From the NCBI GenBank assembly GCA_023920165.1, contig CP089275.1, positions 1,426,001 to 1,490,000 on the forward strand: a DNA stretch of 64,000 nt, in the 5' to 3' direction. Each line of letters begins with the position of its first letter. Within the stretch, counting starts at the first letter, position 1. This DNA is from Curvularia clavata. Lineage: Eukaryota. The translations under genes and the position numbers were made by a program. The notes under the pieces are model-generated. The model worked only from the letters and a program-made list of their open reading frames with translations, was not told where the DNA came from and did not search any database. This document shows positions 1-64,000 of the stretch, one piece after another.

Positions 1-278
1 CTCCTGCTGTGAACTAGCTGCATGGGGCCCTGATGGCAAGACGGTCGAATGAGCAATGTGCTATGTAGGTAGCACAAGTCCAAGTTCCACCTGCGTGGTT
101 CGGGAACGCCAGCTGATGCAACCTGGTCTCACAGGGCCTGTACGAGGACCAGGGCACGCGCCGACAGCACGTCAGCTACCCACTGTCAGAGTTTTCCGCG
201 ACATTGTGTCGACTTGCTGGGCTCACCGGATTGCCCGGCGGAGCTGAAAACCGTGCTGTGCACATGTGCGATTGGGGC

Positions 279-311
279 GTGTGGGTGTGGGTGTGGGTGT
301 GGGTGTGGGGG
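279..311 (+). repeat. (GTGGGT)n microsatellite with G-quadruplex potential
   Basis: About five tandem GTGGGT units ending in a G-run, giving at least five GGG tracts separated by TGT. Confidence 0.8.
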
Positions 312-1315
312 ATGCCGCCACCTGGTTGACATGGCCGCACCCACGGCGAGGGCGAGGGCGAGGCCAGAGACGTTTAGGCAGGCCGCATTCGGATATAATG
401 TTTGTTGATTGACTGCAAATGCAGCTATTGAAGTTTGCGCTCGCCCGTTGGTGGCTGGCTGGCTGGCTGGTGGCCAACTGATGCCCCGTTGCCGCGTTCA
501 TGCAGGGTCTCGTCACCCTACGGCCATATCCCCATCTACACCTACACCAAGGTCCCTCTGGGGGCCAGGGGCGTCCAATTCACATCCCGCACAGCGCCTG
601 CATCGTGATGGAGGGCCCCGTTTCCCTCGCCCGATGCAAAAGCCTCCGTCACAGATACGTCTAGACTCGCCAATCGGATGGCAGATCGGCGGGGAGACGT
701 GAAGCCCACCAAAGCCACCATGGTCTTAGCGAGCTGCACGGCTTCGTCCTGAACGCGATTGACAGACGCGGAAGCAGGGATGCCTCTTCCCCGGCGCTGA
801 TGCTCCATGCTGCTAGTCGCCCTCTTGTCCAAAATGCTTCTCCGGAAAGCACAGGCAAGACGACTGTTAGCATCGCTGCACTATTCTTGCGCGCGACTGC
901 GGCGGCAGAGCTAGTAAAATACACTCCCGGCCATGTTCGTCATCATCTCAACTCGCTGCCTGGGTGCAGGCTCCGCCGGGCAGGTACCACTGGCACTTGA
1001 CTGGATCGCTCCTGCTGCTTGCTCTTTTCTTCTGTACCACCTCCCTGTCCTCTCTACCCTCTCATCCCACTCCATATCTGACGCCACCCCTCTGACGCCA
1101 CCCACGCTTCCAGGTTCAAAAGCCCTCTCCTCCAGTCTCTTTTCTGATACATACCCTCCCTCGCCTGGGCCTTCCACTACCAACTCTCACTACACCACCA
1201 CGGCTGCTTGTCCCCGAGAGCTTTCTTCAAGTCCTTCTTTCTTTCAAGCTCTCTTTCTCTTACCAATTCCTCCTCCTCAAACAACTACACCTGTTCACAT
1301 CACTCAAATCACGCC

Positions 1316-2949
1316 ATGGATCGACCACAAGTATCCATACCACCAGTACGTCACCCTGGCCATGTCGCGTGCTTCATCTGCTAACCGGGAACGCTAGGCT
1401 GCCAATGTCCTCGGGGTAGGTCACCTGCTCCATCAACCTTGAGTCATGATGCTAATTTACCTTTCCTCGAATAGACAATAGGAACTGGTGGGTAAACCGC
1501 TGTCGTCCTCCACACGCTATGCTAACTCGATCCTAGTGTATGCACATCATGCAATTGATTCTGTCAACTTTTTGCTAACATGCTCTTCCTGACTGTAGCT
1601 GTTGGTGTGTTCAGGTATGTGAAGCTTTTGAATCATTGAAACAGCAGCGACTAACAAAGGACAGATTATTCCACAGTAAGAGTCACAACAACCCTCAGTC
1701 TAATTGCCAACTAACATGGCCAAGAATATGGCATAACTGGCGCCGAAAGAGTACCGAAGGCCTGCCAGGATCCATGCTCATCCTTTGGTCAATATGTGAG
1801 ACTGTCGCCAGTCAATACACAAGCTTGAAACTGACCATAGCAGGCGGTGTCCCTTTTGGTGTATACGCTATTGTTCAGGTATGGTTGCCAACACGATCCT
1901 CGAGCCTCTTCTAATGCGACGCAGAACTTCAACTTTGCCTTGAAGTTTCAGCCTCAGGCATTTGCCGGTCTCACACTCATTTCCTGGGGTCAGACTCTTT
2001 ATTACCACAAGTCAGTCGAGTCCCTGTATTTCTTAATTGGCACTAACAAGCAGTAGTAAATGGCGAGCGTGGACCGCCACCGTTGCAACCATTGCCCTGG
2101 CTGCAAGCTTCGGACTCATGGAAATGATTCTCATCCTCACTCTGCGAGTAGGTCACGCAATAGCCTGGCCCCTTGTTCTTCTTAGCTCATCGTGTCCTTG
2201 TAGGGCCCATACAGCAGAGGTGTCGAATGGCCGATGATGCTCATGGCTATCTCGGCAACTGTTATCCAGATTCTTGGCCTGATCCCTCCCTACTTCGAAC
2301 TCGCAAAGCGCAATGGAAGAGTCATTGGAATTGGTACGGTGACAGCTAGTTGACCCTGGGGCGAATCATCGTTGCTAACCTACTTAGATTTCTGGTTTCT
2401 CACCATCGATTACATGGGCGCTTTCTTCTCCCTCATGGCCATCGGTATGTTCGTCGCCTTCTCCGACAAAGCATGGCTAATGAAGACGATAGTCGCACAG
2501 CAGTGGTTCGATGCTCTCGGTGCTAGCTTATACATCGTTTGGTATGTATCCTCGCTTGTGCTCTACCGTCACACAGAGCCCCCTTGCTAACACCTACTAG
2601 CATGTTGCTCGAAACTGGTATATTCGCCTCACAAGCCATCTGGATGTGGCGTGTTCGACACGTACGCGCCGAAGCCAAGAAGGCTGGAATGACCTACGAC
2701 GAATACATTGCAGAGAACCCAAGCAAAAAGCTATTTGCTAGCGAATCTTCCGAAACATTCGTCGATGTCGAAGCAGGCCACGATGAGAAGCGAACGGCGA
2801 GCACATGTACCGAGAAGTCGACTACAAGCCAGACAGAGCACAGTGTCATCACACCGGGTGATGCGATACCGACGCCGTCGGAGCCTTCTCCGGAAGCACT
2901 GCCCACTCCACCGCCTGCCGTGTTGAGGCCCAGCGGGCCTGGCCCATGA
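1316..2949 (+). CDS. PQ-loop repeat membrane protein (multi-exon, with several micro-exons)
   Basis: Manual splicing gives MDRPQVSIPP-AANVLG-TIGT-V-CWCVQ-IIPQ-IWHNWRRKSTEGLPGSMLILW (PQ motif). A second loop reads LIPPYFELAKRNGRVIG. Introns have GTRHGT-type donors and GCTAAC-type branch sites. Stop at 2947-2949. Confidence 0.85.
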
Positions 2950-4598
2950 TAATCACGACGACCCTTCTCTTCTTGAACAACATGTCGCACAATTCGCGGC
3001 AAATCTTTTAACGACCACGTTTTGTAATATCTTACTACTTCCCCAGTCAGGGAGCACAACATTCTACCAGCTCAATGAGGATATGAGCAGTCACCGCTGG
3101 TGTATATTACTTTATTTCGGTACTCATCAAGGCAAAAGCAATCGACATGAAACGTGTACGAATATCACAAATTAACGGAACTGGGTTGGGGGCGTTTGGT
3201 ATTGTTATCTATCTATGTACATATTATCTTTGGGCGAGGATTGGACAAGGAAAAGCAAGCTTCTCTGCAATGGAATAAACTGGTGCTGATGCACGACCAC
3301 GCAGTTGGCGAGATACATCCATCGAATAACATTCAGTCGGACCTTTTCGTAGTGCTGTGAAAGCCTCAACATACTTTAGTGCTCACTGTGCCAAGCTCCT
3401 TCAGTATGCTACACGATAGGATTCTAGTATGACATAGTCGCACAAGGTACACATGTACCTGTACATAATCGAGAACCACAAGCAATATTTTATTAGAAAA
3501 GCAGAGCGGGAAATAAGTAGCAACAAGAATCTTTTTTACTTCCTAACCCGATTCTACCCCAAGAAAAGAACCCTTTCTTTATAAGAGAGAAAAGAAAAAG
3601 ATGCATGAAGTACACGTGTACGTAGTACACAGCCTGAGAGTCCGGCCAGCCTTACTCGTGTTCCTTCTCTCAAAAAGACAAGAGGACTCTTCGTTTCCTA
3701 TCATTGTAGGTACTAAAAAAGTCCCTTTCCCTTGTGCATGTATGTTCTTTCTCCTGCTTGCCTCATCTAGAGACGGACAAGACTTGTTCACGGTCCGCGA
3801 TTGGTGCTTGTTCATGTGAAAAGCCGCAAAAATGGGAACAAGGAGAAGAAAGCAAGAACGGGAGAGAAGACAATGGTGGTAAACAGGATATGGAGAGGGG
3901 AGCATGGCTTTTTGGTTCCATTCTGGTTCTCATATTCTAGTGTGGATGGAGTAGATGTATGTGTGTAGTACAAGTATGGATAGAATACCTTGTAATAGTG
4001 AACAGTTGTGTGGTGAACAGGTGCGTAGTGAGCAGGTATGTAATGTTTCGAGCCGTAACACCTACTCAGCATCTGATCGAAAATCGGATTTACCCAAAAG
4101 ATTAATAAATGAATAGAAGAGAGAGTTAAAGATTAGAGAATCATGTAGTTGTTGCTGTCTTCGTACAAAATCAAAGATTATCACCTAGACAAAGGCACCT
4201 CTTTAGGACTTTTCTCAGGCCTCCAGTTCATAGAGCGTCAAGAAGGAGAGACTAGGCTTCAGTCCTGGGCCACTGGTACCCCTGTACACCGGCACAGTGG
4301 TAGTCGGTAATAACCTCCATAGTTTATTACTTTAACTCTAAACTTTAAGTAGCAAATTCTATTTCTAAGGAGTGGAACCTTATTCACACCACCTTGTTGT
4401 TATTCGTGAAAACTCACTACTCGACCCATCTTAATTATTTAGGTAATTACATTGGAGTATTATTATGATGATGCTATCTACGCAACGCTACCAAACACTT
4501 GAAAGTATGTAACAGGCCTGACCACCAAGATCCCGCAAAACAAATTGGTATATTTACTTTTAACAAAATCAAAAACTCCGTTACGCCCAAGCCCAGAT

Positions 4599-5600
4599 CT
4601 ACCTAACAGCTACAACTGGAACATCTTCCTTCTCGACATCGGTGCCACTGCCACTGCCACTGCCACTGCCAATTTCTGCCGCCATGTGTACGTCATCATG
4701 AGGCTGAATCAAAGTGCCATCAATCTTCATGCTAGCACCCTGATCGCGAAGGAGCTTCGCCGGAGGTGTAAACACGTATGCGCCCATGGCAATGATCATG
4801 GGGACTGCATCGAGCACAACCACATAGACTTCGACTGTGATGAGCTTGCCTCTCCATCCCTCAGCCAGTTCGATGCTTCGGTAGACACCTCGCATGATCA
4901 TCATAGCTGCCGCAAGGACCGTTACGCTCACCACACGAAGCATAGGCTTGTTCTTACGGATTCGAGGTGCGCCGCGCCAGACAACGATGCTGAGAATACA
5001 GCTAAAAATGCACGTCAAGACCAGTTGGGCGATAATACCAACGACCATTGTTGTTGTGCCTGGTTGAGTGGATTTTCCAGCCTGATATGCGGCACCGGCG
5101 AGGCCACCACCTGTTGCTTGGAGGGCTAGGCATACGATGTCAACGCACGCGCAGATGAGGAGGTAGGTTCGAGGCGGCAAAGGAGAAACGTCGCGACCCA
5201 GGAGGACGATTATAACCCAGAGAGTAATGTAGATGCCGGCTTGTGTCCACGCGGGGCCTGTGTTCGTGTTAGCCTCCTATGGACCCTACTTATTGATGTT
5301 TACACACGTACCCATAATCAACACCGCAGTCTGCATGGTAAACAGAGGCCGCGAGTACGAGCAGGTATGCCCTACCGCCCTCGCAATCCACCCCAAACTT
5401 TCCAAGCCAGAACCAACAACAAAGAAAATCATCCATGGGGTGCGGTATCTCCACATCTGGAAGCCATGTGCGATACAGATAAGACCAAAGATGATGACAA
5501 AGGCAATGGAGAGCCCCAGGTTGGGTCTATAGCCGTACTGGCTAGGATAGTTTGGGTTGTACTCGGTGCATGCTGGAGGCCACTGTGCTGGAGACGACAT
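4599..5600 (-). CDS. RTA1/Rsb1-family lipid-translocating membrane protein
   Basis: YGYRPNLG start, ESLGWIAR, DIVCLALQATGGG, RGVYRSIELAEGW and VLDAVPM are typical RTA1-family motifs. One intron at ~5250-5310. Confidence 0.9.
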
Positions 5601-5939
5601 GGCGTAGGTTGGACGAAGAACTTCGTTATTTGGGCGTATGAGGCACGTAAAGCAGGGGCAGAGTTTCCAGCGCCAAAAAGTGTCTAGCTGAGATGGTTTG
5701 GTCTCCTGGGACCAGAGAATATGGGGGATAGAGCCGTGTCTGTTGAAACTTTTACGAAGTGGCTTGCTTACATCCCTCCAGCTTTGTAGAGATTGCGACG
5801 AGAGGAGCTGCCAAGCAGGTGAGTGAATGAGAGACGGACCGAGCCACCGAAACCAGCTGTGCGGCAGCTCCGCCTCGTCGCCAACGGTTGTTATGACGAC
5901 ATTAAAGGAATTTGTTGTATGCCATGCACGAAACTACAA

Positions 5940-5949
5940 AAAGTCGCCG
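5940..5949 (-). promoter_or_regulatory. Cluster motif CGGCGACTTT (RTA1/hydrolase divergent promoter, copy 1)
   Basis: aaagtcgccg on the + strand, the reverse complement of the motif that recurs upstream of all cluster transcription units. Confidence 0.65.
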
Positions 5950-6005
5950 TGAGTGGTCGAAGGGGGGGGTCGGTCCAACATATACACGCCAAGCTGTTGC
6001 ATGTT

Positions 6006-6017
6006 TCGGCGACTTTT
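6006..6017 (+). promoter_or_regulatory. Cluster motif TCGGCGACTTTT (RTA1/hydrolase divergent promoter, copy 2)
   Basis: Exact 12-mer also present at 26658 and 29606. Confidence 0.7.
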
Positions 6018-6750
6018 CGTACTCGCTCAGCGTGGTCTTTGTACTCACACCCCGGGCCCGTTTGGGCAATGTACAGGGATTAGACCCCTGTTACATTCTG
6101 CACATAGCGGGCCTCTTGTGGGTAAGCTGGACGCCTAGAACAGCTGAACGGCGCCTTCTGCAATGGCCCGGACGGGTCCTAACCGCCAGGAGCAGCCAAA
6201 AGAACAAGATGGTACAACAACGGTTACTATGATTGCTAGGAAATCGGCCTAAGTAGAGTAGACTTGCCAAGGCGCTATGCCTGAAATGGGGCGTACGTCT
6301 GGCAGTGCCATAACACCTTTACTCCACGCCGACAACAAACTGAAACGACTCCGAAGAGGGCGCCGATAATGATTTCAGCTGGAGGATATATCATCATGGC
6401 ATCGGGCAGAGTAGATAAGAAGACCAAAGCCAACTCTCACAGCGATAGGCGCATTTCACAGACAGTCATTAATTTGCTCATCTCGCTCACCACATTATCA
6501 ATACCCCCTCTTGGTCTCGCCGGTATACCTGCTTAGGTGCTGAAGTGAAACCACCCACAGCATTCCCACAGCGCGCGGCAATCCATCGTGGTCCTCCCGA
6601 TCGACGATCGCCCCGACACCTAGACGGACGCCTTATTTCGTCGTTCGCGATCGAACACGTGCCAGGAGACGCACCAAGCCATTCACTGCAGTGCTATCAC
6701 GCCGCACCGCCACAAGATTACTCTGTGGGTCTCACCAATTGTTGCCCAGT

Positions 6751-7692
6751 ATGAGATTCCTATGCCTTCACGGCATGGGTACAAACTCGAGCATCTTCGA
6801 GACCCAGATCGCGGGAATGTGTCAGCAGCTGCAGGACCAGGGCCACGAATTTATTTTTGTGGACGGCCTAATTGAATGCGATGCAGCTCCAGGTATGGCT
6901 ATGATTACTTTTGTATTTCGCAATTTTGCTGCTTCAGGGATGCCTCGTGTCCGCAATGAAGTCAGTCATGCGCAAGTGTCACATCATCAAAGCTAACCAA
7001 TGACTGCAGGAATCGGATCCTTGTTCCCCGGGCCGTACCTCTGTTACTATGACCTCCCAACTCCAGAAAAGGTTCAGAGTGCATTTGATTATATCAACGA
7101 GGTGATTGAGGAGGAGGGTCCGTTCGATGGTGTTTTCGGTTTCTCGCAAGGAGCTGCGCTAGCCTCGTCGATGATGTTGGAGCACTATAAGCGCAACCCA
7201 CTTGACGACCTTTTCAAATTCGCAGTGTTTATTGCGGCCTCGCTTCCCTTCAATCTTGACGACACCACAGGAATGAGACACTGGGAATCCGCCGTGCGCA
7301 AGGCGATACAAGGCGCACCGGCCGCTTTCGGAGGCGAATTCGCAGGTGAGCTCATAGTCGATGAGGGCAGCGGTAGCAGCGAGGATGAAGACAGCGAGAC
7401 GCACACTCGTGGATTTCCCCTCAGACCTTGGATGTTGGGCACTAAAACATTGCTTGGGAGGTATCACCCTAGCAGGGACAAGGTCAGAATCCAGGTGCCC
7501 ACACTACATATTATGAGTGATGTGGACCAGTATCTGGCGCAGAGTGAGAACTTGGTTAAACTTTGCAATTCTGAATTGAGTTCAGTCGTAAAGCATGATG
7601 CTGGACATCGAGTTCCGCGGAGCAAGGACTTTGAGGTCAAGGCAACAGCAGGCTTGGATGCAGTAGTGAGATCCTCACTGATGAGGACATGA
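6751..7692 (+). CDS. FSH1/LovG-type serine hydrolase, probable polyketide-releasing esterase
   Basis: MRFLCLHGMGTNS N-terminus, GPFDGVFGFSQGA nucleophile elbow, PTLHI...D and HDAGHRVP (Ser-Asp-His triad). One intron at ~6893-7009. Confidence 0.9.
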
Positions 7693-7923
7693 GGCTGTAT
7701 CACTTCTAATTGAGGATATCTACTACGACGCAAGCGTATATTGGTACATTTAGATGGAATAACATGCATAATAGAGCACACAGTGTACGCCGGCGATCCC
7801 TGGGTAATCGAGAAACATGGGTACATATCGGGACAAACAAAGGAACACCAGTGATTGAATGCTGTTTAAAAAAAAAGTCCGTGACTCCATCCGAATGAAA
7901 GAATCGGGGCCTTATGGGCGGCC

Positions 7924-9255
7924 TCATGCCTTCACGAGAAGAGAGTCAGCCGACCCACGCATCTCCTCCCTCGTCCTCTTGATTTCCACCAGGAGCTCAG
8001 AAACTTCCAGTCCACCAAGAGGTTTCATAGCCCTTTGCATCCCGATGATCGCATCTCGGCCCCCAGAGAGGTCGCTGAGCATCGAGGCCAACCTCGCGAG
8101 GTGGAAATCCATGGTCGTCAGCTGTAAAATCGAAGTTAAATGATTGGCTGTGACGCTCCTGCCTGCGCCCATCGAGCCACCAGACGGATCCATTGGATGA
8201 TGTAAAATATTGGTTGTAGGTCCACCACCTGTACCGGGCCCAGGCGTCTGACCCGCAACCGCGAGGTCCGTGCAATCGGGATTGGGGCTGGCGGCCCATG
8301 AGTGGGTACGGCCGAGCAAGCGATAGATGTCTAGTAGCATAGCCACCCCCATCAACGCCAGGACAAACATTGCGTGGGTATCCTCATGATCCATTGGGTG
8401 TTGAGGTCGTATTGTCTCGTTTTCGGAGGATTTTCCAGATATCACAGCGTGGAGGATATCGCACAGGCTGGACGCCGATTCGAAAACCTCCTTGCCCGGT
8501 CTCACTACGTACTCTTCCGTTCCGTAAATTCCGGGGATACACCAAGGCCTGTTGCACTCCTGTCGCAGAATGAATAGCAGTCTGGATAGTTGTCGATAAA
8601 CATCAAGTGGCAGTCCGCTGCCATCGGTGTGTGGAAGCAAACCCAAGGACTTGTCCGGCACCTTTGAGTGTTCGGAGATGGGAGGGGTGAGAAGAAGTGG
8701 TTCCGGTTTTGGCACGTGGTTGTGATGTTGAAAATAGTTCATGCTGGAATCGTTGCTAGGTGAGTAAGGGAGTGACCTGTATACCAAAGAGTCAGTTTAA
8801 TTGATCCATACTGGGTGGTGATACAAAGCGGCGACGTACGCAGATGTGGAAAAGTTTGCAGCTTGATTCTCCAGGATGAATGTGAAGTCGTGCTGGGACA
8901 TCATGTCAAAGTCATTGTCGGGTAGCTGAAAGGTATCATGCTGTGCCGGCTGTGGCAGCGCACCTAGGTCGCTCTGGGAGCAGCTTCGCGCTGGGGTAAG
9001 TGGTCTCTGTTCCTCTCTCTTTTCTGATACTGATGCTCTCTTCTGTGCAGCAGATCTTGATGAAGTCTTATCTGCTGCTGACCTGTCTTTGGCCCTCCGT
9101 CCTGCCTTCCTCGGCCTTCCCATCTCGTCTCTTGGGCTGAAGATGCAAACCCTCCCTGTGCCCTGGCAGTTGAGACAAGCTCCCGGCGCATTGGTGGTAC
9201 ACTTGATTTTACGGTCGTGACACTCATCACAGGCACTCCGGTGCAGTGATTCCAT
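7924..9255 (-). CDS. Zn(II)2Cys6 transcription factor, probable cluster regulator
   Basis: CDECHDRKIKCTTNAPGACLNCQGTGRVC binuclear cluster followed by basic MGRPRK. A second exon is provided by ORF 7924-8787. Confidence 0.88.
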
Positions 9256-9941
9256 GGCCGGCTGAAGATCGAGACGATGTCTCAGGGAGAACCAAGGGGA
9301 GGTATGGGGTTTTGTCTGAAAGCAATTGATCGGCTACGAGTCGATAAATAATTTGTTTGGCGCGGGTGGTATTTCAATTTGTATAGAGTCGAGAGGTCCT
9401 ACGTCACATCAACAGCCCGATCGATATCGAGGTTTTTGCTGACGCATGTATGTACTTACGCCACAATCCTGATCCGGCGGAGCAAGGCCCCAACTATACC
9501 TTATTCTTCCTTCTGCTAGTTACATAGGATAAGCTGAGCTCAGCCTCAGCACCCAATGTGACTTCCGGTCACAGCGATCTATTAGCGGAGCCACACGTTA
9601 GTTGACATCTGTTCGTGGGGGTAGTTGCGGACATAGAACGTACTAGTCGAGCGGAAATAAGAGTGTGTCCGTGTGTGTAGGTTATATTAATAACTGCCTA
9701 TGGCGTTTTTACACCACAGTGAGGATTACCATGAAAATATATGTTTATTCGGGTGGATGCGAGGCAGCCATGGCGCCGTGTTGGTCCGGACATTGTTGGT
9801 GGCTTCTAGTTACCATTCTAAACAGGATTCGGTAAGAGCTCGGGCAGTCTTGTCAAGTACATTCCGAAGGATTTACAACCGAGAGAAATGGACTTGGATG
9901 GCGCCTACTCCCTCCTACCTTATCACTTCGTAGTGTGGAGG

Positions 9942-10221
9942 AGACCGAGCTAGTACTATGGTGAGACCAGACTAGTACTCTGGTATCAGGCCACTACTAA
10001 GGTATCAGGGGGAGGTTTTATAAGGCCCGGATATACAGCTTTTCCTTAGGATTGGCTGGGATCTCTCATCAATAAAGAATAAAGTTCTGATTAGCTGTTA
10101 AGAGGCGTTCAGATACAGGAAAGACTTAGAGGTGTCTAAAGTAGTACCGAGAAAAGACTTAGCATTGTCTACAGTAATACCGAGACTAATGCCGCGCGTA
10201 CAAGACTTCGGCCTAATACCA
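9942..10221. repeat. Degenerate repeat / possible LTR remnant with two pairs of imperfect tandem repeats
   Basis: gagaccgagctagtactatggt / gagaccagactagtactctggt and aaagacttagaggtgtctaaagtagtaccgaga / aaagacttagcattgtctacagtaataccgaga. TATA-like ttataa and AATAAA lie in between. No clean target-site duplication seen. Confidence 0.4.
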
Positions 10222-11401
10222 TGGTAATTCTATGCCAAGCGTTTTTTGCGAGGAGTCCTGGATTGATATCCTAACACATTCCCTGGCAAACTCGCTTTGC
10301 TATATGCAGCATGTGGTTATGTTGATGTTTCACCACAGGGTTGTTGTTTTAGAGAGTGACGGAATTGCCGATGCCCCCTCTGGCCTAGCTGTCTAGACAA
10401 TCCCCTAAAGTACCGTTGCAACATTGTATCGCCGCCGTGAGAATATCATGATACATTGTCGAGGTGTCAGACTTATTCAAGGCTTCCAAGTGGATTAGTG
10501 GAGTACACGTGCGTAACGGCTAGGAAGTACCTGTTGGGAAAAAGTGGAGTGTAAGATGAATAGATGAGTCTGGCCGGCAGGCCGGGTTAGATGCTGTACT
10601 AGTCCGCTTCGGGACATCGATGGCCCATATGGCTGCTTCCAACAACAGTTCCAGGTTCCTGGACGTTAGGCCACAGCATGACTCACGTAGATTGACTTGC
10701 ATCCCATTTTGGCCCAATAAAAATCCCAGTCTACCATCATCGTATTCGGGGTTGGGAAAAAAATGCTGTTCTTGTGGTAAACATGGTATCCTATGATAAG
10801 GAAGCTCTCGCGAAATATTACGATTGGTCGCAACCCCCTCGCCCCTCCTACAATCCCATCTGCCGACTACCTAACAATTAAGAAAGTTAAAAATTAGTAC
10901 GATGGCTGGAAAATAATGGAGCAATGCATTTCTAGTGAAGACGCTTAGCCATTTGAAAGTAGGCTAATCTCACAGTACGGCGTACTTGCATTTGTTATGA
11001 AAGCGTACTGCTGAACGGCTTCTGGCCCCCACGTGGCCCCCAACCTGGCGTCCTGTTAGCCTAACAGCTACGAAGTACGGAATACTCCACCTTACTGTTG
11101 GTTCCACCCCAAGTGGAGGCTAACACAACTTGCGAGTCCAAGTTTAGTTCAGCTCGATCGCAGGGTTTAGGTTTTCGCATCCCAGGTAGCGTAACATTCG
11201 GCTCTCAACCCTATAATGTCGTACAGTAATCAATCGGAAAACAGGGACGCAGGTACTAAACTCAAAGTTCTTGAAATGATATATATATCAATCAACGCAA
11301 GATCACCGTGTGTTGACGTTTTGTCTCAACAAAAGTTATGAGGACAAGCAGTTGGGGCACTTCTCTGTCACTTGACGTCGCGATCGCGGGTGCGTAAGGA
11401 T

Positions 11402-11413
11402 TCGGCGACATTT
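11402..11413 (+). promoter_or_regulatory. Cluster motif TCGGCGACATTT (TF/MFS intergenic region)
   Basis: Identical 12-mer at 24453, upstream of the PKS. Confidence 0.7.
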
Positions 11414-12033
11414 GGAACACAGCACAATACGAGTTTCATACGTTAGTGACCTCGCGATCGGGTCTCGGCTGGCTCCGGCGATCCGCGGGTAGCACGACGC
11501 GATCTGTAGAGGAGCTGCGAGGCGTGCGGAATGCGCACGTGTCCGAATAAAGACCTGGAGTGGGTACTGTGGCTGGCTGCAGCGCATACGTACTCTGTAT
11601 TACGCAAGGATTGTGCATCTACAATTGTGTTGCGAGCCAATCGTTCACCAAAAGTCACCGAGTCGGATGGTCATGTAGAAAACGAGGAAATGTGCCAGTC
11701 TCGCACTCGGTCACAATAACATGTCCGCGACTCAATTCGCACTCGCTAAGCCACGTATGGTCGACCTTTTGGGGACTTCTACACGTGGAAGGACTCGACG
11801 CTCAGCATGTACGCGCAACCGCTAAAAAATGTTCCCGACAGGAGATGATACCGCAAACGAGCAGTGTCTCGACGTCGACTGTGAGCCCGGACGATTTGTT
11901 TACCGGCTTATATACGAAAGAGATGCCTCCGCGAGCGATCTAGGCTGACCACCCTCGACACTTTGTAATTCTTCCATGAGAAGTGCGCCTATTCGCAAGC
12001 TCTCCCAGGTGTCAGCTATACCTGCTCCCAAAT

Positions 12034-14291
12034 ATGACCAAGCAATCTCTCGAAGAGAGTGAGGTGCACATTGCAAACAGGGAGATGTCCGATTCGGAAA
12101 ACTCGTCGAGCCACGATGGGCTGGACATTAACAAAGAGATGGATGAAGCAATCGTTACTCCGAAGAGCTTCAGTCCAAAAGTCGATGCGACGGTTTTGGC
12201 TAATAGCAGTACCCAACAACTGACTGAGATGACCATGGATGAAAAGAGATTTGCAGCGGACCAACAAGCCCACCTACCACATATCGAAGGAGTTCGACTG
12301 TGGATACTAATTGCCGTGTAAGTCTCGCAGATAACCGCAAGCGACCTGGACTAACTGTGGGATGCGAATAGTCTGGCAACGGGCCTTCTCATGTCGTCGC
12401 TAGAGACGACAATTATAGGGACAGCCCTGGTATCTATTGGCTCTGAACTAGGCGACTACAGTCGGTCAGCGTGGGTGGTGGCTGCATATCTGATAACTTA
12501 CACGGGTAAGATTGCTGTCTTGCATCAGAGAAGCTGACCATTGCCTGTCTGACATGCGCCGGGGTGCCAATATAGGTTTTCTTATCATTTTTGCGCGCTG
12601 TAGTGATATCTTTGGCCGCAGGTCAGCTTTCATGGTTGCACTCGTCATTTTCACTGGCTTCTCGCTCGCATGCGGTCTGGCCCAGACTATGAGTCAGCTG
12701 TAAGTTCTAGAATGCAAGAATTAGCTTGGCGCTGACAGCGTGTCTTTCTAGGATTGTCTTTCGGGCCTTTCAAGGCGTTGGGGGTGGTGGATTGTACAGC
12801 TTAGCCATGGGCATTGCGACTGAGGTTCCGGGACCTGTGAGGTCTCCCATCAATGGCATCTTGTCGTCTACCTTTGCCATATCCAGCGCCATCGGGCCTC
12901 TTCTTGGAGGGGCCATCGCCTCAAGTTCGAGCTGGCGCTGGGTATTCTTGCTGAAGTAAATTGGATCTGGCCATATGCACATGATACCTGCTGATTTCTT
13001 TCACAGTGTTCCGGTTGGAGCTACAATATTTGGTATCGCCTTTTGGTTCTTCCCCAAGAACTCAGTTCCTCTTAACATCACCTTTAGAAGCCTCCGCCGG
13101 CTCGACATTCCTGGTATTGTACTCTCACTAGCGGCCATTATCTGCTTGATCTACTCGCTCCAGCAGGGTGGATTGGTACTGGCTTGGGATAGTGCACCCA
13201 TAATCACAACTCTCACAGTACAGGGAGTATGCTGGATCGCTTTCATCGCATGGGAAGTTTATCTTACGAAAATGGGCAAGCGATCCACTATGCTACCAGT
13301 CTGGCCAGCACGCTTGTTCGCAGGCAGGGTGATCGGAAGCGCGATGCTGTAAGTCCACGTTTCAAAGATTATGAAAGCAATGATGCATCGAGCTGACTTT
13401 GTGAATAATAGGACTTCGTTTTTGAGTGGTTTACCATTCATGACTATCATCGTCTACCTTCCTCAGAGATTCCAACTAGAAAATGGTCTCTCCCCGGTGG
13501 GAGCCGGAGTTCGTATGCTCGCATACCTGCTCATCTCATCCTTCGCCGCCGGCTTAGCTTCCGTCATCTATGTGATCAAGAATGTGTTGTTCCCTTTCAT
13601 TGTTGTAGCGACCGGCCTACAGGTGATTGGGCTTGGGCTGATGTCTTCACTGTCATCCTCTTCGGGGGTTCAGCCCCAGCAATACGGCTATCAGGTCATT
13701 CTTGGTTTGGGATTTGGTATCAGCTTGAGCTCGCTGCCCTTGATTGCCAGGCTGCAAGTGGGACCAGAGGACCATGGTGAGTAGTTCGTCTACTTGTTCA
13801 CGAATTTCGTGGACATCATAATGCCCGTGTTTTATTTATCTGCTCAAGAATTACGCTGACAAAAGACAGCCGTGAACATGGGCGCAATTACTCAGATTCG
13901 CATTCTTGGTGGAGTGATTGGCGTGGGGATTGGAGAAGTTATCCTTTCATCCCAGGTGTGGTCATCGCTTGGAGATATTTTGAGTGCCGACCAAGTCAAA
14001 CTTCTGTTGAAGAGCGTGTCGAACATTAACCGCTTCACTCCTGAGCAACAAGCTGCTATCAGGAGAAGTTATGGAGAGGCTTTTAACCTCCAGTTCAGAA
14101 TTATGACCTACATCACTCTGGTATGCTTCGTTGTCTGCCTGGGCTGTTGGGTGAGGAATCCGATTGAGGTGAGGGATATGGAGAAGATTGAGACACAGCG
14201 AAGGGAGGACAAGGTTGCTGAAATCCTGAGAAACAAACAGCAGGATGAGGAGAAACAAGAGACTCCAAGTAATGATGAGGTAAAAGCATAG
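12034..14291 (+). CDS. MFS drug:H+ antiporter (DHA2, 14-TM type)
   Basis: SSLETTIIGTAL, FARCSDIFGRR (motif A), FRAFQGVGGGG, GPLLGGAI...SWRWVF and YLPQRFQ. About 6 introns. Confidence 0.9.
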
Positions 14292-14517
14292 AGTTAGACA
14301 TAGACGATAGATACTGAAGGCTGTTCACGTCAACCTTAGACCGATCCCTTCCTGGCTTCGGAACAAGCAATTGAACCATCAGAATGAAGTGGCAACCCAG
14401 TATCTCAAATTTGTGTCCTTTTCGACCGGAAACCATGTGTGCGCGTTACCGTGAGTTACGGAGATCTTAACAACCACTCAAATCTAGATTGATACTTATC
14501 GATACCTAGTGGCCAAC

Positions 14518-14774
14518 TGTAAGGGCGCGACGCCTCGACAACGCCGCAGACCTGGGGCGTTAGTAGGTCGCTGGATACAAAGATCTCAGGAAATCTTGGG
14601 GTATATTATCTAACGCACCACTACCGGTGTAGCGCACCTAAGAGCGCTGTATAGGCGTTCTATAGAAATGCATCATTTGCCTGCATAAATATTGATAGGT
14701 AAGAGCCCCAGAAAGGCATGAATCAATCTTACACTCTTCTTACACATTACTCGCTTCTACAAGTCTGCTTTACA
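14518..14774 (+). mobile_element. Possible solo LTR
   Basis: Begins TGTAAG and ends TTTACA, with internal ATAAATA. Flanks CCAAC / CAAAC match 4 of 5 as a target-site duplication. Confidence 0.35.
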
Positions 14775-15575
14775 CAAACAGGCCACTTTATGAGCAGTGC
14801 GGCTAGCTTCATGTCGCTTTGCTTCGGAAAGTTTAAGGCTCGAAAAGGATCCTCAATCTACTCGAGATCGAAGAAAGCCACTACTCCTGACCTGGCATGC
14901 TCACTCGAAATAAACCAAGCGTCCTTTTCGCAATATCAGCGTTGCAGCACGGCATCGTTCTCCATTGGCTGACACTCGTCCTTCGCACAAGACTACATAG
15001 AGCCTCGTATAGCTAGATTAAGATCTTTTCACAAGCTCATTATCAACAGCGCTCAATTTTCTCGCCTCAACTAAAGCAGGGGCTTCTTCTGTGCTGAAAT
15101 TGTAGGCCCTCATATACTCTTTGCCTTTATTATAATGAACACTGCCCCCAAACCCCAGAAGGCGTATTGTTAAGTATATATAGGTAGCTTGATTGGTGGA
15201 ACATGTTACTGGCCTAGTAGCATATACGAGATTGCTTTTCGGCGTAGATAGAGACATTCTCCACTCAATCTACTACAAATAATTGATACTCTGACTATCA
15301 AATTGTGGGTCAACTCTTGATTTTTGAAGCTTGATCCTGTGTCACGCCACTGTTCATTTAGGGTAGATTTATTAGTTTAACGATGATTCAATTTCATTCA
15401 TATGTCTAAGAAAACTTAAGCATTACCCAGGTATCCTCAGCTATTGCAAATTAAAGCAGACGGATTCTATAACAGAAAAAATGAGAAGGATAGATATATA
15501 GCAGTGACTCCAACGCTAACAGATGAAATAAAATAAAAAGCTACAAGAGCATACAGACAGAAAAGAAAGAGCATA

Positions 15576-18500
15576 CTATGCAGCCTCCGCGAGAACTGCA
15601 GCAGGAACACACTTCGACTTCTCCACCATCGTCCTAACCAACTGACTGATGGGAACATTGCTGAGCAGCTGGAACACGGAGATGTCGGCTTGGATCTCGG
15701 TGAAGATCCAAGAGCGAATCTCAACTGCGAGGAGAGAATCGACACCGTACCGATTGATCGGTCTCGTCGACTCGATATCCTCTACATCTACCATGAGCGA
15801 CTTAGCCAGCTTCCGTAGTAGAGCCATGGAGACGATATCGCAGGCAGCTTCCATGCTCGTCGCCTGTGCGAGCAGGATCTGAAGCTGCATCGTATCTTCC
15901 TCGGTCTCCATGGTCACCTGATGCGTGTCCACGTCCTTAATGTGCGCGAACTTCGCGTCTTCAAACCACCACGGGATCTTGAACCCAGCGAGGTTTGCCA
16001 TTCCTCCCGTTCCGAGACCGGTGATGAGTTGAGCTGGGATCTTTTGTCCGGGTGCACTCTGTCCTTCGATGACGGACTGGACCAGTGCGTGGACTTCCTT
16101 CTCACGGAGACCGGCGAATGACCACTTCTTGGTGTTTTCGGCAACTTCTTTGTTGGATGTTTCGGCGACGTAGCCAACGTCGAGAATCATTCCCAAGTCG
16201 ATGACGCCGGCATTGAGGCCCAATCCGCGACGGTAATTGGCGAGTGCATCTTGGAAAGAGTTACCGGCAGCGTAGTTACCTTGGCCTCGAGATCCGGCAA
16301 TACCAGCACTCGATGAAAGCATTACGTAAAAGTCCATATCCTTGGGAAGGTACTCGTGTAAGTTCCACGAACCCTGAACCTTGGGCAATACAGCGCCGAG
16401 GTATTGTTCATGCGTCATGTTCTCATAGATGGAATCCTGATATCGTCAGTCACTTGCTTCAGTGGGAACGGAGTTTGACATACTTTAAGAACCATGGCTC
16501 CCTGAATGCAACCCTTGATTGGAGGGAAGTTCTTTTCGCATTCCGCGACGACCTTCTTCACCTCCTCAGGATCGCTGACATCGCAAGCAAAAGCACGGAC
16601 CCTGGCGCCTTCCTTTGCCAGAGCATCAAGCACAGCGCGAGCCTCGGGCTTCTTGTCTCCGGATCGGGAGAGGAACACGATGTTCTTGGCGCCTTGACGA
16701 ATCATCCACTGTGCGAGAGATCGACCCAGACCGCCTAGACCACCGCTCAAGACATAAGTGACGTCTGGCTGGAACTTCATCCATTTGTACTTGGGGGGCA
16801 CAACCTAGCAAAGTTAGACGGATGCAACATTCGATGATGGATGGTTACTTACTGGTACCAAGTCCTCGTCGTGTGCCTCGAAGACGATCTTTCCAACGTG
16901 CTTACCGATCTGCATGGTTCGGAAGCCTTCCTCAATCTTCGAGAATGGCATAAAGGTCATGGGGTCCACCGGTGCCACGATTCCCTCTGAAAGCAGTCCC
17001 ATGACTTCCTGGAAGACCTTGGCGCAGATCGGAGTTGCACGCTGGAGGAGTGCGACTAGATTGACGGAGTGGAAGGAGATGTTTCTCAGGAAAGGAGACA
17101 TATCAAGCCCAGTATTGCTCTCTACAAGTAATCGTTAGCATCAAAGATCTGAGATAAGCAAACCAGCATAACCGCTTACCAATGTCTTTCTGGCCCATCT
17201 CAACGAAACGACCGAACCAAGAAGTGCAGTGCCAAGTCTTGCGAAGGAGGTCACCAGCAAGAGAGTTCAGTACCACATCAACACCCTTCTTGTTAGTCAG
17301 GCGCATAATACCGGAGACAAAGCTATCATCTCGAGAGTTGAAGATGTGGTCTTCTGGAATGCCGTAGTTCTCCATGATGAGCTTCTTCTTTGCATCCGAA
17401 GAGACCGTAGCGAAGATCTCGGCTCCAATATGCTTGGAAAGCATGATTGCGGCTTGACCAACTCCACCAGCGGCGCTGTGAATCAAAATAGATTCTCCCT
17501 TCTTGAGGTTGGCAGTGTTGGAGATTGCGAACCAGGCCGTGCTGAAGATCAAAGGCATAGAAGCAGCAGTACCAAAGCTAAACGCCTCTGGAATAGTAAC
17601 ACACATCGACTCGGGACTGCGAGTGTAGTTGCAGAAGGCTCCAACAGTCCAGGTCATGACCCTGTCACCAATCTTGAACTTCGTAACATCGGAGCCGACG
17701 CGACTGACGACACCACTGCAATCCAAGCCGAGTGCATGCTCCTCGAGTTGACCCATGGCGATCATGATATCCTTGAAATTGAGACCAACGGCCTTAACCT
17801 CAATCTCAACAGTGTCAGGGGCCAAGGGAGTCTCGTATTGCGGGTCGTCGCCAAATTGAAGAGAGTCTAGTCGACCCGCAGTCTCAACTTGGAGCGCCAA
17901 TGGTCGCCCAGGCTGCTTGAAGGGTGCGAGTTCTGGTTTGGGCTGAACGTGGAAGCTGGAGAGAAGGTCGTTCATGCCCTTCTCGAGCAAGATTCTCTGG
18001 ATCAGAATCTTTCCGTCGCGAATGGCATACTCCCAATCAGGCCTGACCTCTGAGCCAGCCTGGAGACCGGAATGGTAAACCTCGCAGAACTTTTCGACGC
18101 TGTTAGAGCTATCCAAGGGGCTGTTGAAGTCCATGTCGACTGTCAACAGGGCGACGGATGGATTCTCGGCACGGATGCAGCGCGCCATACCCGTCATGAG
18201 ATTGTTCTTTGGCGACTCGCTGTTGATGGTTGCGCCACGCGTAATCCATGTGGAATTAGCGGATTTCAGGATGAGGTTCTTGAGACACTCAAAATCAACC
18301 TTGTTCACTGTCGGTAGAAGGGCGTTGTCGGAGTCGCAGTCCAACGCAAAAATGCACGAAGTCTTCGAAAGTTCGAGCGCGGCTGTGTCTTTGAGGAGGC
18401 AGAGGTCAACAACCGTCCCTTCCTTCTCCTTCAAAGCGGCGACTGATTGGTCAATGAAGCTTCGGAGCTCCTGACTGGGAGCCTCCGGTTGCACGAACAA

Positions 18501-21500
18501 GATGTGGTTCTGAACCGGGATCGTTGGAACCTCGGCCACTGCTGTCGATACCATGACGGAGTAGAAGTGATCTTTCGGGTCCTGGATGTCTTGCATAGCG
18601 AGGTCGACTCCGCTAAATGCGTTCCTCTTGAGAACCTCATCCCATGTGGATTCGGTCATTGTTGGGCCCCATTCACGACCGTCTTTCTCACCGGCCCACC
18701 AGCCGTCGAAAGAACCAACGATCATGTGAATGCGAAGAAGAGGATTGGTGATCTCGCTGAGAACCAATTTGCCATTACTAGGTTATTTAGCTACGTCTGT
18801 TTCATGATCAAGGGTGGGTTGAACTTACGGCTTGAGAAGTTTCTTCACATACGACAGGGTCTGGTCCATGGACGGTGTAGCGTGGAGAACGTTTGCAGCA
18901 ACGATTAGGTCATACTCACCCTCCTTGAAATTTTGGGTTACTGGGTCTCGCTCGATGTCCAGGGCAGCGAATGTCATCCATGGAAGCCAAGACTTGAACT
19001 TCTCGTGCGCCTTGTCAAAGAAACCAGTGGAGATATCGGTGAAGGTGTAGCTGGACATGCGGGGAGAAGTACCATTCTGGCCACCGATCGCTTCGAGTAC
19101 TGGTAGTGTTGCACCACCCGTACCAGCACCAATCTCCAAGATCTTCATAGTTGGATTCTTGTGAGCCAGCAGATCCACGTAGGAAGCCAACTGAGCGTAG
19201 GTCTGAGGACATCCAACACCGTATTGGTAGAAGTCATTCAGGTGGTTGTTCTTCATCAACACTTCGATTGCCAGAATCTCTCCCCTCATGATGGCAACGA
19301 GGTTCTCGCCGTGTTCGCACATGACTGCACCGTCGGTAGACCCTGCGGCGACGCGCTTGAGTAGTTCGGCCTCGTATTCTGGGGTCGAGTTCAACCAGTC
19401 AATCTCTTGGCTCTGATGAGGTACCGTGCGATCGGTAACACTCTTCAGGGTGCGTTCCATGAGTTGGTAGAACTTTTGGAAGTGCGGCTGGAAAGTTTTC
19501 ACCTCATCCTTGGAGCAGGTCTCCAGGACTCTTCGCATGTAGATGAAAGCAGCGTGCTCCAAATCACTTATGATGGCCGGATCAACTGATGGAAGCGCGT
19601 TTAGTGACTCCGCGCAGTGGCTGATGAGAGAATTCGAAGTCATCTTGCTGATGTCCTCGTCCCAGTGGAAGGAGGCGATGAGCTTTCTCATATTGCTAAT
19701 CAAAATGTTAGCCTTATCTTCAGTAATCGAGAGGAGTCATGTACTTACGCAGCTTGAGCAAAGCCCAGTTCTCCGTGCCTGAGAGCTGTCGATTTGATGC
19801 CCTGGAAGGACACCACTGGGGCAGTCCATGTGTCGTCAAAGACAATGAACGAACCTTGAGCATGCTCAAAGCCCTCATTCTCAATCGCGGCAACGCCGTG
19901 TAGGAGTTCTCCGGCCGAGGAAGGAATTGTCTTCGAGATGTAGAAGTTCTCAATCGACGTGGGAATAAGGCCAACCCTCAATTCCTCTTCTGCTGGAGTC
20001 GCTCCGGCCAGACCCATCTGGATGATGCAGTCAAGGGTACTTGGGTGGATCACATGAGGGAATTCAAAGTTCTTGGGCATCATCGCTTTTGTGTCGGGGA
20101 TCTTCAGTACGCAACGCGACTTGAAATGTCCTCGCTTCACGCCAACAAGACTCTTGAAGGGGCCCGAGAAGTTGAGACCGATTGTCGACAACGATTCGTA
20201 ATGCGCCTCTGGGTCGACAGTCTTATGGCAGCCAGCTTCAATGGCGTCAAAGCGTTGACGGAAATCCTCAGTGGCGAGCTTCTCCTCGTCCGCGAAGATT
20301 GGGTTCTTCTCCGACACGTATCGAACCCTCACAAGACCCGTACAGTTGAGGATCCACTCCGCAGAATCAAGCTGTCGGGACATGAGGCGGAACTCATCCC
20401 AGTCGGAATCGAGGGATTGCGAACCACTTCTCCACGGGCGCAAGCTCAACATGGTCTCAGTACCGGTATCATCAGCAGGAATTACAATCGCCTTGCCAAT
20501 GATGACATCCCGTAGCTCGTAGCCCTGTACCTCTCGATCCTTTGAAGCGCGCTGGGCAGCAGCTTCGATCGCGGCGACAAGCATACCGGCGGCTGGATAT
20601 AGGATGGTTCCCTGGACCTTGTGACACTCGACCCAAGGCATCTCGTTGAGCTTCATAATGTTGCGGAAAAGAGGCTCGATCGAGTTGCCTTGCGGGATAG
20701 CTGCACCCAGCAAATCGGTTCTTGGGTGATCGCGGAATCTGTAGTTCTTGGAGACTTGACTCTCACCCCAGTACTTGTTCTTGCGGTTCCACGCGAAGGG
20801 GGGGATATCAACAAGGAATCCATCCTTTCCGAGTGTTGCCTCATCTCGGTTTGCTTCGGCGATCTTGACTGGGTATCCCAATTGGAACAAACTTCCGACA
20901 ACACCGAGAGATGTGACTACGGCGTCTGTACCACGGGATAGAACGGAAAAGGTTGGAACTTCCGCAATCTTTCCACCCTCTGCCTTGATGATCTGCTTCA
21001 GCGGACCCTGAAGAGCCGAATGGGGTCCAAGTTCAAGCAAAACATCGACAAATGGCTTAGTAGTGCGTCTCTTTCCAGGGTTGTGGCGGCACAAACTCTG
21101 GACAGCCGACACAAAGTCCACCTCATTGACCATGTTCTTGACCCAGTATGCAGCTCCAAGGTCCTCATTCTCGATCATAGCACCGGTGACTGAAGAGAAC
21201 ATCTTGACCTTGCCAGATGTGGGCAGTGTCTCGATGTCTTTGAGCGACTTCAGATACAGGTCTGCAATGACCTCCATGTGGGCCGAGTGATAGGCGGTCT
21301 CCACCTTCAGCATTCGAGCAAAGTGACCGTCATTGTTCAACTTGATCTCGAGAGCCTTGATGGCAACAAAGTCTCCGGAGACGGTGGTCGAAGTAAGCGA
21401 GTTCTTGCAAGCGACCATCGCGTAACCTTCAGTAAGCGCGTCGATGTATGGCTGCACAGCATTTGCCCCAAGACCAGTGGCAAGCATAGCACCCCGTAGC

Positions 21501-23774
21501 TGGGGAGCGATGTATCTCAAGCTCTCTGAAAGGTGGCCACGGCGGTATGAGATGGTCCACGCGCTCTCGCGGGTGATGGCACCTTTGGCGTAAGCCGCTG
21601 CGATCTCGCCAGACGAGTGTCCAGCGACTGCTTCTGGAGTGATGCCCCAGGAGGCCAAGAGATCAATCAGAGCGACCTGCAATGCGGTACAGATTGGCTG
21701 ACTGAATTGAGGCGAGTTGATCTTGGACACGATTTCGTCTGCCTTAAACTCCTCAACAAGCGACCAAGGGCACCCGATCGACTTGAGGTGTGCATCGGCA
21801 TCTCGAAGGCTTTGCTCAAAGATTGGGTAGGCTCGAAGCTCTCGACCCATAGCATACCATTGGGCGCCTTGACCAGTGAAGATGAAACCGAGCTTCGGTG
21901 CTTTAGTGGTGGATCGCTTGGCTTTGACAGGAGGTGACTCCAGTGCCTCGACTAGCTCCTTTCCAGAAGCTGCCACTGCCCAGTTCTTCCATGGGAAAAC
22001 ACTGCGATGAGACGCCAGAGTGCGCGCAAGTTGGTCGAGGAGTTTGGCCTCTGCCTTGGCGCTCTTGGTGCCGTCAAGCTTCTTGCTGAGGTACTCGCGG
22101 TACATCGTAGCAGTTCTGTCAACACCGCTCTGCTCGTTCGAAGACCAGACAAAGAGCTTTGGCTGCGTAGGGTAACGACTGTCGTGGAAATAGTCTGGTG
22201 CACTGTCGCCATTGAGATTGAGGATGGAAGCCTGGAGATCGTTGATTGGAGTGAGACCAATACCGGAGTCTACACTCGAAGCTGGCGACGAAACCTCGCT
22301 GCTAGCGACCGTATTGTGGTTTGCTGTCAGTCCTCTGGCCTTGAGGAAATGATAAGCGTCATCAATGATGCAGTGAGCGTTGGTGCCTCCGTATCCGAAA
22401 GAGTTAATTGAAATACGGCGGGGCCCAGCTGACGGCCAAGGGATGAATTTGTCAACAACTTTCAGGTTCCAGTCATCCATCGGGATGCGGCTGTTTGGCT
22501 TGTCATACCAGAGGTTGGGTGCAAGTTCAGCCTTCTCAAGCGAGAAGACAGCCTTGGTAACTTGCGCCAAACCGGACGCACCCTCAAGATGGCCGATATT
22601 GGTCTTGATAGAACCAATCAAGAGGGGATCTCCCTTTGGTCGGCTCAGACCCAATGTTTTGGATAGAGCGGCTGTTTCTTGAGGGTCACCAGCCTGTGTG
22701 CCGGTTCCGTGAGCTTCGACGTACTGGGTCTCGTTGAGAGGAAGACCAGCGTCCTGGTAGCACTTGCGGATGAGCGCTTCCTGAGACTCGGCGGAAGGAA
22801 CAGTGATTCCAGGAGTGTTTCCATCCTGGTTCACGCCGGTGTTTCGGATGACACCACGGATGACATCGTGGTCTCGAATAGCGGCGTCGAGAGGCTTCAA
22901 CACAACGAACGAAGCACCCTCACCTCGAGCATATCCATTTGCCTTTTCGTCAAAGCTGTGGCACACGGAGTCAGGGCTCAGAAAGCCCAAAGATGTCATG
23001 GCAGTCATGACACCGCATGCAAGCATGCTGTTCACACCTCCAACGATCGACTGGCATGGTATTAGCATTTGTCAATCGCAGCTATTGTGCGTTCAACTCA
23101 CCATCTTGGATTCCTTAGTCCTGAGACTCTGGCAGCCAAGGTGCAGCGCAACCAAGGCCGAAGAGCAGGCCGTGTCAAGAGAGATGGATGGACCTTTCAG
23201 ATCGTAGAACCAAGAGACTCGGTTGGACAAAATGGCAGTACCAGTACCAACTCCAAAGTAAAGTGGGAGGTTCTCCTGGTCAGCAGCCAGCATCTCGCTG
23301 TAGTCCTTTGAGAAGCTGCCCACGTAGACCGACGTATCCGACCCAATGAGATCTTCCATTCGGAGACCAGCTAAGGCGTGTTAGCAAAGGAACTTGAAGT
23401 TCGGGGCTTTTCCACTTACCATTCTCCATTGCCTCGTATGAACATTCCAGTGCCATACGCTGCTGTGGGTCCATGGCAAGGGCCTCGTTTGGAGTGATCG
23501 AGAAGAAGGGTGCATCAAAAGCATCCACCTCAGTGTGGCTCATGTAATGTCCTCCTCGGAGATTGATTGAGCCTGACCTCTCATTGTATGGGTGATAGAA
23601 GGCGTCGATATTGAAACGATCCGCCGGAATCTCAGTCATCGCACTTCTGGCGCTTGAAATCAAGTCCCAGAGCTTCTCTGGGTTTGCTGCATCGCCTGGG
23701 TAGCGCCCTGCCATGCCAATGATGGCAATGGGCATGACGGGCTCATCTTCTGTGGTGTATTGTTGTGCAGACAT
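15576..23774 (-). CDS. Highly reducing iterative type I polyketide synthase KS-AT-DH-cMT-ER-KR-ACP (8 exons)
   Basis: KS: DTACSS, EAHGTGT, GHLEGASG. AT: GHSSG, AYHS. DH: HKVQGTILYP, HPSTLD. cMT: LEIGAGTGG. ER: IHSAAGGVGQ. KR: GGLGGLG, YAAGN. ACP: GVDSL. No C-terminal TE, R or NRPS domain. Seven canonical introns join the ORF segments. Confidence 0.97.
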
Positions 23775-24452
23775 GTTGAATTGCCGGGGATGTTTGAGGG
23801 GTATCACGAACGATTAAAATTGACAAGTGTTGATTCAGACATGTAAGTGAAGGATACGAGTAGGCTTTATGGAGAGCTCGTTTCCTGGAAGAAAGGCCGC
23901 CACGACTTCCACGGCATCGTGAGGCACGCAATACTAGCTACATCGATACTACTGTGGTTTCCCTAACCTACAATGTCTCGCTCATTTTGGCAATTGTCTA
24001 TGCCCGAAGTCCAGCCAGTACGATAAGGAATATCCCGTTCAATTGCGTATAGGTACAAGCCCTCCGTACTGTCGGAAATACTGCGGTCACGGTGACTTTT
24101 CCACATCTCGCTATTGTAAGCCTAACGAGATTCCTTATGTTCTCAGCCGGGGGCCAATTTGAAACATTCCAACAATAGTAAGCATTTCGGTCGAGGCTTA
24201 CACAAATTCTAACCGAGACTCTGGTCCTAGGCTCTTGGCCACTGTTGTGGCTTGCTATCCACATATCCCGAGCGTTCCCATGCATACGCTCCAGTGACCA
24301 AAGTTTCGGAACTTTGCTGACGAAGGAGCTGCAGAAGGATTCACATAGTTACATTTTACCAGCTTCCTGTTTGGCAGAAGATCCTACGGGTACTTTAAGT
24401 CACCAAAGTGTGCAGGGACAGGGGGTCTACAACGGGGTGGGAGTAAGCGAGC

Positions 24453-24464
24453 TCGGCGACATTT
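24453..24464 (+). promoter_or_regulatory. Cluster motif TCGGCGACATTT upstream of the PKS
   Basis: About 680 bp upstream of the PKS ATG and identical to the copy at 11402. Confidence 0.7.
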
Positions 24465-24899
24465 GACCTCCCACCCATCCGGCACCGCTGATGCCAACCG
24501 GCCGGATCCCAGATGTCAGACTCAAAGCAGACACGGACCTGACGATCGGCGGAAGCTTGGAAACCCGCGATTTCATTGTTAATTCCCATTCTTTGGTGCG
24601 TTCCTGGATAGTATCATCATGCGTTCTCACACGTGGCTTGATATTCTTAGCCAAACTATGTACCGCAGCGCCGGGACCAATGTCGGCCTTCACCTTGTCG
24701 TCGGAAAGGTTTTCTTGCCAGCAGTTTGATTTTCTGCTATGACAGTAACATAGGTGCAGTTTGAGCAAAAGTTGATGTTGCGATAGTAAAGACCATGGAC
24801 AGCCTCAAATGCCCATTCAGAACATTTACAGCAATGAATTAAAATGAACGTATATGTTGAGACTGATAAATTGCGCTTTTTCATTCTCTCTTCCACCGT

Positions 24900-26294
24900 T
24901 CAAAATTTGCTAGTAATAAATTGAGTCGCAACAGTCCATCCAAAGACCAAAATCGCAGCCAGCCACTTGATGCCCCCAAACTGAGCATAGGTGCCGACAA
25001 CTCGGCTTAAAAGCCGTTTCTCATTGCCATAATGTAATACTTTCTTCTCCCACTGTTCAATCGTCAGTTCTCCCAGTATCACTTTCTCTAGTAGCAGTGC
25101 ATTCATTGCCGCTTGGTTAGCGCTAAGAGCGATGTGCGGCCGGAACTGGCTCAAAGCATCGCCCACGAAGAGCAGTTCGCCGCCAAAGAAGGATGCCTTG
25201 GGCATCTGAGCTTCGCTGACTGTTGAAATAAATGGCCGGTTCGTTTTCTCGATGAGTTCAACAAATGGCGCAGGGAGCACTGATCGGGCATACGCCTTTT
25301 GCCTCTCCCATGCAGCAGGGGCCATGGCCCCCGGCGGTATGGTGTAACGGTGCCTGTGACCGTCCTTGTCTGTCATTATGTCTTCAAACTCTTGAGTGCC
25401 TTCGGAGACGTTGTAGTACCAAACGAAGTTCAAAAGACGCTCACCCGGCTTCAGACTTCCGTTGCTACCAGGGATTATATATCTGATCGAGTCAGTTGGT
25501 ACGCTGATGCGATCTCACCTAGAGATTGAGGGTAAAATACTTACACCAGGATGTAATTGCGCTTCATTTTGAAGACGGTGAATCGGTCTCCGCATGTCTT
25601 CCTGGTTTCCTCAGAGACCTCACTCTCGACCACGCTTCCACGCCACGCAACGTAACCTTCATATGGCCTCTTAACCTTGCAAACGATGTCGCGCATTCTG
25701 GACGCCGATCCGTCGGCCGCTATCACGAGATCCGGAGTTAATGTGTCCTTGGTCCCATCCGTTACGTTTTCCACAACAATTGAAATCGACTTCTCATCGC
25801 CGACAATATTGGTGACGCGCTTGCCCGCATCGTAAATTGCTTGCCCATCCATATCTGAATGGGATGGTGGCTTTGGGCAGTAGTCACTTTTGAAGCCATC
25901 GAAATTTGCCCGGAGCCGGTAGTATAAAGTCGACCAGCCGGTCATGACCATTGGAAAGTCGATGAATCGCTGGACAGACGAGTCGGATTTGATGAATTGT
26001 ATGCCAGGACACGAGATTGACCATGAGTCCTCGATCAAATCAAATCTTTTAAAGTACTCCGCGGCTTGCGGTCCAGCTCGGATTCCGGCTGCTTCACTAC
26101 TTCGCACGGAAGAAGGGTCCTGCTCAAGGATCCTGACATTGTGGCCCATTCGTTTGAGCATGATTCCATTCATCAAACCTGCGAGAGAACCGCCGATCTG
26201 GATGGTATTAAGACCTTGAAATTGCCTTATCCTAATGCGCTTGGAGACTTACTATGACAACGTCGAGCATCTTCTTCTCTCCGAGATTCGCCAT
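24900..26294 (-). CDS. FAD-dependent monooxygenase (2,6-dihydroxypyridine hydroxylase-like group A flavoprotein)
   Basis: VVI|IGGSLAGL Rossmann motif, DLVIAADGSAS (DG motif), YEGYVAWRG and FVGDA...RPH (GD motif). Two introns. Confidence 0.88.
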
Positions 26295-26657
26295 CGTGCT
26301 TGATTTTGGTGGGGTATGTAAGAAGACTATCGATCAAGCGATCATGGATGGGAACTCAGACGAATGCCGAACTCTTGGGTTAATGAGTGTAAGATTCGTG
26401 ATGACAGATTACTGTCAGAAGGGTTGGCCTTAATCACGGGTGTATGCGAAAGAGGCGTAGTTCAGCCTTGTCTATGAAGAAAACCGTAAAATCATTCGAG
26501 CAACAGGCCACTGGAATCTCAAAAGACGACATTCATTGTATTTCCCAGTAGAGTATTCTACCCGAACTTTTCCAGTGCAGTATCACAATACCTGGAGGCG
26601 GATCGGTAGGATAAGACCTTTCGGGGTTGGGGGCCAGTGGCTTATCGATTGCAGCAC

Positions 26658-26669
26658 TCGGCGACTTTT
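26658..26669 (+). promoter_or_regulatory. Cluster motif TCGGCGACTTTT upstream of the monooxygenase
   Basis: About 365 bp upstream of the monooxygenase ATG. Confidence 0.7.
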
Positions 26670-26782
26670 TGGGGGTGGAACACAGGAAAACCAATCTGTT
26701 CTGCATTCTGCTGACCCGATATTTTGTGTTGATTTCATCACTAATTACATGTACGTTGATGATTTTCCTCATTTGCTCCGAA

Positions 26783-27655
26783 TTACCGCAATCCACCCCC
26801 GGCAATCACGCTCTGCCCAGTGACATAGCCCGTCTTTGTAAACATGGTAACCACATTTGCGACCTCATCAGGGTCTCCTAGACGTCCCAAGGGAATCGTT
26901 CTCACGGTATCCGGGACGAATGTAGCACTAGGGATCATCCCTGTATTCCCAATCATTGCTGGCGCGACATCATTGACCGAAATGTTGTACTGGGCCAATC
27001 TCGAAGCGAGATTCTTCATCATGCCTGTGAGACCTCCTTTCGAAGCCGCATAATCTAGCGCATGCGATTAGCAGTGATTCATGGACGTTGAAATATTGTG
27101 TAAACTTACGACAGCCGTTGATTCCACCTCCCGAGGCTGCGATGGAGGAGACGAAAATGATTCGTCCCCAGTTATTCGCCTTCATACCATCCACCACCCC
27201 TTTCACGAGCAGGAACGGTGCCCTCAGATTCACGTTAAATGCCTGCTCAAATTGATCCAATTCTATGTCCTCGATGTTGACGATTCGCTTCCCATACCCC
27301 GCATTCGCGACGAGTATTTCTACTGGTTGGGGATGCTGCTGTTTGACCTCTTTTAAGAGTTTCTCGATTTCAGTGGAAGATGCAAGATCCACCTTGTGCA
27401 TTGAGATGTGGATGTCGCAAGGTGCTGATTTTTTGAGTTCGAGTACCAACTCCTGAAGCTTCTGGAGATTCGTCGAGTATGTAAGGGCGAGATTCACGCC
27501 TTCAGCTGCTAGCTGACGCGCGCATGCCCCGCCAATACTGTTAGTAATTTTGTCAGCCTGAAAATAATATTGAAGGTTAAGCAGATGATTTCATACCCGC
27601 CAGACGCTCCTGTAATTAATGCTAGTCGCCCTTTCACTCGCGTCTGCTCCGCCAT
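26783..27655 (-). CDS. Short-chain dehydrogenase/reductase (FabG-like)
   Basis: LITGASGG|IG, ANAG, GRIIFVSS, YAASKGG and PLGRLGDPDEVA...YVTGQ. Two introns. Confidence 0.9.
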
Positions 27656-27967
27656 ATCCACAGGTTTTGCGCCGATATTCAAGAGCGAGTAGAAGAGAAA
27701 ATTAAGCAGCCAGCCAAGGCTACTGAGTCCGTTCGCCGTCTTTTTGCTGATGGCTGTTGTCCAGCCAGGTGAGGAGTTCTGATTGTTCTGGTACATCGGT
27801 CAAGAGTGAGAGTACAACAAAGCTTCGACCGGGAATCAATATCAAGACATTCTTTCCCACTTCCCTACTTGAAAGATATTCATAGCATTCAAAGGAAGCC
27901 TTAGTTAGATTCTCCGGTGTTACTTCCGCGTGCTTACTTGGTTCTTCGGGTATTTGGGTTGGGTGTA

Positions 27968-27978
27968 TAAGTCGCCGA
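27968..27978 (-). promoter_or_regulatory. Cluster motif variant TCGGCGACTTA in the divergent SDR/SDR promoter
   Basis: taagtcgccga on the + strand. Confidence 0.55.
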
Positions 27979-28153
27979 GCGAGCGGCGCCCAGGGAGCGC
28001 CATGCAGTTGTCAGTCTGTATACGCCACAATACACAAATATCATCAACAGTTATTATTCAAACTTGCCCAATACAATTTTTCATGTTACCGATTTGAACT
28101 AATTCAAAAACAACTTCAAGGTTACCAGCCAGCTTTGCTCTGAATTGGAGGCA

Positions 28154-29236
28154 ATGGTCGACCAGAGGAAAAGTGTCCTAATCACGGGCTGCAGCCCTGG
28201 TGGAATTGGCCACTCTCTTGCTCGCGAGTTTCACCGTCAAGGCGAGTGCTTTATTCTATAATTCAAAACTCAGTTCAAATGTATGCGCATTCTGACGCGC
28301 AGCAGGCCTCCGTGTTTTTGCGACCGCTCGCAAAGCCGAAACACTCAAAGACCTCGAGGCTCTCGGAATTGAACCCGTCTCTCTCGAGGTTCACAAACCC
28401 GAAAGCATTCGTGAACTAAGAGCGGAAATTGAGAGACGCACTGGAGGCAAACTCGACTATCTTGTCAACAATGCCGGTCGAAATTACACGGTACCCGCGC
28501 TTGAAGTCGACTTCGACGAGGTAAGGGACGTTTTTGACACAAATGTCATTGCAGTGATGAGGATGTGTGTGGAATTTTCACCACTCCTGATCAAAGCGAA
28601 GGGAACAATCGTGCAGATTGGAAGTTTGGCGGCATTGATGTGAGTTCATTCTGGCTAGGCTATAGTCTTGTGCTAATCAGAAACTTGTAGTCCATATCCA
28701 TTCGGAAGTGAGCACCATATTCCTTGAGAATTGAGTTCAAAAAGTCATACTGACGCATTTGGAAGGTACCTATAACGCGGCAAAAGCAGCATTACACGCT
28801 TACAGCAGTACACTACGCCTCGAACTCTCTCCTTTTGACGTCAATGTCATCACAGTCTACACTGGCAGGGTCAAGTCACGACTTGCCAGAGTAGAGCGCA
28901 CACTACCGGATGGCTCATTGTACATGCCAATAAGTGATGCGTACGAATCGAGAGTGAAGCATGGAATAGATGACTCGATGCCAGCAGATGACTATTCCAG
29001 ATCTGTAGTCGCACAAATCTTGAAGCCAGCCGCGAAGGGTTGGATCTGGGAAGGAAGATCGAGCTGGTCCGTGTGGTTTATGAGCAGCTTCTTGTCGCAA
29101 CAGAGACTGGTGAGTTGAACTGTCATGTGAAGTATTTGCAGACACTAATTTTTGCTAGCAAAACATATTTGCGGGTATCTATAATTTCAAGGCCCTCCGT
29201 GGTAGTATTCACGAGGAGAAATTGGTGGACATTTAG
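28154..29236 (+). CDS. Short-chain dehydrogenase/reductase, Ayr1 (1-acyl-DHAP reductase)-like
   Basis: MVDQRKSVLITGCSPGGIGHSLAREF, GLRVFATAR, LDYLVNNAG and TYNAAKAALH...LRLELSPF. Four introns, the first GC-AG, plus a 17-nt micro-exon. Mostly missed by the ORF track. Confidence 0.88.
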
Positions 29237-29605
29237 GTGATATTTCTTTGCGGTGGGGCCAATTCAACAACAAGTTGTATCTAGACTTAGAAAGTATATC
29301 ACATTTACTTTCATGATGCGAATACAATTCGAATTTTTTTAACAAAACTACGAATTCTTTGCTTTTGCACTCATGTCTGGCCATATGAACTGTGACTTTA
29401 GAAGTTCATGATGCCAGCCTATTTTCCTCGTAATCTGCAAGGCTACTTCACAACCCGATGGGAAGGAACCGCATCCAAAAGCAGAGTTGCACTAGTATGC
29501 GAGTTTCATTGGTTATTTCAGTCTCACGCCCAAGCCTCCGGATAAGGATGAGATAGCGAAAATGCGGATTGATGTACCGCTCGCATTACTAGGCATTTTG
29601 ATTTC

Positions 29606-29617
29606 TCGGCGACTTTT
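29606..29617 (+). promoter_or_regulatory. Cluster motif TCGGCGACTTTT upstream of the P450
   Basis: About 270 bp upstream of the P450 ATG and followed by a further CGGCGG. Confidence 0.7.
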
Positions 29618-29878
29618 TCGGCGGCGTCCAGCAACTCCGAGTCGGCGCTCCATGCATCCACGGAGCGCCTTACATTTAGCGGAACGATACGCATTTAGTG
29701 ATGACGGATGAGAGTTTGAAATGCGCTAGCATCGAATTCGGTGGTATCGCACCTGCAACGGGCGATACCTCTACGTCCCAATGGTGATGTCCTGCCTACA
29801 ATAGGCGACACCTCCACGCCCAAATTCAAGAGCAGTCAACACTTCTACAGTTTGATTCGACATTTGCCAGCTACCAAA

Positions 29879-31563
29879 ATGCAGCTGTTTAGCATGCTCG
29901 AATCTCTCCCGGTCTCTCCCTGGGCTATTGCCGGGATTGCCTTTGTCCTCTACTGGACGGGAGTCTACATCTACAGACTCTACTTCCACCCTCTTGCAAA
30001 GTTCCCCGGGCCAAAGCTCGCAGCCGCATCATTATGGTACGAGTTCTACTACGACTGCCTCTGCCGAGGCCAATACCTCTTCAAGATTAAAGAAATGCAC
30101 GAGAAGTACGGCCCCGTGGTCCGCATCAACCCCCACGAGCTTCACTTTTCAGATCCCGAGTTCTTCAATACTATTTACAGCCAGACAGAACGCCGTGATG
30201 CCTGGCACTGGAGGAAGAAGGGTTTCGGTATTGATGTGTCTACTCTGACTACGCTCGAGCATGACTTGCATCGAAAGCGTCGCAGTGCGCTCAACCCTCT
30301 GTTCTCGAAGCAGCGCATCGTCAAGCTGCAGCCAGTCATTCAGAACAGCGTTGATGCGCTAGTTGAGAGGGTCAGACAAGCTGGTATCAAGGACGAGGTC
30401 ATCAATCTGAAATTGGGTTTTGCTGCTCTCACAGCTGGTAAGAAACACTCGCCGAGTCCCATCTGAAAGCAAGAAGACCAGTACTGACGGGAACGACAAC
30501 AGACGTGGCAATGGATTACTTCTTTGGCAAGTCCCAAAACAAGCTGTCCGTGCCAGACTTCGATCCCCAGTTCCACGACGCAATCCAGAGCGGTTTCAAC
30601 AACATGCTCTGGATGAACCACTTTCCTTGGGTGATGGACACTATGACCACCGTGGCACACTACACACCCTCGTGGGTCATTAAGACGTACTTTTCTGGCG
30701 CGCGCATGACAACCTTCATCGCCGCACAGAGAGACATCACCATCCAAGTGCGCGAGTCCCTTGGCAAGATCGCTCCCGCGAAGGAAGAGTCCGCCAGCCA
30801 CACCATGTTCGACCAGATCCTCGCCTCGAAGCTACCACCAGAGGAGAAGTCCTTCCGGCGCCTCGTCCAGGAAGGCGGACTGATGGTCGGCGCCGCGACT
30901 GTGAGCACAGCCTGGTCTCTCAGCGTCGTCGCATACTGCCTCGTCGCCCATCCCCGTGTACTCAAGAAAGTCAAGGAAGAGCTTGCTCAAGCCTTCCCTG
31001 GCGGGCCCGATACAATGCACAGTCTCTCGACACTGGAACACCTCCCTTACTTCACCGCCGTCATCAACGAAGGTCTCCGCATCGGTATCGGTGCCTCGCA
31101 TCGCTCCCCACGTATCTCGCCTCACGCGGGAATCTCCTTCACAGACCGAAAGACGGGAAAGAAATGGTATGTACCGGCAGGTACGCCAATGTGCATGTCG
31201 CACCCGCTCTTGTTCCGCGACGCATCCATCTTCCCTGATCCGTACACGTTCCGTCCTGAGCGCTGGATCGAGAATCCGGGACTGGAGAAGTACCAGTTTG
31301 CTTTTAGCAAGGGTACGAGAGCTTGCATTGGTATCAACCTCGCTTGGGCCGAGTTGTATCTCATGATTGCCCATCTGTTTGCTAGGTTCGGCAGTGAGGG
31401 CTGCGAGGCAGAGGGCGATATCGGTAAGCTGGTTCTGTTCGAGACGGACAACAGCGATGTGGAATGTGTGGGTGATGGAGGTGTCGCATTGGTGAGACCG
31501 AGCTCCAAGGGTATCCGGTTCCGAGTCGTGTTGAACGAGAAGGGTAAGGAGGAAGCTTACTAG
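29879..31563 (+). CDS. Cytochrome P450 monooxygenase (trichodiene oxygenase-like group)
   Basis: N-terminal TM then HPLAKFPGP, YGPVVRINP, EGLR (ExxR), FRPERW and the heme motif FSKGTRACIG. One intron at ~30438-30502. Confidence 0.93.
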
Positions 31564-32732
31564 TTTGGTCGTTCTCTCGATTCTCACGACGGAATGGGGA
31601 TGCGATGGCCACAAACCTGTTGAACTCAGTGAGTCCTTATTAGAGGAAAATTTTGGAAGAGAACATGTGGTCAATGTGGTTTCTTGGAGTACTTGTTGTA
31701 CTTGGTAGAAGTGATTTGGTCTCTCGCCCAGCTAGAAGCGAAAGAGTGCCAGTATTGTGATGGGCGAAATAAGCTGTATTTTCGCTCACACCGCAAGCAG
31801 TTATGAATTCATGTGATTTTTCTCGTATGTGTGCAAGTGCTTTGTGATTTCGAAATTCTTCTCTAGTCCAAAAGATGCTCGTGAGTCGCATGTACACCTG
31901 GTTATTTACGCTCTATCGAGGTGTGTCTGATGATGACGACGAAAGTGCCAGCACCCAGGTCGAGCGGAACAAATTTTGACGTCACTACTGGTGGCAGAAG
32001 GAGAATTTTGGTCACTTGAGAGGTTAAGATGTGGAACAAGTACCCTCGGCTCTACTCCGTACTTGCGAAGACAAAGGTTGTGGACCAGGGTAGTCACTTG
32101 TGGGGTAGCATCACAGCCTGTTAGTAATACTGTACCAGTGTTATTGCAAAGGGGTCCGCAAGCCATGGATACTACTACCGGAATAAAATGTCCGATTCGA
32201 CATCTCCTGAGGGTAGGTTATGGCTGCACTAGTCAATCTAGGAGCTTTGAGCCTGGGATACTGATGCATGCAACGAGAGTGTTTTTTCTCGGTGACATAT
32301 TGCTGGCAGGATTGTGGATTAGGCGCTCCATGACCTCGATAGACACTCTTATTCGGATGGTAAGCAGAGAGTAGGGTTTAGACCAGGGGACGAGCTGAGC
32401 CGAGCCCAAGGCGTCGGGTTTCGAGTCGTCACAGTATCGAGGTCTTGAGAAGGATGCATGCATTAAGATTTTCAAACAAATATGAGCTGCTACGCAGTGT
32501 TGTCGAAGGCGCATTTGCAGTGAGGGGTGGAAGAAGCTGGAATGTCGAGGTAGTTTCGGGGTCATGGCACGTGAAGCGGAGCGGCGCGTCGTGTGCGTGA
32601 CCTCATCAAGGCAGCATCGCCCGTGCCGTGGCGTCTCACTCCCATCTCTCACCTGTGCACCTACTGTACCGCATTTCGACTTCGCGCTTTCGCATCGCAC
32701 ACGCATCCTGAGCTGCGAAGAGCAAAATCGCC

Positions 32733-33624
32733 ATGACTGGACCGAAATACCAAAACGTGCCGCAGCGCGACTCGCTCGACGAGACAGCGCCCTCGTACTC
32801 GCAAGCGCCACCCAGCTACCAGGCTACGGAACCCCAGGAAGCTCTTTTGCGTGGAGTGCCGCGCAGTGAAGATGACAACCTGCCAGACGACTTCAAGTTT
32901 GGTGGAGTGGTAGCAGAGGCGACGCTGGACATCCGCATGGCATTTGTCAGGAAGGTGTACGCCATTCTGTAAGCACTGCCCCGGGTTCACGCACGCAACA
33001 CAGGAATCGTATATACTGACCAAGGATAGAACCGTCCAACTGCTTGCCACGGCCGCCGTCAGCTTCGTGTCGATGACGTCTGAGACGTACCGAACATGGA
33101 TTCAAACCCACCAGTGGCCGCTGTGGGTGTCGCTGTTTGGTTCTTTCGCCTTCCTCGGCCTCACCTTCTGGAAGCGCAAATCGTATCCGATGAACCTACT
33201 GTTCCTGGGTGGCTTCACTGCCATGGAGGCATACTCAATCTCGGTCATTGTGTCGTTCACCGAGTCCAAGATTGTGCTGCAGGCGGTATTCTTCACGCTG
33301 GGTATATTTATAGCCCTCAGCCTGTTTGCGTGCCAGTCCAAGTACGACTTTACGAGCTGGGTGCCGTATCTATTTGGAGCACTGTGGCTGGTTGTGCTGT
33401 TTGGCTTCATGTCGATGTTCTTCCCGTACAACAGTACCGTGGACCTTGGCTATGGCATCATCTGCGCGCTAATCTTTTCGGGCTACATCCTGGTGGATAC
33501 GCAGCTGATTATGCGCCACTACCACGTCGAGGAGGAGATTGCCGCGGCCATCTCGCTGTACCTGGACATTATCAATCTGTTCCTGGCAATTCTGAGGATT
33601 CTGAACTCGCAGAACCAGAACTAG
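32733..33624 (+). CDS. BXI1: Bax inhibitor-1/TMBIM family protein (Bxi1-like)
   Basis: IRMAFVRKVYAIL|TVQLL, YPMNLLFL, YILVDTQLI and AAISLYLDIINLFLAIL. One intron. Confidence 0.88.
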
Positions 33625-34953
33625 ATGGTTGGAGGAGAGGATGGATGGATGGATGGAGCGAGCCGAATGTAATGTTTGGAAGAGGAAAGCGTCTAGATTG
33701 AGCAGAGTGGCTAGGGATTTGGCATTTTCTTTGGCGTTCTGTTAGGTACCTATGCTCGGTATATACACAAGCTGGTAAAGCATTGTTATGTTTGCAGTCT
33801 ACAGTGTGTTTGTGTGCCGTGGGGCTATAGCACAGCGACTATGCCGTGTGTTGAGGGCAATGACTCGGCGGTTGACTAGCTGGTCAGGCTGTCGACGAGA
33901 CGCACGGCACGGCCAATATTGGACCGTGTAGATAGATAGCGGAGAGAGCAATATAATAGTAATGCGACATGGTTCCAGGTGAGGGTACATCAGCCCACGG
34001 CGGGGTAATGTCGAATGGGGCTGGCGGGAGCGTGGGCGTATGATTGGCCAGGGGCGCTGAAACGGCCATGAACCCTGGATTTTCCTTTTCCGCCCACGAC
34101 GCTCGGCAGGTGCAGGTCGAGGGCTTGGCGCCGCCCACATGAGGCATCCGCTGGCACGGTGCTAATATCACCAGACCCGCCCCGTCTGCCTCAACGCCGT
34201 GTCTGGCACGACGCTTTCGAATCACGGAGCAAGCACTGGGCGCGCCATTGTCCCGGCGGGTTTGCTACGGCGGCTCCTGGTCGCGCAACAGAGGTTGGCC
34301 GCCATAAAAGTTACGCGAGCCCCGATTTTGGCCAGCCAGTGGGCGTGTCCCCAGCGTAGTGCGCTCCAGAACGCAGCTTTAGCACAGCAACAACAGCTAG
34401 CTCCCGCGACACCTGTCCACAGGGGCATGGTAATAATGCACATCTCTGCTGTACACACACATACAGGACAATCAGAGCGAGTCGAGTGCCACAGACAGAC
34501 ATTGGCCACGCCGCGCAGCTTGCTTTGCTCGACTCTTGATTGGCGCTTGCCCGCTTTCACGTCTAAACCCTGAATATCTTTTGCTTGGGCGCACCACACC
34601 ACACCGCTTCCCCCCGTCAATTGCTCCCGGTCTGCGACTCTGCCCCCCCGCAGACTCTCGCCCTGCCTCCTCCTCTGCCGACGCCTCCCCATCGCCTCCT
34701 TCGCTCTGCCATTGCCAACCCCAATGGCTGCTCGTCGTTGAGATAGCTCCCCCGTCACGTCCCCACAACAAAGGGATCCCTCCTGTCTGTACCCACCACT
34801 CACAAAGGCACATTCGCTGTTTCGCACCAAACAAGCCACGCCTGGCCTACTACAATCGCTGCTGCCAGTCCATTCACCTTTGCATTGCAATACCAAATCC
34901 ACTTCTCCTCTCACCCGCAAAAAATAACCCTCACTTCACACCACATTTCCGCC

Positions 34954-36539
34954 ATGGCCACCAAGGCGACGATACCGCCTGGCAGCGCCGCCCAAAAAGC
35001 CCCCACTGCGCTCAAGAAACCCAGGACGCAGCCCAAAAAGCTTCAAGATGAGGGCCTCATGGCCTCGCTTTGCACCCTCGTCTGCGACCACCAGATTGGT
35101 ACGTCTTTTTCCCCCAGCATCCCTTGCCAGAACTGACTGTTTAGGCATTTCCGTCAATCTGCTCACGCTCCTCGTTTTGACCCATACCTTCTTTCCCCGC
35201 GCCCGAAGCCGCACCAACAAGTTTTTCCACATGTCCTACTACAACCCAGAGACCAACATGTACGGCTGCGGCACCGACGACCTCCCCTTTGTTTTGCTGT
35301 GGACTGTCATCTTTACCGGAGTCAGGGTCGCCGTCATGGACTACATGTTGGATCCCCTGGCTAGGCTCGGAGGCATTAGAACCAAGAAGGGACTCGACCG
35401 CTTCAAGGAGCAGGCCTGGCTGATTGTTTACTATACCTGCTCCTGGTCTCTAGGCATGGTACGTTTGCTCCCGCAGTAGTATCAGCAGTGCTAACCACAC
35501 ACTAGTACATCATGTACCATTCTGAGTTCTGGCTTGATCTCCACGGCATTTGGGAAGGCTGGCCTTTCCGTGAGGCCAACGGCCTCTTCAAGTGGTACTA
35601 CCTTGTCCAATGGGGCTTCTGGGTCCAGCAAATTCTCGTCGTCAACATTGAGGAAAAACGCAAGGATTACGTGCAGATGCTTACCCACCACATCTTCACA
35701 ACCGCCCTCATGTGTCTGTCGTACGGATACTTTCATATGCGTGTTGGCATCGTCATCCTTACCATCATGGATTTTGTTGATATTATATTGCCGGTAAGCA
35801 GCCTCCCCTCATCAGAGCAATCTTGTATGGCTAACGACTCCAGACTGCCAAACTTCTCAAGTACATGGGCTACACAAACGCCTGCGATTATGCCTTTGGT
35901 ATCTTCGTTCTTACTTGGATCGTCACCCGCCACATTCTCTACATGATGGTCTGCTGGTCCATCTACGCCTATGCCCCCGTTGACATGGCACCTGGCTGCT
36001 ACCTCGCCGATTCCACATCGAAACAAACCTCGTTTGTCCCCGCGTCCAATGCTACCCAGTTTGAAGCGCTTGGAGGAAACAACCACTGGGGAAACCTACT
36101 CAAGGCCTACAGCGATCGCAATGGACCCATCTGTTGGAACCCGGAAATTCGCTACTATTTCCTCGCCCTCCTCCTTACCCTGCAGGTATTCTGCTGCATC
36201 TGGTTCGCCACCATTGCCAAGGTTGTCTACAAAGTCCTCAAGGGAGACGCCGCCGAAGACTTGCGTTCAGACGACGAGGGCGAGGATGAAGAGGTTGTGC
36301 AAGACCAGACCAAGACCATCTTCAACATGGCAACTACATGTGCCGAATCGGGCATGAGCTCCCTGCAACCAAAGGAGGAGGAAGTCGGCGTTGATGCTCT
36401 GACTTTTGCTCGCATGAATGGTGCCAGTCAGCGACGGCAGGCGAGAAGGGAAAGCTCGCGAGCCAGTGGTATTAGCATTCCCGGACACGGAGATCGTAAA
36501 GAGCTCTTGGGTCGCATCGGCTGTGACAAGCCTTCGTAA
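34954..36539 (+). CDS. Ceramide synthase (TLC/Lag1 domain), BarA/Cer1-like
   Basis: RFKEQAW, KWYYLVQWGFW and the Lag1 motif EEKRKDYVQMLTHH...MDFVDIILP|TAKLLKY. DLRSDDE acidic tail and C-terminal RKELLGRIGCDK. Three introns. Confidence 0.92.
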
Positions 36540-37067
36540 GCTTTGGCTGCTATTGTCTTTATAATTTTGTTGGCGTTTTGGCGCGTAATGTAATGTGAGA
36601 AATACGCGGTTTCTGCACAATCGCGCTCGGGAGGCGACACCGTTGTCGGGCCGTATTGCTTCAAAGGTTTCGCTGGATTATGTATACCCTACTAGAAGGT
36701 GATGGTAGAACATTTCTTATACCATCCATTGCTGCTGGAGCCATGGCCAACAGCGCTTACATTCTTGTGCAGGACAACTCTTGACTTGATTTTTTGTGAC
36801 GAAGCTGAATTCGCTATGCGGTTGAACCAAGGACTCGGACAATTTAGGTATTCCATCCTCGGCTTGTCTCTGACGCGATAGCGGGGCTGCTAAACCGACC
36901 TCGGACGAGGATTGTGGACACGAAATACTTGTTATTACCATCTGCTCTTACGCCCAAAGCTGAATGTGGTAACACTTGTACATGTACACTGGACGCCTAG
37001 GACTATACCGGCCGAGAACTGTTCACCGCATTTAGCAAAGTTACTTTTTTTCATCACTTTAGCAATC

Positions 37068-38078
37068 ATGTCGGAAGAAGCCATACCCTCCTTACCAAAC
37101 CCGCCATTCTATACCATCGCCAATGTCAACAACTTCCGAGATGCCGCTTATTCTCTCAAAACATCATCTGGCGCACGGATACGACCAAACATGCTCTTCC
37201 GCAGCGCCGAAGTATCCAAACTAGATCTAGCCGGATGGAAAGCCGTACATGAAATAGGTGTCGGACACGTGTTTGACCTGCGCTCCAAGCCCGAAGTCGA
37301 CAAAGGCTGGGCGGGCATCGTAGGCAAAGACGCCAATGCCGCCGAAGACGACGTGCGACCGGGTTGGATCCAAGCCATGGACGCCGCCGGCGTAAAAAGA
37401 ACATGGACACCCGTCTTTGAAGAAAGCGACTACTCGCCCGAGCGCCTAGCAGAACGCTACTCAAAGTACATGGGCGAAGCCGTTACTGGCTTCGTCGAAG
37501 CCTACCGTGATATCTTGCAAAACGGGGGTCCTGCATTCGGCCAGATACTGCGGTACTTGGCTACTCTTCCCCCTCAAGAAGAAGAAGAAAAAAGCAAAGC
37601 ATCCAGCCTCGGCGCCCTTGTACATTGCACCGCGGGTAAAGACCGCACAGGTATCTTCTTCGGTCTGCTATTCGACTTTCTCGGCGTCCCGCGCGACGAT
37701 ATCGCTACAGAGTATCAGCTCACGGAGCTGGGACTCCACCATGTTCGCGACACGGTTGTTGCGCGCTTACTGCAGAGCCCGGCGTTTAGAAAGTATGCGG
37801 CAGAGGAAATGGCGGGGAAAAAGATGTCCCGTGAAGAGGTGGCGAGGATCTTAGAGGCAGGCGAGGGAGGAGTCCAGCCGGAGATGGAGCCGCAGGTGAT
37901 GGAAAGGGGCAGGCAGGCGGCGCTGAGGATGGTGGGCGCGAAGAAAGAGAGTATGCTGAGGAGTTTGGATATGCTGGATGATGTGTTTGGGGGCGCTGAG
38001 AGGTATTTGAGGGAGAGGTGTGGGATGAGTGACACGGAGCTTGAGGCACTGAGGACGAATCTTGTGGTGGAGGCGTAG
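37068..38078 (+). CDS. Tyrosine/lipid phosphatase (Y_phosphatase3 / IphP-like)
   Basis: NVNNFRD, LFRSA, FDLRS, the P-loop HCTAGKDRTG and EYQLT. Intronless. Confidence 0.88.
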   Translation: MSEEAIPSLPNPPFYTIANVNNFRDAAYSLKTSSGARIRPNMLFRSAEVSKLDLAGWKAVHEIGVGHVFDLRSKPEVDKGWAGIVGKDANAAEDDVRPGWIQAMDAAGVKRTWTPVFEESDYSPERLAERYSKYMGEAVTGFVEAYRDILQNGGPAFGQILRYLATLPPQEEEEKSKASSLGALVHCTAGKDRTGIFFGLLFDFLGVPRDDIATEYQLTELGLHHVRDTVVARLLQSPAFRKYAAEEMAGKKMSREEVARILEAGEGGVQPEMEPQVMERGRQAALRMVGAKKESMLRSLDMLDDVFGGAERYLRERCGMSDTELEALRTNLVVEA

Positions 38079-38339
38079 GGGGAGGGAGGTAGCTAGGCTC
38101 ATGAGAGTGGTGAGATGGAGTGAATGCGTGTGAGTTGTGTATGGATCGCACGCTTCCCTGCTGGATCAACAAGTGCTTTGTTTTCCTCTGGACTACTCTT
38201 GAAGTAAACTTTGGATATCGCTGTTCACCGTGCACTTTCCAAGACATATCAATAGCGACGAAAAAAAAAGCATAGAGTACAGATAGATGGATACATGAAC
38301 GTAGTTTCGTTTCGAAATTCTACTTGCTGTTCCTCTACA

Positions 38340-40319
38340 CTAGAGAGTTTCCTGTGAATGCGTCTTCTCCAGCACAACCTGCACCGATCCATCATCATCT
38401 CCCATACTCGTATATCTGACCCTGTATCCCGCCGCCCACGCATCCAAGTCATCATTTCCTCCCTGCGCCACTCTTGCCAAGTCCTTTGCCTCAGCACCCA
38501 GTCCCACCACACTATCCAGCAAAAGCCTCGTCACATCGACCTGGCGATGAGCTCTTGCCGAAAAGGATTTCCGCGTGTAAAGTGCCATGATGCCGGTAAT
38601 CGCAGCAGCGCCTACCAAGCACACCAGGCCTACGAGCAAGATGCTCGGAACATATGTAATGCGGTACTGCTGCTGCATTTCGAATGCCGGCACATTGATT
38701 GTGTATTCTGGGCGGTTGCGCGACGCATTGTTGCTGGCTGCCGCTACCTCGTAAATGACACGCTGCGTTTCACCCGAAGCGTAGAGGAAGTTGAGTGCGA
38801 AATTGGTAAAAGTGTCATTCGCTCGGGTACCCCATTCGTCCACTTGTTCAGTATACATCTTGTTAAGCGCCGGTCCGATGCCAGGAATCACGGAGCCTGG
38901 AGCGTGGAAGTTCAGGTTGCTCCATTGGAACTTTGCGAGGAGAGAAGGAACGATGACTTTTTCCTGCGGGGAAGGAAACGAAGTGGTGTCGATGGTCCAG
39001 CCGCTGACGCTCGAGTCGTTACTGGGAACCCGAGTCGAGTTGGCGAGGCCTTGTTCGCGGTAGAGCACGCATCGCAACCCGCTGACAGACATGAGGACTT
39101 GGGTCCCATTGAATCCCCATTGGCTCATGTTGAAGGCGCGGTAGCCAACATCTCCGTATTTAGATGGAGTCGTACTGTTGGATAGGTTGAACCGTTCCAA
39201 GTGACCTAGGTACGCCTCGCGATAGCCCAGAGAGAACGCTGCGTATGTATAGCTTTCGCCGTCGCCTGTCCGAATGTTGTCTGGTACGCCCGGGTAGTTG
39301 GCTTGGAATATAGTGTTGTTAGACGTCGCGGTGGTGTTGAGCATTAGACCAATTTGTGTGTTGAGCGGGCCCAGGGGCTGCATGACAGAGACCGTCAATG
39401 GCAGATCAGGGGTGCACTCAACGGAAATTCGGTAGGCTGGCACATTTTCAAGCTTGGAGATGGATGGCGGTAGAGATCGTAGCGACTGAGTGGTGGCGTT
39501 GACGCCCACGTAGGTACCGTCGGTCAGCTTCGAGGCGGCATCTTCGTAGGATAGGTCGGTCAGGAGACTCATCACGTCCTTTGCGACTTGGGCGTTCTGA
39601 GACATATCAAAGTCGTACAAGCGCAGTTTGTTGTTGTTGTCCATTCCGAGGTTCGCGTTGACGACAGCGTCAGTCTGCAGTCGTAAAGCAGCCAACGTCT
39701 TTGAAGAGCTGAGTTCAGAAAATGCCTCATACGCAATAACATTGCTCAATGCTGTTCTAGACACAGCGGAGAGAATTGTCAGCAGAGCAAATGTCCCAAG
39801 GGACCATGTCTTGCCGAGAAGTAGGTTGCGAAGGTGGAAAAGGTCATAGTTCCCGCCAGAAGTGCCGCTTGCAGTGACCAGCGTGCGAAGTGGAATTGGT
39901 TTCGACTGTTGTTCGTTCACAACGGAAACGCGCGCGCTTGAAAACCACACAAAGTTCACAGCAGCCATGAACATAGGCGCTAGTATCGCTCCTGTGATTA
40001 CATCAATCGCTTTTGCCTGTGCTTGGCTAAGTCGGCCCCCAATCTCCTCTCCCGCGAATGTGTCGAAGATACGCGGATTTGCTCGGACGCATGCCAGCCA
40101 GGCGATGAGTGCGACAAGTGGGATGGCCAGTGTCAGAGCGATCTGTGCAGCTGACCATGATTGCGCGGAACTCTTTCTAAGACCTGGAACAATGGGTGTG
40201 GTGGTTGTAGATATGGGAGCTTTCTCCGCTGGAGGGGTTGTGGGATCCTGAGTCATTGGTACGGGGCCATAAGGCTGCGAATTAGGACCTCCCAGTAAAT
40301 GGAGAGCGCTGTTTGCCAT
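38340..40319 (-). CDS. Hypothetical membrane protein with large N-glycosylated luminal domain
   Basis: 659-aa intronless ORF with about 3 N-terminal hydrophobic segments, many N-x-S/T sites and a C-terminal TM segment. Confidence 0.75.
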   Translation of the reverse strand: MANSALHLLGGPNSQPYGPVPMTQDPTTPPAEKAPISTTTTPIVPGLRKSSAQSWSAAQIALTLAIPLVALIAWLACVRANPRIFDTFAGEEIGGRLSQAQAKAIDVITGAILAPMFMAAVNFVWFSSARVSVVNEQQSKPIPLRTLVTASGTSGGNYDLFHLRNLLLGKTWSLGTFALLTILSAVSRTALSNVIAYEAFSELSSSKTLAALRLQTDAVVNANLGMDNNNKLRLYDFDMSQNAQVAKDVMSLLTDLSYEDAASKLTDGTYVGVNATTQSLRSLPPSISKLENVPAYRISVECTPDLPLTVSVMQPLGPLNTQIGLMLNTTATSNNTIFQANYPGVPDNIRTGDGESYTYAAFSLGYREAYLGHLERFNLSNSTTPSKYGDVGYRAFNMSQWGFNGTQVLMSVSGLRCVLYREQGLANSTRVPSNDSSVSGWTIDTTSFPSPQEKVIVPSLLAKFQWSNLNFHAPGSVIPGIGPALNKMYTEQVDEWGTRANDTFTNFALNFLYASGETQRVIYEVAAASNNASRNRPEYTINVPAFEMQQQYRITYVPSILLVGLVCLVGAAAITGIMALYTRKSFSARAHRQVDVTRLLLDSVVGLGAEAKDLARVAQGGNDDLDAWAAGYRVRYTSMGDDDGSVQVVLEKTHSQETL

Positions 40320-41684
40320 GGCTTGGTGGAGAACTCCATGTAAGAAATCAAGTGAGGCTACCGCCTTATTATATCTGTGTGGGAAGTGATCAGATTTAGC
40401 ATGGACATGTCAGACGTGGCTTTGGCCCCCAAATAGTCTCCCCACTCACAAGGCGTAAGTCTACTGAAGCGGTTCATGAGCCAATAGATGTGCGAAACGC
40501 GAAAACCAAATCTCCTAGCGCTTGCTTGCCTTACTCCTACAATTTAGCCCCCAAGGCGCACAGCAGTGCATTGACTGGCTGGCTGGGCATAGCCACGAAG
40601 TATCATCTCAGACCGGGCCCTATGCATGCACCCAAATCTGCTAAATGCTCCCCGTGGGGGTCTGCAGCTACTGGCTTCTCCCAGAGTGTTAGGCTAGCAA
40701 GGTATCAAACTGAAGCTTGTCCCAGATCGAATACAATAGCGAAAGAGCCGGCACCAGCCTGCGGCCTGCCATTCTTATTTCCTAGCTCCCACTAGGTTAC
40801 ACAGCATAACGGCAGCCGAGCCATGCGGCATTAGCACAGACGGTATCCGCGGAAGCACGGACAGTAATCTTTTAATAGGCAAATGCTATTGAGAAAGGGA
40901 TTGGGGCGGCAGCGTTTTCGTGGCTATCGAAGTAGGAATATTGTTGGGCGCTAGCAGGTGTGCCGACCTACGCAGTGGGCTTTCCAGTTGATTGAGAAGC
41001 TGGGCTGTTACTGTATCTACGAGATAAGTATAAAGTAGGTATGAGTTTTGTTCCACGGAGAAAAATAGAAGCTGCATTGCGGCTGTGGCGCAGGTTGATT
41101 CAGGGTTTGACAGGCTATGCGCCCTCGTATCCTCGGTAGTGGCGCAATACATCCACCGGGAAACAAAAAAGCTGCCTGCAGCTAGTGCGTGGATTCGCAA
41201 CGTCTATCCAACACCAAGTGGCTGTTGTAGTCACTTCGCAGAACTTTTCTACGATTCGCTTTCCGTAGGGATTGAACTTCTGTTGGCGGTTTAGCGTCCG
41301 ACTGCGGGCTAGAGTACTAATTCACTCTATGCACCAACCTTATCCCCCTCCTGTGGACAAAGGAAGCTACCCTATTGGACGCATTCTCACACATCGTAAA
41401 AGTCAAGAATCACTAGCAAGGTCCGCGGTAATTTTGTCTTGTTTGAATTTTGCTTACCCAGCTAATCGTTGCCGGTACTACGTGGTTGCTTTTGAACCAG
41501 TGCAATGACATACACGGTCGAAATTTTGTGAAACATTGAAGACGGCTTGTTCAAATGATGAATTAGAACATATTTTGATGAAAACGTGCGTTTATATTCG
41601 TAGGTTACTATGTAGTGCTAATACGAGAGTGCACAGTGCGACCTTTGGTTGACTTCCAAATCATCTTGATGACCCAGTAAGTAT

Positions 41685-42126
41685 CTAGGAAGCTTCCCTG
41701 GTAGTGCAGGCACTAGCGGGAGGTGTCTGACATGTCTATGAAACTCCAGTCAGCAACAGGCCGCTTTCATGATGCGTGCACATTTAGACTCACCAGAGCA
41801 TTTTGTTGATATTCGGGGCTTCCCACCGTGCAGACCTTTGGGCTGTTACCACAGTTGCAGAAAGACACGGCCTTGCAGGTCTGAATTGTGGTGCCTGGTC
41901 CCGGGTATGATGGGAAAGAATAGCTGTAGTCCTAGAGGGCGTCTTAGCTATGCAAAGAATAGAGTTGAAGGCAAGAAAATGACTAGAAGATGCGTACCCA
42001 GTTGCAAGCATCACCAGGTTGCTTTCCCTGACAGATCTTGTTAAGCTCCGCATTTAGTTGATTTACGGTGAGGACTTGCGCCGAAGCGCAAGAGGCGAAG
42101 AGGAAAGCAATAAAAGATGTCTTCAT
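41685..42126 (-). CDS. Small secreted cysteine-rich protein (105 aa, effector candidate), not in the ORF track
   Basis: Exons 42126-41998, 41931-41794 and 41735-41685, with GTACGC..GCTAAG..TAG and GTGAGT..GCTGAC..TAG introns. Signal peptide MKTSFIAFLFASCASA, 8 Cys in the mature chain. Confidence 0.8.
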
Positions 42127-43523
42127 GACGGGCTAGAGTCTTAGCACAAGTAGATATGTTTGATGGTTGCTGCAAAGTTTTGGATGAGTAGTGACTAAGA
42201 ACATCATACTACGGACTCGGCTTTATACAAGAATGAAATGGACCGGTCAAATACAAGAAGTCTAGACCAATATCTGATCTATTCAGACACGGAACATTTA
42301 GAGTAAGCATGTCAGCGCTACGAAATGACGGCCCGGAACCTACAAACATTCTCGCCGAATGACGACTGTAGAGACCAGCTGGGCGTATAATCTTAGCATG
42401 ACCTGGCCAATCTTGGAAGCGCGATTCGAGTTATATGCCGTTTGTTGCCCGGAGAATACCACGCTACGAGCCGTGGTTGTGCCGCACGTTGACTGGTATG
42501 GAATAGCGCCGTTTCTCATTGTAGAGGCTTGTACATAAGTCGCATGATGAAGTACCGCACCCTGCAAAGTCTCAATTGCCGACATTGCAGCCAAGGCTAT
42601 GAGTCTCAACGGTGGCATTTAGGTATGAGAGGAGAATGAGATGAACTAAGCTCCTGCTTCGCTTTCTTCAGAAAAAGGCGGTGAATGGGTGAATAGTGCC
42701 GGGTTAACGCCGCCCCAGCCACAGCCATCGACGTCGAAACCATCAAGCACATGGGCTTGGATCTCATAGAACTAAGATCTATGCGGCCAGCGGAATGTCA
42801 ATGGTTCACGAGCCTTGCACATAGATGACCTCATCGCAGACATACTGAAGCGAGATAAATGCTATCCAGATTCTTGAACGTGGCAGTAGACGTCATTTCT
42901 ACACAATACGTGCTGGTGTTGACTAATCATAGTGTATCTGACACTCATAACAACTTCACACTTGTATATGCACCGGTGGTCTGTGTGTCGTGAGCGCTAC
43001 GAATACTGCTTCGTCATACGTTTCCCACTGTTTAGGCTGCAAACTCCATCGACACGCTCTTGTTAATTAATCGTCCCCTTGGATTCTCTTCAAACGACGA
43101 CTGTCGCTCTTCTTCGGTTTCTACTTCATTTGCCTTGGTTTCGCGATCTTCTCAATCTATATTGCGCACTCCGTGACTTGCCTCAGTGCCTTCAGCATCG
43201 ATCAGGTTTCTCACTAGATAGCTTTGTCTAAAGGCATCGTAAGTTGCGGATGTCGGATAGCGGTGAGATCGGTGATGTGTTGCGCTTCTCCGATAGATTT
43301 GGCCACGTCCTAGCCTATTCTCCCTTAATCATGTTGAGAGTAGACCTTTCTTAGTGCATGTAGTACAGCAGTGCGACTCAAATAGTCGTGGTTGTCTGGG
43401 GGCATGTTGTAGGTATTCTGTGAGCTAAGCCATATCTTCAGCGCCTGGATCGGCCATAGTAGCGGGCGATGTACCGAATAGACCTGAGTATTCATTGCAC
43501 ACAACCTGCTTATGTGGGCATAC

Positions 43524-43770
43524 TGTCATACATTAGCACCGCTGCATGGGAATCGGGATGGGATGGGGCTAGATCTAATGTAAGCTAAGCGAAGCTAACC
43601 CTAACCCTAACCCTATCATTCCCTGAACCTCCAGGGTCTGTGCGAAACCAGAATAGCATGATACGAACCCTCCGCGGGGTTACCCGGTTCTTGATTACCG
43701 GTGCATCCGCGGACGGGTCCCTGAATACAACGACGCCTACTCTAATCGTGTTTAGTTTCCTCATCACTAT
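43524..43770 (+). mobile_element. Probable truncated solo LTR carrying an internal (CCCTAA)-type repeat
   Basis: Starts TGTCATAC, contains ctaaccctaaccctaaccct at ~43596-43615 and gaatacaa near the 3' end, then shifts abruptly to AT-rich sequence. No CA terminus or target-site duplication found. Confidence 0.45.
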
Positions 43771-43981
43771 TTTTGTTTTGCTTGCCTTGATAGAAAGCTA
43801 TGCTATTAGCATTTTGATATACGTCTATCGCTCTAGTTTACTATGTTCATGGGTGGCTCTAGAGAATTTCCTTAGTTTTCGTGTCTATGGTATAACGATA
43901 TAGCACTCGGGAATTAAACAAAGTATATTCTTCTCAACATTAAAGATGTGAGCCCGAGCCGATGGTTTATAAATACGTTGA

Positions 43982-45355
43982 TTACAAACTTATATCATCG
44001 GATGATCGATGAGAAACTGAGTACGGTTCTTTGGGCGATACATCCCTGAGTTCTGTTGTGCTGTGGAAATGAACGTCTTTTTGTATGTAGATAGCTTTGT
44101 CGTGCGTCGTATTCACAGCGCTGGCATTCATGAATCGAGTCCCACGCCTGCTGCCATATTGGTTGGCAGCAGTCGACTCGCCTTTGCCACTTGATCCCAC
44201 CATCTTTGGCGCAAATCTCTTCAGCAGTGGCCGAAGTGTGGGGATGCAGGCACACATTATACCCATGCTGGTTTCGAGGGTAGAGAAGTACGCAATGGTA
44301 CCCATTTGCCATGTGACGTCGCTCCAGTCAAAACCAGGTCCAATCAGTATGTGGAGTCTTATTGCTGAGATAATGCATACACTACTAAAGGTGAGTATAG
44401 TCATCAATGAAGAAGTACTAGTGCCACTTACGCTAAGCCTATGCATAAGATAGCTAACAGGTATGCCTTACGCAAGGCATTGATCTGCAATTGAAGCACT
44501 GGCTGGACTGGGATAATGAGAATGAGAAAATCTGTAACCATGTTCATGACAGCATTGAGTGCAGCAAGTCTGGTTACTGTCAGTAAACACTACCTCACTT
44601 GTACACATAAGTTGCATCACTCACGTGTTATTGCCAACACAAACTGGTGGCCGTATATTCGTGACATTCGAGAACGTGCAGATGAATGGAGTGAAGATCC
44701 TATGAAGAATGAACTTGTTAGATAACTCTCAGGAAACCTTGAGCGAAAAACTCACTGCTGCGCAGAACCCCAAATGAGGAGAAACACGACCCCCCACTTG
44801 CAGATAAGCCTCATAGCTCGACCGGGAAAAATCTTTCCATATTGGAGTAGGAGGGAAATCTTGATCGCGATTTGGGCCGCATTGTACACCTCTATAGCAA
44901 ACAATAGTATCTTGATTAGGTTAGTTGTTATGCGCTTAAGGCATGTTATGATGATGGATTCTTTACCTTTGAAAACGTTCCCAGTTTGTCCTGGACAACA
45001 AAAACATGTCGCCCTGCACCCCCAACGGTAAGCATTGCATAATTGCCGGCTGATACCCCCAGATTGAGTATTTGGGCTACAAGGATCGTGTAATCGTCAG
45101 ATCCAACATTTCGTAAGATTATCCTCCTATGCAGATGCAAAATTCGATTAGCCTCATGCACTAAATCCTCTAAAAAGCTGTATACGTACCGTGTGTAAAA
45201 CCGAAGGGCTACGCAGGCGCATGAAAGCACCGTGAAAATTGTGACGATAACCAAAGCAGCAGGAACCTAAATCATACTAATGAGTTGCGTGTGTGTTGCG
45301 CTGGGAGCGATCTGCGTACTCGGGTTTCCTTGGCTAAGTTCTCATCATAGGCCAT
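43982..45355 (-). CDS. PTH11-like (fungal rhodopsin-domain) integral membrane protein, no CFEM domain
   Basis: VALRFYTR, VGSDDYTI, AIKISLLLQY, NMVTDFLIL and LETSMGIMCACIPTLRPL. Multiple introns. Confidence 0.85.
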
Positions 45356-47267
45356 TGTGGCTGGCTCAAAGTTGAACTTGCATGTGCGATAGGGAATGTT
45401 CAACCAAGGATTAAATGACCCCACCGTCTTAAAGTAAAACCTTGAAAGGGTCAGAGAGTGAGCGGATAGGTAAGGGTCGGACTTCTCGAGACCTTGTAGT
45501 TTCTTCGAAAGGAGAAGCCGCCTGTAACATAGTTGAGTCTAAACTACGCCCAGCTGCAGGCTATCAGGTGCTTGCCAATCGGCTGCTGGCTCGGCCTATA
45601 GCGCATGGCATCCAAAGATCGTATCTGGCTGGCTAACATCTGAGCACGGTTACGGTGGCACGCCTGGAGAACTGACTGGCGCCACTAGAGCTAGACCATC
45701 TAGAATCTTATCTGCTTAGTACGGGGGGCATGGAGTATGGGGTATCATGGCCTGTGCGCGGAGCCGAACCTCCCGTACACGGTGGGTCGCCATGGCAGCT
45801 TATGACTCGGACTCTTCTGATTGAAAAAATGTACGTTCGACTCCATATGTTTCTGCGCCTTAGATAGGGATGTTGTGTACTGTCCTGTGTAGCAGTGTAG
45901 TTCTATTCTGTTGTGGCTGGTGGTATCATGACACACATATCTAGCATGAGCACAGGCCGCTGCCTTCTCTTTGAATAGGAGTACGAGGACCTGAAACGGC
46001 TCGGAAATGCCTTCCGAAGCTGGGAACGAGGCCGTGCAACGCATAATGGGCTTGGGATGCCTTGCAAACTTTGGTAGTTCGAGTCAGTAGCGTGGATGGC
46101 GCGCCTTCTCGCCTGCCTTCCCCGCGCCACACAGTTCGCGTTCGCTTCTAATACTCCTCCGCCTGTTCTTATTGGGGCAACACCCCATAGGGGAACTGCT
46201 AGCATTTCTTTTCGGCCCACGAACCGGGCGAAATCTGTCTTGCTCCCAATCGCATGAGCTGGAGTGCTTCATCCACTCAATGGAAACTACTGTACAGTCC
46301 TGACGCGCGCTCACCACCTTCCTCGTTCGTTAAACGCGTTGACACGTTCTTGATCCGGAGTCTGTCGCATTCGACAGATGACTCGAAAGAGACGAGTATT
46401 AATATTTTAAGGTTGATTGAGAAAAGTACAGACGTATGTATACATGAAGCGCGGGCTGGCTAAGTAAAGGAAAGTAGCCGAGGCACTTTATCGAATAGGG
46501 TAAGACCTGGCAGGGTCACCACCCGTCCACCCACGTTTTCAAGATTTGGTTGAAGCAGCGTATGTATGAGGATGCAATAGCTCAACTAAGTAAGATGGTG
46601 ACTAGAGTAGGAAGAAAACTAGTCGCCGTGGTCGTTCTCAACCAATGATCCCTCGTGGCTGAGCAGGAGATGAGATGAAATAGAGTTCATGGATACAGAC
46701 CTGGTGTGGATTACGAATTACTACCCGACACGATGTGCTAAATGTAAACTTTGAATGTCTGTTGTAGGAAGAGCGGCTATTGCGGCCAAAGAGTTGCCTT
46801 GTTTTGACAAATAAGCGGCAGAGGGTAAGGGTCATGCTCACTAGTACCTGACTTAATAAGTAATGTTGCAGCTTTGACTACCTACTTTTCTATACACATC
46901 CCAGAGCCAATTCTTACTAAGAGCAACATGCGCATTTGTATCTCGGCTTATTGCTTACGCTCACTATCGCACACAAAGGCTCATTCTGTCACCGTTCAAA
47001 ATCAACTAGTAAACTTGTAGCTATACGTTGAAAAAGTGGAACTAAGAAATAATGGATCTTTTTGGGTGGTAGAAGTCTACTATATACCGCGCTAGTCTGT
47101 ATCTAGAGTCTGCTAGATGTAACTGCCTTATAACAACATATGTACTACGATAATGAAGAGATGAATACAGAAGCTCACTATACTATATTCATTGGTATGC
47201 GCTCTCGACTCTATACGCCTCTTAGCATGCCTCTTGTTATGATAAAACATCATCAAGACAGTGACTT

Positions 47268-48515
47268 CTAAGCAGATGGTGGGGCGCCACCGCTGGGTGC
47301 CGTACCGTTAGGGCCACCGGGTGCGGTGCCGTTAGGGCCACCTCCCATACCGGAATTCTCATTTTCAACGCCACCGTCAGAGGTATAGTAAACAGCCGGG
47401 CTGACATCGTACGAAGATGTGGTGTCCATGCCGAAAGCGATCCAACCAAAAATGCCGTCAGACACATTATCGCCAAGCAAAACGTATTCGACCACAGGAT
47501 CAACGTCGGCAGCTTCTCCAGCCAGAATGGAATCATCGGCGTTGGTCGTGAGTTCCTGTGTGTTACTGGCATACGGCTCTTCAGTCTCGACGAGTGAGAT
47601 TAGATCCTGATCGAAGAATATCTGTCCAACGTGCGTGATGTTGCCACCGGCCAGAGTTTTGTTGGCGTTCAGTGAAGCACCGACATGGCTGAGGACATGT
47701 ATATGGGTCTGAATCTGTGTGAGCCTGAGGTTGCAGAAGAATATAAGATATGGAATCAATCTTACCGCACGACCAGTGTAGTGGCCCGGGAACAGGGTGT
47801 CAAAGGTGACAACACCATCGTTGTCAGAGAGGTTAATACCGCGGAGAAAGGTGGCATCGAGGTTAGACTCATCAGAAGAGTCACCATTGCCGTTTGCAAC
47901 GACACCAGAGTACACACCAGTCGAGTTACAGTGCCATGCCTCGAGATAGACCCTAGGCACAGGCTCACAAGTGTTGACATCGATAATCTGAATGTCAAGG
48001 GTGAGGGGCACACCCTGCTGGTCATCGGTTATATTCTGGCGAACAAGTTCACCGGAAACCCAGTAAGGGCCTTGAGTCGTCTCAGGGGTAAGAATGCAGC
48101 TGTTGTTGCCCGAGAAGAGGATCGAGGGGTCCGTGTTAGGCGTGACACCGGTGAGATTGGACTTGTGGTCAGTGGCGAGGACAGTGTCGAGATCGCGGGC
48201 TTGGAGATATGGCTTCGCTGAACTATGAATTAGTATTACTGCTTATTTTCAACCATGTTGCGCTGGAAGCCTACCAGTACTGATGGACATCTTCTGGCGC
48301 GCCTTCTCGACCAAAGAGCGGCGACGATTCTGCATAGCAACATCGTTACCTCTTGCCTTTAGCTGATCCGCGCAATGAGCCAGCGAACGTTTGTGAGTGC
48401 TCAGATATGCATTGCGCTCTGCTGCCTCCCGTTTCATCTCGGCCTTGCTCTGGCCGGGATGCGCCGCTGCCAGAACGGAAAGGCTGAGAAGTGTGGAAGC
48501 AATGGAAATCTTCAT
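47268..48515 (-). CDS. Secreted intradiol ring-cleavage dioxygenase-like protein
   Basis: Signal peptide then HPG, TPETTQGPYW, AWHCNSTGVYSG, FPGHYTGRA|THIH and HVGQIFFDQ. G/P-rich tail with a GGPNGTAP repeat. Two introns. Confidence 0.9.
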
Positions 48516-48662
48516 TTTGTCTGGATGAAAAGAAGTATGTACTGAAGAAGCAAGCGTAAAGACGAGACGATCAATTCGGTGGGAAGGTAGGATAGACTGT
48601 TGTGCTGGGTGAGTAGCGATCTTGTCTGCGGTCATCTGGAGGCATTTTATACTCAAATGTCA

Positions 48663-48716
48663 AAGGAGGTATTTAGTGATTGCCAAGAGGTATTTAGCAG
48701 TAGCCAAGAGGTGTTG
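48663..48716 (+). repeat. Imperfect ~21-bp tandem repeat upstream of the dioxygenase gene
   Basis: aaggaggtatttagtgattgcc / aagaggtatttagcagtagcc / aagaggtgttg. Confidence 0.55.
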
Positions 48717-51353
48717 TTGAACATACGTACTACATGCTTGGTCTCGCCTCATCGGTGCCGTCAACGTACACGCAACCAAGAGGCTAAGCCTCCGAAACAG
48801 CTGTCTTTGTTAACTTGGCAATCGTCCTAATTGCCTTGGCAGTCTTCTAATGAAGATCGTTTTCCGTAAAGAGCACTACCGTTTCGTTACGAGGTTCTTA
48901 CTTGTAGCCGAAAACTTTATGAACATGCACTTTCATACCTACATAATCTGGTATTGATATCCTCCCTGAATTCATCATGTTACTTTACTGTTACACTTTC
49001 CTGTATCGGTATACACATAATTTTGTAGAACAGAACCTGACTCGAGAACATTTCTCTCTGGAAACAGATTCTTCGCATTATCGTGACGCGTCAAGGGACA
49101 ACGTCATGCCGAAGCATACGTATTGCAATCAAGCTGTTCCTGAAACACAACAAGAGAAATTGTTTTTGAGTGGTTCTTTGGTTGTTTATCGATGTGAACG
49201 CGCGTCTAGTTGGCCAAAGCGCCGGAGTTTACCCTAGTCTTAGACTAGTGGTCTCTAACGCACGTAAAGGGTTATCAGGTACCAACAGAGAAATGCATCA
49301 TAATTGCGTTGGCCATGCGCTTTGTTCAAACTCCAAGAGCACTTGCCTCACGCATTCACAATCCGACAATATCCTCATTACTAGTCATTCTGCGGATGCA
49401 ACTTGCATCTGAACTAAGCGCAGCCACATTGTAAATATGCACTGATATCTGTGCACCAGACGTGGCATTACTAGAGAATATGTTTGAGTATGCAGTTCAG
49501 CATTGTGGGCGTGAGCAACCGCGACATGATATTGCTAAGGATAGATAGACTACGAATGCATCCTCGGCTGCATCTTCTTCAATATTTGGTGGACAAATTC
49601 ATATGGCTTAGGGTCATTGAAATAAGGTTGTTGTCACGGTTTAGGCCAAGGAGCACTGGTGCGTTGAAACATCTATTCCTACAGTGATGTGAAGAACTAA
49701 AGAGCGGTGGGAGACGCCCTTCTCCGAACATATCGACCATCGTCGTGTGACAGTTGTCAACACACAAGAGTTCTATCAGCGAGGCGGACTGAGCCATGGA
49801 GTGGATGGTTTGGGCGTGAGACAAGGCGATTTTCGAGGCCAGCAGCTTCAGCAGAGTGAGTGCAGGCATAGAGTGTGAAAGAGCTGCAGCGATGCATCCA
49901 GAATCTCATTGAAGAAAAGACACAGAGACAGTCAACAAAGACAGGCTTCTGTTCACTCGTGAGAGGAAGAAACAGCACATGAGCAGTTAGAGAGGAGGTG
50001 ACAGAAAAGCTGATATTGCGTAATGTACAGCTAACGCATGTCGTGGCGCTCTGCTTCAAGAAGTCCATGGAGGTGAGTGTGGACATGGTGGGTGTGGCTA
50101 TGATTGGCAGGATCAAATCCAGCGGTATGTACATACATCGTATCTTATATGGCGGTATGTTGATGAAGGCATGTAGGCGCATTCGTGCACATCAAACCCG
50201 AGGTACCATGCGCACACGGACGTGCCTGAGCTATTGTAGGGCAAAACCAATGCCAGTTACGCTTGTGGCGCCGAACTGTCACACTTCACTGGATGGCCCA
50301 GTCAGAGAATTACTGCCACTAAAAAGCGACGTTGCAGAAGATAGGAATCGTCAGATGGAGAGGGTAGACAACCGAGCATCGATACGTTCCGAGCCGATCA
50401 ACGCGCCGTAAACTATTGGTTACCTACATCATCTTCATGTCCAGATGCACGGGGACATCTGAAAGAGCCTTGATCGAACACCAGAGCTTCTGCTTGGCGG
50501 TGACTGTCGATGGGGAGTGGCTGCGGATCGTGGAGACGTCTCGGGTGTCGTAGTTCACCACCTACAACTTTGATACCTCGCAGGAGAAGTCCTTCACTGT
50601 CCTGGTAGCTGGCGGGTGCATGGAGAACCGGCTATTGGATCTGAGCGGCTTCATACGACGCGCTGTCATCAAAATGTACTGCTATTACGCCTTCAATTCT
50701 GCAGTTGCTTGAACTATGTGGCTTGCCCTCGTTCGACTTCCTGATAGTGTAAAGGACTTCGAAATGGATACTGGGGAAGATTTTGAGCCCATGAGCTGAA
50801 GATAGCAAAGTGAATTCTAGAAATCACTGCGATATCATGGAAAGGGCTTGTTAGGTAGAGAAAAGTAGTAAATACTAATTAATTTGTCGAACATGGGAGC
50901 TCAACAGCAGACGCAGCGATGCGGGAATAGTGACATGTAACAGCTGCAAAGAGTCGTCTCATGATCCACTATCTCGATTAAAAGTTACAACACCTTCAAC
51001 GAGGTCTACCTTGTCTAATTTTTCACATCATACACTGTTCGGACTTTCACAGACCCTATCTATAATAAACCCTCACTACACATTGATCCCTGATTGTCGA
51101 TGTTATTCTTTCCAATCTGATTGTAATGTGCTATCTTCACGCTCCGCCAAGTATGAGTGAACGATGTCTAAGCTGCCGTGGACTGTAGAAGTGCTAGGGG
51201 CTTAGGTGCGGTCTTTATTGTTAGTAAGCGAGTGCCACGAACTAGTTGTGATTAGCCTTATCTATTTTAGGTTGACTATAACTATAAATATGTTGCATAT
51301 TTCAGATTCTCTTCTGTCGCAGTAAAGAAGTCTATGGATGTAGACATAGATTA

Positions 51354-53214
51354 ACGTTGTGGATAAGCGAGCGCCGCAGGCAAGCGAGCGCCGCACCTCA
51401 CGAACTCTGCACACCTTTCCCATCATAACGAACAATGGCTCAACGCAGAGCTACTCTATTAGCCTCAAATAAAGCAGATATCCAGCTTGCTATTTCTTCT
51501 ATTAATTCTTATTAAATATAGAGTAATCGTCGTGCTGCTGCTATCTATAGCGTGTCTGAACGAATAATCCGCCGCCGACGCGCTGGCGTAACTGCCCGAC
51601 GCGATTGCCAGCCCAACTCAAAGAAGCTAACTAAGCTAGAAGAGGAGGTGATAGTTGACCACATACTTAATCTTGATTTACGTGGATTTGCGCCCACGTA
51701 CGCTGCTGTGCGCGATATGGCTAATAAGCTGCTGGCTGCGCGTAGCGCTGGCCAGGTTGGGCAGAAGTGGCCAGCCAACTTTGTCAAGCGTACAGACAAT
51801 CTTACGACACGTTTCAATCGGGCGTACGATAGACAGAGAGCTCTATATGAAGATCCAGTCTTAATTAAGAGCTGGTTTAAGCTTGTGGAGTAGATAAAGG
51901 CTAAGTACGGCATTCGTAACGAGGACGTCTACAACTTTGACGAAGCTGGCTTTATAATGGGCAAGATTACTACTTAGCTTGTCGTTACAGCGTTAGAGAG
52001 AAGAGGCTGGCCAAAGGCTATTCAGCTAGGTGGTTGCGAGTGGGTGACGTTTATCGCTGGGATTAATGCAGCTGGCTGGTCTATCCTACTGTTTCTAATC
52101 TTTACTGGTAAGTATCATCTATCTGCCTGGTACGAGGAGGCAGATATCCCACGTAACTGGGCGATCGCTGTTAGCGACAATGGCTGGATGACTAACGAGC
52201 TAGGAGTTGAGTGGCTAAAGCACTTTGACGCCTATATAAAGACTCGCGTTGTAGGCGCGCGCCGTCTACTTATCTTTGATGGCTATGAGAGCTATAACTT
52301 TCTTGCGTTTTAAGAGCTCTGTAAGGAGAACAACATCTACACGCTCTGTATGCCGCCTCACTCGTCTTACCTGCTCCAGCCTCTTGACGTTGGCTGTTTC
52401 TCGCTATTGAAGCGCGCGTATAGCCGTGAGGTGGAGAGTCTAATATGCAACTATATTAACTATATTACTAAGCTTGAGTTTCTGCCAGCATTTAAGGCAG
52501 CTTTTGATTAATCGTTTACGTCAGCTAATATCTGCTTAGCTTTTTAAGGCGTAGGCCTTGTTCCTCTCCAGCTAGATACTATTCTGTCAAAGCTTGACGT
52601 ACAGCTACGTACGCCAACTACGCCAGCTCTACCAGCTCTCGTAGAAGCTCTCTAGCAGGCCTGTACGCTGACCAACGTACGCGAGCTTAAAGCTTAATTA
52701 ATACTAATAAGTAATCGCGTTCGACAGTATAAAAGTTCGTTACTAGCTTTAATTATTGCAGCAATTGGCCAGCTTAAAAAGGGAGTAGAGATAATGATGC
52801 TTTTAGCTAAGCTAATGCGCGATTGAATCACTAGCCTTGAAAAGACTAACGAGGTAGCTATAAAACGTAGATAGCGTAAAAAGAAGTGTATACAGAAGCA
52901 AGGAGTGCTTATAAAGAGAGCTGGAGAGGATCTACTTACTTAACGCGAGGCTGATTAGCAGATTGCTCATGAAGAGCGTCAAGGAGGAGAGCAATTAGGT
53001 GTTAGCCGCCAGGCTCTCGCACGCTGTAGCAGGTGTAGAGAGACTGGCCATAACTCACGTACATATAAGAAAGATACTCTATATAATAATTAATCTACTA
53101 CGTTAATATAGATTAAGATAGTTCTAATGTGATAAAGCTACGCGCTTGTAAAGGTGCACAAAGTTGCTGGGGTGCGGCGCTCGCTTGCCTGCGGCGCTCG
53201 CTTATCCACAACGT
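51354..53214 (+). mobile_element. Full-length pogo/Fot1-family (Tc1-mariner) DNA transposon, RIP-inactivated
   Basis: 44-bp perfect TIRs ACGTTGTGGATAAGCGAGCGCCGCAGGCAAGCGAGCGCCGCACC with TA duplications at 51352-53 and 53215-16. Transposase remnants from ~51435 ([38 protein letters not shown], terminal zinc-knuckle relic) carry many TAA/TAG stops. Confidence 0.95.
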
Positions 53215-53586
53215 TACCAATCAATATGTGATGCATGTTCCATTCCTCCATGGATCTGATGCAACAATCTGATAAGATAATGAATCGGACATCTAGTCAC
53301 GTGGTATTCAAACTAGGACTAGCGTGGCTGAGAAGTATATAGTTAGACTGATTGGCTGATTTACATGGTTAGACGATTTAGATCAATTCTTTCAAAACAA
53401 TTCCCTTTGCTCAAAGATACTTCGGCTCCAACAGCCTCTCTACTACATCTCTATCATTATACATATTCTTATATTTAAGAGCTGAAATTCATCTTCTTTG
53501 TGTCCCAGCACCTCCTAGCGCAGAGGATATCAACTGGCACGTCTGTGCGACAGACTTGGGAGAGGTATATACAGTATTCGCACAAC

Positions 53587-54752
53587 ATGTCTAAATTGAC
53601 TCTACTACAAAGTATATGGATGTGGCTTTTCCAAACTTTAGCAAGCTACCTATTGAGCTACAAATTCACGTGCTTCGCTTCTGTAGTAGGGCAACGCTCT
53701 TTCGACTTATGCAAACTTTAGCCACACTTCGTCGTGAGGCTAGCAAACTATTTTAGTCGGATCTAGATTGCTAGTATCGCGTTGATGGTACTTAGCTACT
53801 TGCGGGAGGTTTTACTAGAGAGGCATACTACGCTATAAATTTTCTATGCTGGGTATAGTAGATTGAGATTATTTTTAAAGATATACAAAACATTATAGAT
53901 CTAGATAAAGAGCAAGAGATAAAAAAGAAGGAAAGGCCTTCTTCTAGAGAGTATTAGCAAATTTGCGACTTCTGGCGGCTAGTGTGGTGTTATTTCCTTT
54001 AGGTGGTCTGTATTGTTATAAGCGAGGACACGCCGCGATAAAGTTATTTAGTATCGCTTAAGAACATCCAGTAAATAGTGCAGGGATGCCCTAATAGAAT
54101 AGAGACGTTTGTATCTATAATAAGTAGTAGCAATGAGACGACAGCTATAGCGATACGATACTGGACTCGCTTTAGCGAGTTAGACAGAGACTAGGAAGCG
54201 ACAGAGGCAGAGTGGATACGACACAGTATTGTGCCGCCTGCCAAAGTGTGGAGTAGACCTGTAAGAGAATACGCTTAATCGCAGTACAAATATGAGCGAT
54301 ATAAAGAGATGACGCACGCTAGAGACATATTAACTATGCAGGCGATTAAAAGAAGCTGCTTTGGTAGGCAAGACAGGGCATTTTAGTGCTCAGGTTTTCA
54401 GTATAAAGAGCAGTTTGTAGATGGTAGAGAATAGGCAGCGCATGCAGTAGCATCTAGACACTATATATACGAAGAAGTACCCACAGAGTATAAGGAGCAG
54501 TATGATAGGTATGAAAAGGTAATGGAAACAGTATATAAAGAGAAGGCAAATAGGACTCAAAAGAGGATAAGGGAACGGTATAGAAAGGCAGGGGATGAGG
54601 AAAAGAGGAAGATTAAGCAGAGGTTCCTAGAACAATTGAGAAGCGATGCAGACTATGCGCAAAGCAAGGAAGTTGAAGAGAGTTTTATATAGAAGCGGTT
54701 TCGATTTGACATAGGAGATGCGAAGGTAGAGCAATTTTTCAAAAATTTCTAA
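53587..54752 (+). pseudogene. RIP-degraded hypothetical protein gene next to the transposon
   Basis: Coding-like frame (RREASKLF*SD..*YRVDGT*LLAGGF) in which stops fall where TGG/CAG codons are expected. TpA-rich. Confidence 0.55.
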
Positions 54753-55877
54753 AGAATCGTTTAGTATTTGGGATTGCATAGAGACAAATAAAGATAAGAT
54801 TCATGGAGACAGCAATCTGAGGCTAGGTTGATGCAGACTATGGTCAGAGCAAAGCAATTGAACAAAGCGAGATATGGATGCAATATTAAGTTTATATGGG
54901 GGAACGGGAAGAAGAGGAGGGGTATATAGGGTAGCTAGGGGACAGAAAAGTGGTGCAAAGAGGTACTATATAAATGCGCCGACCTCACAGCTCACTTGAT
55001 CATACGTACGAATTAAGCCCTTTTGTTTGAACGTGCTACAAGTTATGGAAGGACGCATAGATCAGTTGAGTCCCTTCTCGTGAAACTTCAGAGTCTCTTC
55101 GTTTGCTCTTAATAAACTCAATAGTTGATGTATTCTAGGCTAGGCTTGCAACTAGTATATGGGGACTCTATATACCAATTTCAAGTGGTACAAAGTAGGA
55201 TTAAATAAGTATTATCTTAATGGCAGTCCCAACTCTCTGTCTTAAAGCCCACGGCATGAAAGCCTAGACTATGTTGCAGCAATGAAGCGTAGGATACGTT
55301 ACACAAACCATAGGTCGGACGCATAAAGGCTGGTTCTTGTGATATGACGGAGTCAAGGTAATTATGAAGTTGATTTTATTTTATTTTTTTCAGAGTCGTC
55401 AAAATCACTGTTGGGTACACCAACTACCATCTCCTCAGTCAAGACATTGGGATCAATGGTGCTGATGTTGTGGTGAGACCAACTTAGTAGAATTGGCTTT
55501 TGGGACTATGTCAATGCTATTCATAAGGTAGAGCTTATCTATGAGATCTTTTCTGATGCCCAAAACGATGTATCGCTTCCAGATAGTTTGCCAGCTCACA
55601 CTCGGGGTAAATGCTAGGCCCCTTCGTGAGGAAACTGGCAGTAGCATTGAATTTGTCAACAGATCCAGGGAACTGAAGATCTCGCGATCAGGGCAGATTC
55701 TGGAATGTTGGAACCGGGTCCATGAGATCTGTAAGGATGATATCATTCGGATATTACTTTTCAATGTGCTGTCTGGTGTTTTATAGTCGGAACGGACCCA
55801 TCGCCCACTAGCTATATACTTCTATTAGCCTGAACCATTTAGCTTCAGCTGATGTGTTTAGGTAATCATTTACTGAG

Positions 55878-55980
55878 AATGTCTCTCATCTCAATACATA
55901 TAATTTATCAGTGCAATAGAGCACCCACACGGCTTGTCCAGTCTGGACAGCCTGCTCCTTGCTAATGCAAAACTTGCGTA
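55878..55980 (-). pseudogene. Degenerate fragment resembling the C-terminus of HET-6-like proteins
   Basis: Reads RKFCISKEQAVQTGQAVWVLYCTDKLYVLR, similar to the R(R)FF.T...GD.V.VL.G...P.VLR tail of HET-6-like proteins. Surrounding frames are broken. Confidence 0.3.
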
Positions 55981-57798
55981 GAACGGTTTCTAAGTGGAGA
56001 TCCAAAGACACTATAGTGAAAACACTGCCAAGTATAAGCATATGGAGATTGTCTGATCACTTCTTTTCCGCAAGACAGAGTTAGCTTAATGCTTCACTAA
56101 AGATGACTAAAGGTCAACGAACCCCTGCAACAAGCGCCTAGATTGGATTAGCAAATCCTTCTTCGTCATCGGGAGAATAAACCTGCCAGAAATTGGCGAG
56201 TGCTACTGCTCTGCTGAAGTAGCGCAATTTTTGACGCTGAGGTCATTTCTGGATCCGACAAAGCACTCCAGGCTAGCAAAGTCATGAGGAGAGACATATC
56301 GCTAACAACTATAGGCGGCTTTTCCAGGTCCTTCTCTAGCGGTACTCTTCACATGCACCTCTCTGTCGAATGAATTTAGGACCGTGATCACTCATTTTGT
56401 TGATAAGACAGTCTTTGGATATGCAAAAGAGAAAGCCTGACGAACACGAAACACATGTCGGACCTCTCGAAAGACTTGTTTACTTAACACCTGCCTTGCA
56501 ACGATTAAAACCCCAAGTATTTAGGGTAGTAGATCCAATCGTCTCATCTCCACTCGTGAAGTCCCTCCGTGCGCGATGACGAATTTAATTTGTCGGAAGT
56601 TGACATACGACATCCTCTTCTGTTCCTTTCAGTGCACAGGAGTTTCAACACGCTGCACCTGCACTGAAAGAGATATCATTACAGGAATACAACAATCTGC
56701 TCCATTAGCGCTTCTAAGCTTGGTAGTATGTACACCGACCTCATGCTATTGATCAAGTCAAGTGATTGTATGCAAACCAGATTACCTGCATAGATAGGGG
56801 TTACATAACTAAATAAGCTTCCGCGCGTTTCCGGACCCATGATGAAGCCCCAGATGTACGGTGTTGCAGGGGTGAATAATTAGAGCAGGAATATTCCTGA
56901 TCGGTTTGTAGGTGGCGAGAACAAAATTTAGATCAGACCTGTACAAGCTCCACCATGATTGTTTGCTCATGCGACACTAGCTTCCATGAGAGAGGTGCAT
57001 AAAGAAGGCCAGTAAAAGGTCCAGACTGTGGCTGTGGCTGTGCAAGGTGAAGGTGTTGGTATATCGGTAGATTGTTGTTGCTTTGGGCTAAGCGTGGTCC
57101 CTGGCATATCAACTACTAGTGCTGAGGCAGGCATCTTGCAGACTTAAGATAGATCTGGTCTTTTGATTGGTTCGAAAATTGGTGGCTGTATCCATGATGC
57201 GTACAAGGTCTTAGTAAAGTGAGCCAGCTACAGCAACACATCTGCATATCTATATTGGCATTCGATCGCTTGGTGCATTCTTGACTGAGTGGCTTGTAAG
57301 TGACCTGGGAGTGTAGGCACCTCGCCCATTATATTTTCATATACAGAGCGTAATCATTACTTGCATCTACTGAGCATGTACGCCATCCCGATGTTGTGTA
57401 ATTCCTGCCAGCTAGGACCGCAACTGGAAACTAGAAAGGTATCACCAAGCCAGAAAAGAATTTACATGAGAATAGTGCTCCAAGCCGAGTCACTCAGCTC
57501 ACAAGTCTCTCCCTTCCCAGCATCATCTCATCACTCTTAATCCTCTGCTCAAATCCACAACAAGAGCAGCCGTCATTATGTGGGAAACGCGCTGGAGGCC
57601 AACGCGAAAGATTGTATTGTAGACCGAAATACACAATGGGTATAGAACCATGCTGATGACGATCGTAGACCAGAGAAAAAAAATTGTGTACCTTCTGTTG
57701 GCAATCTTGACAAAAGACGCCAATGAAACAAAACTACATGAAGAAGAAGGCATGGCAAATGCGGCCAGGGATCATGGTATGAATTCTTGACCGCACAT

Positions 57799-59550
57799 TC
57801 ATGAGCTTCGCGGGTTGCTTGAAGGCGTCTTGTTTACTAGGCTCGAAAAGAAGGAACGCAATTTCTCGTTGTCATTGATATTGGTATCCTGTGTTTTGGG
57901 CGGTGGGGTCTCAGGCTCGTCTAGTCGGCTAGCTTGGCGGTCCTAGAAGAAGGTCAGTTGCTATCGAAAGTTTTGTTCAGAGATTGTCATGAAACCCACC
58001 TGTAGTCTCTTGACCATTTCGTCAGCGTTTACTTGAATACCACCCATGTTGAATTGAACAGGACCAATGTGCTCCTCAACCACTCCCGATGCATCGTCGG
58101 CCCACACCCGAGACACAGGTTCTTGTTCTTTACGCGCAGCTTTAAGGGCAGCTTCAGCTTCATCTTCTCGCCGCAGATACTCCAGAGCACTGACTTGCTC
58201 AGCAAGGAATGCTTGCGGGTCTTTGCTAGACACCTCGATGCTGTTGGCTTGTTTCGATAGGCTCGATAGTGCGTAGTCTGACTCAGGATTCCGAATCGTC
58301 TCCTCGTAGATTGAAGTGGCCGTGGGACCCTGCTCCCCCTCTTCAGCGGTCGGTGTCGGCGCTGATTCGCCGTTGGTTTGATCCTCTCCTTCGGCAGGCG
58401 CGGGTGCTTGGCCATTGGTTGGTCGCATATGCTTAGGAATATCAATATCAACACTCCATTTCTCGCTGATGCCCTCGACGTCGAATCCTTCGCGCAAAAT
58501 GCGAATTTTGGCCCATGAATCCCAGTTCGGAGGTACCAGCACTCGATCCCGGTCTGTGACGTTGTGCCTCAACTGCTCTTGTTTCAATAGCGATTTGATA
58601 CCCAAAGTGGAGTGAATGAGTGTTTGTAGTGAACCTGGTGCAGTCGGCATAGTGTAGATCAGGCTAGATCCGTGTTTGAGGAGAATCGTGCGCATGTACT
58701 GAAGGATGAAGTCGAATTCCTCCTCTTTCCATCCTCGCTCCTTTTCCAATGTCTCGATTTTGTCGGCGTTCTGGCAAACAACACACAGCGGGATGCCGAG
58801 AGGCTCGTCCCATTCACCAGGGCCGAGCGGGACCTTCACACCTTCCATGCTGCTTCCCTCGGCGGCCAGGCTACGTCCCTTGTCTTGCAAAGCCTGAATG
58901 TTCTCCTCCAAGGCAACTTTGGATGCATCATCGAGCGAGACAATTAATGATCTTAGCACTCGTATCCAGTCGCGAAGCTGCCGTATCCATAGCCATGGAT
59001 GGTTCCAGTCCAGGAGTATTACAATGAGCATATGCGGGAGCGTCCTTGGATTGAGATATGGCTTGATCAGTGGCGTGAAGGAGGGCGAAGGATTTGCGAG
59101 GAGATAGAGCGACAAGCGAGCAAGTGTGTCTGACGGTGTTAGCACGAGTGAATTGACAGTGTGTTACAGCAACAGCACCCACCCTCATGATCTGTATCTA
59201 GGACGTCTTGATAGGTGTATCCGAGGGCGAACTGATTCGCAATAGGTGGCTTTCTGCCTCGATCCGGCGGTCTCCGGTTGTTCGCAGAGTCTGTCGAGAC
59301 TGATTCGAGAAAGTCGCGCTGTGTTTCTGGTGTTCCGCCTGCCGCCCTTGAATTAGCTTGGTCCCCTATACCGCCTTTCGGGGGGCTCACCCAGGACTAA
59401 TAGACTCTTCTCTGGCAGTCGCTTTCCGCTCGAGATGTTGTCCAGCATGGGCTTCCATATCTCCTCTCTGTCTGCGTCTGCAGTGCCGGGCCGTTCGTGG
59501 TTGCCCGGGACGCGCGTGGGGAAGTTGGGGGTGCGGCGCGCGCTGGCCAT
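57799..59550 (-). CDS. Cytoplasmic dynein light intermediate chain
   Basis: IWKPMLDNISSGKRLPEKSLLVLG|GTPETQRDFL, ANQFALGYTY, ILLDWNHPW, PLCVVCQNAD and VPPNWDSWAKIRILREGF. Three introns. Confidence 0.9.
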
Positions 59551-59825
59551 TGCGGAGGTGCTGGTGAGTGAGACGGACGTGCTGCAGTATTTTCTAGTCG
59601 TGGGGACGGTCAGCTCGCGAAAGGCCAGACAATGAGTCGCAGAAGTGAACGAGGCAATGCGGCGGCCAAGGTGCGTGTCTTGCGGGGTTGGTGGTGGTGT
59701 AGTTCGTTGTTTCCACGTCGTAGTGGGCACCTTTTCTGCAGGGATGTTGCTCCTGGCCCAGCCCGAGCTTCAAAAGTTGACCGACTACTCTGCCAAACCC
59801 TCACCACCACCACAGTCCCCCCACC

Positions 59826-60788
59826 ATGAACTCGATACGTGCGATTCAGGAGCTGAACAAGCGCGAACTCGAGGCTGGCATCAGCCCTGAAGGTTCGTGG
59901 CATACCGACTACCGCGACACCGCTTTCATCTACATTGGCGGTCTTCCTTTTGAACTCACTGAGGGTGACATCATTACAATATTTTCCCAGTACGGCGAAC
60001 CAGTCTGGATAAAACTCGCACGCGACAAAGAGACGGGAAAGTCGCGGGGTTTCGCGTGGATAAAATATGAGGACCAGCGGAGTTGCGACCTGGCTGTTGA
60101 TAATTTGGGTGGGGCAAACATCATGGACCGAATCATTAGGGTGGACCATGCGCGGTACAAGCCCAAGGATGACGAAGATATGAGAGACAATACCATGGGA
60201 GAGGTTCAGGTTGACCCAGAAGCCGATTCTGATAGTGGGAGAAGGAAGCGGAGGAAGACTGAAAGCGAGTCTGACTCTGACGAAGATCGACCACTGCTGC
60301 CGGAAGAGATAGAACTAGGCCGACTCATGGAGAAACTGGACGAAGAGGATCCGATGCGCGAATCTCTGATCAAGCGACAACAGGAAAAAGTGGATGATGC
60401 AGTCAAGAGAATGAAGAAACAAAGGCGGAAAGAAAAGGAGAGGTCAAGGAGAAAGGACAGACACAGTCGGAGAGATGGATCAAGAGATCGTGACCGCGAC
60501 CGCGACCGGGATAGGAGACGGATCAAGGAACATGGCGAACATGAAGAGCGGGATAGGCGTTCGCGACGGAAAGAGCATCGAAGTAGAAGCCGTGACAGAA
60601 GCCGACACCACTCAGAGGACAGACATCGTCGACACCGGTCAGAACGAGACCGAGATCAGAGTGAGGATTCTCGAGATCACCACCGAAAGCGCGACCGTCG
60701 ACGGTCCGTGTCTGGTGAAAGAGAGAGGAGGCGCTCGCGCACAAAGGACTCACGATCGCCTTTGCCATATCGAGCTCGCTCGCCTTAA
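59826..60788 (+). CDS. IST3: RES complex / U2 snRNP RRM protein Ist3/Snu17 (RBMX2)
   Basis: SWHTDYRDTAFIYIGGLPFELTEGD, KSRGFAWIKYEDQRSCDLAVDNL and an R/D/S-rich tail. Confidence 0.92.
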   Translation: MNSIRAIQELNKRELEAGISPEGSWHTDYRDTAFIYIGGLPFELTEGDIITIFSQYGEPVWIKLARDKETGKSRGFAWIKYEDQRSCDLAVDNLGGANIMDRIIRVDHARYKPKDDEDMRDNTMGEVQVDPEADSDSGRRKRRKTESESDSDEDRPLLPEEIELGRLMEKLDEEDPMRESLIKRQQEKVDDAVKRMKKQRRKEKERSRRKDRHSRRDGSRDRDRDRDRDRRRIKEHGEHEERDRRSRRKEHRSRSRDRSRHHSEDRHRRHRSERDRDQSEDSRDHHRKRDRRRSVSGERERRRSRTKDSRSPLPYRARSP

Positions 60789-61866
60789 CCAAGCGTCAGA
60801 GTCGCCGCAATATCTAAAACACGAATGCCTTTCTCTTTCACTACATCCTGGTGCCTAAGTGATGTGGACTTATACGAGTCCAGCTTATGGCGTAATTTTG
60901 CTTCAACAAACTAGTACGCGTATCTCTAATACGCTGCCTAGTAACAATATTTCATCAAATGCAGGCAAGCAGCTCCTTAGTCTCTTGATAATTAAAAATC
61001 GGTAAACAAAGAAGAACACGTAGTCAAAGACAATGATTCAAATGAGCGGTAGCTTGGACATACTACATTCGATATAGGTTAAAGTACTCCATACGTAATG
61101 AAAATTCCCTGCGCCGACCTTCTCTCTGCTTAGAAACTTACTTGACGAAGTCAATGATTTCTCTGTAATGAACGTAAAGCGAATGTAAGCATTGCAGCAG
61201 TATAATAGAATGAGTATCGGCAAATGTCTGAACGTTATGAACGGGAGAAAGCAAACTTCGTCCACCAGACACAAGATACATATATTTTCTTCCAATTCTC
61301 TTGAACATTTATTTCTAGAAGAAAATATCGCATGAGATAGCATACACCACTGATCGTCATCATTGTCTTTGTCGTCGTTGCAGATGCCATCAACTGCTTT
61401 TCTCAAATTCTTCTTTTTGTTCATTCAGCCGGCACCGTTGCACTTCGAGGTGGACGGTGCACCACTGAGCCGTTGGAAATCAACAAATTCAACAAAGCTT
61501 GTGTTTCATGCAGGCAAAGCATACCCTTGCAACGGAGATTTTGGCGAGTTGTTACGACCTAGTGCTTTTCACTGACTCGATTTACGCCCACCGTCATCAT
61601 GCCTGAACCTAAGTTGGAGTTTCGAAAAGCAGGGTAACGATATTTGAGCAAGCACATGTCAATCTAGCGGGCTACAGGAAACGAATCAGAAAGGACTAAC
61701 AAACACCTCAAGAATCACTCGGCTTGCCAATTGCCCTTTTGCATATACAGAGAAAGTCAGAAAACGTCTTTATTCCAAAATTATAACGACCGGAAACCCT
61801 TGCGCCACAAACTCCCAGAAGTATTTCACATGATGACGACATGACAATTCGAATACCGCTCGTTGC

Positions 61867-62512
61867 CTATTCCTCATCCTCTTCGCCCTCATCCCCACTT
61901 TTGCTAGTCTCTGCTTCGAGATCTGGTTCTTCCTCTCTATTCTCCTCTGTCTCGGATTTTGCCGTAGCATCACTATCATAGTCCGGTCGCACTACTTGTA
62001 TTTCCTTCTTCGCAAGCGCAGATTCGATCAGTGGAGCAGCGGCAAGTAGTGCGTTGTATTGGTCGATTGTAAGAGAGATGCCCTGTATTTGTTAGGGTCA
62101 CAATCTTACGCTGGGATACAAGACACCATGAACGTACCTTTTTTCCAGGTTTCGTCTCTCCAGAATCTGTGACATAGTATTCACGGATGCTGACGAATGT
62201 GTTCTTGTTGAAGTCGCTGACTGTGACACGTCGTTTACCGCTACTGTTTAACTGTCCTTCTGATCAGCACCATCCCTCTCATTCTGACTTTGTGGAGTCA
62301 GGCTCTCTGATAGCGCCACATACGCTAACGAATGGATCTCCGTTGTCGTCTGTCTTGAGTTCGGGGACGACAGGGATCGAATCATCGTCTTCATCGCCCT
62401 TGACTTTCTTGCTTGCGCGTGGTGCGCTATCATCTTCGTCGGGTGAGGAACGCTTATTTGTGAAGCCTTTTTTGAAGCCACCTCGGGCACCGCCCCGTTT
62501 AAAGCCTGCCAT
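61867..62512 (-). CDS. SUB1: Transcriptional coactivator PC4/Sub1
   Basis: KRRVTVSDFNKNTFVSIREYY...PGKK|GISLTIDQYNAL PC4 domain and an acidic tail. Two introns. Confidence 0.88.
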
Positions 62513-62739
62513 TGAAGGACTGGAAGCGCATGCAATAGCGTGGGGAGTGGTTGGGATTACGATTACAGCGATGACGCAGGGCAGCCTTGACGCGCTAGAA
62601 AAGCGCGCTAGAGACGCGATCACATGATATGTCTCCAGAGCCAGATCAACGCGCATGGAAGGGTAACGAGTGTTTCTATACTATGGAAGCGAGTGTCGGG
62701 GTTCATAAATCTATATGGCTTTTGATGTGTGGACAACGT

Positions 62740-63777
62740 TCACATCGCATGTCCGACTTCTTCTGCTCTCTTTTTACTAGGAGCCTCACTCCACGGTCTT
62801 GACGGTCGAGCTTGCTGTGATTTTTCTGCCTTCTGTACAATCGACGATCCCGAAATACTGCTCTGAGACCCAATCGACAGTCTTGCCTCTTCGCTCATAA
62901 CGGTTCCTGTGCGTCCCATCTCTAGGCTCCTGCCTGCTGAATCTTTTTTCTGGGCACTGTTCCACGCCGTCGCAGTGGCGTCGTCCTGATTTAGAGGCAT
63001 TTCCGGATCATAAACACTCGGTGGCCGACTGTGCACCGAAGGTGGTAAGACTGTGCTGTATCCATGGGTCATGCCCAGTCCGGATGCTGTGGGTTCAAAA
63101 GAGCAGCTTTCCTTCTCTTTAGCGCGCCTGCATGCATCCACAGTTGCCGTGATAAAGGTGATTAAGAACAGTATCCATCCAGTACCAGCCGCCGCAGTGT
63201 AGATCAGACTAAGGTCTACGAGCACGGCAAACGCCCTAAGTTCCGGAGAAGCCGATGTATCAAGAGTTCTCTTCCCGAATGCATCCAGGTTCAGGGCGAA
63301 ACTAAGAGAAATGCCAGCCGCTGCCCCCATAACACACATGCTCACGCATTCCATGGGGATCATGATTGCGGAGCGGATTCGTGTAGTTGGTAGAATCGTT
63401 GCCAAAACTATGGCAATACCCATCAAAGAAGAAAAGGCAGCCTATGTCGTCAGTGCTGTTCCAAATGGATGGTCAAAAGACCTACCGATGCAACAGAAAT
63501 CCACATCTTGATTGCACTATCAAGAACTGTACCAAAGAATCCGGTCCAGCGTTGTTCCATCTCTTGTGACCCAAATTGAACATTGTCAAGAATGGTCTTG
63601 TGACGCACTTGAATATCATGAATGATAAACATAGCTGTATGATACTGTCAGTTTGCTGAGCCTATTTTACATAAGTTCTAATTTGCACTTACACCAAGCG
63701 CCCACTCCAGCCACTCCCAGCACGACAATGAGGGCCATCACCCTCAGAGCTAACACTGTCGATTTACCGCATCCCAT
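62740..63777 (-). CDS. Hypothetical four-TM (MARVEL-like) membrane protein
   Basis: MGCGKSTVLALRVMALIVVLGVAGVGAW exon, an intron, then a long ORF with further hydrophobic helices and a polar tail. Confidence 0.65.
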
Positions 63778-64000
63778 TTTGGAATTATATACAAAATGAA
63801 CGTATATACTTAAAGAAGAAGGAAAAAAAAAGGTGTACAAGGATTAGCACAGTCCAGCTGGCAGCAGCTTCCAGAGCGCTAGGATAGAAGGGAATAAGTT
63901 AGGGAAAGTGGGTTGCAAACGCTGATAGAGATTTCGTATCTAACTATGGGCGAGCATAGTTATAGAGAGAAACATCACAAAGCAGTGCTTTCGGAGACGT

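Follow-up and report, generated by a model that had tools for sequence, protein, structure and literature searches.

The window, meaning the whole 64,000-nucleotide stretch of Curvularia clavata DNA that was analysed, is fungal nuclear DNA with short introns and CTAAC-type branch sites. Its plus strand carries, at 1316-2949, a gene for a membrane protein of the PQ-loop family. The exon chain that was built and translated for this gene comprises 14 coding exons and 13 introns and specifies 318 codons. Assignment to the family is based on PF04193, which exon 6 matches by itself with 28.4 bits, above the cut-off of 22. The transcript-derived relative P0063, which is 88% identical to the window protein, matches PF04193 with 79 bits over residues 12-70. 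Pfam searches with exon 10 (43 aa), exon 8 (28 aa) and the last exon returned nothing above the cut-off, and the sole match in a search of solved structures was a weak one to the cystinosin homologue 7zk1 (E 0.0089).

At its 5' end the gene is highly fragmented. The first six exons measure 30, 18, 13, 1, 16 and 11 nt, so that six introns interrupt the opening 89 coding bases. Every intron from 1796 onward is seen as a GT..AG joint in RNA contigs. The initial annotation of this DNA, made from the letters alone, had proposed that the fourth exon in this series consists of a single T. The coordinates it gave for the preceding exon, the two flanking introns and the T itself are exact, and the lengths it listed for the neighbouring exons (18, 13, 16 and 11 nt) are those found in the sequence. 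Table 1 collects the features together with what assembled RNA contigs from the public runs X1, X2 and X3 show of each.

Table 1. Positions of the PQ-loop gene and of its 5' exons, introns and splice signals in the window
Feature	Position	Strand	Description	RNA contigs
PQ-loop gene	1316..2949	+	ATG at 1316, TGA stop at 2947-2949	
Exon 1	1316..1345	+	30 nt, begins at ATG	X1 contig aligned over 1167-1346, then departs from the genome
Intron 1	1346..1397	+	52 nt, GTACGT..TAG	Missing; loose end after 1346 is exon 2
Exon 2	1398..1415	+	18 nt	Letters found in X3 loose ends
Intron 2	1416..1474	+	59 nt, GTAGGT..TAG	Missing in X3 loose ends (exon 2 joined to exon 3)
Exon 3	1475..1487	+	13 nt; ends in G, position 1 of the Val21 codon	X3 loose ends finish ...GGAACTG
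Upstream flanking intron	1488..1536	+	49 nt, phase 1, GTGGGT, GCTAAC at 1521-1526, TAG	Removed in X3 record 12
One-nucleotide exon	1537..1537	+	T, codon position 2 of Val21 (G-T-C)	In spliced contigs of X1, X2 and X3
Downstream flanking intron	1538..1598	+	61 nt, phase 2, GTATGC, GCTAAC at 1574-1579, TAG	Absent in mature contigs, retained in X3 record 12
Exon 4	1599..1614	+	16 nt; begins with C, position 3 of the Val21 codon, followed by CWCVQ	X2 and X3 loose ends
Intron 5	1615..1664	+	50 nt, GTATGT..CAG	Missing in X2 and X3 loose ends
Exon 5	1665..1675	+	11 nt; most codons of IIPQ, the first PQ motif	X2 and X3 loose ends
Intron 6	1676..1724	+	49 nt, GTAAGA..AAG	Contigs pick up again at 1725
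Alternative in-frame donor	1492..1497	+	GTAAAC	No use seen; predicted junction in no contig of the three informative runs

Sequence and RNA evidence at the single base

At 1534-1543 the DNA reads TAG-T-GTATGC, a single base bounded by the AG of an acceptor and the GT of a donor. Each of the two introns had been credited with a donor, a branch site and an acceptor of its own, and all of these are present in the sequence: GTGGGT and GTATGC as donors, GCTAAC twice and TAG twice. The branch-site motif begins 16 nt before the end of the 49-nt intron and 25 nt before the end of the 61-nt intron. Both introns therefore carry full splice signals, and their size is plausible, the other 11 introns of the gene being 46-59 nt long.

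When the T is included the frame stays open, and translation agrees with the proposed TIGT-V-CWCVQ-IIPQ, in which G, T and C form a Val codon. This codon, Val21, is split into its three bases by the two introns; it belongs to the first transmembrane helix, immediately ahead of the first PQ motif. Translation also confirms that skipping the T shifts the frame. Use of the donor at 1492 (GTAAAC) likewise leaves the frame open and gives TIGTGGCWCVQ, with two glycines replacing the valine, so that of the three models only those with the T or with donor 1492 can be read through. An AG-N-GT motif is expected by chance about 0.4 times per 107 nt (a rough estimate assuming equal base use), and the motif alone is not improbable. 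What raises the site above chance is its context, namely the branch sites, the intron sizes, the donors, the RNA and the conservation.

The RNA data are assembled contigs of X1, X2 and X3, which come from three studies; they are not raw reads, and rare variants are lost in them. A fourth run, X11, covers 2098-3015 only and says nothing on the site. As the X1-X3 contigs lack the downstream introns and show GT..AG joints in their place, they derive from spliced RNA, the kind of run being itself a guess. In all three runs the spliced contigs carry the junction ...ACTG-T-CTGT..., and the cDNA reading predicted in the initial annotation (...GGAACTG-T-CTGTTGG...) is the one found.

The three runs contribute in different ways. 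Record 2 of X1 (1425 nt) aligns with 2 mismatches over 1167-1346 and then jumps from 1346 to 1725 with 58 letters between. A one-base exon predicts 18+13+1+16+11 = 59 letters less one G that is ambiguous between 1346 and 1398, hence 58, whereas donor 1492 predicts 61 and a skipped T 57; the support from X1 lies in the number of letters in this insert. The loose ends of X2 (two contigs) and X3 before 1725 start with TGT, which corresponds to T1486, G1487 and T1537, and then continue into exons 4 and 5, whereas the rival donor would give TGG. Further, the X2 contigs carry a synonymous variant in exon 5 (ATC for ATT), and their source would therefore be another strain or species with an identical junction.

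The most informative molecule for the two introns taken singly is record 12 of X3 (105 nt, depth 4.7). It runs unbroken over 1536-1612 and retains the whole of intron 1538-1598, and the 28 letters before 1536 are exon 2 joined to exon 3, with intron 2 and intron 1488-1536 gone. Since no run has any depth over 1444-1517, the record does not stem from genomic DNA. It follows that 1488-1536 is spliced out as an independent intron and that T1537 is the source of the T in the message. The two flanking introns can be removed separately. The reverse intermediate, in which only 1538-1598 is removed, was not found among the contig pieces listed. The outcome that the initial annotation had named as telling against the one-base exon, a single intron from donor 1492 (...GGTGG-CTGT...), is found in no contig of X1, X2 or X3, and neither is the T-skipped junction (1487 to 1599).

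Independent evidence comes from a DNA and RNA pair of a second organism. The spliced contig L002 matches the exons of the genomic contig L042 at 100%. When combinations of GT/GC..AG introns 40-120 nt long were searched exhaustively for a route from L042 to L002, a single solution emerged, with exons of 30, 18, 13, 1, 16 and 11 nt, which means that the second organism has the same one-base exon in its message. T1537 is thus almost certainly a genuine one-nucleotide exon of the PQ-loop membrane-protein gene. Its inclusion may be constitutive, as the contigs listed, which drop rare variants, hold no alternative form.

Distribution in relatives and history of the intron cluster

Metagenome contigs were scanned with an alignment of ten correct database proteins, and 79 related loci were obtained. 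The AG-N-GT arrangement, the conservation of which had been proposed as a check, is present in 26 of the 79, with intron, T and intron at the same codon positions. Neither intron is present in 42 loci and only one of the two in none (0/79); the remaining 11 loci, truncated or too divergent, fall outside the pattern. The uninterrupted loci, which are long genomic contigs plus a few spliced contigs, have exactly one codon at the site, for Val or Ile, in 42/42 cases under a wider pattern. Under a narrower pattern, with one codon between GT[IL]GT and [CFL]WC, the same is true of 31/31, with V in 27 (GTN) and I in 4 (ATN). The initial annotation had taken TIGT-V-CWCVQ-IIPQ to match the family pattern, and both sets bear this out.

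Among the 26 carriers the upstream intron measures 43-61 nt and the downstream intron 47-93 nt, and the counterpart of exon 3 is likewise 13 nt in the relatives examined. Donors and intron sequences vary widely, but AG-T-GT is invariant: the one-base exon is T in 26/26 carriers, in a codon G-T-N (Val) or A-T-N (Ile). A T at the second codon position is common to all codons for hydrophobic residues. The invariance would thus reflect the need of the membrane helix for a hydrophobic residue (Val or Ile) rather than a demand of splicing.

The named proteins nearest to the carriers are from Pleosporales (Alternaria, Pyrenophora, Parastagonospora and others), Sordariales (Echria at 73%, Staphylotrichum at 60% and Podospora at 88% in one exon) and Helotiales (Hyaloscypha at 62-68% and Stipitochalara at 63-72%). 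The carriers accordingly appear to fall in Dothideomycetes, Sordariomycetes and Leotiomycetes, a placement made by similarity, in which the distant loci have 52-73% identity to their nearest named proteins and the related loci may mix orthologues and paralogues. On the protein side, the transcript-derived P0021, P0063, P0093, P0095 and P0096 read GT[IL]GT-V-CWC, and the Neurospora crassa model P0215 is correct at the site.

The two introns that flank the T were also followed through 40 distinct sequences, of which 20 have both and 20 neither. Adjacent introns elsewhere in the cluster now and then disagree in their presence: this was so in 2 cases for the next pair, in 5 for the pair following it and in 1 for the preceding pair, which indicates that the cluster can lose introns singly. 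As 19/20 sequences without the pair are also without the entire cluster, the fact that one of the two never occurs by itself is just modest support for a special coupling; the claim that the flanking introns are never separated is suggested by the data rather than strongly supported. In a one-base exon there is no homology for the cDNA recombination that would remove one neighbour, and this model of intron loss would therefore predict joint loss. The work on plant 1-nt microexons ascribes intronless relatives to joint loss of both introns (PMC4674806, PMC8831610), and for APC11 intronless copies are likewise read there as loss of both together (PMC8831610).

On the simplest view, the arrangement would be an old part of a six-intron 5' cluster that predates the split of Dothideomycetes, Sordariomycetes and Leotiomycetes and that has suffered wholesale loss in many lineages. 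Its presence near three fungal classes and its clean absence elsewhere make it a tractable case for the gain and loss of adjacent introns.

Competing explanations and the splicing process

A rival reading of the same letters is one 107-nt intron from donor 1492 (GTAAAC) to 1598, which would give TIGTGGCWCVQ and reduce the inner AG-T-GT to a chance motif. Its frame is open, a motif of this kind turns up by chance at the rate estimated above, and Gly-containing variants occur in the relatives' public models P0036, P0097, P0099 and P0113. However, the contigs of three runs contradict it, with 58 rather than 61 letters and TGT rather than TGG before exon 4. No uninterrupted homologue has two residues at the site (0/31 and 0/42), GTAAAC has A at position +5 where 13/13 used donors have G, and 107 nt is about double what the remaining 11 introns of the gene measure (46-59 nt). 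The contig from which 1488-1536 has been removed and in which 1538-1598 is retained does not fit it either. The Gly and Arg variants in the public models P0036, P0099, P0113, P0101, P0097 and P0057 are taken to be annotation work-arounds. Donor 1492 is therefore rejected as the source of the main product and its probability is minimal; a minor isoform arising through this donor or through skipping of the T may exist, being compatible with contigs that drop rare variants. A similarly negligible probability attaches to the T in the RNA being an artefact of assembly or sequencing, or a product of editing, instead of a spliced genomic base. The evidence does consist of de Bruijn-graph contigs and not of reads, but the same junction is found in three runs of three studies, including the sequence variant of X2, and the intermediate contig places the T directly before the genomic GTATGC. 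Around the T, the mature path has no more than a couple of letters in common with the unspliced one (far fewer than 30), so that a chimera of the graph would not be expected, and the independent pair L042 and L002 agrees with the junction.

Two further readings were weighed. In a spliceosomal twin intron (stwintron) the inner intron interrupts a splice signal of the outer one, and nothing between them is left in the mRNA. Applied here, the outer intron would be functional only after the inner one had been removed from its splice signal. The two introns do adjoin each other, and there is an intermediate that has lost just one of them, but donor, branch and acceptor signals are complete for both introns in the genome, a donor rebuilt from G1487 and T1537 would join 12+16 nt out of frame, which is not the observed junction, and a base remains between the introns in the mRNA. 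With intact signals in both introns and a retained base the site is not a stwintron by definition, and we consider this reading very improbable. Somewhat less remote, though still improbable, is a regulated switch, in which skipping of the T (1487 to 1599) would yield a frameshifted, decay-prone message and thereby tune expression of the transporter. Skipping does shift the frame, intron 1538-1598 is retained in one contig, and in some plant species the genes with 1-nt microexons have alternative forms, some including the base and others lacking it (PMC8831610). Against this, the skipped junction is in no contig of the three informative runs, and the layout is conserved along with the protein frame, for which ordinary coding constraint suffices.

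In AG-T-GT the first intron's acceptor would overlap physically with the donor of the second intron. Two spliceosomes could then not occupy both at once, and the introns would have to be removed in succession. Removal would proceed one after the other by intron definition, and the likely order is upstream first, as transcribed; the order is drawn from one low-depth contig (4.7) of one run. Such a process would resemble recursive splicing at a ratchet point, yet one coding base would be left behind. At a ratchet point (recursive splicing, zero-nucleotide exon) the acceptor adjoins a regenerated donor, a long span is removed stepwise and nothing is retained. At the PQ-loop site, in contrast, one coding base stays and both introns are short and independent. 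With one base between AG and GT, and that base retained, the site is neither a recursive splice site nor a zero-nucleotide exon, and the resemblance concerns the working mode only.

With a single base between them, two spliceosomal introns put intron-defined splicing to an extreme test, and a partly spliced molecule that is visible in public data makes the order of removal measurable. A wider reading brings these strands together. It holds that intron, T and intron, along with the neighbouring microexons, were inherited from the common ancestor that Dothideomycetes, Sordariomycetes and Leotiomycetes share, that they have since been kept or lost whole for want of recombination homology, that upstream-first removal is obligatory, and that no other fungal one-base exon seen so far is as widely conserved. 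Taken as a whole, we regard this combined account as evenly poised between right and wrong. If true, the gene would be a natural substrate on which to measure the lower limit of intron definition and to test models of intron loss.

Known one-base exons and public gene models

One-nucleotide exons had been described in the initial annotation as very rare, and they are indeed a known but rare kind of exon, published in plants and fungi. The PQ-loop case adds an example and breadth to them, and no new principle. Among the published cases is the one-nucleotide exon of the Fusarium CYP621A P450 (Nelson and Syed 2026, PMC12940212), which is likewise from a filamentous ascomycete and in which the base of AG-N-GT is also the middle of a conserved codon. 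Both cases further share a frame-essential base, the use of public RNA reads or contigs, an intronless homologue that serves as a length marker, and gene models that miss the exon (PMC12940212). They differ in the protein (P450 versus PQ-loop) and in the base, the Fusarium site being AG-G-GT and the present one AG-T-GT. Moreover, the Fusarium case is described within one genus, whereas the PQ-loop layout is found in loci near three classes, and for the PQ-loop gene a partly spliced intermediate is seen as well.

In plants, mutational proof has been given for the one-base exon of Arabidopsis APC11 (Guo and Liu 2015, PMC4674806), and the one-base exons of land-plant APC11 and VPS55 are reported to be deeply conserved and unannotated (Yu et al. 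2022, PMC8831610). Like the PQ-loop exon, these 1-nt microexons have two flanking introns, very deep conservation and no place in the annotation (PMC4674806, PMC8831610). For VPS55, missing the one-base exon also costs the annotated protein a transmembrane helix (PMC8831610). Introns are longer in the plant cases, with 422 nt for the annotated intron of Arabidopsis APC11 in which the base lies, versus 49 and 61 nt here. The plant cases were tested by mutagenesis and RT-PCR, whereas the PQ-loop case is known from public RNA contigs (PMC4674806, PMC8831610). Among fungi, a long-read re-annotation of Coprinopsis cinerea lists 13 one-base exons in 13 genes (PMC12230235); these are likewise fungal and transcript-derived, but the organism is a basidiomycete (PMC12230235). 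Among the matches listed in a full-text literature search, no paper connects one-base exons with a gene of the PQ-loop family; the 13 Coprinopsis genes may be named in the supplements of that study.

Gene predictors had been expected to miss exons of this kind, and public protein models of the family agree with that expectation. A protein search with exon 10 (43 residues) gave 150 proteins, of which the best 120 were taken in. Closest among the matches listed is P0001, a named Curvularia clavata protein whose sequence beyond exon 5 equals that of the window protein bar two translated intron stretches, which points to this species or a very close one (Pleosporales) as the source of the window. 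P0001 is wrong in three places: its start lies inside intron 1538-1598, and introns 1796-1843 and 2445-2492 are translated. The model is thereby left without the first transmembrane helix and the first PQ motif.

The pattern GT[IL]GT-(V/I)-[CF]WC occurs in 14 of the best 120 of the 150 proteins, namely five transcript-derived Pleosporales-like proteins, one other transcript-derived protein and eight lichen-fungus models. By comparison, the best 120 of 150 include 44 named genome models of Pleosporales type, which we take, from their genus names, to belong to Pleosporales or allied Dothideomycetes, and 0/44 have the correct Val or Ile at the site. Their faults are a missing N-terminus, in-frame skipping of exons 3-4 (P0060, P0080) or the substitutes G, R, GI and GKLFC. 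In a search of Sordariomycetes, the Diaporthales and Xylariales models are mostly correct and many Sordariales models are broken at this very spot, a contrast that fits the presence of the microexons in Sordariales. Comparative and functional work on this transporter family in these fungi thus begins from wrong proteins.

The public gene model

Among the matches listed, the closest named public model to the PQ-loop gene (1316-2949, plus strand) is P0001, a Curvularia clavata protein of 352 aa. A comparison of the two proteins showed that from exon 6 onward they are identical except for two introns, 1796-1843 and 2445-2492, which are read as protein in P0001. The start ATG of P0001 falls within the intron at 1538-1598, which directly follows the one-base exon T1537, and the model has neither the first helix nor the first PQ motif.

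Intron arrangement in the window and in relatives

The first 89 coding bases of the window gene hold six introns, and this 5' cluster is also found in most of the relatives that carry the one-base exon. GC-AG introns occur in two related metagenome loci, L042 and L077; the one in L042 is confirmed by L002, a spliced contig that matches the L042 exons at 100%.

In three Helotiales-like loci (L058, L069 and L072), the counterpart of window intron 2 (1416-1474), which directly precedes the TIGT exon, is placed one base earlier. It lies in phase 2, within the Gly codon; the window intron is in phase 0, after that codon. This difference may represent a one-base intron shift.

Exon sizes, GC-AG introns and upstream repeat units
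Feature	Location	Detail
5' exons of the window gene	window 1316-1724	30, 18, 13, 1, 16, 11 nt
GC-AG intron	L042 380-429	donor GCAAGT; window counterpart GT-AG
GC-AG intron	L077 near 2895	donor GCAAGT; window counterpart GT-AG
GTGGGT-type repeat units	window near 281-310
GGCGAG repeat units	window near 345-362
GGCT repeat units	window near 453-470

Upstream repeats and differences in the RNA contigs

Short tandem repeats are present within window 270-470, upstream of the PQ-loop gene and of position 1167, where its RNA contigs begin. At the other end of the gene, in the 3' untranslated region, the RNA contigs of three public sequencing runs (X1, X2 and X3, from three studies) all have one additional T after window 3106. 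The explanation is a difference between strains or else a single-base assembly error in the window. Run X2 further yielded, across window 1922-2314, both near-identical contigs and a second set with 90-95% identity to the window; the second set therefore derives from a related species, strain or paralogue expressed in X2.

Follow-up and report, generated by a model that had tools for sequence, protein, structure and literature searches.

LovG of the lovastatin pathway reportedly releases the chain from an HR-PKS, and in clusters for fumonisin/AAL-type sphingoid analogues an alpha-oxoamine synthase adjoins the PKS. The clusters for brefeldin A and Sch-642305 combine an HR-PKS with a serine hydrolase, a P450, an NAD oxidoreductase, a flavoenzyme and a transporter, a set resembling the one described here; omission of the thiohydrolase abolished production there, SchPKS has no C-MeT domain, and there are two P450s in sch and four in bref (PMC9055631). 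Curvularia species are themselves reported as producers of brefeldin-type and 10-membered lactones (PMC9777749). In the PMA clade (phomenoic acid, acrophialocinol), RTA1-like proteins are described as conserved across the clusters, and AcrD, the RTA1-like protein of the acr cluster, acts in self-resistance and conferred tolerance in A. oryzae (PMC11791885). The pairing of an HR-PKS with an FSH1 hydrolase is already a known cluster type and orphan HR-PKS clusters abound, which makes the locus described here one of an ordinary kind; what is new is a transcribed member from Curvularia, a shared promoter motif and relatives in lichen fungi.

The 64-kb stretch of DNA analysed (hereafter the window) matches the Curvularia clavata proteins yc1106_02304 and yc1106_02310. 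The original prediction had placed a nine-gene HR-PKS cluster at positions 4599–31563, and there Pfam matches and gene models recovered all nine genes, intact and intron-bearing. A family was matched by 19 of the 24 stop-to-stop ORF pieces, those without a match being the N-terminal RTA1 exon, the C-terminal part of the transcription factor and three pieces of the MFS gene, and each in-frame stop falls within a canonical GT..AG intron. In the cluster gaps and the flanks to ca. 4 kb, Pfam found no further domain belonging to the cluster; three of the 72 ORFs there had a match (PQ-loop, TLC and a sub-threshold DUF6011). We put at about three in four the probability that these genes form a functional, transcribed and co-regulated nine-gene cluster, of C. 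clavata or a strain nearly identical to it, from an uncharacterised family whose conserved core is the HR-PKS, the FSH1 hydrolase and the P450.

The PKS gene (15576..23774, minus strand; seven introns, modelled product of 2613 aa) encodes an iterative type I HR-PKS, KS-AT-DH-cMT-ER-KR-ACP, as delineated by Pfam and RNA joints. All domains lie on one polypeptide in HR-PKS order, the Pfam families following one another between 23813 and 15576 (minus strand) as ketoacyl-synt, Ketoacyl-synt_C, Acyl_transf_1, PKS_DH_N/PS-DH, Methyltransf_12, ADH_N/ADH_zinc_N, KR and ACP_SdgA_C/PP-binding. The protein is collinear with homologues of 2611–2618 aa, its alignment spanning residues 21–2618 of the one from Lecanora helva, and the exon with the KS active-site Cys was located in the model. 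Six introns were observed as RNA joints in four of four runs, with spliced contigs of 8.07–8.09 kb, and the first (23371–23419) is an inferred one from the gene model. The translation contains DTACSS, HGTGT, GHSSGE, HKVQGTILYP, ILEIGAGTGG, NVLHAT, HSAAGGVGQ, LSGGLGGLG, YAAGN and GVDSL, which we take to be catalytic or cofactor motifs, one or more per domain. Those of the C-MeT align to the C-MeT of LovB, in an alignment that also included PsoF, and LovB was among the best solved-structure matches to the PKS. The C-MeT, ER and KR motifs are apparently intact and the domains predicted to be active. Since the protein ends directly after the ACP, the last Pfam domain, whose match stops 12 residues short of the stop codon at 15576, it has no TE, R or C release domain, and neither the Pfam scan nor the full-length homologue alignment revealed one. 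An intact PKS with C-MeT, ER and KR motifs and no release domain is what had been read from the sequence beforehand. The public PKS model of C. clavata itself was absent among the 120 matches listed (length range 1940–5000 aa).

The FSH1-family serine hydrolase gene (6751..7692, plus strand; intron 6893–7009; Pfam FSH1 on 6544–7692) codes for a 274-aa protein that is 100 % identical to C. clavata yc1106_02304. It carries PF03959, its Atlas neighbours are all FSH1, and all of the 20 aligned homologues retain the triad Ser93/Asp220/His247, in agreement with the Ser-Asp-His hydrolase expected here. PKS and FSH1 genes are adjacent, one to four locus tags apart, in at least eight named species (Lecanora, Polytolypa, P. 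angulare, A. hancockii, Polycauliona, Teloschistes, Xylographa bjoerkii and Chlorociboria). The natural reading, by analogy, is that this enzyme is a candidate trans-acting thiohydrolase for the PKS chain; release in trans by an FSH1-type hydrolase had been proposed beforehand, and the intact triad and the recurrent adjacency are consistent with it.

Four oxidoreductases accompany these two proteins. The FAD-dependent monooxygenase (FMO; 24900..26294, minus strand, ca. 425 aa, two introns) resembles 2,6-dihydroxypyridine hydroxylase: Pfam gives FAD_binding_3 and an FAD_binding-like match at 24900–26248 (E 2e-37), the sole PDB match is 2VOU (E 6.4e-13), and RNA joints were seen at 25482/25545 and 26197/26253. 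SDR1 (26783..27655, minus strand, three exons; Pfam adh_short on 26970–27590) is classical and FabG-like, with TGxxxGxG, NAG and YAASK in its translation and 3-oxoacyl-ACP reductases as its nearest PDB matches. SDR2 (28154..29118, plus strand) is 17-beta-HSD/Ayr1-like, with adh_short on two exons (28296–29118), the motif YNAAK and generic PDB matches; it contains a micro-exon of 17 nt, which appears as 17 letters within RNA joint 28639/28766 in three runs. The P450 (29879..31563, plus strand, ca. 539 aa; Pfam p450 on 29720–31563) has the heme motif FSKGTRACIG, its alignment starts at residue 1 of the Pyrenula orthologue, and its intron (30437–30501) was observed as an RNA joint in three runs.

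The remaining genes code for two exporter types and a regulator. The RTA1-like membrane protein, of the lipid-translocating exporter family (4599..5600, minus strand, ca. 315 aa), matches RTA1 on 4599–5276 of the minus strand (E 1.9e-42) and has one intron, modelled at 5258–5311 with canonical GTACGT..ACAG ends, whose excision removes the in-frame stops. The Zn2Cys6 transcription factor (TF; 7924..9255, minus strand, ca. 422 aa) has a modelled intron at 8777–8839 (candidate ends GTACGT..ATACAG) and a Zn_clus match in its N-terminal exon (8797–9333, minus strand, E 2.9e-7), the remainder of the protein matching no family. The MFS transporter (12034..14291, plus strand, ca. 623 aa) rests on spliced RNA contigs and a weak MFS_1 match (E 6.4e-4, under the curated cut-off); its six introns appear as RNA joints 12314/12372, 12504/12575, 12699/12752, 12952/13004, 13348/13412 and 13775/13869. 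The hydrolase, four oxidoreductases, two exporter types and regulator of the original prediction thus each have a Pfam match, weak for the MFS gene.

A KS-AT-DH-cMT-ER-KR-ACP synthase without a release domain, adjoined by a PF03959 Ser-Asp-His hydrolase, recalls LovB and LovG, a likeness that for the hydrolase is one of family and putative role. Unlike the lovastatin cluster, that of Curvularia has no condensation domain, trans-ER (LovC), second PKS or acyltransferase, and its cis-ER motif is intact. The cluster differs from those of brefeldin and Sch-642305 in the intact C-MeT motifs of its PKS, its single P450 and its flavoenzyme, a DHPH-like monooxygenase instead of an FAD oxidase; a cluster of that type was rejected on the presence of the C-MeT and of only one P450. 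No alpha-oxoamine synthase (aminotransferase class I/II) domain was found by Pfam in the cluster or its flanks, which separates it from the fumonisin/AAL type. The earlier judgement that the gene set is unlike those for fumonisin/AAL, solanapyrone, alternapyrone, depudecin, betaenone and sordarial stands, and the PMA-clade and bref/sch types do not fit either.

Transcription was examined for six of the nine genes, MFS, PKS, FMO, SDR1, SDR2 and P450, with data from four studies: an oligo-dT metatranscriptome and three further runs whose RNA label is a guess. Contigs from these runs skip canonical GT..AG introns, and the spliced contigs of the three guess-labelled runs argue that they really are RNA. 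Spliced contigs were found for five of the six genes; SDR1, the sixth, was covered by RNA contigs, with none of its joints among the 15 listed. Support reached four of four runs for the six listed PKS joints, up to three for those of MFS and of FMO, and three each for P450 and SDR2, and the intergenic bin 14544–15204 had zero RNA cover. The contigs show presence and splicing and cannot rank expression. The cluster is therefore transcribed, not silent, which should put its product within reach without an activation trick.

A post hoc k-mer scan found that GTCGCCGA occurs seven times in the 64 kb, always within the cluster (shuffles: mean 1.49, maximum 4). The 11-mer AWGTCGCCGAR matches six times where 0.06 would be expected, always in intergenic DNA upstream of genes of the cluster, and the rest of the 64 kb has no copy. 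They lie in the divergent RTA1/FSH1 promoter (6005..6015, minus strand), 623 bp upstream of the MFS start and 2146 bp upstream of that of the TF (11401..11411, minus), 678 bp upstream of the PKS start (24452..24462, minus), in the FMO-SDR1 spacer, 363 bp upstream of the FMO start (26657..26667, minus), in the divergent SDR1/SDR2 promoter (27969..27979, plus), and 264 bp upstream of the P450 start (29605..29615, minus). An 8-mer was common to six of seven promoter regions, which was attained in 0 of 500 dinucleotide shuffles and, in a second control with random, possibly overlapping segments from outside, in 6 of 500 sets. AWGTCGCCGAR is a candidate site for the Zn2Cys6 regulator of the cluster, and the genes appear, from this shared upstream motif, to be co-regulated. 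Sharply defined, this candidate regulatory motif marks all nine genes and the cluster borders.

In the PKS tree, the Curvularia protein groups with those of Varicellaria, Pyrenula, Lecanora, Alectoria, Aureobasidium and P. angulare, in a clade of 14 rows that has a support of 100. Orthologous clusters were recognised in Lecanora helva, Pyrenula ochraceoflavens, Varicellaria rhodocarpa and Penicillium angulare, all annotated as hypothetical and none with an assigned product: their PKSs are 53–70 % identical and form one supported clade, and their P450 (54–69 %) and FSH1 (39–41 %) proteins are encoded a few locus tags from the PKS. In L. helva the tags are 001959 for FSH1, 001956 for the P450 and 001960 for the PKS, and in P. 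angulare 012078, 012081 and 012080, respectively; in Polytolypa FSH1 is 04079 and the PKS 04076. Since this comparison covered the PKS, FSH1 and P450, the hydrolase and the P450 are the only genes shown to travel with the PKS elsewhere, as would be expected if these three alone were the biosynthetic unit and the other six mere neighbours. We consider such a three-gene unit unlikely, given that the 11-mer also precedes FMO, SDR1/SDR2, MFS and RTA1/FSH1, that the runs with spliced PKS transcripts also yielded those of FMO, SDR2 and MFS, and that the P450 lies eight tags from the PKS in Pyrenula (005099 and 005091) and six in Varicellaria (001485 and 001491), leaving room for a similar set. The motif confined to the genes of the cluster and the spliced transcripts for five of the six genes examined favour the single functional nine-gene cluster originally predicted.

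Among relatives with a name, those closest to the P450 are sdnE-like or trichodiene-oxygenase-like, with identities of up to 39 %, pathway names among the 120 listed PKS matches are only automatic labels (LovF, azaB, alt5, mokB) at up to 52 %, and all FSH1 matches are named hypothetical or serine hydrolase, in a set of homologue names covering ca. one quarter of the database proteins. The literature searched, with most subscription journals beyond its reach, gave no cluster with this gene set. That the cluster is an orthologue of one already characterised, in MIBiG or the literature, with a product that is known, is quite improbable in view of these low identities, the FSH1 matches without a pathway name and the literature result, even allowing for the partial cover of the names and for the many papers on fungal BGCs in subscription journals. 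The status of the nine-gene cluster as uncharacterised is accordingly unrefuted rather than proven.

An RTA1-like gene accompanied by a P450, an MFS transporter, a TF and a PKS whose domains follow the same order is also found in the PMA clade, where AcrD is described as protective and RTA1-like proteins as conserved (PMC11791885); an antifungal polyhydroxy-polyketide like phomenoic acid, with RTA1 as the resistance gene, might thus be proposed. Clusters of that clade release the chain through a truncated NRPS (C-A) and rely on a trans-ER, whereas the Curvularia cluster has an FSH1 hydrolase and an intact cis-ER motif, and neither condensation nor AMP-binding nor stand-alone ER domains were found by Pfam in the window, making such a product very unlikely. 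Radicinin is an unbranched, unsaturated compound whose formation requires no C-methylation or enoyl reduction. The intact C-MeT and ER motifs, and closest listed PKS relatives from lichen fungi, Penicillium and Aureobasidium rather than from named Alternaria or Bipolaris records, make it most improbable that this is the radicinin cluster, although C. clavata is cited as a producer (PMC12251194), the tailoring set includes the monooxygenases and reductases that match a late pathway needing a hydroxylase and a reductase, and the literature searched, partly accessible, gave no paper tying radicinin to a gene cluster.

For the nine-gene cluster we propose that the iterative PKS, whose domains are observed, would build a reduced and probably C-methylated chain on its ACP; as the PKS has no release domain, the FSH1-type Ser-Asp-His hydrolase would free the chain in trans, on the model of LovG and the bref/sch thiohydrolases, yielding an acid or a lactone. 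Oxidation and reduction of the released chain would then fall to the P450, the FAD monooxygenase and the two SDRs, the MFS transporter would export the product, and the RTA1-like protein, by analogy with AcrD, may shield the membranes of the producer. The Zn2Cys6 factor could drive all promoters through the near-palindromic TCGCCGA observed in them. We infer that the product is a methyl-branched, oxygenated acid or lactone, and the RTA1-like gene, the sole pointer in this direction, hints that it is self-toxic and possibly an antifungal, lipid-like compound, which, if true, would extend the recent finding that RTA1-like proteins mark such clusters.

Going further, one may speculate, with considerable doubt, that the cluster belongs to an old and patchy family in lichen mycobionts (Lecanoromycetes, Pyrenula), Penicillium, Aureobasidium and Curvularia, whose product would be a methyl-branched hydroxy acid or macrolactone, as yet undescribed and acting on the membranes of fungi, with an RTA1-like shield and a TCG-N-CGA switch. 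Because lichen fungi grow slowly and are not amenable to genetics, the Curvularia copy is a possible stand-in for this family; if the family is indeed shared, a culturable and already expressing Curvularia would offer a direct route to its product. In metagenome loci, an FSH1 homologue lies beside a more distant PKS in 6 of 80 cases.

The stretch at 4599–31563 is a real, active and well-delimited orphan HR-PKS cluster. It lies in fungal DNA whose introns are short and whose GC content ranges from 0.42 to 0.56 along the window. A Pfam scan of 24 ORF pieces (stop to stop) within 4.6–31.6 kb returned a family match for 19 of them; the other five comprised the RTA1 exon at the N-terminus, the C-terminal portion of the regulator and three exons of the MFS gene. 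Families matched were RTA1 (4599–5276, − strand), FSH1 (6544–7692, + strand), Zn_clus (8797–9333, − strand), MFS_1 (a weak match), FAD_binding_3 together with FAD_binding-like, adh_short (in two genes, SDR1 and SDR2) and p450. The PKS gene, on the − strand, showed a complete HR-PKS series in the order ketoacyl-synt, Ketoacyl-synt_C, KAsynt_C_assoc, Acyl_transf_1, PKS_DH_N/PS-DH, Methyltransf_12, ADH_N/ADH_zinc_N plus the HR-PKS NAD-binding domain, KR, and ACP_SdgA_C/PP-binding.

The PKS model has 2613 aa and seven introns, terminates directly past the ACP, and is collinear with full-length homologues of 2611–2618 aa from residue ~20 through the last residue; the HR-PKS is intact and lacks any release domain. 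The exon with the KS active-site segment DTACSS is in a third frame, flanked by two introns, and the exon for the methyltransferase domain (C-MeT) aligns with the C-MeT of LovB through the segments ILEIGAGTGG and NVLHAT. The remaining motifs of the original prediction are visible in the translated sequence. The catalytic triad of the FSH1 hydrolase (Ser93/Asp220/His247) was unchanged in all 20 aligned homologues, and canonical GT..AG introns contain every in-frame stop of the cluster genes. The Pfam series, the readable motifs, the invariant triad and the intron-enclosed stops bear out the prediction of a nine-gene cluster built around an HR-PKS.

The cluster is clearly not silent. Transcription was examined over 11900–31700 in contigs from four runs of RNA, or presumed by guess to be RNA, belonging to four studies; such contigs give no ranking of expression levels, and parts uncovered in some runs (e.g., MFS in X10) were not taken as silence. 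The contigs jump canonical introns: all six listed joints of the PKS gene were found in the four runs, with spliced contigs of 8.07–8.09 kb in two of them. The six MFS joints appeared in two runs, and a third run showed two of them as well. Two runs contained the pair of FMO joints, one of which also occurred in the oligo-dT metatranscriptome among the four, and the P450 joint was found in three. The SDR2 joint with a 17-nt micro-exon was likewise recovered from three runs; this micro-exon (28639–28766; 17 letters between two joints) encodes the residues directly ahead of the catalytic Tyr. Transcription and splicing were therefore seen for five of the six genes in this interval, SDR1 having RNA contig cover and no joint among the 15 listed, while the spacer at 14544–15204 had no RNA cover. 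Of 23 public runs listed, 19 contained the PKS region; these came from 13 studies. DNA near-identical to 15500–24000 of the PKS (55–100 % of sampled 31-mers) occurred under seven coded organism labels in these 13 studies, and the runs included an oligo-dT tick metatranscriptome. This indicates that the cluster is widespread among close relatives and present in environmental RNA.

The FSH1 exon is 100 % identical to the C. clavata protein yc1106_02304 (NCBI), and the P450 falls in the same 90 % cluster as yc1106_02310. The latter (781 aa) aligns at 98–100 % with both the SDR2 exons (28154–29114) and the P450 exons (29789–31560), and P450 orthologues of other fungi are stand-alone proteins of 464–580 aa; from these alignments, yc1106_02310 appears to be a model that fuses two genes, SDR2 and P450. 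The best PKS matches listed are unnamed or "hypothetical" proteins. Identity was 68–70 % in the lichen-forming Varicellaria, Pyrenula, Lecanora and Alectoria (listed matches or members of the top match clusters) and, among the matches listed, 58 % in Aureobasidium subglaciale, 57 % in Polytolypa and 53 % in Penicillium angulare. A FastTree phylogeny of 73 KS-AT-DH segments placed the PKS within a clade of 14 rows (support 100) made up of these lichen taxa, Aureobasidium and P. angulare, with Polytolypa as sister (support 94). There were no named Bipolaris or Alternaria proteins among the matches listed, so that the distribution is patchy.

Locus tags place partner genes close to these PKSs: P450 001956, FSH1 001959 and PKS 001960 in Lecanora helva; FSH1 012078, PKS 012080 and P450 012081 in P. 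angulare; PKS 005091 and P450 005099 in Pyrenula; P450 001485 and PKS 001491 in Varicellaria; and PKS 04076 and FSH1 04079 in Polytolypa. FSH1 genes also lie 1–4 tags from less closely related PKSs in A. hancockii, Polycauliona, Teloschistes, Xylographa and Chlorociboria. The Ser-Asp-His hydrolase thus accompanies the PKS across fungal classes, and the P450 is a conserved partner. In JGI metagenomes the PKS exon had 115 relatives, 80 of them retained, and no orthologue, the best values being 46 % identity for a full match and 54 % for a fragment of 427 residues; the only cluster families near the PKS relatives in these 80 loci were FSH1 (six loci, 26–36 %), MFS (two) and a distant P450 (two). 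The cluster has practical appeal: a culturable fungus already expresses it, and its relatives occur in lichen fungi.

The gene set suggests a pathway. The FSH1 hydrolase would take a reduced, probably methyl-branched chain off the PKS as an acid or lactone, and the P450, the FMO and the SDRs would set the oxidation state of the released chain; the MFS transporter would carry the product out, the RTA1-like protein may shield the producer, and the regulator could work via a TCGCCGA element. The solved structures closest to the PKS were PsoA and LovB, the sole PDB match of the FMO was 2,6-dihydroxypyridine hydroxylase, those of both SDRs were generic reductases only, and Atlas matches of the hydrolase gave the FSH1 family only. 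In the mainly open-access literature covered, none of the characterised clusters had this gene set, and no matching cluster was found in that on C. clavata and its strain, phomenoic acid/RTA1, nonenolides, radicinin, liamocin or lichen HR-PKS expression. The brefeldin A (bref) and Sch-642305 (sch) macrolide clusters, as described in PMC9055631, similarly combine an hrPKS, a thiohydrolase, a P450, an oxidoreductase, a flavoenzyme and a transporter; however, SchPKS is described there without a C-MeT domain, which is intact here, and sch and bref contain two and four P450s, respectively. Clusters of the phomenoic acid type (PMA-clade) share the RTA1-like gene, whose product protected A. oryzae on expression, but release the chain through a truncated NRPS and employ a trans-ER, both missing here (PMC11791885). 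In domain scans of the cluster, gaps and flanks, neither an NRPS nor a second PKS was present, and there was no aminotransferase or trans-ER. C. clavata is reported as a source of radicinin (PMC12251194), which might be proposed as the product. No link of radicinin to any gene cluster was found in the literature covered. Its structure fits poorly with the intact C-MeT and ER domains of the PKS, arguing against this assignment.

A k-mer scan of seven upstream regions picked out the 8-mer GTCGCCGA, a motif chosen post hoc, which matches seven times in the 64-kb window, always within the cluster; when the window was dinucleotide-shuffled, the mean was 1.49 matches and the maximum 4. Its sites have common flanks, extending the pattern to AWGTCGCCGAR, with six matches against 0.06 expected, all intergenic. 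These lie in the RTA1/FSH1 and SDR1/SDR2 divergent promoters and upstream of the starts of MFS (623 bp, this site also lying 2146 bp upstream of that of the regulator gene), PKS (678 bp), FMO (363 bp) and P450 (264 bp). As a correction for the post hoc choice, any 8-mer common to six of the seven regions was counted; this occurred in 0 of 500 dinucleotide shuffles and in 6 of 500 random sets of outside segments, which may overlap. Neither classic CGG-N-CCG spacings in the cluster promoters nor the 7-mer AATGTCG alone (12 matches vs. 8.1 expected) were enriched. Its core, TCGCCGA, forms the palindrome TCG-N-CGA, which makes it a plausible candidate Zn2Cys6 dimer site, and we infer that it is bound by the cluster's own regulator.

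Downstream of the cluster there are Bax-inhibitor-1, TLC (ceramide-synthase-like), tyrosine-phosphatase-family and housekeeping-type genes. Among 72 further ORFs of at least 60 aa from gaps and flanks, a family match was obtained for only three: a PQ-loop piece (1579–1911), a TLC-domain piece (35506–35943) and a sub-threshold DUF6011. In the 64-kb window, the cluster motif was not found near the Bax-inhibitor or TLC gene, which supports the borders first proposed. The TLC-domain gene (LAG1 family; 35506–36539, with 32914–33624, both + strand) is situated ~4 kb past the P450 gene, behind the Bax-inhibitor-1 gene. Farther downstream, all on the − strand, are an open frame of 689 aa lacking any Pfam match at E 0.001 (38340–40409), and a fungal-rhodopsin-domain ORF (43982–44467) and an intradiol-dioxygenase-like ORF (Dioxygenase_C, 47268–48242), these two with no evident link to the cluster. 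No ORFs of at least 150 aa were found in 48242–57961. The stretch at 52000–56000 is AT-richer (GC 0.42), with a strong GC skew (0.20 at 54–56 kb), and could represent a degenerate repeat or a region affected by RIP.

Follow-up and report, generated by a model that had tools for sequence, protein, structure and literature searches.

A stretch of 64,000 nucleotides of the Curvularia clavata genome (contig CP089275.1, positions 1,426,001 to 1,490,000; hereafter the window) carries a polyketide gene cluster in whose promoters one short word recurs. This raises the question of whether the word is the regulatory site of the cluster and, if so, which protein reads it. Cluster-specific promoter motifs are already a known kind of element and are expected in fungal clusters; neither this site nor this cluster was found in the literature searched. 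The genes concerned are as follows, in window coordinates.

4599..5600, minus strand: RTA1-like membrane protein gene, 315 aa, one intron (PF04479; gene model)
6751..7692, plus strand: FSH1 serine hydrolase gene, 274 aa, one intron (PF03959; gene model)
7924..9255, minus strand: Zn2Cys6 transcription factor (TF) gene, 422 aa, intron 8777-8839 (PF00172, alignment, fold model, Atlas)
12034..14291, plus strand: MFS transporter gene, weak PF07690 match under the cut-off, exon borders partly settled
15576..23774, minus strand: highly reducing PKS gene, KS-AT-DH-MT-ER-KR-ACP (Pfam domains)
24900..26294, minus strand: FAD-dependent monooxygenase (FMO) gene, 425 aa, two introns (PF01494, PF22607; RNA contigs)
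26783..27655, minus strand: SDR1 gene, 252 aa, two introns (PF00106; RNA contigs)
28154..29236, plus strand: SDR2 gene, 286 aa, four introns, the first GC-AG (PF00106)
29879..31563, plus strand: cytochrome P450 gene, 539 aa, one intron (PF00067; linked orthologs)
32733..33624, plus strand: BXI1 (Bax inhibitor-1 family) gene, intron 32969-33029 (PF01027), first gene outside the biosynthetic set

Spliced contigs from two runs confirm the introns of the FMO, SDR1, SDR2, P450 and BXI1 genes. Run X11 spans 23600-33400 as a single piece that shows 243 differences and 24 gaps, and the metagenome run X3 has two ambiguous joints near motif copies 8 and 9 (listed below). In the two spliced runs, X4 and X18, contig depth was 12-62 for cluster genes and 789 for BXI1, and 73-424 and 171, respectively; the figures would hint that BXI1 varies apart from the cluster, but contig depth cannot rank genes and they carry no weight here.

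Extent and rarity of the motif

The original prediction counted six exact copies of CGGCGACWTT, and these are present at 5940 (minus strand), 6007, 11403, 24454, 26659 and 29607, against 0.20 expected; none of 100 shuffles reaches six. The further copy with nine matches out of ten, at 27968 on the minus strand, was also recovered, and the gene models agree that all of the reported copies are non-coding. Minus-strand positions had been given correctly, whereas the plus-strand numbers lay one base early, on the preceding T. The seven copies are real, but two others, at 11650 (minus strand) and 24089 (plus strand), had been overlooked, and the supposed ‘variant’ near 32290 upstream of BXI1 is in fact a full match, at 32289, to a consensus that is wider than first described, YWCGGYGACWTW(T). 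Ten copies of the motif WCGGYGACWTWT lie within 5939-32300 (26.4 kb), compared with 0.11 expected in the whole 64-kb window, and all ten are upstream of genes.

5939..5951, minus strand: motif copy 1, cACGGCGACTTTT, 338 bp upstream of RTA1
6005..6017, plus strand: motif copy 2, tTCGGCGACTTTT, 405 bp from RTA1 and 733 bp from FSH1
11401..11413, plus strand: motif copy 3, tTCGGCGACATTT, 620 bp upstream of MFS, 2146 bp from TF
11650..11662, minus strand: motif copy 4, cTCGGTGACTTTT, 372 bp upstream of MFS (newly found)
24088..24100, plus strand: motif copy 5, cACGGTGACTTTT, 314 bp upstream of PKS (newly found)
24452..24464, plus strand: motif copy 6, cTCGGCGACATTT, 678 bp upstream of PKS
26657..26669, plus strand: motif copy 7, cTCGGCGACTTTT, 363 bp upstream of FMO, downstream of the SDR1 stop
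27967..27979, minus strand: motif copy 8, cTCGGCGACTTAT, divergent SDR1/SDR2 promoter, 311 bp from SDR1 and 175 bp from SDR2
29605..29617, plus strand: motif copy 9, cTCGGCGACTTTT, 261 bp upstream of P450
32288..32300, plus strand: motif copy 10, cTCGGTGACATAT, 432 bp upstream of BXI1, past the last biosynthetic gene

Every CGGYGACWT core in the window (10/10) also has the W and WT flanks, and every one is preceded by a pyrimidine. The consensus was broadened after inspection of the sites, and the final 11/12-mer was fixed after the orthologous cluster L001 (see below) had been seen, which speaks for a chance pattern chosen after the fact. This explanation is extremely improbable, being contradicted by an unbiased word count, in which GTCGCCGA is the sole 8-mer present in all six cluster promoter regions and none of 200 shuffled sets yields any, by patterns set before L001 was searched, and by the genome-wide counts. 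CGGCGACWTT occurs 169 times in 32.36 Mb, giving 0.12 expected per 23.7 kb (Poisson P ∼ 4e-9). The whole-genome count of WCGGYGACWTWT is 54, against 64 for its reversed control; that of YWCGGYGACWTW is 107, of which 97 are outside the locus (3.0 per Mb), against 152 for the reversed control. Among the 100 of 107 copies listed, the next densest stretch holds three in 25 kb. In 11 stretches fetched around other genomic motif pairs or triplets, many copies fall within long ORFs, and neither a common pathway nor anything cluster-like was seen. The motif is restricted to this locus, an unusually clean case of a motif island; the possibility that it is equally frequent elsewhere in the genome was checked, and its sparseness outside bears out a cluster-restricted cis-motif.

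It had also been claimed that the motif precedes every transcription unit. This holds for eight of the nine cluster genes, with a copy in either orientation at 175-733 bp from the start codon. The TF gene is the exception, its nearest copy being 2146 bp away (1235 bp in L001) and, in the window, adjoining the MFS start; this gene is probably not strongly autoregulated.

As a marker of the cluster borders the motif performs well on the left, where none was found in the flanking genes, but the right border is not sharply defined because of the full consensus match upstream of BXI1; no copy lies further right than this gene. A matrix trained on the nine in-cluster copies scores those copies at 19.6-23.0 bits, the BXI1 copy at 16.9 and the next match in the window at 12.5. 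The BXI1 copy marks either a captured neighbour or a remnant. It is possible, though doubtful, that BXI1 is a true regulon member recruited for self-protection, a reading compatible with the main one that would make the regulon one gene wider. The copy is a full-consensus site at a typical distance, with a chance of 0.0035 for its promoter and 0.012 across all flanking intergenic DNA, and two of the L001 sites share its ATA tail; against recruitment, the case draws on one site, BXI1 is absent from the 21 kb of L001, and a self-protection role was not found in the literature searched. BXI1 and the adjacent ceramide synthase also belong to ordinary housekeeping families, which again counts against it. 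Co-regulation of BXI1, if real, would mean that a housekeeping neighbour provides self-protection, a kind so far unreported.

Conservation in an orthologous cluster

L001, from a distant lichen-type fungus, is a rearranged orthologous cluster in which the PKS is 63-83% identical and the promoters are unalignable, DNA alignment with the window being confined to coding parts. Using patterns set beforehand on the window, CGGYGACWT was found six times in 4194 bp of L001 promoter, compared with 0.116 expected (0/1000 shuffles), and in 4/4 promoter regions; CGGCGACWTT occurs three times (0.015 expected) and the 12-mer twice (0.009 expected). A pyrimidine lies upstream of the core in 6/6 cases. The core is thus kept in the orthologous cluster, a point on which the original prediction had been open to refutation. 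The flanks of the 16 sites (10 in the window and 6 in L001) share nothing beyond 13-14 columns, on which grounds a repeat or transposon origin was rejected.

Against the main reading, the L001 sequence read covers 21 kb, and L001-L006 are 95-99% alike and so represent one independent orthologous lineage. Moreover, L001 has a second Zn2Cys6 gene with its own motif copy 241 bp upstream; neither a counterpart nor a remnant of this gene was found in the window at E 0.5. Within L001-L006, 1/72 motif columns varies, compared with 8.2% of promoter columns when gaps are counted (P 0.015), but without gaps the promoter figure is 3.7% and the difference is not significant (P 0.24). In L003 one of the two MFS motif copies is altered.

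In support of the main reading, relatives of the TF, PKS and P450 in other fungi sit on contigs of equal length or under nearby locus tags. Annotated orthologous clusters are Q9227_005091-005099 of Pyrenula ochraceoflavens, ACLMJK_001956-001960 of Lecanora helva and N7478_012080-012081 of Penicillium angulare, with further relatives in Aureobasidium, Varicellaria and Alectoria. Among five non-orthologous loci with TF relatives, from which L011 was left out as a duplicate of L010 (identical matches and coordinates), three are without a full motif copy, a further point against the main reading. Full copies lie near the TF relatives in L008 and L012, and two near copies precede a P450 gene in L009.

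The in-cluster Zn2Cys6 factor as candidate reader

The TF consists of a zinc cluster, a conserved SPRxEMGRP linker and a CcsR/AflR-like helical C-terminal part. The zinc cluster and linker are conserved between the window and L001, and the remainder is ∼ 30% identical. As far as seen, this factor is the sole regulator common to both loci and is for that reason the likely binder; no close paralog was found in the genome. Judged from this sequence comparison, it is highly probable that the motif is the putative binding site of the in-cluster factor. Its Atlas neighbours carry CcsR_C (PF27599) or AflR (PF08493), with a score of 0.96, but a Pfam profile search of the TF itself gave Zn_clus only, with no CcsR_C or AflR match, which leaves membership in CcsR_C as a lead. 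Confidence in the fold model is low (mean pLDDT 57.6; zinc cluster 54-67); it has no helix at residues 43-120, where pLDDT is below 50, and a C-terminal part predicted to be helical. A fold search with this model gave nothing at E < 0.001, and the 10 solved-structure matches were generic zinc clusters only, Pho7 being absent from them.

In the proposed mechanism, YWCGGYGACWTW(T) would act as upstream activating site for nine genes that form a highly reducing polyketide cluster (RTA1, FSH1 hydrolase, TF, MFS, HR-PKS, FMO, two SDRs and P450), whose own Zn2Cys6 factor (9255-7924) would bind the motif and jointly activate the genes, a single copy perhaps serving two divergent genes. A different reader of the shared, real site is very unlikely: an unlinked factor that both fungal classes have conserved, be it a broad regulator or a non-zinc-cluster reader of the GAC core. 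Such a reader is favoured by the distance between the TF gene and its nearest copy at both loci, and by the fact that some clusters are reported not to be run by their own TF (PMC4824125). A broad regulator should, however, leave many sites, yet beyond this locus the motif has fewer occurrences than its reversed control. An unvarying CGG is also what would be expected of a zinc cluster protein, and motif and TF-PKS pair go together.

A single CGG is found in 16/16 sites. No common offset carries a second CGG or CCG in at least three of the 16, and two half-sites at a fixed spacing were not found. The information is one-sided, with GACWTW after the CGG and YW before it. Pho7 of Schizosaccharomyces pombe is described as binding TCGGACATTCAA as a monomer, with flanking peptides contacting the minor groove (PMC6265462). 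The single CGG, the lack of a second half-site and the lack of a helix after the zinc cluster in the low-confidence fold model fit Pho7-like monomer binding, and on sequence, model and analogy taken together we lean towards this mode. In the major groove the zinc cluster would hold (T/A)CGG, while the linker, with its conserved SPRxEMGRP(R/K)K, would run along the minor groove over GACWTW.

Rather unlikely, by comparison, is binding as two subunits, either a homodimer formed through the C-terminal helical bundle or a pair with a partner, the second subunit occupying a degenerate half-site. Here TCG-G-CGA would be a near palindrome resembling the AflR site TCG-N5-CGA. Indeed, 11/16 sites read CGG-CGA, the C-terminal part is predicted to be helical, and the window 29606 and L001 20372 sites have a second TCGGCG or TCGGCGA 11-12 bp further on. 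AflR and TerR are also described as monomers in solution of which two copies load per site (PMC12501005, PMC4360782), AflR without a coiled coil yet as two monomers on two half-sites (PMC12501005). Against this, 5/16 sites read CGG-TGA and break the palindrome, the information lies on one side only, and zinc clusters on overlapping or abutting triplets would be expected to clash. Monomer binding by the in-cluster factor remains the preferred reading. A more ambitious joint reading is quite improbable: a CcsR/AflR-like SPRxEMGRP subfamily would monomerically read an asymmetric 12-13 bp site, its GRP segment lying AT-hook-like in the minor groove; the code would be kept across fungal classes and at unrelated loci of the subfamily, so that the word finds and delimits regulons; and BXI1, a cell-death suppressor, would have been captured here for self-protection.

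These results provide a candidate TF-site pair for an uncharacterised polyketide cluster of pleosporalean and lichen-forming fungi, in which the motif fixes the gene membership of the pathway. They would also extend, by one candidate, the short list of zinc cluster regulators that use a single half-site, and the site, being one-sided, 12-13 bp long and infrequent in the genome, would be a convenient element for heterologous expression.

Comparison with known systems

The TopC/ApdR motif, as given in PMC10609478, is unrelated to the present one. The CASSIS/MDM motif islands share its premise, a promoter motif dense in the cluster and sparse elsewhere (PMC4824125), and there is no difference in kind; what is particular here is the cross-class conservation and one copy past the border. 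In gene content the locus resembles acr of the phomenoic-acid clade, which has an HR-PKS with C-methyltransferase, an RTA1-like protein, an MFS transporter, a P450 and a TF, and whose RTA1-like AcrD has been shown to confer self-resistance (PMC11791885). However, acr is described as needing a trans-acting enoyl reductase and a truncated NRPS (PMC11791885), neither of which is among the genes of 4599-31563, whereas an FSH1 hydrolase, an FMO and two SDRs are in the present cluster. Membership of the phomenoic-acid clade was rejected on this gene content.

Among regulators, the AflR/CcsR type has a similar layout of N-terminal zinc cluster, long disordered stretch and helical C-terminal part (PMC12501005; Atlas), but AflR is reported to place two monomers on inverted half-sites (PMC12501005), whereas the site here is one-sided. 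TerR, of the Aspergillus terreus terrein cluster, is likewise a cluster-specific, mainly monomeric Zn2Cys6 protein without a coiled coil that recognizes a T-preceded CGG and whose sites lie in the promoters of those genes that are needed; its consensus is a direct repeat, TCGGHHWYHCGG, whose spacer is loose, in contrast to the single CGG and nearly invariant 8-bp core found here (PMC4360782). A close parallel in site design is Pho7, whose asymmetric single-CGG site favours a T just ahead of the CGG and has a tail rich in AT (TCGGACATTCAA at tgp1 compared with TCGGCGACATTT here; PMC6265462). The sequence after the CGG differs, YGAC being invariant here; Pho7 serves the phosphate regulon rather than a biosynthetic cluster; and monomer binding, which we infer for the present factor, has been shown for Pho7.

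The shared promoter motif and its genes

The nine-gene cluster carries a real, clean and conserved motif. The six exact copies of CGGCGACWTT originally predicted are present at window positions 5940 (-), 6007, 11403, 24454, 26659 and 29607, against 0.20 expected (at least six were reached in 0/100 shuffles), and the predicted 9/10 copy lies at 27968. This 10-mer occurs 169 times across the 32.36 Mb genome, a rate at which 0.12 copies are expected per 23.7 kb. The 10-mer proved too narrow, however, as a wider form, WCGGYGACWTWT, fits all ten window copies, every one within 5939-32300 (0.11 expected). The core CGGYGACWT returns the identical ten, so the flanks are present on every core, and a pyrimidine lies one base further 5' in each. 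As a guard against after-the-fact pattern choice all words were counted: GTCGCCGA was the sole 8-mer found in 6/6 cluster upstream regions, and none of 200 shuffled sets held an 8-mer common to all regions.

Pfam matches and exon models identify the cluster genes as RTA1, an FSH1 hydrolase, the Zn2Cys6 factor (TF), an MFS gene, an HR-PKS (domain order KS-AT-DH-MT-ER-KR-ACP), a FAD monooxygenase (FMO), two SDRs and a P450; to the right follow BXI1, then a ceramide synthase and a tyrosine phosphatase. Spliced contigs from two public runs showed that FMO, SDR1, SDR2, P450 and BXI1 are transcribed and confirmed their introns; the run comparison covered 4 of 23 listed public runs over window stretch 23600-33400. 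The PKS 5' end was also covered by RNA-run contigs. The first SDR2 intron (28242-28305) has a GC donor, and a 64-base skip seen in two RNA runs restores the frame. A 689-codon open frame at 38340-40409 (-) contains stretches that look membrane-like and has no Pfam match. All ten motif copies lie upstream of a start codon, in both orientations:

Distance of motif copies upstream of each gene
RTA1: 338 bp
FSH1: 733 bp
MFS: 372 and 620 bp
PKS: 314 and 678 bp
FMO: 363 bp
SDR1: 311 bp
SDR2: 175 bp
P450: 261 bp
BXI1: 432 bp

The original prediction that the motif precedes every transcription unit therefore holds for eight cluster genes but not for TF, from which the nearest copy is separated by 2146 bp; that copy belongs by position to MFS. 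A short inverted repeat (GTGAC-N5-GTCAC), spotted by eye at 9559-9573 and some 300 bp 5' of the TF start, has the motif's GTGAC letters, which may be chance.

Orthologous and more distant loci

When TF relatives were aligned and the alignment was used to scan metagenome contigs, 279 candidates yielded 12 loci. Six of these (L001-L006), which are 95-99% alike and therefore represent one lineage, carry an orthologous cluster with a gene order different from that of the window:

Genes of L001-L006 compared with the window
PKS: 63-83% identical
TF: 35% over the N-terminal part
FMO: 54-56%
SDR2: 49-70%
Further genes: RTA1, an MFS-like gene (start only) and an additional Zn2Cys6 gene distinct from TF

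The PKS of this lineage is 84% identical to a Lecanora helva protein, and in a quick tree the window PKS and lichen proteins form one 13-row clade (SH-aLRT 100). The nearest PKS relatives (63-70%) come from lichen-forming fungi and metagenomes rather than other Pleosporales, as do most near named P450 relatives, a patchy distribution (window 15576-31563).

At the DNA level only coding parts align between the window and this lineage. Patterns fixed beforehand on the window were searched in four L001 promoter regions (4194 bp). CGGYGACWT occurred six times, in 4/4 regions (0.116 expected; 0/1000 shuffles), CGGCGACWTT three times (0.015 expected) and WCGGYGACWTWT twice (0.009 expected), so that conservation in an orthologous cluster is borne out for one lineage. 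All six copies fit YWCGGYGACWTW, a form set after L001 was seen; one more core, in L001 coding DNA, lacks the flanks. Across L001-L005, 1/72 motif columns varied, one of the MFS copies having changed in L003. That proportion is lower than the 8.2% of promoter columns that vary with gaps counted (P 0.015); without gaps the figure is 3.7%, and motif columns are not significantly lower (P 0.24).

Five non-orthologous loci (L007, L008, L009, L010 and L012) were also compared. One full copy lies 1.2 kb upstream of the TF relative in L008 (L008:5402) and one 2.5 kb upstream in L012 (L012:7529); two near copies precede a P450 (L009:39-262), and L007 and L010 have none. Two full copies compare with 0.14 expected at the C. 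clavata genome rate, where P ~0.009 is only rough because the L008 and L012 matches were seen before the pattern was fixed. Gene settings around the TF relatives in L008, L009 and L012 are unrelated.

Cluster borders and the BXI1 copy

Tools for calling cluster borders explicitly build on promoter motifs that the genes share (PMC4824125). The left flank is clean: window 1-5938 lacks the motif, and the 10 kb preceding the window contains no full copy. On the right, the site at 32289, originally taken for a mere variant, in fact matches the consensus at every position, and each of its degenerate choices also occurs among in-cluster copies. With a matrix from the nine in-cluster copies it scores 16.9 bits (next best window site, 12.5), and at the genomic rate such a site would arise by chance with probability 0.0035 in the BXI1 promoter and 0.012 across the whole of the flanking intergenic DNA. 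Thus the motif marks the left border, as predicted, but overshoots the right by one gene. The P450 is a true cluster member, since its closest named relatives adjoin PKS relatives in Pyrenula ochraceoflavens, Lecanora helva and Penicillium angulare (locus tags, equal-sized contigs).

A low-depth contig of RNA run X4, with X18 cover, spans the P450-BXI1 intergenic region including copy 10 (31815-32507), in which no gene was recognised; other strains have an 18-base insertion after 32216. RTA1 within the cluster, together with BXI1 and a LAG1-type ceramide synthase immediately beyond its edge (32733-36539), brings to mind self-protection linked to sphingolipids. No motif copy accompanies the ceramide synthase. 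RTA1-mediated self-resistance has been shown for the phomenoic-acid-clade acr cluster, which, unlike the Curvularia cluster, has a trans-enoyl reductase and a truncated NRPS (PMC11791885).

The candidate regulator and its binding mode

The motif is probably the site of the in-cluster Zn2Cys6 factor, and we infer that TF binds it. TF, which matches a hypothetical C. clavata protein (P0001), is the only regulator common to the window and L001 within the parts seen, and lacks a close genomic paralog (next match E 7e-7). A broad regulator would be the alternative. Genome-wide, WCGGYGACWTWT has 54 copies (reversed control, 64) and YWCGGYGACWTW 107, 97 of them outside the locus (reversed control, 152); the motif is thus rarer elsewhere than its control, which argues against such a regulator. 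A motif copy precedes the second L001 Zn2Cys6 gene (Fungal_trans_2; L001:16192-17829) by 241 bp. This gene is possibly a further regulatory tier that the window lacks; it has only ~30% relatives in the C. clavata genome, on other contigs. Equal-sized contigs in several assemblies (93,955; 61,094; 61,814; 299,915; 106,302 bp) suggest that TF relatives are linked to PKS or P450 relatives.

The 13 TF relatives share an invariant or nearly invariant zinc cluster and linker SPRxEMGRP, and little else. The linker GRP may resemble an AT-hook core, as a lead only. The predicted single, asymmetric CGG half-site is upheld: 16/16 sites have one CGG, nearly all of the ~13 informative columns lie 3' of it, and a second CGG or CCG at a shared offset never reached three of the 16. 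A low-confidence fold model has no helix at TF residues 43-120 and a helical C-terminal part.

Listings from searches of mostly open-access main texts contained nothing on the motif or cluster and no report of BXI1 as a cluster resistance gene or of a CcsR binding site; the available parts of PMC10609478 and PMC9335490 hold nothing on the motif site. The motif is slightly more than routine because its site is one-sided, it persists across fungal classes and one stray copy precedes BXI1.

TF adjoins CcsR_C and AflR-type regulators in the Atlas. AflR lacks a coiled coil, yet places two monomers on each site (PMC12501005), which limits any argument for a monomer from a missing coiled coil. TerR acts mainly as a monomer on CGG preceded by T (PMC4360782). 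The closest mechanistic precedent for the one-sided motif is Pho7, which binds TCGGACATTCAA as a monomer and places its flanking peptides in the minor groove (PMC6265462).
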